The notes below the pieces were generated by a model. It ran no database searches, was not told the DNA's origin, and was given only the letters and a program-made list of their open reading frames with translations. The translations under genes and the position numbers were made by a program. Below, piece by piece: positions 1-64,000 of a stretch of 64,000 bases of DNA (positions within the stretch are counted from its first letter, which is position 1; each line of letters begins with the position of its first letter). Origin of the DNA: Octopus vulgaris (Eukaryota); NCBI GenBank assembly GCA_951406725.2, contig OX597823.1, positions 3,534,001-3,598,000 of the forward strand. The letters run 5' to 3'.

Positions 1-1424
1 ATATGGTTGGGAAGCTACTACTTAACCACACAACCACCTTTTACACACACACACACACACCTTTTCTAAAGCTTCAGTCTGTTTGAAATTGCTTTCACAT
101 TCTTGTACTCTTCTTCATTATTTTCACAATCACAATGTGATATACTTGGTTCTCAGTATGTTTTTTTTTTCTTTTATTCAAACTGTTTTGAACTGTATGT
201 ATGTGTATGGGTGCAGGTATAGTTGGTGTGGTAAGAAGGTTGCTTCCCAGTTCCATGATTTCAGGTTTATTTCCACTGTGTGGGACTTAAGGTTAGTGCC
301 TTCTATTATAGTTGTGGGTCAGCCAAAACCTCGTGAGTGAATTTGATAGATGTGAACCGAAAGAAACTGGTTGTGTATGCGAGTGTGTTAATGTTTCTTT
401 GCCTTGACATTGGGTGGTTGTTGTTGTTGTTGTTGCAAATTGAGTCACTGCCATGCAAGTGAGTGTCCTTCATTTCTGATCCTCTGTTGAAAGCATGTCT
501 GGTCAAATGGGGACATTACCTTACTTGGAAACAGGAAAGATGTCCAGCTGTAGAAAATCTTCTTCAACAAATTCTGTCTGAACACTGGAGGCAGTGAAAA
601 GTGGATGCTAAAACAATGATGATGATGGTGATTATTGAAGGATGTAATTAAACCAATCCTTTGAAGTACTGAGCACCAAACAAAAATATTTCAATGTACT
701 TCTATAATTCGTCATCACCTGCACAATGACTGCTTGTGTAAATATAAACATATGCTAGTGTACTGATGTACTTCATTATCAAAAGTTTCGTAAAAGAACC
801 ACTTATGGGTTCAATCCCACTGCACTGCACCTTTGTCAAGTGTCTTCTACTATGGCCCAGGCTGACCAAAACCTTGTGAGTGCATTTGGTTGGCAGAAAC
901 GTTAGAACACCAGGCAAAATGCTTAGCGGTTTTTCGTCTGCAGTTATGTTCTGAGTTTAAATTCTACCGAGGTCGACTTTGCCTTTCATCCTTTTGGGGT
1001 CGATAAATTAAGTACCAGTTATGAACTGGGGTCGATGTAATCGACTTAATCTCTTTGTCCTTGTTTGGCCCCTTTTGGGCAATAAAGAAATAAGAAACTG
1101 GAAGAAGCCCATCATGCTTCGTGCAGATACATCTTGGAAAGCCATATTAACTGAAGTATTTATCCTGAGGTTCTGCTTATAGATGTACTGTATTAAATAA
1201 CATTGAAATATTATCAGTAGCAGAAGAAACTCCTTTGGCAGTGGTATGGCTACATGTGCATTTCTGCCTCTTTTGGCTTTGTCAGCAGCATGTGCCCATT
1301 AGAAACTGCATGCTAAAACAGAATCTGTTGTCACTGATATAGGAAAACAGTGATTGAAAAACCACTAATGTTGCAGTTAGCTGGTCGACTGAATAAAAAT
1401 TTATGTGCAACAGAAGTAGTATTA

Positions 1425-2153
1425 TTTCTCTCTGAAAAGTTACAAAAGATATGCGGCCCATATGACATCAGGACGGTATTCAAGAGTAATACAACACTTC
1501 GCAAATATCTCCTTCGAGTAAAACCATCAATAGAAGAGAATATGACCAAGAACTGCTTGTATTCCATCCCATGCAGCTGTGGTAGGTTATACAAGGGTGA
1601 AACATGCTGTCCCCTCAAAATAAGGGTAGATGAACATCGCAAAGCTGTGACACGTGGAGATATTGATAAATCGGGTATAGCTGATCATGTATGGAAAACT
1701 GGAGACCACCTCCCCCTGTGGGATGAAGTTAAAAAAATAGACAGAGAACACCACTGGAAAATACGGAAACTAAAAGAAGCAGAACATATGCTAGGACACA
1801 ACAACCTCCTAAGTAGACCCAAGTGCAGATATGAGTAGCATATGGGAACCAGTATTAAGGAAGGATAGGAAAATATTAGATTTATAAGCCCTAAAATTCA
1901 CTCCATAATTGCCCACAGGCATATAGCTTAGTGGTTAAGAGTGCAGGTTACTAACCCCAAGATCCCGAGTTTGATTCCAGGCAGTGACCTGAGTAATAAT
2001 AATAATAGTAACATCGAAAAATACCTTAGGAATGAGAACCCAGGTTCGAAATTTCCTCAAGACACCTGATGAAGGCTGGAGGGTATATCAGCCAAAACAT
2101 GTTAACAACAAACACGATGTAAATAATTCCTCATCTCTTAAATATAGAACTGT
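1425..2153 (+). mobile_element. 5'-truncated Penelope-like element: GIY-YIG endonuclease remnant plus 3' terminal module (tRNA-like segment and hammerhead)
   Basis: ORF 1350-1838 contains LYSIPCSCGRLYKGET...RVDEH...SGIADH, typical of Penelope-like element (PLE) GIY-YIG domains with Cys/His ligands. It is flanked by a 13-bp direct repeat AGAAGTAGTATTA at 1412-1424 and 2154-2166. Confidence 0.88.
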
Positions 2154-2369
2154 AGAAGTAGTATTAGTTTAAAATAGCCATCTGTGTATTATACTTAATG
2201 CAGATATATCTTGGAAAGCCTAATTAACTGTGTTGTTCATCCAGGGATAATATCGCGTATCAATGTACGGTGTTGAATAACACAAAGCAGTGTTATGAAG
2301 AGCAGTGCTGGTACTGCTAGTCCTGGCATTTGGTCCTCAAACTAGGAACCTTGTGTAGAGTGTGGTTGT

Positions 2370-2722
2370 CTCAAAAAGAAATTGTGTTGAGGAAGATGAA
2401 AGCTTTTTGAAAACATTCATAACAGGCGATGACTCCTGGGTCTGTGACTATGACCCTGAAACCAAGGCAAAATTCAAATCCCAATTGTAAGGAGCAACAT
2501 TTCAAAACTTTGAGGAAATCCAAGAAAATCCAACGAGGTTGTTGCTTGCTATTCTCAAAAAGGAGTCCCAGGAAAGCTTTCCTCAATGGAAACAATGCTG
2601 GATAAAGTGTGTGGCTTGAGAAGGAGGGGGACTACTTGAAAGGAGGTTAAATGCCAAATTGGAATGTGTTGCAGTTTTGTTTTTAAAGCACCACTCCTGG
2701 TAGTTTTTAATCAGACCTCGTA
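2370..2722 (+). mobile_element. Internally deleted, degenerate Tc1/mariner transposon relic
   Basis: Fragments FLKTFITGDDSWVCDYDPETK (first catalytic D motif) and QWKQCWIKCVA*EGG. Ends in TIR-like ...TTTTTAATCAGACCTCGTA. Confidence 0.75.
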
Positions 2723-5700
2723 TAGAAGTGTCTGTCTATTAAATGTAGTTGAGAAGGTCATCGTATGCAGTTTCATTTTTAATTGGTCTGTTTGAGGTGG
2801 AGGAGGAGGAGAGAACGTTGCTCTCTTTGATAGAAATACAGAAACAACTTGATGGGGTTAATGAGTGAAATTATATATCCAGTTTAAATTACTGCTGATG
2901 AATAACGGGAGAAAATGAGGTGGCAAGCTGACCGAATCGTCAGCATACTGGGCAAAATGTTCACAAGGCATTTCACCAATCTCTGCATTCTGAGTTCAAA
3001 TTCTGGCGAGGTGGACTTTGCCGTTCGTCCTTTCAGGCTTGATAAAATAAGTACCAGTTTCGTGCTGGGGTTGATGTAATCAACTTCTCTCCTCCTCGAA
3101 ATTGCCGGCCTTGTGCCGAAATTTTAAACCAATAATTGGAGAAAATGGACAATAAAGGAGTTTCAGAAAAACAGTAAGATGGGTTGGACAGTGTTTAGGG
3201 TTTAGTGTAAATGATGAAATACAGGGGAGAGGGAACAAAAGGAGGAGGAGGAGGCAGCAAGGGTACAAGGGGGGGAGGTTATTGTTTAGCTCCAGGTCAT
3301 CTTTAACCCTTTTACACGTAGATTACTCAGTCAAATGTAATGCTTATTTATTTCAAATTGTTCTGAATTAATCATGCATTATCTTGTAGCTTGAGGTTAT
3401 TTTCAAATGGCATTGTAGGATAGGTGTGAGAGGCTGGATCTGGCCAGTTTGAACATGAAATGCATAGCAGAATATTTGGGTCGGATGTGCTGGTTTGAAT
3501 GCAGAAGGGTTAACAGATCAAGTTTTTGATTAAAGGTGTTGTGTTTCACTGGGAGCGGCAGGGAGTCAGCAGGGTTTAGAAAATGGAGGAGAAACTGCGG
3601 AGGCGGAGGTGGAGAGGGGGAGTAAGAAGATAAAGGGTCAACTGGTGATTATAGTGTTGTTGACAGTATATTAAGCTATCAGTATGGTGTGTGTGTGTGT
3701 GGTAGGTGCTTTGTTCTGGTTATGTGAACTATTAATTAAATATAATCACTTCAAATATTGTAGCTTCTGAGAGAGAGAGAGATGGGTTTGACCATCATGT
3801 TGTTGACTGTCTATTTTTGGTAATTTACGTAAGCCTCTACTTATGTTGCTCTTAACATCCGTCCACACAAACTGGCAACTTGGTCGCTTGTTCTTCATTT
3901 CAAGCTCTCCTCTTGACACTTCTAAACACTCCTCTCTCTCTCTCTCCCCCCCTGTACCCCATCCTCTCCGCACACATCCTCAGGTTCATGCTGTTTATTT
4001 GCTGCTGGTATGTGTATAATAAAAATGAATAATTAGTGTGCCAGATGCTCTTGTCATGGATTGGAAAGCACAGGCATGGCTGTGAGGATAAGAAGTTTGC
4101 TTACCACTCTTGTGGCCTCAGGTTCAATCCCACTGCATTCCACCTTGGGCAGATGTCTGCTGTAGATACAAACATGGCTGTGATTAAGAAGTTCACTTCC
4201 CATATAGTTTCAGGTTGAATGTCACTGTGCGGCAGCACTTTGAGCAGGTCTTCTATAACCCTGTGTTGATGAAAGCCTTGAGTGGATCCATTAAAAACTG
4301 AAAGAAACACACACACACACACATATATGCGTGCTTGTGTGTGTGTGTGTGTGCGTGCGTGCGTGCATATGAGTGACCATGTTTATGTGAGTTAGTATTT
4401 TCCTCCTCTTTGCGTGTGTTTGCTGGTGGCCTCCCAAGCAAACATTGTTGTTTGCAGTCCAGGCTTCTTTGTGGTCTGTTTCGTTTGGAAACCAGCAGGA
4501 GGTTGGCATTAGGAAGGACATAGAAAAACTATTCTCGTTTGACCCAAGCAAGCACAGAAAAATAGTCATTAAGATGATGATTGATTAAATTGTACTTCTT
4601 TCACAATTGGAGATTTTTCTGCCAATTTGCTCTGTTTTTTTTCTTCGTTTTATATTAACTCTTGACCATTTTTCTTGTAAAATAAATACATGAGTAACAA
4701 TTTATTTTGAAAGTAATGAAGAATTTATTAAAGTAGCTTTTTCATTCTGCTTGTTTTGGACCAGAACTTCACAGAAAGTTCTTATATAAAATAATGGTGT
4801 AATATTGGTATCAAATTTTGGCACAAGGCCAGCAAGTTCAGGGGAGGGGGTAAGTAGATTATATCCACCCCAGTGCTTAACTGGTACTTATCTTATTGAC
4901 CCCCAAAAGAATGAAAGGCAAAATTGACCTCAGCAGAATTTGAACTCAGAATATGAAGTCTGACGAAATACTGCTCAGCATTTCAGCCGGTGTGCTAACA
5001 ATTCTGCCTTGGAAATAATCATGTTAAATTATGAACTCTTTAATCTTTTTTGATCCCAACCCTTGTTCTATGATACCAATTCTTTGTTTTAAAGTGTTTT
5101 AAATTAAAAACCTCCCACTAAAATTTCCTGCTATTTTACTTTCTAATCACCAGCTTCATAATGTGACTAACCTCTTTGTTATTTTCAAGATGAATTGAAA
5201 AAAAAGATAGTATATTCCAAGAGAAATAGGGCAGTGAAAGGGATTAAGATGAGAGGTTTTGTAATTTAGACGTAGCAGTGGCCTCAGGTGTGTTCAGCAT
5301 CGTTCAAATTACCTTTTCTTTGTTCCTGACTGGAATCTAAATTTCTGTGGCAAGACAAGTGATGTATGATAGCAGAGGGGGAGTTGGTAGCCTGTTACTT
5401 GAGGCAAGATAACCAACTGTTGTGTTTTCTGTTGGGATAACACTGAGGATAGCTTAAACATTCTCCATATTATATTCTGTCTTTTCTCTTTGAATTCACA
5501 ATAGTGTTGTGTCTGCAGAAAGAAATCAATATTTTAGTGAAAACAAGGCGGCTGAATCGTGAGCATGCCAGGCGAAATGCTTAGCGATATTACGTCTGAC
5601 TCTCCTACACTCTGAGTTCATATTCCACCAAGGTCGACTTTGCCTTTTATTGACCCCTTTCGGGGTCAATAAATTAAATACCAGTTGTGTACTGGGGTCA

Positions 5701-6351
5701 ATCTAATCGACTTTCCGCCTCCTCAAAGATTTTGAGCTTTGTGCCTAGAATAGAAAAGAATTCTTAGCATGTGAAAGTAGTGAGCTGGTAGAAATGTTGG
5801 CAAAGTGCTCAGGGGTATTTCGTCTGTCGTTATGTTCGGAGTTCAAATTCTGCTGAGGTCAAGTTTGCCTTTAATCCTTTTGGGGTCGATAAATTAAGTA
5901 CCAGTTGTGTGCTACGGGTCAATCTAATCAACTGCCCCCCCCCAATATTTCTGGCCTTGTGCCTAAAGTAGGAAAAAAAAAATTTTGTGGAAAGAAACCT
6001 TGAAATTAACAAATCAATATTGATTATCATAGGCTTCTCCCCTAATACTATCAGATTACTTGGGTATGTGTATAATTTATATATATTTTATCTTGTTTCA
6101 GGCGTTGAACTGTGGCCATGCTGGGGGATTACCATGAAGGGTTTAATCAAACAAATGGACCTCAGTACTTATTTTAAATCTGGTGCTTATTTTATTGGTC
6201 TCTTTTGCCAAACTGTTAAATTATGGGGACATAAACAAACCAACACCAGCTGTCAAGCTTGGCAAATGCACACACACACACCCATGTGTATGAGATAAGC
6301 TTCCCTACAGCTTCTGTCTGGCAAATTTACTCACAAGGCATTGGCTAGCCT

Positions 6352-6785
6352 TGCATTCTGAGTTCAAATTCTGGCGAGGTGGACTTTGCTGTTCGTCCTT
6401 TCAGGGTTGATAAAATAAGTACCAGTTTTGTGCTGGGGTTGATGTAATCAACTTATCCTCTCCTCGAAATTGCCGGCCTTGTGCCAAAATTTTAAACCAA
6501 TAATTAAAGAAAATGGACAATAAAGGAGTTTTAGAGAAACACAGTAAGATGGGTTGGACAGTGTTTAGTGTAAATGATGACATACAGGGGAGAGGGGACA
6601 AAAGGAAGAGGAGGAGGAGGCAGCAAGGGTACAGAGGGGGGGGGTATTGTTTAGCTCCAGGTCATCTTTAACCCTTTTACACGTAGATTACTCAGTCAAA
6701 TGTAATGCTTATTTATTCAAATTGTTTTGAATTAATCATGCATTATCTCGTAGCTTGAGGTTATTTTCAAATGGCATTGTAGGAT
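6352..6785 (+). repeat. Local ~435-bp duplication of 2984-3421
   Basis: Near-identical sequence across the SINE tail, unique spacer and MITE left arm. Confidence 0.93.
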
Positions 6786-8604
6786 GCTTGCCGAAGGTGC
6801 CATGCAGTGGGACTGAACCTGAAACCATGTGGCTGCAAAGCAATGTTCTTGAACCTCTCCCCGCCTCTCCCTCTCTCTCTAGCTCATGTGTCATCCCCAG
6901 CATAGCAAGACAAATGCTTGTGTTGATATGATAGGTTGCTTGTAAATTCACCGTTTAAATGCCAACACTTGTGGAAGTGTTTGAGTCTTATTTAGCCCTC
7001 GGTCATCGACCCTCCCATCATTAGACAATGCATGAGGTTGCAACAATTTCTTTAATTGTTAGAAACGTTCGCACACGGGACGAGTATTTCATCTGTCTTT
7101 ACATTCTGAATTCAAATTCCACCAAGGTCGACTTTGCTTTTCTTCCTTTCGGGGTCAATAAATTAAGTACCAGTTGCATACTGGGGTCAATTTAATTGAC
7201 TGGCCCCTTCCCCCAAAATTTTGGGTGTTGTGCCTAGAGTAGAAAAGGTTATTTAACCCCTGGTCAGCATTGATGATGGAATGGGTTTCTTGTAATCTTA
7301 GACATTTAAGTATTTGGTTCCTTCTTCTGCTGCAAACGTTTACTCAGTTGGGTGTCCTTCTTGCTACGAACAATTCACCTCACATTTTGAAGCAAGTGGA
7401 GGAGTTTAGTGGGTCTTGGGACACGGCTGGATAGCAACAGTAAGATTTGAACTCTTCAGTGGTATTTATTTTACCGACCCTGGATAGGTGCACTGTAACC
7501 ACAGAGCCCCTTATTTTTATCTTGTCTTTGACTGTGGCCATACCGGGGCACTTCCTTAAATCAGGTGAATTGACACCAATACTTTTTCTTTTAAAGCCTG
7601 GTACTTATTCTGTTGATCTCTTTTGCTGAACTGCTAAGTGCAAAAAAAAAACCCAACATTAGTTGTCAAGCAGTAGTTCGCCCCCCCCCCCAACTGGCTT
7701 CTTTCAGTTTCTGCTTACCAAATCCATTCACAAGGCTTTGGTTGGCCCGAGGCTGTAGTAGTAGTACACTTGGCCAAGGTGCCTTGCAGTGGGACTGAAC
7801 CGAGAACCGTATGGTTGGGAAGGGAACTTCTTACCACACAGCCATGCCTGCACCCCTATCCATATTTTGGGTTCTACAACATGTACACTGATCAAGCAGT
7901 AGATAAATGTATATTGAGGCCATGTTGCTTGAAAAAAATCAAAATCTCCTGCTAAATGGCTAGACACCATTAGAAGACCTGAAGCTCTTCATGGGTTTGT
8001 GTTAAGAATACATATTGGAGATGAACCCCATTGCTGCACTGACTGGAAAGTGTCTTTGTCAAAGAGCAAGAGCTTCCATATTGCATTATATTGCACCTTC
8101 ATTTTATGAACTGCAACAGCATTTGGTCGGTTCCCAATGCACCAATTCCTGCGTCACTCTGTTTTTTATAGTAAGAGGGACTAGCGAATGTTATTGCCAC
8201 TTGGACAGATTAAATACCACAAGGTATTTTTTACTCAACATACTGGTTTTCCCACTGATGTTTACAATCTTTAGCCAGTATATCTGATATATATGTGCAT
8301 TAAATGTATATACAAACATTTGTTTATATATATATCATTATATTTTGGTCTTTAAAATAGATGTACTGTGTTGTAAACGAGGGACTAAAAAGAGTTAGTA
8401 TCATGGAGGATATCTAAGCTGTAAAACATTTAAACATCGCCCCCCCCCAACCCATTCCTGTCTAACCCATGCTAGCAAGGAAAAGTGGTCCTAAAAATGG
8501 TGATACAAACGCACAAATGTTTCTCATAGTTTCCACTTGCCAAATTTCTTTGTCTGTGAATAGGTCAGCTTTAGACTTATACAACATCTGTTCAGTTTTA
8601 TTAT

Positions 8605-8783
8605 TATTATTTACATTTGATGGATATTTGTCCTCATCTTGTTTGTTGTTAACACAATGTTTCGGCTGATAGACCCTCCAGCATTCATCAGGTGTCTTGG
8701 GGAAATTTCAAACCTGCCTGGGTTCTCATTCCTAAGGTATTTTTCGATGTTATCATCATTATTATTATTCATGTCACTGCCTG
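8605..8783 (-). mobile_element. Hammerhead-containing repeat, 5'-truncated (copy 2)
   Basis: Homologous to the module above. Core CTGATGA...CAGCCGAAACATTGTGTT at 8651-8696. Confidence 0.82.
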
Positions 8784-9389
8784 TATTATCATTATTATTA
8801 TTATTATTTAGACAGTGAGCTGGTAGAATTCTTATTCTGCTGGACAAAATACTTGGTGACATTTAATCCAGCTTTATGTTCTGAGTTCAAATTCCACCAA
8901 GGTCGACTTTGCCTTTCATCCTTTTGGGGTCGATGAAATAAGTACCAGTTACACACTGGGGTCAATGTAATCGGTTAGTCCCCTCCACCAAAATTTCAGA
9001 CTTTGTGCCTTTAGTAGAAAGGATTATTATTATTAAAAGTGTTGAACTGATATCATTTTGATATTCTTTATTATCCTTTAATGTTTTGAGTTTAGGTAAC
9101 AAGGAATCGGTTCCTGCGACTACACTTCTCTGCAAACTACTCTCTGTTGCTATTCAGCTTTTGTAGTATGAAAGATGTCTTTATAGAAAGACAATTCCTA
9201 GCACACACACACACACCACATGAAGATTTTTTTCATTTTCAATCACCATATTCTTGAGATATATAGTTTCCTTTCTTTTCTTTCTTTTCACAGTCCTTGT
9301 TATTTTATTGATAAATCTTCGATTCACCATTGTTAATAATCCTTTTTTTTCTTTTTTTTCTAACTTCTTGTTTCCAGTTGAGTAGCAAA

Positions 9390-9627
9390 ATGGGATTGCT
9401 GTGCCGGTATTATAAGCAAAAATATCCTGAAGTGGATGATGTGGTAATGGTGAACGTGCGTTCCATTGCTGAAATGGGGGCCTATGTACATTTATTAGAA
9501 TATAATGACATTGAAGGAATGATCCTGCTCAGTGAATTATCCCGACGACGTATCCGATCAATTAATAAACTTATCCGTGTTGGCCGAAGTGAATGTGTTG
9601 TTGTTATTCGAGTTGACAAAAACAAAG
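9390..9627 (+). CDS. EIF2S1: eIF2-alpha coding exon 1 (S1 domain, Ser51 loop)
   Basis: ATG at 9390 (AAAATGG). Translates [79 protein letters not shown]. Acceptor tttccag ends 9377, donor G|gtaggt at 9628, 238 nt. Ser51 codon TCC at 9540-9542. Confidence 0.98.
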
Positions 9628-12600
9628 GTAGGTAGTATAGACCTTCCCCCTCGTTTTTATGTTTGCATTGGTTGGTTTCTGCAGCTGGATGCCTTTCCTG
9701 TCATCAACCCTCACCTGTTTTCAAGCACGGTAATATTTCCCCTCCATACCCAGATACGTTTCCACAGAATGTTGGAAACAAGAAGAACTGCTTGCATGAT
9801 GATGGCACATCATATCTCTCACACAACGTCCAGACAATAAAACATGCACTCACTCACTCACTCATCATTTTAAAGTCCACTTTTCCATGCTTGCATGGAT
9901 CAGGCGGAATTTGTCGAGGCAGATTTTCTATGGCTGGATGCCCTTCCTGTTGCTGACCCTCACCTGTTTTCAAACAAGGTAATAATTGCTCTTGGTTGCA
10001 CACATTTTCAATGAAAAGTGGAAGTGAACGACACTGCTTATATGACAGTGACACTCGCTTACAATTCTCACATCAAGACAAGGTGACAGAAACACACACA
10101 CGCATACACATACGTACATAGAGAACAATTTTGAATATAAAATAATTTTTAATACTAAGTTTCATTTAAAGGCAGTGAGCTGACCGAATTGTTAGCATGC
10201 TGGGCGAAATGCTTGGCACCATTTCGCCTGTCTTCACGTGCTGAGTTCAAATTCTGCTGAGATCAACTTTGCCTTTCATCCTTTTGGGGTTGATAAAGTA
10301 AATACCAGTGAAATACTGGGATCCATGTAACTAACTTAGTACCTTCCCCGAAATGACTAGCCTTGTGGCAAAATTTGAAGTCAGTATTGTCATTTGAATG
10401 AAGTTTGATTTAAAATAAAAATATGTTACCGACATCAAAATTAATGTGGGATGACCAACGGGTCTGTTTATATTCTGAAGTTATGTTTATGTGTGTAAAT
10501 CATATTGGTGTGTGCATCTCATGCATATACCGTTTATATCCATTTTCTGAATGGACTTGTATAGCCAGCAGTACTCTTAAAGTTAGTAAAACCACCCACT
10601 TATTTTCACACACACACACACACACACACACGTGTAGTGGATTAAATTCAACCACACATGCATTCACACAGACATCTTAGACACCACACACACACCACAC
10701 CACACACACACCACACCACACACACACCACACCACACACATGCTTATTTTATTTCAGAATATAGGTAGACCTGTTAATTAACATCACCATCATTTAATGT
10801 CCCCTTTTCATTGGTTTGATGGTTTGAGAAGAACAGATGAGCCTGAGGGTTCTGTCTGTTTCGCCATCGTTTCTACAGCTGGATGCTGCCCTTCCAAATG
10901 CCAGTCACTTAAGAGTGTACTGGGCACATATTTTAGAGTGGGTTAAATATTTTTTTTAATCAAATTTTCAGATGGTAATTATATTTTTATGTTAAAACTT
11001 ACTCTGTATTTATAATTGTTTTCATTATCATCACCATTATTTTGATGTCCATTTCCCCATCCTTGCATGGGTCAGACGGAATCTGTTGAGGCAAGTTTTC
11101 TGTAGCTGGATGCTCTTCCTGTCACCAACCCTCACCTGTTTCCAAGTAGGATAATAATTCCTTTGTTGACTGAATAACAAAACAGTTCAGACATAGTTAC
11201 AATTCTCCTTTGTTTAAAAAGATCACACAACTTGTCCAGACATGTCACAAAGCCCAGATCTGCTTTCCCAGTTGTGTTTGATAGTGAAACAGCTGTGTGT
11301 TTGTTTACTATCAACAAACAAATGCCAAGGAGAAATATGAAATCTCTCACATAAACAAACACACACACACATCATTCATCATCATCATCATCATGGGTTG
11401 GATGGTTTGACAGGAGCTGGCAAAGCCGGGGGCCGCACCAGGTTCCATTGTCTCTATTTTGGCACAGTTTCTACAGCTGGATGCTCTTCCTAATGCCAAT
11501 TGAAGGTAATGTCAAGGTAGGCATAAGTTTCTTATCATCAAACACAGGTCTTTCATGTACAAAATACAGATATAAAAGACTGTTGTTGCTATAGTAACAA
11601 ATAAAAACCTGTAATCTTAGTGGAACAAGGAAGTAAAAACCACAAACAAACTAGTTGCTCGGTCAACACCAAAATCTATTATTGTGTTGGAATGTCTTTC
11701 ATATGAACTACATTTACTAGTCTTTGGAAACAGACCGTTTTCCTTCACAGTAATAAAACTCCCCCAGTTTAAAGCAATTAGCTAAATTGTTTAGCCTTTT
11801 CGTAACCATATTTCCATCGAAATGCATCTCCTCTGTTTCAATTAGTTTCAAAAATAATGAAGACTTTATGCAAGTGACTTATTAATTAAGCTGGTGGTTG
11901 GAATTGAAATTAACAGGAAATTTTGATGGGAGGATTTAAGTGAGATCGCTTTAAAACAAGGAAGTTGTATGATAATATCCAAGGCTGGTTTCCGATTCGT
12001 TTCGAAAGAGTTATTTTCTCAAATTACCAGTAATTACATTATTAAAAAGCAAAGTTAAAGGCAACCCCCTTTTTTAATGAAATAGAAAGAATTAAAACTG
12101 AAGTGAAAAGGAAGGACCCAGTAGAAGTCAGACTCTACGTTTGTAGGTGCAGATGTGGTTCTGAGGTCAAGAAGTTTGCCAAGGAACCATGGGGTTAGGG
12201 TTTCAATCCTACTGTGTGAACATTGTTGCTTGACATTCTATTCTATGACCATGACAGAAATTGAAGTAACCTGTCGTGTGTGTGTGTGTGTGTTTCCCTC
12301 CTTCTTTCACATGTGTTCCCTGACCCCTAAATGGCATGCTGTCCATACAGGTAATGTCCTATGCTTTTTCACCAACTGTAAAAGCACGTGCTGCATTCTT
12401 GACATAGCCTCCTCACATGTATTGTGAAAGCTTTGTAAACAAAAGGCTCATCCAAACTGGGTTGTCTTGGATGTGTTCACAGTAGAAGGCTTACTTAGTC
12501 TGATGATGATGATGATGATGACAATGTCTTATTGATTCCACAGTTTATGAACTTCTTCTACGCCTTCTGTCTCCATCTCAAAAGTGGTTGTTTGAGTTTA

Positions 12601-13526
12601 ATCTTGTTGTTTTGTTGTTGGTTTGTTTATAAATTGCCAACTGCTTCATGTGACGACTGCTCAGTTGGTGTTGTCTTAACACTGAGCATTTGTGGCTTTC
12701 ATCCATATTTACTTAGGTCAGTTCACGTTTCCAATGATTCCACTGCCTGAGTCTTTCAACTCATTTCATTTTAAAAGTAGTCAAGAATTTGAATGGATTT
12801 TGTGAAATCACTTTTATCTGGCTTTTGTTTGGAACAGTCTTAAAGATTTCTTCCATGAAATTATGATGGAAGGTTTTGATTGAAATACCAATCCCCTTTT
12901 GTGGGTGTGGTTGTGCGGTTAGAAACTTTGCTTCCTAATTATGCAGTCTCAGGTTCAGGTCCACTGGGTGGCACCTTGGGTCAAGTGTCTTCAGGACTAT
13001 AGTCCTGAAGTGATCAAATCCTTATGGATGGATTTGGTAGACAGAAACTGAAGGAATCCTGTCATGTGGATGAATTCTTTATTGTCATGTACCACATCTG
13101 GCATAGTATTGCCCCCCCCCCCTCAGTTTACCATGAAAATAGACACCAATTCCATTTGGAAAGTTTTCTGTTTGCTAACACTCCTAAGTAGTATTTACTC
13201 TCTCAACCCTGAAAATGTTGGAGGAATGTTTTGCTAAATTTACTCCTGCAGCTTTGATATTTGGCCAAAGATTTGAGAGGAAATATGCAGTTATTGTTAT
13301 TATTTAGCCCTGGGTAAATCCAGATTGAATACATTTTAGAGTTGACCACACCCGTTGAATTCTGTCGCATCATACTTGCGCCTACATAAAGCAACATATC
13401 TCTTTTTAAAATTTTAGGGGACGTTTTTTTGTGTGTTTTTTGTTGTTGTACAGGCATGAATAGCAACATTTAAAGTAATTTGAAAACCTTCACTGTTGCT
13501 CCTAAATGTTTCTACTTTAATTTCAG

Positions 13527-13606
13527 GTTACATTGATTTGTCTAAAAGAAGAGTTTCCCCCGAAGAAGTAGAAAAATGTGAAGAGAAATATGCTAAAGCT
13601 AAGACT
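13527..13606 (+). CDS. EIF2S1: eIF2-alpha coding exon 2
   Basis: tttcag|...|gtaagc; (G)[26 protein letters not shown]; 80 nt, phase 1 to 0. Confidence 0.97.
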
Positions 13607-13637
13607 GTAAGCATCACAGGCTCATTTTTTGCCATCC

Positions 13638-14728
13638 TCATCATTTAGCATCCGTTTTCCATTCTAGTATGGGTGGTTTGACTGGAGCTGGTGTAAGCCA
13701 GAGAGCTGTACCAGGCCCCAGTCTGTCTTGGCCTGGTTTCTACAGCTGGGTGCCCTTCCTAATGTATACTCTACAGTGTATACTGGGTGCCTTTTACACA
13801 ACTTCAGCATGAGTGCTTTCCGTGTGTCACCAGCACTGGCCGGGATTACAATCTTACTGAGTTTCACCTATCTTCTCAAGCACAACAAATTGCCAAAAAG
13901 TGTTGGTCACTTGTCATCATCTCCATGATACTCAACCACCAAAGATTATATTTTGCCATTTCGTCCCATGTCTTCCTGGGTTTCTCTCTTCCACAGCTTC
14001 TCTCCACATTTAGACTTCAGCACTTCTTTACGCAGCTGTTCTTGTCCACATGCATCACGTGCACCAGCACAGTCATCTCTCTTGCACTCTACAGCTGATG
14101 CCTCTTATGCCCAGTTTTTCTCTTAGGACACTTACGCTCTGTCCGACATGCCCATTGACACTGCACATTCAGCAGAGCATGCTAGCTTTATTTCATGTCC
14201 TCTGCAATCACAGCCCATCTTTCTCTGTGATGTAGCATGGCTGTTCGCACACAGGCATCGTACAATCTGCCCTTCACTCTGAGGGAGAGGCCTTTTCTTA
14301 TCAACAAAGGTAGAAACTCTCTAAACTTTACCTAGCCTCTTCTTATTCTAGCAACTCCACTCTCAGAGTATCCTCCTCCACTGCTGACTTAGTCACCTAG
14401 GTAACAGTAGTTATCTACTACTTCAAAGTATCCCCCGGGGCATTGAACAGAGTCTATTCTTTATCGTTTACTGTACCTCCACATCTGCTGCACTTTTTGT
14501 GTGTCCATAGCTTGCACCGGGTACACCTTATGGAGTTTCTACCTACATATTGAGCAGGGCTATTTCCCTGAAGGGATTTGTGATCTGTTTCTTTTCCTAT
14601 GTACAAAGACTTTGGGTTTTGCTAAATTAACTCTAAGGCCCTTTGATTCCACATCTGAAATTTCTTCTCTGTTTCTAACCCTGACCCTATTTCTAATAGT
14701 GATTCAGCAATAAGAACAAGGCCCTCAA
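13638..14728 (-). mobile_element. Degenerate RTE-clade LINE fragment (RT C-terminus, 3' UTR and tail)
   Basis: Minus-strand fragments EVVDNYCYLGD, KFREFLPLL, GLSLRVKGRLYDACVRTAML with stops and frameshifts. Shared 3' tail (GGAAGGGCA..CAGCTGTAGAAA) near 13735-13765. Confidence 0.8.
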
Positions 14729-15169
14729 CATATATATATATATATATATATATAAAATCGTTTAACATCCATATTATTCCATACTGGCATTGGTTGGACA
14801 GTTCAATATGAATTGATGAGTTGCAGGGCTAATCCCTAATGTCTGTTTTGTCTTGGTTTCTATGGCTTGGTGTCCTTCCTAATGCCAACCACTTTACAGA
14901 GTTGACTGGGTACTTTTTTGTGTCACCATCAGCTTGCAAAACTCCAAAGGAGCAGCTTTACACTAGGATATGGGGATAAAGTATAAGAGAAAGGGGCCAG
15001 AGCAGAACGGGTTTCTTGCTGTAGAGAAGATATATGGCTACTCACATTTTAGAAGAGAGAAATGAAACGGTTGAACTGGAGTTGGTAAGAAAAAAAATAG
15101 TGGTGATGAGTGTTAGGGTGGTCCCTCAGGGTACAAACTGGGTAGAGGTTGCACTGTATCATAGATCTA

Positions 15170-15403
15170 TCTGTTTACATTATTTACATTTGACGGATAT
15201 TTGTCCTCATCTTGTTTGTTGTTAACACAACATTTCGGCTGATATACCCTCCAGCCTTCATCAGGTGTCTTGGGGTAATTTCAAACCTGGGTTCTCATTC
15301 CTAAGGTATTTTTTGATGTTATTATTATTCAGGTCATTGCCTGGAATCGAACTCAGAATCTTGGGGTTAGTAGCCTGCTCTCTTAATCACTACGCCATAT
15401 GCC
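15170..15403 (-). mobile_element. tRNA-headed hammerhead-containing repeat (copy 3)
   Basis: Homologous to 1918-2153. A-box TGGCGTAGTG and B-box GAGTTCGATTCC on the minus strand. Confidence 0.85.
15224..15269 (-). ncRNA. Putative minimal type-I hammerhead ribozyme (best-preserved copy)
   Basis: Minus strand reads GACAC-CTGATGA-A-GGCTG-gagggtatat-CAGCC-GAAA-TGTT-GTGTT: conserved core boxes, a perfect 5-bp stem II and a 5-bp stem I. Confidence 0.75.
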
Positions 15404-15587
15404 CGTTCCTCCATCTTTCAGAGGAGAAGGAAGTGATACGCCAGGAGATATGACCCTTGAAACTGAAAGTGTCTTGACAAAGTTTGTTGAAAACCTCCTG
15501 GGTCATCTTTTAATTCTGATCTGTTTGAATAACAACAGCATTATTAGATCAATCTTTGTCTGAGCCTGTTTGTTGTTCTGATTGTAG

Positions 15588-15736
15588 GTTAACAGTATTT
15601 TGAGACATGTTGGAGAAATTTTAGGCTACACAAATGACGAACAGTTAGTTGAGCTCTACCAAAAGACTGCTTGGTACTTTGATGAAAAGCTAAACAAGCC
15701 AGGAGCCTCATACGATGTCTTTAAGCATGCTGTCAC
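15588..15736 (+). CDS. EIF2S1: eIF2-alpha coding exon 3
   Basis: ttgtag|...|gtaagt; [49 protein letters not shown]; 149 nt. Confidence 0.97.
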
Positions 15737-16243
15737 GTAAGTTAGCTTTTCACTTATTTTACATTTTTGTCAACATTTCTTATAAAAAGATCACAGGATC
15801 TTGCTTGATAAACCCTCTCACCCATCTTGACATCAACCTGCCGAAGTCTACTTCTGGTCCGATGATAACAAGCTTCCTTGTTTTGGAGTGATTTAACCCT
15901 TTGCCATTCCGATGCTTCTGTCAAATATAATGCTTCCTTTTTCACCATCTTATATCTTTGAGATTTCAATGATGAGATTGTTTATTTTTAGAATGTCATT
16001 GTAAGGTAGGTGTGAGAGGCCGGACCTGGCTGGTTTGAACATAAAACAGATGGAATATTTAAGCTGAATATGGCTGGCTTAAATGCTAATGAATTAAATT
16101 AAGACTTCTCATTAAAATTTCATATTGATTTTTGTTCCAAACACCAAATAACAACCAAGATATTTTACTAAGTTCTTCTTTATTTTTAAAATTAATTGAA
16201 ACAAATTCAGAATATGTTAACAGATTTCTAGTATCAAGAGACT

Positions 16244-16744
16244 TGTAGTGACGTCATATTCCAGTGTGCGCACACGCAACGTCATTCTTCAGTGTGCGTG
16301 TGTGGGGCCTTCTGGAACCTTCTGGAGGAGCATAAGGAGGTTCCCTCATGCACATGCGCTAGAGACTGAAGAATAAATTCCATAGCGTTCCTTAATAGCG
16401 TTCGGGGACTTGAGACACGGCGATAGAAGAGAAAGACGTATATTTTGAATCCTGTGATCAGCCTATTCTCCTGTCCCAGACGCTTAGGATTTAACCTGTT
16501 CTGTTGCTGCTGAATTGTTGTAAGAAGCTTACAAACGTTAGAATTCAGCCTTGCTGCGTTGAACTAGGTGGATACCAGCATACCATCGTGTGTCATTGTT
16601 GAACCAAGAGAATAAAGAATTGTATATATTTTTAAACTTGCGTTTCGTTCCTGACTGGTAGTTTCTAGAAACAAAAAGAAAGGAAATTGTGTTGCACCCA
16701 AGTTGCACCCCAAAAGTGTAAAGAAGCAACCAGTTCCCTTTACA
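16244..16744. mobile_element. Solo LTR (probably Ty3/gypsy type)
   Basis: 501 bp with TGTA...TACA termini, a 4-bp TSD GACT (16240-16243 and 16745-16748) and internal AATAAA at 16371 and 16611. Confidence 0.75.
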
Positions 16745-18120
16745 GACTTGAAATATTAAGTTTATATCATAGAACCAAACCAGTGTCTGGCAGGATTAAT
16801 CTGTTTGCTCATTTTTCCTTTCCAGTCCATATTGGCTTTCCTCCAGCCATTTGGTGATGTCATCCTCCACCACCAAAGACCACGCTTTCTATATACACTG
16901 GTTTCCTTAGTGGAGCTGCATGGTTTAGTGGTCCGGCTATTTCGTCCATCATTCACCAATTTCCAGTGGTGTGTTGTGTCCTTGAGCAAGACACTTTATT
17001 TCACATTCCTCCAGTCCACTCAGCTGGCAAAAAGGGGTCGAGCCTAGATTTCAAAGGGGCCAGCTTTGTTACATTGTGTCATGCTGAATGTCTCCGAGAA
17101 ATATGTTAAAGGTACACATGTCTGTGGAGTGCTCAGCCACTTGCACGTTAGTTTTACAATCAGGTTGTTCTGTTGATCGGATCATCTGCTTCTCTCATCC
17201 TTGTTACCAACCAAGTGCCAGCTTCCTCACATTCTCACACACACACTCCCCCTCTCTCACATACACACTGCCTTCCTCTTACAGACGCTCTCCCTCTCTC
17301 TTACACACACACACTCTCTCTCTCTCACATACTCCCTTTCTCTAGCACTCTCTCCCTCTCTCTCACCTGCACATTCTGTCACTGTTTTCTTCTCAATCGT
17401 GATTTCTAGAATCAACAACATTCTTCAAATGAACCTTTCATTTCTTTTCTCTCCGTTGCCCCATCATTCTCATTTAACATCTTCTGTCTCCCATGCTGGC
17501 ACCCTTTTGCACAAGACCCAATGTGCTCTGAGAGCTGCACCCTGCTCCAGTGTCTGCTGTGGCATGGGTTCCTATGGCTGGACACCCTCAATGCCAACCC
17601 CTTTACACAGTGTGATGGGTGGCAATGGCAGAGGAGCCAAATGATTTGCTTGACAAACTTTTACAAAACCTATCAATTAATAAACAGAATGAAAATTGAA
17701 AACCAGAATAAGGAGAAATCACTTGGTTACTATTTCTAGCAGTTGAAGCATTCGTGTAGAGGCTTCTTCTTTGGTGGTGTTTGTCTGAAAGGGTAATGGA
17801 CAAAGCTGCAGCCACACCACCTTTTTTCTGAGAATAGTTCTCGGACTCTGATATTATTGCTCCATTTTGCCTATTTTGTTTTAAAAACAAATTTGAGGAA
17901 ACTTTGGCTGCTGTCACATGTTGAGTGTTTGTAGGAAATGGTCATTGAGGGTTCCATTCCTTTAGAAATGTTGATCAGATCTGAATTCTTCTGTTTATTC
18001 TATTACTTTTAGGCCCCCCCCCCCACTTTGTAGTTCTTACAAAATGTCTTAGTTTTTCTATTTTGATAAACAATGGTTAAACAAGAAAAAAAAGTGTATT
18101 TGAAACTTTTGTTGTTGCAG

Positions 18121-18227
18121 AACCCCTAGTATTTTGGATGAATGTGACATTGAAGACGAAACCAAAAGAGTCCTTATTGAAAATATCCAGCGCCGGTTGA
18201 CACCCCAAGCTGTGAAAATACGAGCTG
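18121..18227 (+). CDS. EIF2S1: eIF2-alpha coding exon 4
   Basis: ttgcag|...|gtagtg; [35 protein letters not shown]; 107 nt. Confidence 0.97.
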
Positions 18228-18264
18228 GTAGTGTTTTGCTTTGTTTTTACATTGGTTACATTCG

Positions 18265-18606
18265 ATTGTTAATACAACATTTCGGCTGATATACTCTCCA
18301 GCCTTCATCAGGTGTCTTGGGGAAATTTTGAACCTAGGTCCTCATTCCTAAGGTAGTTTTTGATATTGTTGCTGTTAAGATTGCTACCTGGAATCGAACT
18401 CTGAATCTTGGAGTTAGTAGCGTGTGCTCTTAACCACTACACCATATGCCTGTGGGCAATTATGGAGTGAAATTTCCCCAAGACACTTGATGAAGGCTGG
18501 AGGGTATATCAGCTGAAATGTGTTAGCGACAAACAAGATGAGGACAAATAGCCTTCAAATGTAAATAATATACATAATTCCTCATCTCCTCAATATAGAA
18601 CTGTAC
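18265..18606. mobile_element. Inverted pair of hammerhead-containing repeats (minus copy ~18265-18476, plus partial copy ~18469-18606)
   Basis: Two oppositely oriented segments of the same module joined at the palindrome GAAATTTC. Confidence 0.85.
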
Positions 18607-18767
18607 TTTGCTTTCCTTTTGTTTTTACTCCTGCATTTCTATCAACTCCTAGCATTCAATAAACTGACAAGGCTGGACTTGGCCTCGACACATCTTAATT
18701 CTGTTGTTTCTCTAATTTTGTATTTGCTCCGATTTCCTGATTAATCTCTCTTCCAATATTTATTTAG

Positions 18768-18865
18768 ATATTGAAGTTGCCTGCTACAAATACGAAGGAG
18801 TTGATGCTGTAAAAGCAGCCCTCAATAAAGGCCTGGAACTATCAACAGAAGAAATGCCAATCAAA
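18768..18865 (+). CDS. EIF2S1: eIF2-alpha coding exon 5
   Basis: atttag|...|gtaagc; (D)[32 protein letters not shown]; 98 nt. Confidence 0.97.
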
Positions 18866-19239
18866 GTAAGCCATTTTCTTTCCCCCGCCAACTTCTCTCT
18901 GGTGGAATTGAGTTGTGGAAAGGTTTCAAGTTCTAATTCTTGTGACCAAACAGTTAAAACCTTGTGAGGGGATTCGGTAGATGGAAACTGGAAGAGGTTC
19001 TTTGTGTGTCTGTGCCTGCATATGCATGTCCCTTGCTTTGATTTTGCATAATTATAATTATAAACAGGTTCCAAAATGCAAGCAATATCTTTTGTTTCCA
19101 ATCTTCAGTGAAGACTTGTCTGTTGATGGGGGAAATGATGCTGTGGAAAGAGGGAGGAGGACTGAGTGAGGACTTGATGGGGATGCTGGGGTTGGAGGGA
19201 CCAGTGGAGCAGCTGGGGTGCAGTGGTGTGCGCATGTGT

Positions 19240-19490
19240 TGAGGAGGAAATGAGGAGCCTGTTCTGAAGAGGATGCTAGAGTTTGAGGTAAATGGAGAGC
19301 GAAAGTAGACCGAGGAAAGTGTGGAGGAGGAGGAGATTGGGAGGGTTGGCTTGAGAAGGGAGGACGCCCCAAACCGGACAAGATGGTGTGAGGGTGGTTG
19401 CTATGGTATTGAGGTAGATCCGGCCACCTCTGTTAACGGGGACAAAATCCAGATTCAAAATGATGGATGGTGATGATGATGATGATGATA
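19240..19490 (+). mobile_element. 3' end of a second RTE-like LINE family (second copy ~28060-28266)
   Basis: Two homologous segments ending in (GAT)n. Remnant peptide GRVGLRREDAPNRTRW resembles RTE ORF C-termini. Confidence 0.6.
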
Positions 19491-19587
19491 TATAAAAATT
19501 CAACAAACTTAAATTTGATTTGATTTTTCAGTTTTTGTCTTTTGGTATTCGAAATTAATTTGTTTTTCTGACTTTCTTTCTTTTTAG

Positions 19588-19731
19588 ATCAACTTAATTG
19601 CTCCTCCCCTCTATGTAATGACCACCCAGACTCTAGAGAAGGCTGATGGCCTGCGTGCTCTCACGAATGCTACCAATGTTGTGAAACAGGCCATCGAGAA
19701 TATGGGAGGGATGTTTAACATGCAAATGGCT
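19588..19731 (+). CDS. EIF2S1: eIF2-alpha coding exon 6
   Basis: ttttag|...|gtaagt; INLIAPPLYVMTTQTLEKADGLRALTNATNVVKQAIENMGGMFNMQMA; 144 nt. Confidence 0.97.
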
Positions 19732-21939
19732 GTAAGTTTGAAGTTTCTATTGCTTTAGATTTGCGTAGAATTGGTGAAGTGAAGGTATTGTGTTTCTGGA
19801 TCAGAAGCTACAACTGACTACATGGCTCACTTTGCCTATTGGTTAATATGTTGTGCCACTTTGATGATCTGCTGGGACTGAAGGTAAGGAGTTGGCCCTG
19901 GGCTTGGGCTCCTGGTTCTGTTGTTATGAGGGGGTAAAACAAACAACAGACAGAAGACATTCTATGAAAGTCTTCCAAACTAATTGTTTTCCTTCTGTAA
20001 GAAATGTTTAATTTCGTAAAACGTTTTGTGTGGATGAGTTGACATATCGGAGGAGGAGAAATTTTTAAGATCTTTGTTAATGAGGAAGCAACATGACAGG
20101 AAAACAAAACAAACGAAAAACAACTAAATCCGTATTTTCTGTGCCTCTTCTTCGTTGCTCTGATGTAAAAGTCCAATCGTTATTCTTGCTTTGATGAATC
20201 TAGAAATGATTATCTCCCTTACAATAACTAACCACCACCAGGGGGACACAACAGAATGATAATGGGAAATTTAATCCTTTGCATCTGAGAATATATTTTA
20301 ACAGGTATGATTTCATTTGACTTATTCACCTGGAAGACACAAAAATGGGGCAGCAACACGGTTTTGTGCTTATACCTCCTTATTTTCAACTGTAAACACA
20401 ATCCCCTGACCATTCTCTAACAAAATCCTGCCTTCTGAAGCATACCTGTGGGCTGTCTTCTCCTCTCTCTCTCCCTTTTTACTCCTTTCACCCAACCATT
20501 CTGGCCTCTCTGCTGTAATCACTTTCTCTCCTGGGAAGAGAAAGACTAGACTTGCAAAGCTCATCTAGTTCTGTCTTGTTGACAATTTACCCATCTCTCT
20601 ACAGTTGGTGCCACCTCAAGGCACACTGTAAAGTGGTTGGTGTCAGAACAAGCATCCAACTTCAGAAACCAAGTCAAACGACATGTATGAGCGCCAGTGA
20701 GAAACAACTTGGTGTTGGCTACTCATCAAGTGCATGCTGGCATAGCAGGTGTACACAGGTATATGTATGTATATCATTTAATATACAGGTGTGGTAAGAA
20801 GCTTGCTTCTCAACCACATGGCACCTTGAGCAAGTGTACTCTACTATAGCCTTGTTCCAATCAAGACCTTATTTGGTAGACAGAAACTGAAAGAAGCCTG
20901 TGTGCGTGTGTATATATGTATCCGTGTCTTTGAGTCTGTACCATGACTTAGCTGTTTGGCAAAGGTGACTGATAGAATACATACCAGGCTAAAAAAAACA
21001 AAGAACGTCAGGGTTGATTTGTTCAGCTTAATACCCTTCAAAAGGGTACCCCAGCTTGGCCACAGTCAAATAACTGACAAGACAATATTTAAATAAGAGC
21101 TAATAGTTCCATGCCATGGAACTGCAGTGATTTGGCAAAACTTTGTACGACATAGCTTGTGACCTGAAACAATCCTTTGGACCCAAACGCACATGGTTCT
21201 GACCCCGAAGGATTGCTTGGAGCCATAAGGCCTGTTATATAAGTCTTTAGAATTATTGTGTTTCCATTGCCTGAAACTATCGGTAGCTCATATTTAAATA
21301 CTATGTATATTAAATTTTATCTCTCACTGGATGGCCGACCTTACCTGTAATGGAACAGTAAACTCTATTATATACATACAGAAATATTGAGGGAGGAGCA
21401 TGGTCGATGCCAGCACCACCTGACTGGCTCCCGTGCCGGTGGCACGTAAAAAGCACCCACTACACTCTCTGAGTGGTTGGCATTAGGAAGGTCATCCAGC
21501 TGTAGAAACTTTGCCAGGTCAGATTGGAGCCTGGTGCAGCCTTCTGGCTTGCCAACCCATGCCAGCATGGAAAGCAGACGTTAAACGATGATGATGATGA
21601 TATATGTGTATATATATTTATAAAAGTGTACTGTTTCCATGAGGCTCTGGTCGACCTGGGATTATGGTAGAAGATACTTGCCCAAGGTGCTGCATAGTAA
21701 TGACTGCCTTAGAAACCAGATTGTTGAGAGGCAGATTGCTTCAGCAGATATGTCTGAGCCTGTGTAAATCATTTCAGAATATTTTCAATAATTAACTGAA
21801 TTATGAGCATTTTCTGACTTGATTAGTCTCTTTAACGATATCATGGGCCCTTGTTAGGAAGTGCCAGGATTTGAACCTGTCTGTCGATACGTTAGCTTGT
21901 GTCTGTTTCGAGCCTTAAGAACTTCTTTGTTAATTGCAG

Positions 21940-22080
21940 CCGAAAGTTGTTTCCGATACTGATGAACTTGAGCTGGCCAAACATTTGGAACGCCTGGAAG
22001 AACAGAACCAAGATGTGTCTGGGGATGAGGATTCTGACGAATGTGGTGATGGCAGCGGAGATGAGATTACAAAAGAATAA
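21940..22080 (+). CDS. EIF2S1: eIF2-alpha terminal coding exon 7 (acidic tail, TAA stop)
   Basis: ttgcag|[46 protein letters not shown]. Summed CDS is 957 nt = 318 aa. Confidence 0.96.
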
Positions 22081-23947
22081 ACAACAAAACAGAAGAAGAC
22101 CTCAAAAGACAATTCATTGGACAAAGAATTTGACATTTTGTTTTGCAATCATGGACATACAACTGCCTTGTATATGCTCCAAGTCAAATAAAAGAGAAGC
22201 TGGGAATTTTTTCAAAACCTTTAATGATAAAAATTTGCAAAAGTTCTTTCTTTCTCTTTCCCTCCTCTCGTCTGGTTTTGCTGAATGAAACATTTCTTGA
22301 TCCAGTTTCTTTTTTTTTTTATGGTATTTCTGGTTCCGTGGCAGCTTTCAGGTATTTATATTTGGATTCGTAACACACACACACACACCCATTCATGCCA
22401 ATCCATGGATTGAGTTTTGTTTTACTGTGAACAACATCTGAAATAGTTTCGTTTAGGGAAATACGAACCCTGATTGCCAGCATTCAACATAAATTGACCA
22501 CTTTATAGCTTTTTGAAACTTCATATTCCTTAAACTGATCGCAGACATCATCCTACCAAGAGGACTGTCCCGGCTCTTACATGTATGAGTTGCCTCCCCT
22601 CATCCAGTTGAATATTAGAAATTTATGCACCGAAGCAAGTTTCTCTTGATGACAAATTTAATTTCCAACGGATTCTGCACATAAATTAACCTGGAATTTT
22701 AATGGCAAATTTCTATTTAGATCACTTTGACAGGGACTGTCTCGCATTGATTGGTATCAAAAGGGCTAATGGTGAAATGTAAATTTCTTCAAAAATATTT
22801 CAAAGTCTTCAAATTAGAGATTAATTTTTAGATCCAAACTAAAGGGTAAATGTTTCAAAATTCACTTGAGGCTATTTTTGGCATAAATTCTTTCATAGAA
22901 CCAGTATTAGTGTTTCTTTTGACAGTTAAATAGAATTTCTTCAGGTTGGGTTAAAGGAAAATTAAAAACACCAAAAGTTCTTTGTTAACGAAAAAAATTT
23001 TTTAAATTTTTTATTTCTATTAAAATATTAAATTATTACTAAATGAGGGAAAAATAAATGAATTTCAGTTTTGATGTCCACAGTTGCAGTGAGATTGAGC
23101 AATGAAATACCTTCCCACCCCACTTAAGAATTCTTCCATATTACAAGACCTGGTTACTAGAAAGACTAATATAAATACCCCTCTTTTATCACCAACCTTA
23201 TTATTTCTGTTGGTAACACAACAGACACCTGGCATTCCTACTCAAAATTCAAAAAGTTTATTCTTCTGTGAAATGTCATTGAGCAACATTGGATAAAGGT
23301 TAATTAAATATTGCAGGTGAGTATTTTCAGAATGTAATTTTTTAAAATCCAATCAAATTTGAAAGTTGAGTGAAGAAAGAGAAAGACATTACTAAATGCT
23401 TAATCTAACAATTCTTGGAATGTTTTTTCAAAAACATGGACAAAACGTCCATTTCTTTTTTTCTTTTCCTTTTTACTGGAATGTTGATTTTAAAAAAAAA
23501 AAAATTTATCTTCATACGAAAAATCTAACAATTTTTTCAATCAGAAAACTCGATTAAAAAGTGTTAGGGTTGGCTGCTAACCTGTAAAGGACTGAAATGA
23601 TATGTACAGTTGACTACAGAAACTAACAGGGGTTTAATTTCAAGAGGAAACAAAAAAGGAAATGCCAGACACTGCAAAGCTTCATTCTATATACAATTGG
23701 TTCTGAAATTATTATTAATGGCTTAGTTAAATATATAATTCAAAATATTAGACCCCTTTTTTTTTTTTTTTTCTCTTGTTCCCACTTGAAACAACCATAT
23801 CAAGTTGTTTCACCCATTTTCTTTGACCCCAGACAATACATTGTCATAATATCTTCGAGGAAAGAGAGAGAGAGAGAGAGATATAGATATATATACATAC
23901 ATATATAAATACGAAAGCACATTGAAAAAGTAAAAGTCTGTCAACTG

Positions 23948-24180
23948 CTATACATCATCAAAGATTCCTCTGGGCGGTTTGTGGCCCGTTCTTGTTACTG
24001 AGCTGTATCTAGGTGGAGGTTGCGACTGCTGGTAACCCGTGGCAGCAGTTGTGTTGTGATGGCTAATGTTGATATAATCTTCTAAATTGTCAGTAGCTGT
24101 ATCTCCCGTATAATCGACTGGATCAGCTTGGCGCAGAAGTTCAGTTCGATCGTTTTCATCTGGACTCCGAGGGATTTTAC
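23948..24180 (-). CDS. LMBRD2: LMBRD2 terminal coding exon 12
   Basis: gtttag|(G)KIPRSPDENDRTELLRQADPVDY...PPRGIFDDV* with TAG stop. Summed CDS is 2145 nt = 714 aa. Confidence 0.92.
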
Positions 24181-25419
24181 CTAAACAAAAATTGAAGAGG
24201 CGGAAAAAAACAAAATCTATAGTAATGGCTGATGTATGGGTTGACTCACTGATTTCTTCAGCCACACTTTATTAATCTCTTTAAGAGTGAAGAGGTGTGT
24301 TTTACAACTTTCAGAAAAATGCACTTTAATGAAAATTTTTAGAGATAGGTTTGCAGAGAAGCAGATTGTGAGGAATTATTCATAGTTTTAGTCACTGGAC
24401 TCTGGCCATGCTGGGGTACTGTTTTCAAGGCCTTCATTCAACAAACCAACCACAGTGCTTATTTTTATAATCTCATTTACTAATCCACTATTTTACAAGT
24501 ACATACCTTTATATATATATTTATAAAAGATGATTTTACACCCACAAAAAGTGAGTATACATAAATTCATTCGTATATGAAAAAACAAAATCCGTAAATG
24601 TGATTAAGGTACAAGTATCTACATCACTTGTCTAGTGTAATACAGACACACAAGGTGTGTAAATATCCTCCTGTCTAGGGTGAATCTGACTAAAGGGTCA
24701 TGGATCCCTACTTTACTCCCAACAATGTCCCCTTCCTTAATCCTTTCAACCTGTAAGCCAAGCTTTAGCTGGTGCAGTTTCCTTTCAATATTTCTGCAAG
24801 ATGCAAAAGTAGGCAGTCGCATGGTTTCTGTTTTCTGTGCGTCACTAAGTGGCAGAAACGGTTTTGTATTTTCAGCTGTGGCTGTCCACATTTATTTGTC
24901 TTTTATAGTCAAACGAAATCACATCCACTAAACAGCATGGTCATGTGCCCAAAGGATTCAGTTCTACTGGTTCTGTTGTTTAACCCTGGGTCAGACTTGA
25001 TGGTGCAAACTGATGATTAAAAACACTGTGACCAGCCCATCTGTTTAGGGGTTTTCAGGACAAAACTAAACAGTGTGTCTATTTGCTGAAGATTTTGGGA
25101 TGTAATTTGAGGGAGATTTGGCTGCTGCTATTTCTAAAATAAATTGAAGGACTTTTTTGTTGGCCCATCTATACAGGAGCACTGTAAGTAACAACAGGTG
25201 TTTTGTTAATGAGGAGTATGGCATTCAAATCCACCTGTTTTTGAAGACCAACCCTACAGTGGTGACCCCCTAAAACCAGGTTATGGGACTCCCAATCAAC
25301 AAACATCTAAGAAATGTGTTAAGATGGCAAAAATTCAGGAAACATGCCCCTCCCCCTTAGGAAATCTAATTATTGTGTTGTTCATAATTTCTGACAATGT
25401 GTTTGGAAGAAATCCTTAC

Positions 25420-25524
25420 CTCTGCGAGGACTTTCGGAAGATGATGGTTTAATGCCACCAAACTGGTCATTCCACATTTTCCGACGGGCTTCTCCATCAG
25501 CTTTTCTTTCTCGACGTCTCTTTT
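25420..25524 (-). CDS. LMBRD2: LMBRD2 coding exon 11
   Basis: ttttag|(E)KRRRERKADGEARRKMWNDQFGGIKPSSSESPRR|gtaagg; 105 nt. Confidence 0.92.
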
Positions 25525-26883
25525 CTAAAAAATGTAGGATAAAATATAAACAGGAACTTCTCAGTTAAATACTGACAAAATAATCAGTTAACATGTCCTT
25601 ATATTTTTCGAACAAGGACACAGATCATGTCACATAGCCAGCTGGAGATGATGTCTCCTGTGGTTAAATTACAGCAACATTCGTCCTAAACCAGGACTGC
25701 ATGTTATGTTGGCAAACAGTCTTTACTCCAAAGTACTGTTACTGAATATCTCATGTTGTGAGATTTAAAAGTAGTAATTTTCTAAATCAGTTAACATGTG
25801 ACTTTTTAAAAACCATTTTTCTGTCGAGTTTTTCAATATATTTTCATATTACTGCAGGTGAGATAATTCTACAGATTGATAGTTTCATATAAGGTCATTA
25901 ACTCTCTCAGACCTACACCGCTGCATCTAACTTTACCCTCCACCTGGGCTCTTGAGAAATAAAAAAAAAACCCAACAAAAGTTGCATATGCAGCTAATCT
26001 CTAAGCCAGACCCATCTGAGGTGCAATGCAGACTCTGATGAAATTGTCCTGGATGCATTTGTCCAGTGTTTGACAACCTGTGAAGTTATGTCAAACAATG
26101 TTACATGTAAAACAAATCTAGCTATTAGCCAAGTCCATTGTGAAGATCATCCCACCACTTTCCTTTGCCTGGGAAGGACAGGCAATACTAATCGATCTGG
26201 TGGCTTTAATGAAATAGGCTGTGTTGTGAACAAGATTGAAAGGGGCTGAAGACCAGATACTTTTCTCTTTGGCCAAGCCCTCGTTAACTTTTTCAGGTTT
26301 CATTTGGAAAGTGAAAGGCAGACGAAAGCAGCAGACCTGATCTGAGTCTGTGCTTACATTAAAGTGCCTTGGCGATCCCAGTCACTGTGGTTTTGTGGGT
26401 TTCCCTCTTTTTGGAAATTATTTGAAATTTATTGCTTCTTTGCAATTCTCCTTCATGTAATCGCACATTGTATCATCCTGTCCCGTTCCTAATGTTTCTG
26501 TCAGCTTGTTAGTGATAAATTATTATTATTAAGGTAGCAAGCTGGCAGAATCTATGTATCAGACAAAATGCTTAGCATTTTGTTCTGAGTTCAAATTCTG
26601 CCAAGGTCAACTTTGGTACTAAAGAGGATGAAAAGCAGTTACACACTGGGGTTGGTGTAATTGCCAAATGCCTTCCCCTAGAATTACTAGCCTTTGCCAA
26701 AATTTGAAACAATAATTATTGTTGGATACATAGGATTAAAGATGGGGTGAGATGATGCCAGCTGTGGTGAAAGCAAAAAAAGTTTTTAGTAGGAGAGGAA
26801 TAGCACAAAGATTATTCCTTTACATTTTTGTTGTTGTAAATCTCCAGTATTATAGGGATATTTTTGCTAATCAACAAACTCAC

Positions 26884-27085
26884 CTCTCCTAACGAGTTCC
26901 TTGCCTTCGTCAATGAGTTCCTGGGTCATGTCATCATCACCAACAAACTGCTGAAAGCCAAGGAAGTGAAGAATCCGACTGCCTAAACTGAAGTAGGTAC
27001 ATATACAGAGCAGAACAATAGCAATGGGGAAATATATATTGAAACCGTCAGACACAATAGCAATCACATCCATATGACCCATAAT
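26884..27085 (-). CDS. LMBRD2: LMBRD2 coding exon 10
   Basis: tttcag|[20 protein letters not shown]...[26 protein letters not shown]|gtgagt; 202 nt. Confidence 0.95.
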
Positions 27086-28664
27086 CTGAAAGAAACGAAA
27101 CAGAGAAATATAGGATTAGCGATAAGAATCTCCATTTGTAATCAGTGAGAGAGCAGGGTACAGATATATGAGGCCTGACACCCATTGGGACTACCTGTCT
27201 GATAAGGGTACACCACAACCATATGTGTGCAACATGGTGATCTCACATCAAGACAAACAACATATGACCTTGCAGGTGGGACCCAGTTAGAATTTTCTTC
27301 AGGTTGAATAGCCCATCTCGCTCAAAAGGTTTGTTAAGGATGATGAACGAAACTCCCATGTTTCCAGAGGTAAATTATTCAAACACCACAAAATTCCTCT
27401 CAACACATGGCTTTGATGCTCCCCAATTACTTCTGCTTGTGGTCAGAGATGCACATATTGTCAGCCACTAAGGGACGTGCTCAACTGGTTACGGTCAAAC
27501 AACTGACTGAGGTATTGAACAGAATATTTGCTGTAACCCATCTTTTATACCAAGACAAAACAATGTACATGACATCAGAAGCCAACACCTGGTACTGCAT
27601 CAGGGCATTTATTATCATTATTATAAAGACTTGGCAGAATTGTTAGAGTGCCAGATGAAATACTTAGCGCTATTTCACCCGTCGCTAGGTTCTAAGTTTA
27701 AATTTCGCCACGGTTGACTTTGCCTTTCATCCTTTCAGGGTCGATAAATTAAGTACCAGTTGATCACTGGGGTTGATGTAATCGACTGGCCCCCTCCCAC
27801 AATTTTCAGGCTTTTTGCCTATAGTAGAAAGGATTATTACTATAATGGTGGTGAATTTTATAGAATTATTAGTGTTGAAATAAATGTCTCACAGTATATT
27901 TGTTTTGGTTCTTTAGTTTTGAGTTCAAATCCCATTGAAGTCAACTGTTCATCCTTTCGGGGGCCAATATATATAAAGTATGAGTTAATGCCAACAACTT
28001 TGAGAATGTAATGGGTGCTTTTTAAGTGCGTCCGGCACACATATATATATATGCGTAAATGTTCTGAGGAGGGTGACTGCATTTGGGGTAAATGGGGCAC
28101 AAAAGCGAGGTAGACCGAGGAAGAGATTGGGTGGGTTGGTTTGAAAAAGGAGCATGCCCAAAACTGGGCATGATGGCGTGAGGGTGGTTGCTATGGCACT
28201 GAAGTAGATCTGGCCATCCCCGTTAGCGGAGGCAAAACCTGGATTTAAAACACTGGATGATGATGACAAACACACAGAATGGGTTTCTTCAGTTTCGGTC
28301 AAGGAGATCTACTCACAAGGCTTTGGTCAATCCAAGGTTATAGTAGAAAATACTTGTTCAAGGTTTCATGACTGGGATTGAACCAGAAACCATGTGGTTG
28401 GGGAGTAAACTTCTCAACCACACAGCCATGCCTGCACCCAGCCACTTTTCTTACAAATATAACATTATATAAGATTGATAAAGTTTTTCTCTGTCGTATA
28501 TGTGTCAGATTGTAAGAGAGAGCAGCAGGTGGTGAGACATCTAACTCATGCCAGCATGAAAAATGTGGAAGTAAAATTAATGATGTTAAGTTCACAAAAC
28601 TATTTCTGTTCTAACAGCATGTGGGAAGTAGTTAGAAATAATTAAATAAAGCAGTATTTCTTAC

Positions 28665-28773
28665 AGTTGTGTAAGCTGTTTCCTCAAGATTATTGACGTG
28701 AGTTACATGGCTGTCCAAATGGATCAAACCAAGGAAATTGAGGCACAACGGAGGTGTTAATCGACAGAGCATC
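28665..28773 (-). CDS. LMBRD2: LMBRD2 coding exon 9
   Basis: tttcag|[36 protein letters not shown]|gtaaga; 109 nt. Confidence 0.95.
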
Positions 28774-28857
28774 CTGAAAAGAAGTGAGAGCAACAGTAAA
28801 TAAAAATAAGGACAAGAAAATACATTCAGTGTTATAGAAGTACAACGTTCTTTTATG

Positions 28858-29240
28858 CTTTTACTGGTTTTGGTCACTTGTCTGTGGCCATGCTGGAGCA
28901 CCGCCTTTTAGTTGAGCAAATCGACCCCAGGACTTATTCTTTGTAAGCCTAGTACTTATTCTATCAGTCTCTTTTGCTGAACTGCTAAGTTATGGGGACG
29001 TAAACACACCAGCATCGGTTGTTAAGTGATGTTGGGGATACAAACACAGATGCACAAACATAGACACACACACATATACGATGGGCTTCTTTCAGTTTCT
29101 GTCTACCAAATCCACTCGCATGGCTTTGGTTGGCCCAAGGCTATAGTAGAAGACATTTGCCCAAAGTGCCACGCAGTGGGACTGAACCCAGGACCATGTG
29201 GTTGGTAAGCAATCTACTTACCACACAGCCACTCCTGCGC
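28858..29240 (-). mobile_element. tRNA-derived SINE family B, full length (another at ~60645-61033; many partial copies)
   Basis: Head GCAGGAGTGGCTGTGTGGTAAG...GGTTCAGTCCC, a CORE-like TTGGGCAA(G/A)TGTCTTC segment and an internal CA/TA microsatellite. Confidence 0.85.
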
Positions 29241-30721
29241 CTTACCAAAATATTTTATGGAGGTCAATCAGACTTGCAGTTACTCAAAACAAACCTCAAT
29301 CACATCCGTTTTAGAAGGGCCTTCAAAGGATGGCGTGAGGTACTTACTCTTAACTGAAGCATTCTGCCAGAAGAACAGTCTATGGCATTGGCAGAAACTC
29401 TTAGACTCTTAGTGAAATCAATGTTTCATTTGATCAACTGTTAGGGGAGGGGGAAGTTGCACAGAAAAGAAAGGAAATCATTAGATTAAGGTTTAAGGGG
29501 TCAGACAGAGTAGAGGTGATATAGTGTATTAGGGGGAGTAATGTATGTGTGAGAGAGAGAACTGATACATCTGTGAATCAGTGGTTTTAGCAGGTTTAAT
29601 GAAAGAGTGTTCGTCAACAAATTTCAGAAATGGTTTGGGAGTTTGTGTACAACATAATTTCAAACAAATATGTGAGCAATATTGCGACGTGGGCCTTACT
29701 TGAGCTTTGTACAGGGCCAACAATCGATCAAAGTATATTTGTAGCCATGAAGAGGAAACTTTGTTTTTAGTTGTGCTGTGAGGTCACAACGACAAAACCT
29801 TAATGATTCTGAACCTTAGTATCTAGCTCTCCCCAACCTCAACCCTTATCCACCCACCCTTCCTGATCTTCAATCCCTACACTCTCTCCTCTTTACCTTC
29901 ACATACCCTGTCACTTGGTCTCCACCATCTTTAGCTCTGTGTCCAGCTCCACCTCAATAACGTACCCCACCCTTACGTAATGCAAAGCAGCCATAACAAC
30001 AACAAACCCGTTCTTGTCCCTTCTATTATATTTTTATCTCTCACTTTCCTTTCTACCATGCCCCTTCATATTTAAGGGAGTTCTTTAGTCCAGCAAGGTA
30101 CATGGTAAACTCACTAGTGCTGGTGCCACTTAAAACAGCATCCAGCACTGTAGAGTGGTTGGTTTTAGGACAGGCACCCAACATCTAATCCATGCAGACA
30201 TGGAAAAATAGACCTTAGAATGGTGGTGATGATGGTTCATTGTTAAAACAGATACAGGGTTGGGAGGAATATTATAAGATAAAATTTGAATTATGTTTAA
30301 TACAGTAAAAACAATGTGGTTAATCCTTTAGCATATAAACCAACCATATCCAGTGAAAATATTGTTTTATGCTCAAATTAGCCAGATCCGGCCTCTCACA
30401 CCAATCCTACAATGTCAGTCTAAAAGAATGTAATCACATCAAAATCCCAAAGCTACAAGATAATCCATGATTAACTCAAGACAATATGAATAAAAAAGCA
30501 TTACAACTGACTGCTAAAGAGTTAAATAACAGTTATGTTGTTTCAAGATAACACGAGAATATTGCAGGTATTAGAGTATGGCTTTATAGTTTGTAAGTGA
30601 ATCCATGGTTCTAGTATTCTAGACTATGTTTTGTGTTTATAAATGCATTCATTGTATAAGAAGAGGAATCTTTAGATTTTGGGAGGGGTTTTGGTTTTGT
30701 TAAGAATTTGAGAAGACTTAC

Positions 30722-30855
30722 ATTCCAGTAAAGATCAAACTGTATTCGTTGGTTTGGTGGTGAGGAGCAATGTAATAGTAGTTGAGGATGCGGATTTGAA
30801 ACACAGTGTAGTAAGCACAGAAACACAGGAAGCCAATCGTCAAGATGGAGGTCAG
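30722..30855 (-). CDS. LMBRD2: LMBRD2 coding exon 8
   Basis: ttccag|LTSILTIGFLCFCAYYTVFQIRILNYYYIAPHHQTNEYSLIFTG|gtaagt; 134 nt. Confidence 0.95.
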
Positions 30856-31048
30856 CTGGAAAAGAAGAAGACAAACATAAACAAACAAACACTGCAGAGA
30901 GAGAAAGAGAGAGAGAGAGTTGTACGATGACAACATATTGACTGAGAAATTCAGAATAATCCGATTTGTAATTATTTTCAGTTTGAAATAATATGATTGT
31001 AACAGTAGGAGATGAAATAATGTGTTTCATGAGAAGTGAGGAGTTGTA

Positions 31049-31299
31049 CAATTCTATATTGAAGAGATGAGGAATTATTTACATTTGACGGATATTTGTC
31101 CTCATCTTGTTTGTTGTTAACACAACACTTTGGCTGATATACCCTCCAGCCTTCATCAGGTGTCTTGGGGAAATTTCGAACCTGGGTTCTCATTCCTAAG
31201 ATATTTTTCAATGTTATTATTATTCAGGTCACTGCCTGGAATCGAACTCGGAATCTTGGGGTTAGTAGTCTGGTCTCTTAACCACTACGCCATACGCTC
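31049..31299 (-). mobile_element. Stand-alone tRNA-headed hammerhead repeat with 13-bp TSD (copy 5)
   Basis: GTGAGGAGTTGTA at 31036-31048 and 31300-31312. The element starts at the tRNA-like head. Confidence 0.88.
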
Positions 31300-31734
31300 G
31301 TGAGGAGTTGTAATTTGCAAACCTTGCAACAAACATTACCTGGTTACATGGATCCAGGTGAATTTTGAAAGATTGAAATGAATCACTTTGCAATGAATTT
31401 ACTTTTATTGCGCTAGAAGTAGCAGCCAGAGCTTCCTCAAATCGCATTCGTTCAACACAGACAGGTGAGTCTTGACTAGAAAGTTATACAAATAAAATTG
31501 CTGTCTGGTCAAAGAGGAAATAAATCCAGTCGTTTAACATTGAATGTTTGATAGGTTAATTAGTTATGACGGTATATTTTCACTGGCATGATCATAGAGT
31601 TACTCTAAGGAGGTACTTCTAGATTATTCCTGCAGTGGCTAAGTATCTATAAAAACCATTTAATCCATATTACTATGTGAAAAAACTAAAATTATTATAA
31701 GATGCTCAGTGTATACAACAGAAACATTGTTAAA

Positions 31735-32475
31735 TCTTCTCCTGCAACTCAACTTGATTTCGAGCCGGGTAGTCTGCTGCTGGAGAGGACCGATCAGGTA
31801 AAGGACCTGGGTATCTTGGTGGATTCTTCCTTTTCGCCTTCGGCCTAGTGCGTCCATGCTGCCAACAAAGCACGCGGAGTTCTGTTTTTGATCCGATGGT
31901 CATTCGGAATGCTCACAGCAGCCATATTCTTACCGCTCTATGTCACGCTGGTGAGACCCATATTGGAGTACGGGATTCAAGCCTCTTCTCCTTATCTCCT
32001 CAAAGACATACATCATCTCGAAAGAGTCCAGAGGCTGGCTACCCACATGGTTCCTGGTCTCAAGCATTTGTCTTATGAAGAAAGGCTGAAGACGCTCGAC
32101 CTTTATTCTCTAGAAAAACGCCGCTGCCGTGGTGATCTCGTTCTTGCTCACAACATCATAAGCGGAAAGTGTAACCTCTCGAAAGAGCTGTTCTTCACTC
32201 CTGCTCCAGAGCGTCGGCTGCGGGGTCACTCCGAAAAGCTCTATCTTCGACGATTTCATCTCAAAGGAGAGGGGCTTTCTCCGTCCGGGTTGCGGATCCG
32301 TGGAATAAGCTGCCGGACGAGATAGTGAAGATGCCGACGACCGCTCGGTTCAAAGTCTCCCTTGACCACAAATGGCCTGAACTCTTTGCATGAACACCAC
32401 CCTGTACATAACTCCATGTCCCCCTACATGGCCTTGCTTTTTGCTTTTTGAGCCAAAAAATTAACTTAACTTAAA
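31735..32475 (+). mobile_element. 5'-truncated CR1-clade LINE (RT C-terminal region)
   Basis: VKDLGILVD, LYVTLVRPILEY, LERVQRLAT, LSYEERLKTLDLYSLEKRRCRGDL and LRGHSEKL motifs. In-frame stop, frameshift and (TTAAC)-type tail. Confidence 0.88.
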
Positions 32476-33012
32476 TTAAAATAGCTATCTATGTATCATA
32501 CCTAATGTATATACACCATTGAAAGACATGATGTTGTGGTTTTTGTCTGAGAGAAAATCTCTTCTTGCACATGTGTTAGAAGCACTGTGTATTAGTGCAA
32601 GACCAACATTTCCTCAGCAGCAGTCATTCATGAGGATGCTAGATGTGTTTTGGCTTCCTTGAGCCTTATCAATGATATCTATTCAGTTGTCATGTGCAGG
32701 GAATGATACATCTACTGATATTGCAGAAAGCTTGCTGGGTTGAATAAAACTCAGTGTACAAAATTGAAACAGCATTAAATTAAAATAGTCTTCTGAGTAC
32801 CACACCTAAAATATACACCATTGAAACGTATGCTGCTGTGGCCTTTGAAAGAGAGAAAATAATTTTGTTATTATAAAGGAATGTGAAATTTAGATTACAA
32901 TAAAACAGGAATTTTATATCATGGAACAAAATTAATCGATGTGTTAAAAACAAATATCAGAGTGAGGACAAAAACAATGAGCGATTGAAAGACAGATTTT
33001 TGCTGAATTTCC

Positions 33013-33049
<37 letters not shown>

Positions 33050-34979
33050 AAAAAAAGCAAACACATTAAAACACTGGAAAATAAGACAGAAAAATACATA
33101 TTGTTTCAGAAGAATGGAAGGTGAAATTATGTGAGTTTGATTGTATAAAATATTCCTTATTGTTTATAAAGCAAAATTAAATTATCAAGAAAGAGACGTT
33201 TATTAGCAAATTACTAAACTAAACGACAATAAAATCATTTAACTTTCTTTCCCAAGGTTGCTTTAGTTTATTTTTCTTCTGTTTATTAATATTAATATAA
33301 AATGCAAATCTAGGTCAGCTGTCTTTAAGAATGGAATGAGACTTTAGAAAGACAACAAGAGACTGTTTTGTTCAGATAATAATCTTTTATAGGGTAGGAC
33401 AACTTGTTCTAAAAGTGTAAAAGAGGGGACAGAAAGCAGAGATATAAGTAGGGAACAACAGTAATAAAAGCTGAAGTATGCAGAATAAAACACAAAAAGA
33501 CAGAAGGAGTGCAGAGGCAGGAAGACGGGGGAGTAATGTTGGTGAATTTTGGGAAGTGTATGGACTGTTTGAAGGATGTGGTGCCCTGGCAATTAACACC
33601 TGATCTGGGGTCGTTTATTTCGTGCTTCAACAATTCTGAGCAGGAAAACAGGAGGAAAACAACAGTAGAATATCATTAGAAAATTATTATTTTTAAAATG
33701 ATAATGAACTGATTGTAAATAGTAATCAGGTGTAGTACAACTGATTGGGGAAAGGTAAAAGAGGGGACAGGAAGACAGCAATGATAGTTAAAAGGAAAAT
33801 ACAGGGTGTGCAGAATGAAACAGGAAAAGAGAGAAAAGTGAAAATTCATAAAGAAGAAAAGATGCGTAAATATCAGGAGAAGTTTTTGGTGAATTTTGGG
33901 AAATACAGAGGGCTGACAACTAATGACTGCTGACACTGGTAATTTATTCCATGCTTTGATAATTCTGAGAAGAAAAAAATGATTAAGTCAACACAAGAAA
34001 TAGAGAAGTTGAAGGAGGAGAATCTTGAATTGAAGCAAGTTGAACTCTCTGTTGTATTTAACTGCAGAGAAAGAAGCCAGGCAATGTTGATTTAGGGCTT
34101 TGACTTAGAGCCAGAACAGGTTCCATGAGCAATTAACCTGGCTTCCAAAGGTCAGCATGAATCTCTTCATTTCAATTCTTTGGAATATTAAAACAATTAA
34201 TTGCCAAGTGTCATTAACTCTATTGATGCCAACAGTCCAAAGACTAACTCTAGTTCTATGATACAACCTTCCTCTTTTAAATTGATCTAAATTAAAACCA
34301 TTCATCACAATTTGATGTCATTTTAAGTTCCAAACACCAGCTTTTAATAACGACAAAGTTACTTCACTAAATTCTTCATAATCTTAAAAATTCCTTGAGA
34401 CAAAGAAGGTGCATTTCAATGAAATATGGTAACAAAGTAACAAAAGGGTTAAATAGGTCTATGTTCAAAGACATCTCACCCATGGCCACCCATTTTTTTT
34501 TTATTTAATCCCAGATTACATCATCCAATGATGGCAGAGTGTAATTTAACCCTTTTGATACCAGTCCACCTGACACCACCCCTGGTTCCATGATATAAAA
34601 TTCCTGTTTTATTGTAATCTAAATTAAAAACTTTCCATCAAAATTTCACATTCATTTATAATGAATAATAACAAAATTATTTTATTAAATTCTTCATTAA
34701 CTTCAGAATTAATTGCAAATATTTCAACAGAAATATGGTAACAAAAGGGTTAAGATTGAAATAAAAGTTGATCGAGTCCAAAAATAATTAAGAATTAATA
34801 AAACATCCCAACCTCAAAAGAAAAAACCCAAAAAACTTTAGAATTTTTACAAAGGGAAAGTCAGAAGAATTATTGAGTGAAAATTAATAATAGTCATTTG
34901 AAAAGAGAATCAGGGTGGGGAGGAATGGCAAAGGAGACCCCCCCCACCCCCCACAAAAAAATAATCAAAATGTACTGAC

Positions 34980-35161
34980 CTCAATGTAGACATAATCATG
35001 ATTCTGGTTGGCAAGATTTATGGAAACGGCAAACAACGACAAGACAGGTTTCTTTATAAAGAACAAACATTCTGACCAAACAACCATGAAAGACATCACT
35101 GCAAGACAGATGGCCACTATTTTCATCACCCACGGCTGGAACAGACATTTCCAGTACCATT
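34980..35161 (-). CDS. LMBRD2: LMBRD2 coding exon 7
   Basis: ttctag|(E)WYWKCLFQPW...VVWSECLFF...DYVYIE|gtcagt; 182 nt. Confidence 0.95.
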
Positions 35162-36074
35162 CTAGAAAAGAAGAAGAAAAAAAAAACAAAACAAATTAAT
35201 ACTATAGTTAAAATTATACAACAAAATACTGCATATATAATCAAAATAAGCAACAAGTATATCTGAGGTAGAGTAGTACAATTGTTTAAAACTGATGCAA
35301 TACTTACAGTGTTTAATAAAATGAAGTAGCATGAAACGATTGTACTACTCTACCTTGAATATCCTTGTTGCTTATTTTGATTATAATCACCCCATTTGAT
35401 TTATATGGATAATACCATACAAAACTCTGGTGCCTTTAACTTAAGTTCCATAGTCATCTGAATCTAAATTTTGCTGATATATATATATATGTATATAAAT
35501 GTAAAATCGAGGGATCAAGGTGTAGGAAGAAAGTTAGCTTCAAGCATTCAGTAGTGAATATGAAAAAAACAACTTTCAGGGACAACAGTACGTTATTGAG
35601 ACGGAATGGGAATTTTTTCATATCGAAGAACAATAAGTTAAAAAAAGTTCTTTTTATTTACCATGGTAGGCAGCCAGGTGTGTGGATAAGAATACAAGAG
35701 TTCTGTAATCCTTATGTATATATATATATGTGTGTATGTGTATATATATATATGTGTGTGTGTGTGTGTGCATGTATTAATTTTCTGAGGAATTTGTATT
35801 GCTAATACTTATGTACATGAAGTATCTACTCAATACTTTAAGTGTTGATGGTATAAGTGAATGCATCCAAGTATAGTACATCAATTCCACAGGATGAATA
35901 CTGCTGGTAAGATGGAGAAGATTCTGATCAATTCATCAATGAAGGATGCACCCATACCAACTAGGGACCACTACACTAAAGAGTTCCTATTTAATTAGTT
36001 AATAAATTATATGAATTGGTATTATCTGTAAGTTGATGATTGTAAGGAATCTATTCCTCCATTTTCTTATTTTG

Positions 36075-36125
<51 letters not shown>

Positions 36126-38522
36126 CATTATCATCGTTAAACGTCCGCTTTCCATGCCAGCATGGGTTGGACGATTTTGACTGAGGGCTGGCGAACCAGA
36201 TGGCCGCACCAGGTTCCAGTCTTGATCTAGCAGAGTTTCTACAGCTGGATACCCTTCCTAATGCCAACCACTCCGAGAGTGTAATGGGTGCTTTTTACAT
36301 GCCAACGGCACGGGGTCAGTCAGGCGGTACTGGCAATGACCTCGCTCAAATCTTTTTACACATGCCACCGGCACAGGTGCCAGTAAGGCGACGTATATAT
36401 ATATGTGTATATATGTATATATATATATTCCTCACTAATCCATTCAGTTGAGGGGGGGGGTCTTGTCTTGCAAGTTGCTTGGTGACCTCACACCAGCTAG
36501 TGCCTTGGAAAAAGTACCCAGTAGTATATTGTATTCTGGGAAGGAGTGTGGCCTGATGGTTAGGGTGTGGCACTTGGAAGTGTTCTTGAGCAAAACCCTT
36601 CATTTCACGTGGCTCTTGTGCTGTGTGGGGACCAGCATGCCAAAGAAAGACCCAACATTTTCTCTGATTGTTGTAAAAGGTGACTAAAAGAGGTTGAGGT
36701 AGGATTTGCACTCCAACCTTGCAAAACTCTGACCAGCAATGACCACCCAAGCAGATCCATGAGTTGGAGGGTTGTCACCTGAGTGGTGCAAAGGTGTCTT
36801 CCACTAGGAGTGGTAGGGAAGCACCAACAAAAGGTGAATAAAGCAACACACTGTTATGGTGCATTGTCCCCTACTACTACTACTACTACTACTACTATTA
36901 CACTGTGAAGTGGTTGGCATTAGGAAGACCATCAAGCTGTAGAAGCCAGATCAAAGCAGATAGTGGAGCATGGCATGGCCTTCTGGGTCACTGGTTACTG
37001 TGTGACCATCCAACACATGCCAGCATGGAAAATGGACATCAATCAATGAACGATTTTATGTCTGTGCATGACCAGCTTCCCATGATGCTGGCAATTGCTA
37101 TTTGGTGAGATGAATATATTATTAAGGCCTTGTTTTACTGCCAGGGGTTCTTTCTGTTTTTCGGTTAAGGGACCCTTTATTTCAATGTTGAAGGAGCAAA
37201 GTGAGTGGATAATTCATTGACAGAAGTGACAATAGCCAAGACAACACATCAATATTTGTAGCGACCTTCTTAAACAGAGGCTGTAAAGAAACACTCACAC
37301 ATACACACACAAACACCCATATATATACATACATGTGTGTGTGTGTGTATAGATATATTTTTATACACACATGCACTTAGGTATACACTTAAAAAAGTAT
37401 GTATGAGTATATACGTGTACACACACACACACACACACACACATGTCTATATCTCTTTATGTATATGTGTGTGTGTGTGTGTGTACAGAGAGAGAGAGAG
37501 AGAGAGAAAGTTGTAGTTGTTTGGCAAGTGACATGAGAAAGTGTGTTGAAAGCGAAACAATTGAAATTGTGTTGGAACCATGGTAACCAGAATATTTACA
37601 GTGAGCAGGGCTGGCATGTGGCCGTGAGAGAGACTTTGATATTTAATACTACATTATGCAGTAATAAATTAAAACAAAATGAATATAATAGCCACTGTGT
37701 GTGTGTGTGTGTGTATGATGCGTGTAATAGCTATTGATACACACATATACATACGTGTGTCTGAGTTCAATGAAAAATGCTTACCATTAAGTATGTTTAT
37801 GTATGCGTGTGATTGTGCACACACACATACACACACAAAAATGAAAGAAGAAATTAGAAGCACTCTGCACATTTAGAGTGGTATTTAATAGCAGACAACC
37901 GGTTGGCTGTGGGGTGGAGAAGTCTACGTCCCAACCATGTGGTTTTCAGTTCAGTCTTACAGCAAAGCACGTTCTGGGCAAGTGCTTTCTACCATAGCCC
38001 TGGGCCAACCAAAGCCTTGTGAATGGATGTGTGTGTGCATATATTTGTGTCTCGTTGTCTTGACATTGCACAAGAGTTGTAAATCAGTGTCACTATCCAC
38101 ATCCAAGCAATGTTGCTCACTCCTAACCTTGTATGGAAAACATGTCAGGCCATGGGGGAAATATTACTAGGAAACAGGTGAGTGTTGGTGACAGGAAGGG
38201 CATCCAGCCTTAGAAAATTTACCTCAAATTCCTTCTGACTGATGTGAGCAAGGAAAAGTGAATGCTAAAATTGAGTGTGTGTATTGGTGAAGATGCCATG
38301 TAAAAAGCGGTGATGGTACCACATAAAAAGCATCCAGTACACTCTGTTAAATGCTTGGCATTAGGAAGGGCATCCAGCTGTAGAAACCATGTAGAAAACA
38401 GGCTACTGGAACCTCGTGCAACCCATGCTAGCATGAAAAGCATGTTGATGATGATGATATATATATATATATATGCATACACACACACACACTACACTTA
38501 AGTCAAAACTATTTTCACTCAC

Positions 38523-38814
38523 CGACTTTAGGGTTATAGAAGTGTTTTGAGAGACCAGTTACAGAAACACTGGAGGAATAATGTTTGAAAATGCGTTCTG
38601 GGTTCGACTCATTATTTGCAACATCTTCCAAGGCAAACACCTTCTCCATTAACATGTTCCATTGACACTGAGTTCGCTGGTAGATCTGGGAAGCTCGGAT
38701 GACCCTCTTGTGCAGCCGAACCAGAGTACGTTCCGTCGGAGAGTCCATAGGGCTGTCGTAGTCCTCATAATCATCAACATTGCGCTGGATGGATTTTCGG
38801 AAGTTTTCTGGACA
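38523..38814 (-). CDS. LMBRD2: LMBRD2 coding exon 6
   Basis: ttccag|CPENFRKSIQRNVDDYEDYD...KHFYNPKV|gtgagt; 292 nt. Confidence 0.94.
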
Positions 38815-39064
38815 CTGGAAAGAGTTGGAAACATCGTGGGCTGTGTTATTGGTGTTTTGGTAAGTTTGTAGGGGACAACTGGGAGAGGGAAGAGGGAGTG
38901 GCGATGGTGAAGTGGGAGGCACAAAGGGGGAAAGAAGATAATAGACAAGGAAATAAAGAGACGGTGATTAGTGATGGAGGAGGGGATAAGAGGAGGGTTA
39001 AAGGGAGAGAAAGAGAGGGAGGGGCGAAAAATTAGAAGCATCCCTTAGTAAGAAATAAAATTAC

Positions 39065-39139
39065 CTTCAAAAGGATTGTGTCCACATGTCTTCTGAGATA
39101 ATGGTTGTAACGTATCGACTCTGAAGCCCGTTTGATTTC
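39065..39139 (-). CDS. LMBRD2: LMBRD2 coding exon 5
   Basis: ttgcag|EIKRASESIRYNHYLRRHVDTILLK|gtaatt; 75 nt; too short for the ORF track. Confidence 0.93.
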
Positions 39140-40234
39140 CTGCAAATTGAAACCAGAGAAATATTTACAACAAACACAACATTGTGATAACACAGTCACT
39201 TACATATACACACTTATATATATTTATGCATACTCACACATCTTGATGATGTCAATTTATAAAGGATAGAGAATAGTTACTTCTACCCAGTTTTATATAA
39301 TGTTGGGTAGCCTTGTATCTCCTCTATAGCAAGACACCGGGGCTTGTCCCTCAATCACATTTCAGCCTCCAATCAACACCTGTCCCTCCTCCCCCACTTC
39401 TCAAATACTCCTCCTCCTTTTGTCTTCCTATTCAAGCAATTTACTTGGCAGCCTCATTAGTGCCGGTGACATGAAAAAAGTACCCGGTACACCCCGGTAA
39501 AGTGGCTGGGGTTAGCAAGGGCATCCACGCCTGTAAAAACCAAGCTGGAGCTTGACAACTCCTATCAACCATTCAAACCAAGCCAGCCGGGATGTTAAAT
39601 GAGGAGGAGTTCATAGTGAATGGGTAGGGTGCAGCAGAAATACCTCCCCTATTTTATGCAGCCATTGATGTGATACTAGTGAAGTTAGGAAGATGGTAAC
39701 AACACCCTCGTGGGGCTGATGGTTTACCATTTTTCTAGTCTGGTTCTCATCAAGTTTTGGATTGATGCAAACAGTGTGCTTGTTGCATCGTGTGGCTCAT
39801 GTTGGTTATCAAGGAGTGGGAGTGAGACAGGAGAACAAGGCAGGTGGGGATTATAAGAGAGAGAGAGAGAGAGAGAGAGATGAGGAATGTGTGTGGGAGT
39901 GAATATAATGAACGGGTGTTGAGGAGGGATACCCAGGGAAGAGTAAGTGACAACTGTAGAAAGTGGGTGGGGTTGAGTGGATGCAGGGGGGGCAAGTTTG
40001 TTAAATCCAAAAGCATGAAAATGTTTTGCCTTTAACATCCACAATTACTAAAACCCTTTCATGTGAGCAGCAACTGAAGCAGAATTAGGGATCCAGCTGT
40101 TGTTTCTGGGTTTTATTCCTCTTTCATTTACGATGCTTATATCTACGTAAAAGGCATGAATACCACAGAATCTCACAAACTGATTCCTGTTAATTTGATA
40201 TTTTCTGCCTATGTACAATATCCATAATGTCCAC

Positions 40235-40458
40235 ATAGGGCGGCCAGCTGGCAGAAACGTTAGCACGCCGGGCGAAATGCTTAGCTGTATTTTGTCTGCC
40301 GTTACATTCTGAGTTCAAACTCCGCCAAGGTCGACTTTGCTTTCATCCTTTCGGGGTTGATTAAATAAGTACCAGTTACATACTGGGGTCAGCGTCATTG
40401 ACTTAAACCCTCTATTTGTCCCCTCTATGTTTAGCCCCCTGTAGGCAATAAAGAAATA
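40235..40458 (+). mobile_element. tRNA-derived SINE family A, full length (other copies at 62820-63047, ~893-1095, 5550-5760, 8815-9025, 10170-10380, 47700-47900 etc.)
   Basis: GGCGGC(G/C)AGCTGGCAGAA head, GAGTTCAAA B-box and central TTTCATCCTTTCGGGG...AAGTACCAG. 18-bp TSD AATATCCATAATGTCCAC at 40217-40234 and 40459-40476. Confidence 0.88.
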
Positions 40459-41609
40459 AATATCCATAATGTCCACTTCTATGGCTTAAAGTTTATCTGT
40501 TGTATTCACAAATTGTGAACAGTCGTTGGTTGCTGATTTCTATAAAGTAGAACCAAAATTCTGGTTTAGATTCATCGATCCAGATGCAGCTTTGGCTGAA
40601 GAGACAAAACCAGGTTGAAGCACCAGACCGCGTTTCAAACTCTCCTTACCTCAATGAACCGAGTGTGTTGTGGACACACGTTGTCTGGAAAGAGAGGCTG
40701 CTCTCCACAGACAAAACCCGACAATGATTGGCACATTTTATGTTTGAATTTGTCAGAGCCTATTAAGAATGGATATGGGATCGATTTTCACTGTTCTCCA
40801 TGCACATGACGATTCACTGAATTAATATATGCTATCCCGTGGAAAATAATCACTCATGCAATGCAGAAAGGTAGCATCATCGTCATCATTTAACGTCCAC
40901 TTTTGTCATGCTTGCATGGGTCGGGTGGAATCTGTTGAGGCAGATTCTCTAAGGCCGGATGTCCTTCCTGTTGCCAACCTTCACTTGTTTCCAAGCAAAG
41001 TAATATTTCTACAGAACCAGGCAGATTTTTTTTAATGGAAAACAGGAAATGGACATCATGCTCATTTACATCATGACATCATGTGATGTCAACACAAGGG
41101 TCACACACACACACACACACATGCACACAAGGGGTTTCAGTCCACCAAATCCATTTATAAGGCCTTGGTTGGTGGCCTGGGGCTATAGTGGAAGACACTT
41201 GACCAAAGCGCCACACAGTGGGAAGTAAGTTTCAGTTAATAAATAAATAAACTAAAAGTTAATAATTGACAAAACAAACAATTTTGCAAAAAACTGCTCA
41301 AAGCGGGCTCACACATAAAAAGGGATTATTCATTATATATTAAGAAATAACTTAAAATATTGTTTTCAAATTTTCACACAACACATCAACCCCAGAATTT
41401 AACTGGTACTGATTTCATCGACCCTGAAAGGATGAAAGGCAAAGTCGACCTCAGCGGAATTTGAACTCAGAATGTAAAGATGGACGAAACGCTGCCAGGC
41501 ATTTTGCTTGGCAGACATCACAATACCACTTTTAAAATCTATAGAATTTAGGCCCAGGGAAGGTGTACGTCCTTTCTGAGACAAACCAGAAAGATTTTGG
41601 TTGACTTAC

Positions 41610-41820
41610 TTCCAAAACATCTTCAAGAGCTTCTTCGGCCTCAGACTTTTCTGTGCTCAACTTTGCAATTTTGAATTGCGTGCGTGATAACATGTGTCCT
41701 CTTTTAGAACTGTTCCAAACAGTGCGTGGGACTTCTACCAGCCCATAGCCTAACAGCAACACAAGAAGAAATAAACCCCAAGTGTTGCTGGCAGTTACAC
41801 CAATGACTTTGATTTTGTCC
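41610..41820 (-). CDS. LMBRD2: LMBRD2 coding exon 4
   Basis: tttcag|[35 protein letters not shown]...[11 protein letters not shown]|gtaagt; 211 nt. Confidence 0.95.
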
Positions 41821-43715
41821 CTGAAATGTAAAAAAAATATAACAAAATGAAACAGAGTTTATTAGAAAACAAAATTCAGAAAGAAAACCTCCTAAGTCTG
41901 TGTTTTAGTGTTTGTTTCCAAGATTTTGTACCTTTATTTGCTTTATTCATCATTGTCTACCCTGACACCCCATCATCACTGTTTTTATCCCTGGCTTGCT
42001 CCACCCTGGCCACAGCTACCACCTCTTCTATAACAGAAGTAATCACGCACATCCTCTACTGCAAGAAACCTGTTCTGTTCTGGCTCCTTCCCTCATACCT
42101 GAACCCTTTGTCTCCCGGCACACAGCCACCTCCCTCTCTACTGTAGTCACATTCAGTCAAAGGGGTGCATAGTCACTAGTGCTGGTGCCATGAAGAAAAA
42201 CACCACCCAGGACACACTATAAAATGGTTGCTGTTAGGAAAGGCACCTAGTTGTAGAAACCATGCCAGAATGGACAATTAAAGCATAATGCAGTCCTCAG
42301 ATCCTGTCGAACCCTCCACCCCATGCCAAGCAGTCAACCAACTAGAACATTAGATTACTGCCAAACCAAAGTAAGAGACCGGAACATTTGATATAATAAT
42401 GACAGTGACCTACATCAGTCGTCAGGACAGTGTTTTGTTCAAACATTCCATTCGGCCTAAGATTCACCAACACTATTCTGACATGTCTAGGCACCTTTTC
42501 CTCTTTACAGTTTCTTTTACTGTTCACTTTTGGTTATCCTTGCTGTCTTTTTGAAGAGACTTAGTACAGCAGAACACTGTATACAACAAGTGTATTATTA
42601 TTACTACATCAATCCAACATCTTAGTTCGTTTGAGCATAATCTTCCAATTCTAAATACTTTTGGTCTTTCACCATTATGACATCAAACGCTGGTACTTTC
42701 GTGTTAGAATTGTTAGAAATGCTTATAATTAACACTGAAATCCTCTTCTCATGGATAAAATATACATTCTGTGTGTGTGTGTGTGTGTAACAACTTGCAA
42801 AGAAGATTGAGCATGTATAGAATATAGAAACATTTAACTCTTTCATTACCAACCCACCTGAAACCATCTCTGGCTCTGAGTACAAATGTCTTGTTTTCAT
42901 AAGTTCTGAATTAAAATCCTCCACCAAACCTTAGTCACAATTTATGTTCCTAACACTAACTTAATGATAACGAAGTTATTTTACTAAATTTTTTGTTATA
43001 TTCAAAATTAATTGAAAGAAACACAGAGCATCTCAACAGAAATATGGTAACGAAAGGGTTAAATGTGTGGGAGTTTACAGTGTGTATGTATGTATGCATG
43101 TAAGTGTGTGTGTATATATATACATACACACACATATATATATATAAGACCAGCGGGGTGAGGTAGTAACGCACATACATATATGAAATATGTGTGTAAA
43201 GGGGCTTGAATGTGAATTCATTAGCCTCTTGCATTGAAAACGAATGAATGAACAGAAGTATCACAAGTTGGTGCAAAGGTGAAAATATCATAATTAAACA
43301 ACTAATTTGATCAGATTAATCAATCTAATTAATGCAACAGAATACAAACAATAATAGAAAGCCATTCAGGTCTTTGAAACCAGCTGCCACCATATTTATT
43401 TATAACCTTCTAATGGTTTCGCCTTTGCTAAGAGGTGTCATTATTTCCAGCTAGAATTAATGGTAACGAGCTCATCAACAAAGACAATAAAACATTCGTT
43501 TCATCCCTTCTTTTTTTATTTTGTTTCTTTCTTTTTAATCTTTTTATCCTTCTCCCCAATATTTCTAATAATTGCTTTTGTCTTCAACAATAACATTTTA
43601 ACAGACAAAATATTAAACAATGAATTTGGAATTTTTTGCAAATAATAGAACTGTGTGTATCATCACAGTCCATTATCCTAAATGGTAACAGAGGATTTAG
43701 GAGTCAGCAAACACT

Positions 43716-43754
<39 letters not shown>

Positions 43755-45256
43755 TAATGTACCTAGGAAATGGAAGTATGAATAAATACTCATTAAATTA
43801 CATAAGACAAAGGAAATAGCTTGATTGTGGTGTCTGACGAGACAAAGTAAAAAAAAAAAAAGCCAACCTATTTAACAACAAAACTGTATCAAGACCTGAA
43901 CTCCTCATTTCTAATGCAACCACAACTACAGACTTCAACTGCCAGATTAACATAGGCACGGGCCAAAGGGTGAGCCCCTGAGCTTTTACAATGGGAGGGG
44001 GGACACAAAATGCGAGTAATTAAGAACCTGTAGGTGCACGTTGGCAAAGAGAAAATTAATAAGCCTTTAATTTAGACACAGGCCAAAGTGTGAGTCCTTA
44101 TGTCAGGGATGGGGGAAATTTTCGAGTCCGGGACAAAATGTTAATGATTCAGAACAACTTTTGATTAAGCCATGGTAAGAGGACTTCAAAGATTACATGA
44201 AAAAATATTGAAATGAAATACTGTAAATTGCAGCAAATTCTGGAAGTTTTAAAATAATGTATCATATATGTCTAGGAGAGAGGCAGAGCCTTGACTGTGG
44301 AGTTAAGAAATCTACTTCTCAATTAACATGCAAGTGGCTGAGCATTCCACAGACATGCATGCCCTTAATATAGTTCTCAGGGAGAATCAGAGTGGCACAA
44401 TGTGAAAAAAAGTCGGCCCTTTGAATTGCAGATGCAACTCATTTTTGCCAGCTGAATGGACTGCAGCAATGTGAAGTAAAGTGTCTTGCTCAAGGACACA
44501 ATGTGTTGCCAGGGATCAAACTCACGGTGGTAAACTGAATACCCTAACCACTAAGTCACATGCCTTGACATAGTTTTGGGTTCAGTCCCACTGTGTGTCA
44601 CCTTGGGCAGGTGTCTTCTGCTACAGCCTCAGATTCACAAAAGCTTTGTGGGTGGATTTGGTAGATGCAAACTGCAGAAGCTTGTAGTGCATGTACACAC
44701 ACACACACACACACGTATGGAGAGAGAGAGAGAGAGAAGTTTGTGCTTGTGTCTTGTCACCTTACGTGGAAACAGGTAAGGGGGTGGCAAAAAGAAGGGC
44801 ATCCAACCAGAGAAAATCCACCCTCAACAAATTTCGCCAGATCCCTTCAAGCATGGGAAAGTGGACGTTAAAACAATAATGACGACGATGATGGTACATA
44901 CAGTTCAACATTACTGTTACATTCATTAAGTGGTCCCAGGGAGTTGGGGCTGATGAACTAAGATTACCTCCAGAAGCAGGAAGCAAGAGAGCAAACATTC
45001 GAGATCGTGCAGACGTGGGGTGGTCACACTTAATGCAACAGCAGTTTACTGAACTGTGACATCCTCATTGTTGTTTGCTCAGTTTGACTCATGCAGACTT
45101 AAGACACACACGTGTGTGTGTGTGTGTGTTTTAATACCTAGCGCTTTGAGAGGGTATTCCCCACCATACCAACAGGAGGAGCCTACCAGCAAATAAATGA
45201 CTCATATGTAGTTGATGATGATTATTACACAAGTGCTGCTTCTGTTTCACATTCAA

Positions 45257-45296
<40 letters not shown>

Positions 45297-45692
45297 CATC
45301 ATCATTTAACGTCTGCTTTCCATGCTGGCATGGGTTGGATGGGTTGACTGAGGACTGGCAAGCCAGGAGGCTGCACCAGGCTCCAGTCTGATCTGACAAG
45401 GTTCCTACAGCTGGATGCCCTTCCTAATGCCAACCACTCTGAGAGTGTAGTGGGTTCATTTTATGTGCCACTGGCATGGAAGTCAGTTAGGCAGCATGGG
45501 AGCCAGTGGCGTTGGCATCAACTATGCTTTTTACGTGCCACCGGTACAGATATATATATATATATATATAATGTACGAGATGTGTCATTTGCTTGTATAA
45601 AATAATAAAATTGAATTGAATTTACCATTTAATGATTAAATTATTTAACTGTTCAATTTATTGTTTTGGTTTCCATTTCTAATTTTTATCAC

Positions 45693-46608
45693 GACCTTCG
45701 AACTTTAGGCCTCACTGAGGAAATGACCAGAGACCGAGACCTTTGGAAATATTCTGTACGTGAGAAGACCAGGCAGGACAAGTGAGCCCAGCCCACTTAT
45801 GAATGCCTTTCCTCCCTTGGACACAAAGACCGGTTGAGGCAAGCGAAGTCGATATAGAACCTCATCCGACGACAGACACCCATGCCAACCCCCCATGCTT
45901 GCGAAGACATGTTGGGGCAAGCGAAATCGAAATCGAAACCGAATTGAACCAGCCAGGATCCCTGGCCTGGTGGTACGTAAAAAGCACTATCCGACTCGTG
46001 GCCGTGGCACGTAAAATACTCCAATGCGACCGTACGACAGGCACCCATGCCAACCCCCTTTGCTTGTGAAGACATGTTGGGGCAAGCGAAATCGAAATCG
46101 AATTGAACCAGCCAGGATCCCTGGTCTGATGGTACGTAAAAAGCACTATCCGACTCGTGGCCGTGGCACGTAAAATACTCCAATGCGACCGTACGACAGG
46201 CACCCTTGCCAACCCCCTTTGCTTGTGAAGACATGTTGGGGCAAGCGAAATCGAAATCGAATTGAACCAGCCAGGATCCCTGGTCTGGTGGTACGTAAAA
46301 AGCACTATCCGACTCGTGGCCGATGCCAGCACCGCCTCGACTGGCTTCCGTGCCGGTGGCACATAAAATACACCAATCTGACCGTGGCCGTTGCCAGCCC
46401 CGCCTGGCACCTGTGCAGGTGGCACGTAAAAAGCACCCACTACACTCACGGAGTGGTTGGCGTTAGGAAGGGCATCCAGCTGTAGAAACATTGCCAAATT
46501 TAGACTGGAGCCTGGTGCAGCCTTCTGGCTTCCCAGAACCCCGGTCGAACCGTCCAACCCATGCTAGCATGGAGAACGGACGTTAAACGACGATGATGAT
46601 GATGATGA
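45693..46608 (+). mobile_element. RTE-clade LINE 3' end with internal tandem triplication and (GAT)n tail
   Basis: ORF end DLRTLGLTEEMTRDRDLWKYSVREKTRQDK* (45693-45785), a long 3' UTR and tail ...GGACGTTAAACGACGATGATGAT. Confidence 0.75.
45870..46322. repeat. Tandem repeat, ~2.8 units of 159-165 bp
   Basis: Near-identical units start at 45870, 46035 and 46194. Confidence 0.95.
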
Positions 46609-47953
46609 CACTCTGAGAAGATTACATCATAATATATAATCTACCATCATCATGTAAAATTTTATAAAGGTTATGTTTTAAACAGGTGAGATCTTTTACA
46701 TTGACTCAGAGAAACCCAAGATTTGATCCTTGCATATCCAGAGCAGCCTACCAACACTTGAGGTCTTCAAAGTTGTTTACCACACTGTGAGGTCTATGTC
46801 ATTGTACCTAGCCATTTATGGCAGCCTACATGTTGATGTGCCTTCATTCTAATGAATCCTTATAACTCTAAGTATGTGTGTGTGTGTGGCTGATTTAGAC
46901 TTGTAGGCCAGCCACACAAGCCCAACACTACAAATATGCCATGTCTCTCTCTCTCTCTGGCAGAGGGCGTCACACTGAACACTTTGATTTAAAGGCGGCT
47001 GCTATTGTTTAGACCCAGACTAACTGAGCAGACTTTTCAACAAAAGCATTCCAACTATGACCATCTCATCTATTTAGGGCAACATTATCTGATGTATCAT
47101 TCCCTTTTTAGAAATGGCAGAGAATGATGTGGGGAAGATTTGGCTGTCATTTCCAGTAGGGAAAGTGACCACATAGAGCAGTGTTTCCCACCCATTTCTT
47201 ATTTGCAAATCCCTGTGATTCCTATTTTATTCAAGTGGACCCTCATAGATTCAATGTTAAAAAAATTCCATTATATTTTTACAATTAAATATTATTAGGA
47301 ATTGTCTAAAAGAAATCAAAATATTTTATGTATTATAAAAATATAATCAGTTTATTGCAGATAAATTTTAACAACAAAATCTTAAAGGGACCCCCAAAGG
47401 TCATAAGGACCCTGGTTCAGAACTATTGACACAAAGGCTCTCTCTACATGTGGATTGTTATTAGGTGAGCTGCACTGCTAGAAAAAAATCTCAAGGCTAT
47501 TTTTCATTAAGGATCCCATTTAGACAGTCGTGTAGGCCAGAGTTTGCTCATGGCTGCCCTACAGTAACATATCACTAATGGTCAAGTGTGTGTGTTGACT
47601 TTATAAGAACTCATAAACTTTTGAGGGAACATGAAATAATTCTTTTTTGGAACAGTGGATCTCGAAGCATATAAACGCTGTAGATAATAACATGTAAATA
47701 TTCTTTTCTACTCTAGGCACAAGGCCCGAAATTTGGGGGAGGAGGCCAGTCGATTAGATCAACCCCAGTATGCAACTGGTACTTAATTTATCAACCCTGA
47801 AAGGATGAAAGACAAAGTCAACCTCAGTGGAATTTGAACTCATAAAGACAGACAAAATACCACTATGCATTTCACCCGGCATGCTAACATTTCTTCCAGC
47901 TTGTAAATATTGGCTTGAAAATTCCTTTTGAGCAGAAAAAATCAAAGGCTGCC

Positions 47954-47992
<39 letters not shown>

Positions 47993-50900
47993 ACATATTT
48001 CCATATATGTGACAATCTTGGTACTATGAAAGTTCCAGAGTGATCTCATAGGCTGTAGCTTGTTATGAGCAAAAGTGCAGGACAACAGTTTGACGTGTTT
48101 GGGTCTGTTGTCCCATCTGGGAACAGAACAACAGCTGTTTCTGTTTCTCTTTCAGCACTTGTTTACGAAGGTCTGCAGCTCTGCACATTGTTTGGCACTA
48201 ATCAGCAAACTGACACTGCTGCCAAATGGGAGGAATAATGTTCTTAGACATGCTGTTGTACTCTTGCATCTGGGGAGAGGGTTTCTATATATACATAACA
48301 GGGTATTGAGGGTGATTTAACACATAACCAAGGGACTGGTTTCTTTCAGCAAATAACCATGACCCTCACATATTCCAGGTTGTCTCAATTTTGTTCCATT
48401 GTCTAAACTGGTCTGCAAGTGCAATCTGTGTGCAGCTGGTAATTGTATTTGCGATGTGTGTGCAGCCTGCAATTATGCAGACTGCATGGCTTTGAGTTCT
48501 ATGCAATGGAATGCAGAGGTGGGGACAAGTGCAATGCATGGCAGATTTGATGTATTGTTTCAAGACAATGTTGTTCCTCTGGTTGTTAATTATGGAATCC
48601 AAATTTTTTCCTTGACTCTCAGACTCTGAACAAACTCAGCAATTTTGTTAAATTAATAAATTTCATTGTCATTTAAATAAATTGTGAAATTAATGGCTTT
48701 AATTGTGAATTTTATTATGTTATCTGTCGCAGCAATTTTGAATAATGGTAATGGAAAGGAGGAGGTACCGGAGAGGGATTCATGGAACCAAGTATGGTGC
48801 ATGCATGTATGTATAAATAGGGAAAAGTTGAGGGAAATTTGATATATTTTCCACTCCATTTAAAAGAGAATCCTAAAGTCTGGTGGAATATTTTTGGTAA
48901 GGTTATCTTATACGATAGAATATTTACTACATTATTCTATATCACACCTGAACATTAACATAACATTTTTAACACGATATTAAAATAAACCTTGGTAATG
49001 AATGCTGCGATACAAAACAGCACACACACACACACACACACACAGAGTAAACAGAAAACAAGCAAGGAAATTTTATACATTTAATAAGTTATTTAAAGAT
49101 TTAAATATCAGAAATGGGCAAAGAATTTGATAGAATTTCAAAGAAAATCTAGTTCACTCCAGTTGAAACCTGTACGTTTAGTTTTTGGCACAGTACTGAT
49201 GTGTTAAAGCATTTGTTTCATAAGAATACATAAATGAAATCCATTATAAAGTCTCTCAAACTGTACAACATCAAAAACTATTTTTATCTACAGAGTTTTT
49301 ATCTGTGATGATGTTGGCGATGGTGATAGGGAAGGTGGTTGTGGTGATGGGGAAGGTGGTTGTGGCGTTGGGGATGGATCACTGATGTTCAATTGTCCAA
49401 TCAAATGAATTACCTGATCTTGAATTAATGTGTAAGTGGCTGAGTATTCCACAGACACACACAACCTTAATGCAATTCTCAGATAGCGCAGCACAGTGCC
49501 TGTATGTAACAAGGCTGTACTGATGGTATAATCCATCTGATGGACTTCTATATACTTTCTGTCAACCCACTTTCATTTACGGGGGATTGGTTGACCCAAG
49601 GTGATAGAGAATGACATTTACCCAAGATGCCATGCATTGAACCTGGGACCTACTGGTTGCAGAGTGAACTACTTAACCATTTGGCCATACTGAACTTATG
49701 GCAGAATATCTATGGAGGTGAAATATAATTATGTATCACTCTTGGTTGTTAAGTTTCTCATTAGCTGTAGTAGACAAACATGGCAAACCAAAAGGGTCAA
49801 ACAGTCATCACAAGCTGGAAACACAAACAGCCCATCCAGTAGGGGCTTCAGTCCAATATAACTATGATTACGCAAACCATTGTAGGGACCTCTTTGTGGT
49901 TTCTCAAATGTTGGAAATAGAAACCAAATCTCCCTCAAACTATACCCTACCATTCTGGAAAAGAAGGGACATACTGAATAATGAATAATATAACCCTAGA
50001 TATGTAATGCCTAAGAGCAGGACCAAATGGTCATGTCTGGAATGGTTTTTATCATAGTTCTTCTCAGTTAAGGCTGACCTGGTATCAACAGGTATTAGCA
50101 TTAATGAAGTGGATTTGAATACCTTTAAAACTGACACACACCTTTCTTATGTGGTGTAGTGGATAAGGTCAATGTTAATTGCACTGAGCTGAACTAAATG
50201 CACTTGAGTTCAATCTAAGTTCAAAGAATTACATTAAATATGGTATTTGGGTGCAGAAATGGCAGGGTGGTTAAGAAGTTTACTTCTCGATCATATGGTT
50301 CCGAGATCAATCCTACTGTGTGACATGTGGAGCAAGTATCTTCTTCTATAGACTTTGACTGACCAAAGCCTTGTGAGTGGATTTGGTAGACAGACACTGA
50401 AAGTGGTCTGCTGTATGTTCAAACATGTGTGTGTGTGTGTGTGTTATCTTGACATTGCTTGACAGTTGTAAATAAGTGTGACTGTTATATAAGCAGAGTC
50501 CTTCATTTCCTGTCTTCCATTGAAACATGGGGAATATTACCTGGTTTGGAAACAGGTGAGGGTTGGTGACACAAAGAGCATTCTGCCTCAACAAATTCCA
50601 TCTGACCCATGCAAAAGCATTTAAAGAATGGACGATAAAATGAAGAAGACAAGTTGAAGACCAACAACAGGTGTTGGGTAGGTGGAAAGAGGGCTCGTCT
50701 TCTATTACTACTGTGTCGGTGACAAAGATACACTGAGGGATACCACTTATCTACAACGTGGTAGTATAAGTCATCAATTGTGAACAGTGATAGTAATGTG
50801 GAATTTGTAAGTAATCTGCTGCACTGAGTTTAAGCTATGATAAAGGGAAAATCCTCTACAAAAGACTGGCACCCTTTCCAAGGGGAAATCAAAATGTGTC

Positions 50901-51437
50901 TCACCTGCTTCATGCCTTAAAAACTAGAGACATGTTATGAATCAGTAGGCCATAAAAGGAATAAACAGAAGAAACGTGGGTTCCAGAAGCCCCATGGAGG
51001 CAATTTACTTTGCACAGAAGTAGCTCTGAATAAAAACTAAAACAGTTTAGAGGTAGCAGTTAGTCTTGTTGCATAATCACTCTTCTCTAATGTCAGAAGT
51101 GGGTTAAAAATGTCCATAACCAATGCTGTAAAGTGGTTGTGTTAGAAAAGGCATCCAGTCACAAATCCCATCCTGACCACCACAAAAATAAAGTGTTTTT
51201 CTGTTGGTATGTACTTCACACGATAAAGAGCGAGGCAGTATGAGGCACATCCAATTCATGCTAGATTTTTTAAAGAAAACTGTGACTTACTACCAATGGA
51301 ACATAAACACACACAAAAGACAACTCAGTCTTCCACAACACAAGAATAATGGCAATCCAGGTTAGAAACTTTAGAAATGTAGAATCACAAAGAAGTTAAA
51401 ATGCTGGGAAGACGAGATAATGAAAGTAGGTACTCAC

Positions 51438-51605
51438 CCATCGATGTGTAGGTTGGGGCGTGCAGCAACATAGATGAGGCAAACTCCAAATATGAGCAAG
51501 TAGGTGCCGTAGTAGATGGCGTTCTCTATCAAAGCCGACTTACATTTCCCTGCCACACTGAAGTCACCAGCATTGGAATAAGATTGCATCAACGGCAGGA
51601 TCAAC
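51438..51605 (-). CDS. LMBRD2: LMBRD2 coding exon 3
   Basis: ttccag|[55 protein letters not shown]|gtgagt; 168 nt. Confidence 0.95.
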
Positions 51606-52564
51606 CTGGAATTTACACCACAGATCTCAACGTCTTGAAAGCAAGGTATTTTACAGGCAAACAGGTGTGAATAGCCTAAAGCAGAGCTTCTCAAACATTT
51701 TCAACTATCATTTCCTTTCTATTAGTAATATTTCTTCAGTACCCCCCCTCTTGCTAGGATTCAACAAAATTAAATGTACGCACACACACACGCATGCAAA
51801 TCAGTGTTACCTTACCTAACCCTGTAGGTGTGGTGACTGCCTTTATTGCATGTAAGGAAATGCCAACAAAATCCTGACCATGTCTTCTATATTATAGTTT
51901 ATTGTTTATATTTTGCATATATAAGTGGTATATATTCAGTTTTTGTTTATTTACTTAATCCCATTTTTTTTATTTGTTGTTATTAAAATGATTTTGGCCA
52001 AATAATAGTTTTTAATAATTTTACATTAAAATAAGAGACAAAGAAAACAAAACCTGTACAGATGTGCCTATCACTCCTCCCCCATACCCACCAACCACCC
52101 TTTTATAACACACTAACATTACAAACTTATCCCTGTTCCCCCCTCTTTGAAACCACCAAGCATTTAAGGATACACCTCCCTCCTATGCTTTGTTGAAATC
52201 AAAATTTAGAAGAAAAAGCTTAAAGTTGCAACACAATATCTGCAGGGGAAATATATGGAGGACAAGTGGTGCTACAATCAATGTTTACTCTCCATTTACA
52301 GAATTAGAAAAAATTCCTGACTCAATATTAACCAAATATTAATATTTCCATTGTTTTTAGTTGTTAAGTAAAGATCGACAAATAAAAACGAAACAATTTC
52401 TTCTCCAATCAATGTGATCAATATCTGAATGCATTTTACATAACAAATATCTCAAAGAATTGTGTTGCTGTGCACGGATTGCGTGAGGGAATTCTATTCC
52501 TTTAGAAATGGCACCAATACGTTAATGGTTTTTACTCAACTAATTATTCTAATCACCAATACGT

Positions 52565-52921
52565 GGGTTGTTGCCAGTGCCGCCTGACTGGCTCCCCATG
52601 CTGCTGGCAAGTAAAAAGTACCATCTAAACGTGGTCAATGCCAGCCTCCCCACCCCGACTGGCTCCTGTGCCAGTGGCATGTAAAAAGCACCATCCGAAC
52701 ATGGATGATGCCAATACCCACTGACTGGCTCCTGTGCCGGTGGCACATAAAAAGCACCCACTACACTCTCGAAGTGGTTGGCATTAGGAAGGGCACCCAG
52801 CCATAGAAACATTGCCAGATCAGATTGGAGCCTGGTGCAGCCTCCTAGCTTGCCAGTCCCCAGTCAAACCGTCCAACCCATGCCAGCATGGAAAGCAGAC
52901 GTTAAACGATGATGATGATGA
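52565..52921 (+). repeat. RTE-related 3'-tail repeat with reiterated GTGCCGGTGGCAC..AAAAAGCAC units (also 21400-21600, 36120-36390 (-), 45295-45548 (-), 60220-60533)
   Basis: Shared TTAGGAAGGGCA(T/C)CCAGC...GGAAAGCAGACGTTAAACGATGATGAT end. Confidence 0.82.
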
Positions 52922-53549
52922 CTTTATAGTTGACTTTAAATGATAAAAACTGGTGAGCAACTTATACACAAAGTATGGCTAAAACTATCAAGGAAAAACT
53001 GTACTAAGGTTTGACATTAACATTTAAACCAGCCATATCCTGCCTCTCACACATACCCTACCAAGTCAGTATAAAAATAAACATTCACCACACTGAAATC
53101 TTGAAGCTACAAGATAATACAGGCTTAATTCAAAGCTGTGTGAATAGATAAGCATTTACAGTTGACAAAGTTAAATTAGGGATGTTCCATGTCTGAGTGC
53201 AACTTATGGGTTGAAACAGGATGTTGTTATGTACCTATGGCTGTGGAGATATTTCTATTGCACTTCAGTGCTTTTTTTGGTTCTTGTGGGTGTGTGTAAT
53301 TAATTCTTTTGTAAATAATCCACAGGTTGTCAGCCATGTGACATGTTAAACAGAGCAGAACCATGAACAGAGTACTAAATAATTTGCTAAAATAACAATT
53401 TTTGACTAAGTTTCCATAGTTTCTAAGACAGTGGTTAAGACACATGAAGCAAGGAAATAAAGCTGTGGTAACTAATTTTTAATAAATGGATATGTTGTGC
53501 TTAGGATTAGTGGTGGTGCATAATAAGAAAGAGAGAAAATAATTGTTAC

Positions 53550-53809
53550 CAAGTGAGAGCTTGGGATGTCCAATAGACAACATGCCAGAGAGCAGGTAGC
53601 ACATAGTCAGGTACATGGCTGACTGGTGGCTCACATCCTACAACAGCTTCAGGAGTAACTCTCCTTGCAGTAGTTGTCAGTTTCTCAGTCCCTGATTGCA
53701 ATGATGTGGATGAGATGTTGCCAGCTGCTGTTGTCACAGAAACATTTTGGTAAGCAGCAGTGGTAGTACTGATTGATTTTTGATTTTGTAAACATTGGCG
53801 ATAAAATGT
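53550..53809 (-). CDS. LMBRD2: LMBRD2 coding exon 2
   Basis: ctttag|TFYRQCLQ...CEPPVSHVPDYVLPALWHVVYWTSQALT(W)|gtaaca; 260 nt. Confidence 0.93.
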
Positions 53810-54501
53810 CTAAAAGAAAATCGAAACAGCATAAAGTGTGAGAACTGAAATAACACAATACAAATATAGATATTTATGGAGAGAAGGGGGGGAAAAAAAC
53901 TATTCAAATTATTATAGACAAATATAATGCAGAATATCCAACTCAGTAATAAGGGCTTTGATTTTAATGCCTTGATTTCCATAAACAGAAACCTTGAGAG
54001 CATCCTGCAATGGGGTCAAATCAACTTTGTGAGAGAAAGAAAAAAAAACTTTGAAGCTGTACTCATATCAAGACAAAAACACCACACCCCTATAAACATG
54101 AGCAGTCCCCCAACTCGAGCCTTTACGGTTGTCCAAAATGCTGGATTTGGCTATAACAGAGAAAGTCTCTTGGTGGTAGCACATCCTTTAGTATAACTAG
54201 GACTGAATTCCAAATAGTAGTTCTTCTCATTAGGGCCAAGAAATATTTCAGTGAACAAGGCTCAAGTGAAGCCCACAAGGGACTACTGCTCCCACATCTG
54301 GAATGGTGCAATGGCTATTACAGACTGACAAGCTGGACCCTGTTGAAAGGATGGATGTTCAAACTTCTTGAAATCTCGTCCCTAATAGGCACATGCCAGC
54401 CTCTGGCCCACACACACAGTTTCTCCTCTCTTTCTGTCTCTACTATCACTATCATAATGGCTTCTGCTGCTCAGAGTTGGCTGGCCTCATGCCTCCATCA
54501 T

Positions 54502-54731
54502 TTAACCCTTTCGTTAACAACCCAGATGAAACCGGCTCTGGCTCTGCAGTACAAATGTCTTGTTTTCTTAAGTTTTGAATTAAAATCCTCCACCAAACCT
54601 TAGTCACAATTTATGTTCCTAACACTAGCTGAATGATAACTAAGTTATTTTGCTAAATTCTTTCTTATATTTAAAGTAATTGAAAGAAACCTGACAGCAT
54701 CTCAAAATAAATACGGTAACGAAAGGGTTAA
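54502..54731. mobile_element. piggyBac-like MITE (TTAA target); relatives at 42834-43062, 58073-58302, 34546-34753, 3303-3513 and other decayed copies
   Basis: TTAA-CCCTTTCGTTA...TAACGAAAGGG-TTAA ends, ~230 bp, multiple homologous copies. Confidence 0.8.
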
Positions 54732-56433
54732 CCCATTTATCACTTCCCCTACCAACACTACTGGTGCATCCAACCCCACCTTTCTCCTTTTTCCCCACAC
54801 CAACTACTTTACCCAATCCTTCCTCCTCCAAAACATCATCCCCTCAGGAATCTCCTCCCTACTCATGTCTTTCTTACAGGTGTGAACCTGCAACTGTTTA
54901 AATGGAACATTAATGGAATCAATACCACCAGGTCTCAGATGGCTTACAAGGGTCACAAGCTTTGTCCCTTCCTTTAGGCTTCACAAGTAAAAACAAAGTT
55001 TAAAGTTCAATCTTTCAGTTGTGATATTAATTTCCTGTGGACTCCCATCTTTCTTGACAACAGGAATGGATTTTGTACATTAGGATGGCTGCTGGTGGAA
55101 TCGGATGAGGTTAGCTTTTATATTTTAATCAGAAGGCAGAGGCCATGATCTGTTGCAGGGATTCCAAGAATGGTGGGAGAGGAAGAGAAAGTTATCCTCA
55201 AACTGGAAACCTGGTGTGAATGTTTGCAACAGAATGGATTTTGCTAGACGTATCCAAGGTGGCAAGCAGTGGTGTCAAACCAGGAAATGGATTCTGTTTC
55301 TATATAACTTACTGGATGGTGAGATTATCTGGTGAGAACTGCAAGGGGCAGCAAGTCCATGGCCAAACAGGTTTTTCATGGGATATTGGAAATGAAGGAC
55401 ACTGGTTGTGTGATGCCAATGTTTGTTTATAACAATTTCATACCAAGAACACAAATGGGTTGAGGTGCACTACAGCTGTTTCAGACATGTTTTTCATTGA
55501 TGAACAAATCAATTACATAATTTAAAAAAAAAACATTTTCTTCTTTGAATTAAAATTTAAACCTAAAATGTAATATTTGGCTCACAGAGAATATATGTCA
55601 ACTGCCTCATCTTGGAGACAATCAAGAGAGTGAAAATAGCAAGATCTTATATGGGAGAGAGAATCATAAACCCATCAACACACACACAATGGACTTCTTT
55701 TCTGTTTACATCTACCAAACCTACTCACAAGGCTTACCAAAGATGCTACATGATAGGATTGAACTCAAAACCTTGGGAATGGTACATTTTCTATTGGAGT
55801 CTCAGTGTTTTATCCTCCTTTCAAACGTTCATCTCAATAAACAACCAAAACGGTCACTAATTCAATGTCCTGACACTAAACTATTTTCTCTCTCTTTTTA
55901 TCTTCTCTACTACAACCAGATTGTGGTTGAGGTTACAGTGTAGCCTTAGATAACTCTGAAGAAGCCTAACAGACACTGAAGAAATATTCTAACATTTATA
56001 ATGGTGGTCATCAAATATTTCTAGTTTGTATGGGGTCTTAAGATTTAGGACCTAAAATATCTGGTCTGCATTTTAATCCTTTTTATTACTACAGAAATTT
56101 CCCAAATAAAAGTGATTGAAACTAAAAGCTTACATCAAACTTTCATGTTCATTTACGTCCCAAACATCAGCTTTAATGGTGACAAAGTTATTTTATTAAA
56201 TTCTTCATCATTTCTTAATTTATTCGAAACAAAAGCAGTGTGTTTCAATAGATGTATGGTAACACACACAAAAAAGGTTAAATTTAGAAATTTGGCTCCT
56301 ACTTTGAGCAAGATGGAACAAACATATACAAGATCTTCATTGGCAAATTAAGCAACATGGTAAATGTTGGCAGGAGGCCACGTTTTATATACATAAACAT
56401 TGCTATTCTTTATTTTAATGTCACAATGGGTGG

Positions 56434-56654
56434 TACAAGAGGGTGCTGAAAAGTTCCTGGCTTTGGGTTAAAGAAAATACAGAAGGATCAGTTAATCATG
56501 ATTTTATACACGATATTCCCCTCTCAGATTCACACACATATTGCAGAAGACCATCAGTTTTTCTAAGCCCTGTAAAAGAATTTGGAAGGTTGGGCCTCCA
56601 ACCAGGCCTTTCAGGAAACCCTTAAAACCAGGAACTTTCCAGCAGCCCCTCGTA
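56434..56654. mobile_element. Mariner-derived MITE
   Basis: TIRs TACAAGAGGGTGCTGAAAAGTTCCTGG and CCAGGAACTTTCCAGCAGCCCCTCGTA with TA ends. Confidence 0.8.
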
Positions 56655-57132
56655 AATTTAATCAGTCATGTGGTTCAACACTTCTCATCTGAAAGCTTGT
56701 GTGCTTTTTGCAGTATTAAGGCCAGGTTTCTAGTTTTTTGCCTTCTTTCTCTCCCACTACTCACAGAGATCTTGTAACACTTCATGGTTAATCGTTTTCC
56801 CACCTGACTAAAAGGAGAGAAAACATTTTTTTAAATAAGTTGCATAACCAATAACTTACAAACCATTTATTGTGAGTCACTGGAAATGCTTTGTAGGCTA
56901 AGTTAAATTTCAGCAGAATTCAGTATTCCTTAAGAATGTTCTGAATCTGTCTATTTTTGTATTTTTCCATTTATTTATTTAACACAAGGAGGGATGAAGA
57001 ATGCTTAGAATCGTTTTTAGAAATGTCAAGACAGGAATATCTATATATAACTGGCAAAGTTGGCATGGTGAATGTTCGGTTTAAGCTATTGCATGTTAGG
57101 GGTTTGCAGGAGGCAAGGAGGATGGTATGGAG

Positions 57133-57319
57133 CAGTGGTTCCCAACATTTTCACTACCAAGGACCCATTTTATTTTAATGAGTTTTCCTACAGACCCCCT
57201 TTTAATATGCTTATCCTTATGTGTGTGTGTAAAATTTTGAATTTAGTTCACAGACCCCCCACCCAGTACTGCCTTTGTGGACTACCAGGGGCCCATGGAC
57301 CACAGGTTGGGAACCACTG
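57133..57319. mobile_element. hAT-like MITE
   Basis: TIRs CAGTGGTTCCCAAC and GTTGGGAACCACTG; degenerate 8-bp flanks. Confidence 0.75.
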
Positions 57320-59049
57320 GTACAGAATGTGGACTGATAGAGTTTCCAGACAGAGATTGTTCTGAGAAAGCAATATTGAGAAGGTCATTAAATGTAGCCC
57401 TTTTGTGATCACTGACCCTGCTAAAAATAGTAGCCAAATCTCCCTTAAATCATAGCCTACTATCTTAAAAACAAGACATAATGAGTAATATAAAACTAGG
57501 TACACTACTGTATCTGAAGGAAAGCTGAGACGGTCATGGCTGGAACACCTGCTTCATCGTGACTGACACAGATTTCAACATAACCTGGTTATTCAACTTG
57601 CAAAAATAATAATTCAGTTTCTCTTAAGCTTTTTGTTACCATATTTATGTTGAAGTAAATCCCCTTTCTTCTGCCTCTTACATTCTACATGCGTCAGTCA
57701 TTAGACTGGCCATGCTGGGGCACTGCCTTGAAGAATTTTAGTCAAACAAATTGACACCAGTACTTTTTTTTTAAGCCTGGTACTCGACCTCTTGATCTCT
57801 TTAGCCGAATGGCTAAGCTATGGTTGTTAAGCAGTGGTGGGGAGGGCGACAAACACAAAACACACATATACACGATGGGCTTCTTTCAGTTTCTGCTTAC
57901 CAAATTCACAATCCAAGGCTACAGAAAAAGATATTAACCCAAGATGCCTTGCAGTGGAAGTGAACCCAGAACCATGTGGTTGGGAAGCAAACATCTTATT
58001 AGACGGCCGTTGCAATTAATCTTTAAAGCGATGGAAAAGTTAGTAAAATAACCATCATCACTAAACTGGTGCTTAACCCTTTCGTTACCGTATTTCTGTT
58101 GAGATGCTCTCTGTTTCTTTCAATTAATTTTAAATATAACAAAGAATTGAGTAAAATAATTTAGTTATCATTAAGCTAGTGTTAGGAACATAAATTGTGA
58201 CTAAAGTTTGGTGGAGGATTTTAATTCAGAACTTTTGAAAACAAGACATTTGTACTACAGAGCCAGAGCTGGTTACAGCCAGGTTGGTAATGAAAGGATT
58301 AAGGCAGCGAGCTCACCAAATCATTAACACACTAGATGAAATGCTTTGTGGAATCTGCTGAGGTCAACTTTGCCTTTCATCCTTTTGCCATTCACAAAAT
58401 AAGTATCATTTGAGTTGAGGTAATCGACTGCCCCACCCTTCAAAATTGCTGGCCTTGTGCCAAAATAAAACTGGTGTTTGGAACATAAATTAACATGAAA
58501 TTTTGATTGAGGGTTTTAATTTAGATCACTTTAAAACAGAAGCATTCTCAGGTGGACTTGTATATAAAGGGTTAAACCACAACCTATGACCTTAAAAAAG
58601 AGGATATACTGAAAAATAGTAGAATTAGATACACTACTGAGACTGAAGAAAAGCTGAGATGGGCATGGATGGACTGCAACAAAGCATCATCATGATGCAT
58701 AGATACCATCTTTTACTTGTTTTAGTCTGTGGCCATGCTGGGGCACCACATTGAAGAAATTTTAGTCAATTTTTTTAAGCATGATACATATTCTACTAGT
58801 CTCTTTCATATAACCTTTATGTGGGTGAAGACCTTTAATCTGAGGTGCCGGTGTTTCTCCTTTCCCTACCCACTGTCTTTGGCGCTTGACATTTTTAGAG
58901 AGAACCCATTTCTCATCACCAGTCACTATTTGGTCCCCAAAAAAGATTCATTCATGAGATGTGACAGCAAAGAAGAGCACACATTCACTCTCTGTGTGTG
59001 ATTAGACTTGGAAAGGTTTAGTCCACTTTGAACTTTTAAACCCAAACCA

Positions 59050-59524
59050 AACGATAACAAAGGAGATCTACTGTGAGCAGCTTCATCAGCTTGAGTCCAG
59101 TGCTAGAAGAAAAACGACCATCTTTGCTTTCAAGATGAAAGGTGTTCTTCCATCAGGATAATGCTCAGCCATATACAGTGAGGATGACATTCCAAAGGCT
59201 GGAGCAGTCTGAATGGGAAACCATGCCCCACCCACCATATTCACCAGATGCTGCTGCATCTGACTATCATTTATTCCCCAGTCTTCAAAATCATTTGGAT
59301 GGAAAAAACATGAATTCTGTAGATGAGGTCAGAACAGTACTGGAGGAGTATTTTTGTCACAGACAAGTGAATTTTGGAAGAGGGGGCCTGGCAAGTCTAC
59401 CAGATAGATGGAAAAGCATTGTAGAAAATGAAAGAGCATATTTTAGATTAAAAAAGAACTTTATCTTAATTTTGAAAAATAAAAGAAGTATTAAAAAAAA
59501 TGCATTATTTATGGGATGACCCAA
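59050..59524 (+). mobile_element. Mariner (DD34D) transposase 3' relic with right TIR
   Basis: HQDNA...HPPYSPDAAASDYHLF with 34 residues between the two D's. TIR-like GCATTATTTATGGGATGACCCAA followed by TA. Confidence 0.9.
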
Positions 59525-59839
59525 TATATATATAGATAGATAGATAGACCCTTTATATATATGTATATATAGGCCCAACACACACACACACACACACAAT
59601 GGAATTCTTGCAGTTTCTGTCTTCCAAATGCACTCACAATGTATTGGTTAGCCCAGGGCTATAGAAGACACTTGCCCAAAGCACCATGAAGTGGGACTGA
59701 ACCCAGAGCCATGCGGTCAGCAAACAAACATCTTGCTACACATTCATGCCTGCACCTACATAATTACAATTTAATGTCAAGTTTGTTAACAATAAAGACA
59801 AAACAAGGAGAGGTAATATGAAATAAAAGGCTGACTCAC

Positions 59840-60013
59840 CGATGAAACATCCAGTGGGATGATGAAGATTATCATCAAAGAGAAATACCAGGCAACGAAT
59901 GTGGCCAAGGTGACCAGGACATGCTGCTTCCTCCAATCACCATAGCGATGAATAAGCAGCAAGGCAAGAATACAGGTACAGATAATCTCTACGGTGAGTG
60001 GTCCGGCACTCAT
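59840..60013 (-). CDS. LMBRD2: LMBR1 domain-containing protein 2, coding exon 1
   Basis: ACCATGA start; MSAGPLTVEIICTCILALLLIHRYGDWRKQHVLVTLATFVAWYFSLMIIFIIPLDVSS; donor gtgagt; 174 nt. The exon extends upstream to an acceptor at 60075 (ttgcag). Confidence 0.95.
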
Positions 60014-61895
60014 GGTTCATGCACCGCATGATCCACAAAAACTACGCAATAGAAATAAAGCTGCTCACAGCAAACCTGCAACGAAAGAGAAAATGGTTAA
60101 TAGCAAGTTATTTAAATGCATAACCAGCCCCAACCCATTCAAAAGTACCTTGGATCGTAGGGTGACCTGCTGCGCTTGAGGAGACCTATTGAGTCAAGTA
60201 CATCAAAATCAAATGGAAATTGTAGCTGTGATACCTGTGCCGGTGGCACATAAAAGGCACCGTCCGAGCATGGCCGGCTTTGACAGGCTTCCGTGCTGGT
60301 GGCACATAAAAATAACCAACCGATCATGGCTGTTGCCAGCCTCCTCTGGCCCCTGTGCCGGTGGCATGTAAAAAAAGCACCCACTACATTCTCAGAGTGG
60401 TTGGCATTAGGAAGGGCATCCAGCTGTAGAAACAGTGCCAGATCATACTGGAGTCTGGTGCAGCCTCCTGACTTTCCAGACACCAGTCGAAGTATCCAAC
60501 CCATGGAAAATGGATGTTAAACAATGATGATGATTTCTGAACACACTCTTGTGTATTGTGGGTAAGAAACGGGAGTGCTGTGATGATCCCAATGGGATCC
60601 ACTTGAATAGGGTTTCATAAAATATCACAGATTCATAGCATTTTCCTTTTATTTGTTTCAGTCGTTTGACTGTGGCCATGCTGGAGCACTGCCTTTAGTC
60701 GAACAAATCGACCCCCCCCCAGAACTTATTCTTTGTATGCCTAGTACTTATTCTATCGGTCTCTTATGCTGAACTACTAAGTTATGGGGACGTAAACACA
60801 CCAACATCGGTTGTCAAGTGATGGTGGGTGGACAAACAAAGGCACACAAACACACACATATATGTATACATACAACGGGCTTCTTTCAGTTTCTATCTAC
60901 CAAATTCACTCACAAGGCTTTGGTCAGCCTGAGACTATAGTAGAAGACACTTGCCCAAGGTACCACACAACGGGACTGAATCCGGAACCATGTGGTTGAC
61001 AAAGCAAGCTTCTTACCACACAGCCACTCCTGTATGTTTGTTTTTATGTTCACATTTCATTGCTAGCATGGGTTAGAGGAATATGTTACTGAGGCTTTGC
61101 TTTATAGCTGGATGCCTTTCCTGTTGCTAATGCTAACCTATTTATCAAGTAAGGGATCTCACATTCCATGCAGCTTTACAGACATAAAGGAAGCAGATGA
61201 TTTGTGGACAGCAAAAACAACAACAACAACGCTGCCAGTACATCACAACTTATGTACAGGCAATCATGGATTGAAACATAGGTGCAAGCATAGCTGTGGT
61301 CTCAGTTTCAGCCCCACTGTACAGCACTTTGGCAACTGACTTCTACTATGACCCTGGGCTGACCAAACTTGTGAGTGTATTTTGTGGGGAAAAATTGAAG
61401 AAAAGCCCATTGTGTGTGTGTACCCACCCTTGTTTTGACATCACATGATAACTGTAAACGAGTATCACCATCATACAAGTTGTATCATGTTAGCAACATC
61501 CCGTGACTAGGCTATGTGGCCATGGGGAAATATCATCTTTCTTGGAAACAGGAGAGGGTTAGCAACAGGAAGGGCAACCGGCCATAAAAAATGAAACTCA
61601 AGAAATTCCGTTTGACCCATGGAAGTATCAAGAAGAGGACATTAAACAATGATGATGATTACACACACATGCATATATATGTATGCATGTGTATATAAGT
61701 CAAGGTTGCACAGCCTAGTGGTTAGGGTGTTGCACTCATGATCAGAAGATTGCGGTTTCAATTCCTGAACAGGGTGGTGCATTGTGTTTTTGAGCAAAAC
61801 ACTTCATCTTGTGTTGCTTCGCAACCACTTTGACACCTGATGTGAGGTACATTGTACACCTGTTCAGGAAACACTGATTTGATTTTATCCTATAA

Positions 61896-61938
<43 letters not shown>

Positions 61939-62018
61939 AATGGAGCATAGGTGCAGTGTTTAGGTATGAGCAGAATTCAGGTCAGTTGAAATATGTGACA
62001 AACACATATTTTAACTAA

Positions 62019-62066
<48 letters not shown>

Positions 62067-62742
62067 AGGCACGTGCCATCAGTAATTACTCAGTGTAGGC
62101 AGTTGGTGATATTTATGTAGTAAAACACGTAAAAAAAATAAGCGAAACACAGCCATATGACTGAGTCGAAGGCAGAATTACTTTTTCCTTTATAGTACAT
62201 AAAAAGAACATTGTTTTAGGAATGTACACAGCATGTGTACTACAACAGCACTATACGTAGTTTTAATACTGAAATTGAAAGGCAGGGATGAATTACGTCT
62301 ACCCCTAATCTACAAAAAAAAAATTATTTTACATTTTATGCAGAGTAATCAGAGTAACCCTCATAATTTTATTGAATTAGGTGCATATTTTGCCATAAAA
62401 GGAAAATGTTGTGATTGATCTACTTTTATTCAGGGTAGGTACAGCTTACCTTGCCTACCCAGGCGTGGCATGACCCTGATTATATATATATATATAAAGA
62501 TTCAGGTAAAAACCTTGTAGAATGCCATGCAAGGCTTGTCAATGAAGAACTTCTTTTGGCAATCATTTGAGGAGGTGCATTCTACACCTTTGATGTTGGA
62601 AAATGATTGCACATCTCACCTATGTAGTACAGGTGTAAGAATCTGTTGAAACAACCAAAGTGATTTTAAATGAAGAATATCATTAATTCTATTTTTTTCC
62701 ATTTGTTTCACCTTTTGGCTAAGATCAAAGTGTAGTGTGTCT

Positions 62743-62750
<8 letters not shown>

Positions 62751-62817
<67 letters not shown>
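62751..62817. repeat. (TA)n microsatellite (one of many CA/TA/GA tracts in the window)
   Basis: Direct inspection. Confidence 0.95.
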
Positions 62818-62820
<3 letters not shown>

Positions 62821-63049
62821 GCGGCGAGCTGGCAGAAACGTTAGCACGGCGGGCGAAATGCGTAGCCGTATTTCGTCTGCCATTACGTTCTGGGTTCAAA
62901 TTCCGCCGAGGTCAACTTTACCTTTCATCCCTTTGGGGTCGAAAAATTAAGTACCAGTTACGCACTGGGGTCGATGTAATCGACTTAATCCGTTTGTCTG
63001 TCCTTGTTTGTCCCCTCTATGTTTATCCCCTTGTGGGTAGTAAAGAAGA

Positions 63050-63094
<45 letters not shown>

Positions 63095-63152
63095 GGTCTA
63101 CTTTCAGTTTCTGCCTACCAAATGCACTCACAAAGTTTTAGTCAGCCCAGAG

Positions 63153-63789
63153 CAGGACTGGCCAACCTGAGGCCTGCGGGCCACATGCAGCCCACAGACT
63201 TTTATCTTGCAACCTGCTTGATACTTTCTTGAAATGGGTTTATTTAAACAAACATTTTAAAACTTTTATCAAAAATTAAAGATTGTAATGAAAAGTAAAA
63301 GAGAAAGATTCTACTGTTTCTGCAACGATAATATTTCATGTTGAATCAACGATTATTCGTTCATTATATCTATTATATGGACATGTGTGTTTTCAGGGTG
63401 TGGGAGTAGAGACGTGTGTGTCTCTGGGTATAAGCACCTGTTTTTATGTTCAACAGTAAAAAGATTATTGCTTTAATGTCCGCTCTCTGGATGCTCTTCC
63501 CCTTGACAACTATTATCTGTTTCCAGGCAAGGTAATATTTCCCCAAGGCCAAACAGGTTTTCATGGAAGACTGGAAACAAATGACACTGCTTGTATAACA
63601 GTGATGCTCGTTTACAACTATTACACAATGCTAAGGCAAGGGAACACACATATGTATGTGTGTTAGAGATCATATATGTGGGTGCATGAGAAAGCAAAAT
63701 GCTTTCAATTCAGTCAGTATACAAGCGACCCTCAAAAAACTTTCTGCAATTAAAGTGGCCCACAATGTGACTCGAGTTGGCCAGGCCTG
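63153..63789. mobile_element. hAT-like non-autonomous element with a nested SINE fragment
   Basis: TIRs CAGGACTGGCCAAC and GTTGGCCAGGCCTG; 8-bp TSD GCCCAGAG/GCCTAGAG. Confidence 0.78.
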
Positions 63790-64000
63790 GCCTAGAGCTT
63801 TAGAAGAACACATTTGCCTAAGGGGCTGCAGAATGAGGATGAACCCGAGGGAGGACATTTAGTTGGGAAGTGAAATTCTTAACCACACAGTCATGGTCGT
63901 ATGTTTATAAATGACGTGGAACGTGTGAAATACATATGGAATGGTTAATTAATCAGTTATTTATAAGCAAAAATCTAATTAAAAATACAGCAATCAAACA

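Follow-up and report, generated by a model that had tools for sequence, protein, structure and literature searches.

The window, i.e., the whole 64-kb stretch of octopus DNA analysed here, contains pieces of one repeat at six places, with 88–97% identity to a family consensus built by script. The preliminary description had reported a module of about 250 bp occurring six times; the six pieces are indeed present, but head, hammerhead and both hairpin arms occur together only in the copy at 31048-31299, which is the single intact one. Copy 1 lies on the forward strand and starts, behind its left 13-bp target-site duplication (TSD, 1412..1424), with the 5'-truncated and frameshifted 3' end of a Penelope ORF (1428..1887, stop codon at 1885-1887). 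This ORF end shows 92–94% identity to 39 other genomic places. Its frame was described as GIY-YIG-type, which is supported by the similarity to Anolis protein P0087 (E 4e-15), while the Pfam search of the endonuclease pieces gave no match, GIY-YIG included. A 29-nt spacer common to ORF-linked copies (1888..1916) leads from the stop codon to the tRNA head of a pseudo-LTR (pLTR, 1917..2153), which comprises the A box (1924-1934), the B box (1968-1978), (AAT)n, a start codon at 2032, the hammerhead (2061-2103) and the long 3' end; the first hairpin arm is deleted. The right TSD (2154..2166) matches the left one exactly.

Copy 5 is a complete solo pLTR on the reverse strand (31048..31299) that begins at the tRNA +1 position. 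The A box (31282..31292) and the B box (31238..31248) are collinear with a host tRNA-Arg and are followed by the ATG opening the family ORF (31191..31193), a minimal type I hammerhead with core, extra base, stem II and palindromic stem III (31119..31164), and a tail hairpin with a 9-bp stem (31065..31107) that spans the short 3' end point. The copy is flanked by its 5' TSD (31300..31312) and 3' TSD (31036..31048), the first base of the latter being common to the element's end. The 13-bp TSDs reported for copies 1 and 5 are both exact, and among 1000 random flank pairs only one gave a match of at least 12. The remaining pieces are incomplete. The headless one at 8600..8783 (reverse strand, unit 60-233, short 3' end) is joined at the (AAT)n tract. 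The head-start pLTR at 15176..15406 (reverse strand, unit -3 to 227, short 3' end) stops short of the second hairpin arm, and no TSD was seen around it. The two pieces at 18266-18605 are a single head-to-head insertion, whose left arm (18266..18475, reverse strand, unit -25 to 184) carries the head and the 3' spacer and stops just past the hammerhead, and whose right arm (18469..18605, forward strand, unit 121-260) carries the hammerhead, hairpin and long 3' end without the tRNA head.

The comparison of genomic copies identified the module as the pLTR of a Penelope/Poseidon-type family. This family is abundant, its pieces numbering tens of thousands in the genome; most of them consist of the pLTR only and start at the head. 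The consensus unit of 2,643 nt comprises a 259-nt pLTR, an 835-codon ORF for reverse transcriptase (RT) and GIY-YIG endonuclease and the 29-nt spacer. The ORF is a single consensus reading frame that opens inside the pLTR (unit 105) and continues through the hammerhead; the module belongs to the element as its pLTR, holding its start codon, and is not a separate unit. At 27 of 30 loci, 25 of them with the head sequence, the endonuclease end runs directly into the module, and a pLTR end lies immediately upstream of the ORF in 23 of 30 loci. Copy 1 is therefore not a special or one-off fusion of a SINE with a Penelope element, as the head occurs family-wide. pLTRs on both flanks of the ORF and partial tandems are both present in the family. 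The RT matches Pfam RVT_1 and is 44% identical to an 836-aa Anolis protein, which we take to be PAc and to which the ORF's C-terminal end also aligns on the GIY-YIG side; this identity and the domain order point to the Penelope/Poseidon group. A relative, P0009 (58% identical), has the same N-terminal peptide overlapping the hammerhead.

The insertions carry the marks of Penelope elements, as had been suggested for the short copies. Among 86 hammerhead-anchored insertions, 55 are head-to-head, and 40 of those 55 couple a long and a short end, which differ by a one-sided tail of about 30–40 nt; the best TSD calls are of 12–13 bp in 14 of 19 cases. In a test of fold-back from a single template on only 38 pairs, the arms of one locus shared 14 of 187 variants, compared with 3.1% across loci, a weak excess. 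Penelope elements are already known for mirror-image pairs, for a one-sided tail of 30 nt and for the minimal hammerhead. Penelope/Poseidon elements (PLEs) such as Anolis PAc are described, in the portions of the papers available to us, as having one ORF of about 835 aa for RT with a C-terminal GIY-YIG domain (PMC11167929, PMC8557442, PMC4209133). The octopus family resembles PAc, as presented there, in this ORF, in a pLTR that overlaps with the start of the ORF, in a pair of 3' ends separated by about 30 nt, in a mirror-image truncated neighbour, and in a minimal hammerhead whose stem II is preceded by an extra base and whose stem III is palindromic.

The core and stems of a minimal type I hammerhead, for which cleavage is predicted, are present in the pLTR, so that inspection upheld the hammerhead on which Rfam was silent. 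A core variant at the free N7 position is inherited in 27 of 177 arms, and 12 related loci repeat the layout with another stem II. As judged from its sequence, the hammerhead is the ordinary dimer-type ribozyme of the family and not what sets the copy ends. The idea of a retrozyme was not supported: the copies do not take their ends from the hammerhead cut, and retrozyme-like tandem arrays are rare, 84 of 86 insertions being single or head-to-head and same-strand tandems occurring in a few loci only.

The front of the pLTR is derived from a tRNA. The best match of the head is the host tRNA-Arg(TCG), with which it is collinear, with a score of 64 in a comparison with a host tRNA set (RF00005) in which only some isotypes are represented; this score was reached by none of 300 shuffles, and the best of 124 control windows scored 46. 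The A and B boxes are intact and of consensus type, and the tRNA stems are broken. ARAGORN made no tRNA call, either in the window or at any of 60 loci, and Rfam matched neither a tRNA nor a hammerhead in the window and one copy; the proposed tRNA-like head with its boxes is nevertheless borne out by the alignment, and the proposal of a Penelope element with a tRNA-type Pol III promoter holds at the level of boxes and tRNA-Arg match, use of the head by Pol III being probable. Other SINE families of the window did not match the head (scores up to 48), and upstream of the 11 related hammerheads checked there was neither a B box nor a tRNA-like head.

A sharp peak of 5' ends at the head, a test set beforehand, was found. 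Exact 20-mers of the head occur 5,148 times genome-wide, compared with 1,073 for a 20-mer located 70 nt upstream (4.8-fold), and 42 of 55 arms reaching +30 end within -25..+30 (14% expected), in samples mostly from one contig (C1) and taken with exact-match anchors, which favours young copies. Exact-motif anchors were adopted because a random sample of 760 kb, made up of 76 stretches, contained no more than 17 pieces, spread over 10 of the stretches, which was insufficient for end mapping. Copies extending into the ORF also begin at the head in five of seven cases, whereas two of seven ORF-start copies read through from an upstream unit. Such tandem read-through speaks for an alternative in which the head is a passenger and the peak arises from palindrome-driven template switching or fold-back of the RT, or from a coincident Pol II start. 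A short palindrome is located at the head, a mirror neighbour accompanies 80 of the 99 head-start arms, and the TATA-less internal promoter of Drosophila Penelope, as far as the available text goes, offers a precedent (PMC2377424). Moreover, the (AAT)n linker is the site of a second pile-up, which takes in 20 of 93 anchored arms and indicates that sequence features alone can produce peaks. However, the head peak persists in single-arm insertions (9 of 14 end at the head, P 2e-5) and is centred on tRNA +1: among 19 arms without a mirror neighbour, eight start at -4..0, four of them exactly at +1. The boxes are of consensus type although the tRNA stems are broken, and the sense strand lacks TTTT, which makes a passenger head unlikely. 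Stopping of the RT at a modified T-loop base was rejected, as no end peak lies near unit 58.

The clustering of ends at the mature tRNA +1 position would also fit cutting of a long Pol II transcript by RNase P at the tRNA-like head, with the cut RNA as template. RNase P recognises the acceptor and T stems, yet these are partly unpaired here, no cloverleaf is predicted, and the ends spread out to -20; we regard this origin as highly improbable.

The preliminary description had proposed that solo head-start copies are an independent, non-autonomous SINE lineage that borrows the Penelope protein. Head-start copies exceed ORF-linked ones about 4–8 fold and carry their own TSDs, and among the best 30 matches to copy 5 none has ORF sequence upstream within 1.5 kb. 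The solo pLTR contains both the putative promoter and the RT start region, so it could serve as a source. On the other hand, the 103 head-start and 69 ORF-linked arms are not told apart by any inherited position; five differences reach p<0.01, and these lie at a CpG, at the margin of the (AAT)n linker or at the short end. Both forms of the unit 62 and 143 variants occur in both classes (62A in 43/138 vs. 28/68, p 0.16), the consensus is common to both, and solo copies retain the start codon and the in-frame 9-nt tail repeats. Divergence was 5.8% for head-start and 8.0% for ORF-linked copies, which would make the former the younger, but this figure is biased by anchoring. A separate lineage is thus improbable. 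A LINE-derived tail, named beforehand as counter-evidence to the proposal, is absent, the 3' part of the module being the PLE's own ORF start.

We consider it probable that the module is the pLTR of a coding Penelope-like element whose tRNA-derived front acts as an internal Pol III promoter and sets the 5' ends of most copies. An ancestral element would have acquired a tRNA, or the head of a tRNA SINE, immediately behind its stop codon. Pol III could then initiate at the head of any pLTR and meet no terminator within the unit; the element's RT-endonuclease would bind the hairpin region, begin copying from either of two internal positions and proceed back to the 5' end of the RNA. A 3' or solo pLTR as the source would yield SINE-like copies of 230–260 nt, and a 5' pLTR would yield copies from head to ORF.

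The sense strand of the 2.6-kb unit contains no TTTT, while none of 27 related ORFs of at least 500 codons is free of it. Given the codon use of the ORF itself, the lack has a P of 0.023, and against low-T relatives 0.03, overall about 0.002–0.03; it is only moderately significant. GGGG is likewise absent from the unit, and an RTE-like family here is also poor in TTTT. In three raw RNA runs, read depth on a near-full copy tracked copy number, with neither strand bias nor a start peak at the head, a readout of little weight, since short non-polyadenylated RNA may escape such runs. The further step, that Pol III transcribes the whole 2.6-kb RNA of a coding retrotransposon whose ORF has been purged of terminators and whose terminal repeat doubles as a SINE, is offered as a tentative possibility.

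The tRNA SINEs OR1, OR2 and OK were reportedly described from octopus by Ohshima and Okada in 1994, and OR1/OR2 are said to originate from tRNA-Arg. The octopus module and the three have a tRNA-derived head in common and probably come from the same group of animals. OR1/OR2 have been termed CORE-SINEs (PMC4824008, PMC4758252, PMC5804259), and, going by these descriptions, identity is unsupported; a CORE domain would not fit into the module. With regard to SINE2 elements, a tRNA head and head-start copies were found; a distinct lineage and a LINE-derived tail were not. TRIMp3 elements (Cassandra, Helenus, Ajax) are presented in the available part of the source as non-coding LTR elements of 0.3–1.3 kb with coding partners argued to require Pol II (PMC10886601). 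They likewise have a Pol III promoter of small-RNA-gene origin within the terminal repeat, whereas the octopus head sits in the terminal repeat of a coding element, a PLE with a 12–13-bp TSD, unlike the non-coding TRIMp3 with PBS, PPT and 4–5-bp TSD. The SINE-like Schistosoma repeats Sm-alpha/Sj-alpha also have a Pol III promoter followed by a hammerhead but, in the text available, are non-coding, often tandem and freed by cleavage (PMC6765202); the octopus unit belongs to a coding PLE, is dispersed as mirror pairs and extends across the cut site. Animal non-LTR retrozymes, according to the accessible text, are PLE derivatives with non-coding hammerhead units related to pLTRs, likely mobilised by PLE proteins and defined by head-to-tail tandems, which are rare in the octopus family; tRNA, Pol III and promoter are unmentioned in that text (bioRxiv 10.64898/2026.07.22.740005). 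Within the available literature on Penelope elements, we found no description of a tRNA-derived head opening a pLTR, and Anolis PAc and other Penelope/Poseidon elements, as presented there, differ in the A/B-box head, the 5'-end peak and the TTTT-free unit. To that extent, the head is the undescribed part of the octopus element, and the insertion marks and hammerhead are the known part.

To our knowledge, transcription of Penelope elements has been worked out for a single fly element, and the usual assumption is that coding retrotransposons depend on Pol II. One 260-nt construct would give access to two questions, namely, whether an autonomous retroelement can be driven by Pol III and whether a Penelope terminal repeat, and not a LINE tail, can be the origin of SINE-like elements. 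Annotators should be aware that most copies resemble tRNA SINEs yet belong to a Penelope family. If our reading is true, the octopus element would be LINE and SINE in one, and would offer a route to Penelope-dependent SINEs and to Pol III-hammerhead repeats such as Sm-alpha.

All six pieces of a single repeat placed in the window by the preliminary description were confirmed at their positions, although only the last is a complete module. Mapped to a script-built family consensus (unit positions counted from the tRNA head), copy 1 at 1428-2154 (+) covers unit -489 to 260, a headless piece of the pseudo-LTR (pLTR) at 8600-8783 (-) covers 60 to 233, and a head-start pLTR at 15176-15406 (-) covers -3 to 227. 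A single insertion formed by a head-to-head pair lies at 18266-18475 (-) and 18469-18605 (+), joining unit -25 to 184 with 121 to 260, and the complete solo copy is found at 31048-31299 (-; unit -4 to 260). The 13-bp target-site duplications (TSDs) claimed for copy 1 and for the 31048-31299 copy are both perfect matches.

The module is the pLTR of a protein-coding Penelope family. The search of the Octopus vulgaris genome (227 contigs, 2.8 Gb) with the endonuclease piece yielded 30 loci; the module lies immediately 3' in 27 of them, the window copy among these, and the head sequence is present in 25. With the N-terminal part of the ORF, 30 loci were likewise obtained, of which 23 carry the module 3' end immediately 5' of the ORF and three carry the entire module there. 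At consensus level the unit spans 2,643 nt, with the pLTR at 1-259 and a single ORF of 835 codons running from the ATG at unit 105 to 2612, followed by a 29-nt spacer and the next head. Pfam matched the RT domain, and the endonuclease is alignable to an Anolis protein. The ORF continues through the hammerhead sequence, and the N-terminal peptide over it is shared with a relative of 58% RT identity; the ORF of Anolis PAc also starts inside the ribozyme (PMC11167929). Frequently, the (AAT)n linker has expanded, or another retroelement residing in AAT tracts interrupts it or is joined to it (genomic stretches L041, L048, L241, L202, L240 and others). A second, distantly related Penelope-like family (28-39% identity) is represented by fragments at L112:5748-6124, L112:9367-9636 and L353:47-415.

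The exact hammerhead 28-mer occurs 3,631 times in the genome. Among 86 insertions taken from the first 93 matches listed, all on one contig, 55 were head-to-head pairs, 29 single and two of other types; in 40 of the 55 pairs one arm had the long end (about 260) and the other the short one (about 227-233), and the TSD was 12-13 bp in 14 of 19 best calls. Penelope-like elements (PLEs) are known for mirror neighbours and a one-sided tail of 30-40 nt (PMC8557442), ascribed to two internal RT start sites (PMC11167929). In a random sample, 17 pieces were present in 10 of 76 10-kb stretches, which extrapolates to ~18,000-68,000 insertions. The family is also present in contigs from runs coded organisms A-E, with those from A and D spanning the junction of ORF end and head.

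The hammerhead consists of the core, one extra base, a stem II of 5-6 bp, a palindromic stem III lacking a loop, and a stem I of 5 bp, and it fits the minimal dimer-type ribozymes described in PMC4209133; Rfam gave it no score. The sole inherited core variant, in 27 of 177 arms, affects the free N7 position. The same layout with a differing stem II sequence occurs in 12 of 80 related loci of other eukaryotes, some of which represent one family. Full copies span the predicted cleavage site after unit 174. Starts at 173-178 make up 9/40 of those in 140-205 (P 0.009) and 9/29 of those in 167-205 (P 0.026), pooled over non-random loci, and this cluster is a weak hint of hammerhead cleavage. As the ATG is 5' of the cut, the ORF would be intact only in uncut or circularised RNA.

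The tRNA-like head was borne out: the A and B boxes match the consensus at a spacing of 33 nt, and the head is collinear with host tRNAs over its full length. The best of 35 sequences was tRNA-Arg(TCG) (score 64, z 7.7, 0 of 300 shuffles; at most 46 in 124 control windows), a tentative parent because the comparison set held some isotypes only. Pairing is incomplete in the acceptor, D and T stems, and no tRNA was called on the head by ARAGORN. Eleven related hammerheads could be assessed, and none had a B box or a tRNA-like score above 43 within 200 nt of upstream sequence; the other SINE families of the window did not match the head.

The sharp 5'-end peak at the tRNA head, proposed earlier as a test, is present. 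Of 55 anchored arms reaching +30, 42 end within -25 to +30, against 14% predicted from the upstream loss rate, as do 9 of 14 single-arm insertions; starts at -4 to 0 were found in 8 of 19 arms without a mirror neighbour, four being exactly at tRNA +1. Across the genome, exact 20-mers number 5,148 for the head versus 1,073 for one 70 nt upstream, and a 22-mer over the pLTR/ORF junction occurs 104 times. Of seven copies that include the head and continue into the ORF, five begin at the head (4/4 from 40 stretches and 1/3 in the other set, this one copy extending to unit 1168); the other two are read-through from the unit upstream. The 5' ends peak again at the (AAT)n linker, owing to joins with other AAT tracts, and therefore 5' peaks are not necessarily transcription starts. 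Seven of 40 pLTR/ORF-junction copies (L464, L468, L472, L475, L479, L488 and L489) start at unit 213, which lies within the tail repeats of 9 nt, close to the short 3' end.

On the sense strand of the consensus there is no TTTT run, versus 30 on the opposite strand (P 0.023 with the synonymous codons of the ORF shuffled; 0.003-0.007 under looser nulls). TTTT is present in each of the 27 related ORFs of at least 500 codons, and its absence has P 0.03 at the rate of the five lowest-T relatives and 0.002 at that of nine low-T ones. GGGG is absent as well (P 0.3), and TTTT is likewise low in an RTE-like family of the same genome. As evidence, the lack of TTTT, the Pol III terminator, is no more than suggestive. 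In three raw RNA runs, depth on a near-full copy was equal in both directions and tracked copy number, with no start at the head, a pattern that weighs neither for nor against Pol III use. The sequence data show the anatomy, the marks of insertion, the derivation from a tRNA, the peak of 5' ends and the lack of terminators; that the promoter is in use has fair indirect evidence.

Other repeats were also recorded in the window. An abundant minus-strand tRNA-headed SINE family (28858-29242, 60646-61032 and ~10 shorter copies; tRNA score 51-58) may have a CORE-type body and may be identical with OR1/OR2. A second abundant family of ~200 bp, with a B-box-like motif and unrelated to the module, is found at 891-1093, 27609-27855, 40235-40459, 47695-47909, 62815-63047 and elsewhere. 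A third, which contains tandem units internally and terminates in (GAT)n in the manner of a LINE tail, lies at 21396-21630, 36114-36384, 45262-45492, 46221-46614, 52572-52921 and 60174-60549. MITE-like copies of ~230 bp, whose ends resemble short inverted repeats, occur at 42831-43064, 54499-54731 and 58072-58302, and a 460-bp local duplication (91% identity) at 2961-3421 and 6331-6785. The stretch 62699-62740, beside a SINE, resembles the U2 snRNA 5' end (Rfam U2, E 0.018, under the gathering score) and probably represents a pseudogene or a partial copy.

The literature search, which extended neither to Repbase, Dfam and SINEBase nor to most subscription journals, found no PLE headed by a tRNA or a Pol III promoter; the family may therefore already have been annotated. 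The available parts of the octopus repeat papers (PMC13282606, PMC8967140, PMC6962438) tabulate Penelope and SINE totals and do not mention such a structure. The nearest systems, as far as the accessible sections describe them, are Helenus/Ajax/Cassandra (PMC10886601), whose coding partners must use Pol II according to their describer, Sm-alpha (reviewed in PMC6765202) and retrozymes as pLTR derivatives (bioRxiv 10.64898/2026.07.22.740005). The kind of element is known, and it is the promoter arrangement that is undescribed in the literature covered.

We propose that Pol III would initiate at the tRNA head and that the PLE protein would begin copying in the hairpin region and continue to the 5' end of the RNA, mirror pairs arising from two such cDNAs or from fold-back. 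Such an RNA would be uncapped, and Pol II read-through of tandems may supply the protein. The free-standing ribozyme SINE of the preliminary description is unlikely: a single consensus describes 103 head-start and 69 ORF-linked arms, and variants at unit 62 and 143 have similar frequencies in both classes. The short copies therefore look like ongoing by-products of the coding lineage, for which solo pLTRs could be additional sources.
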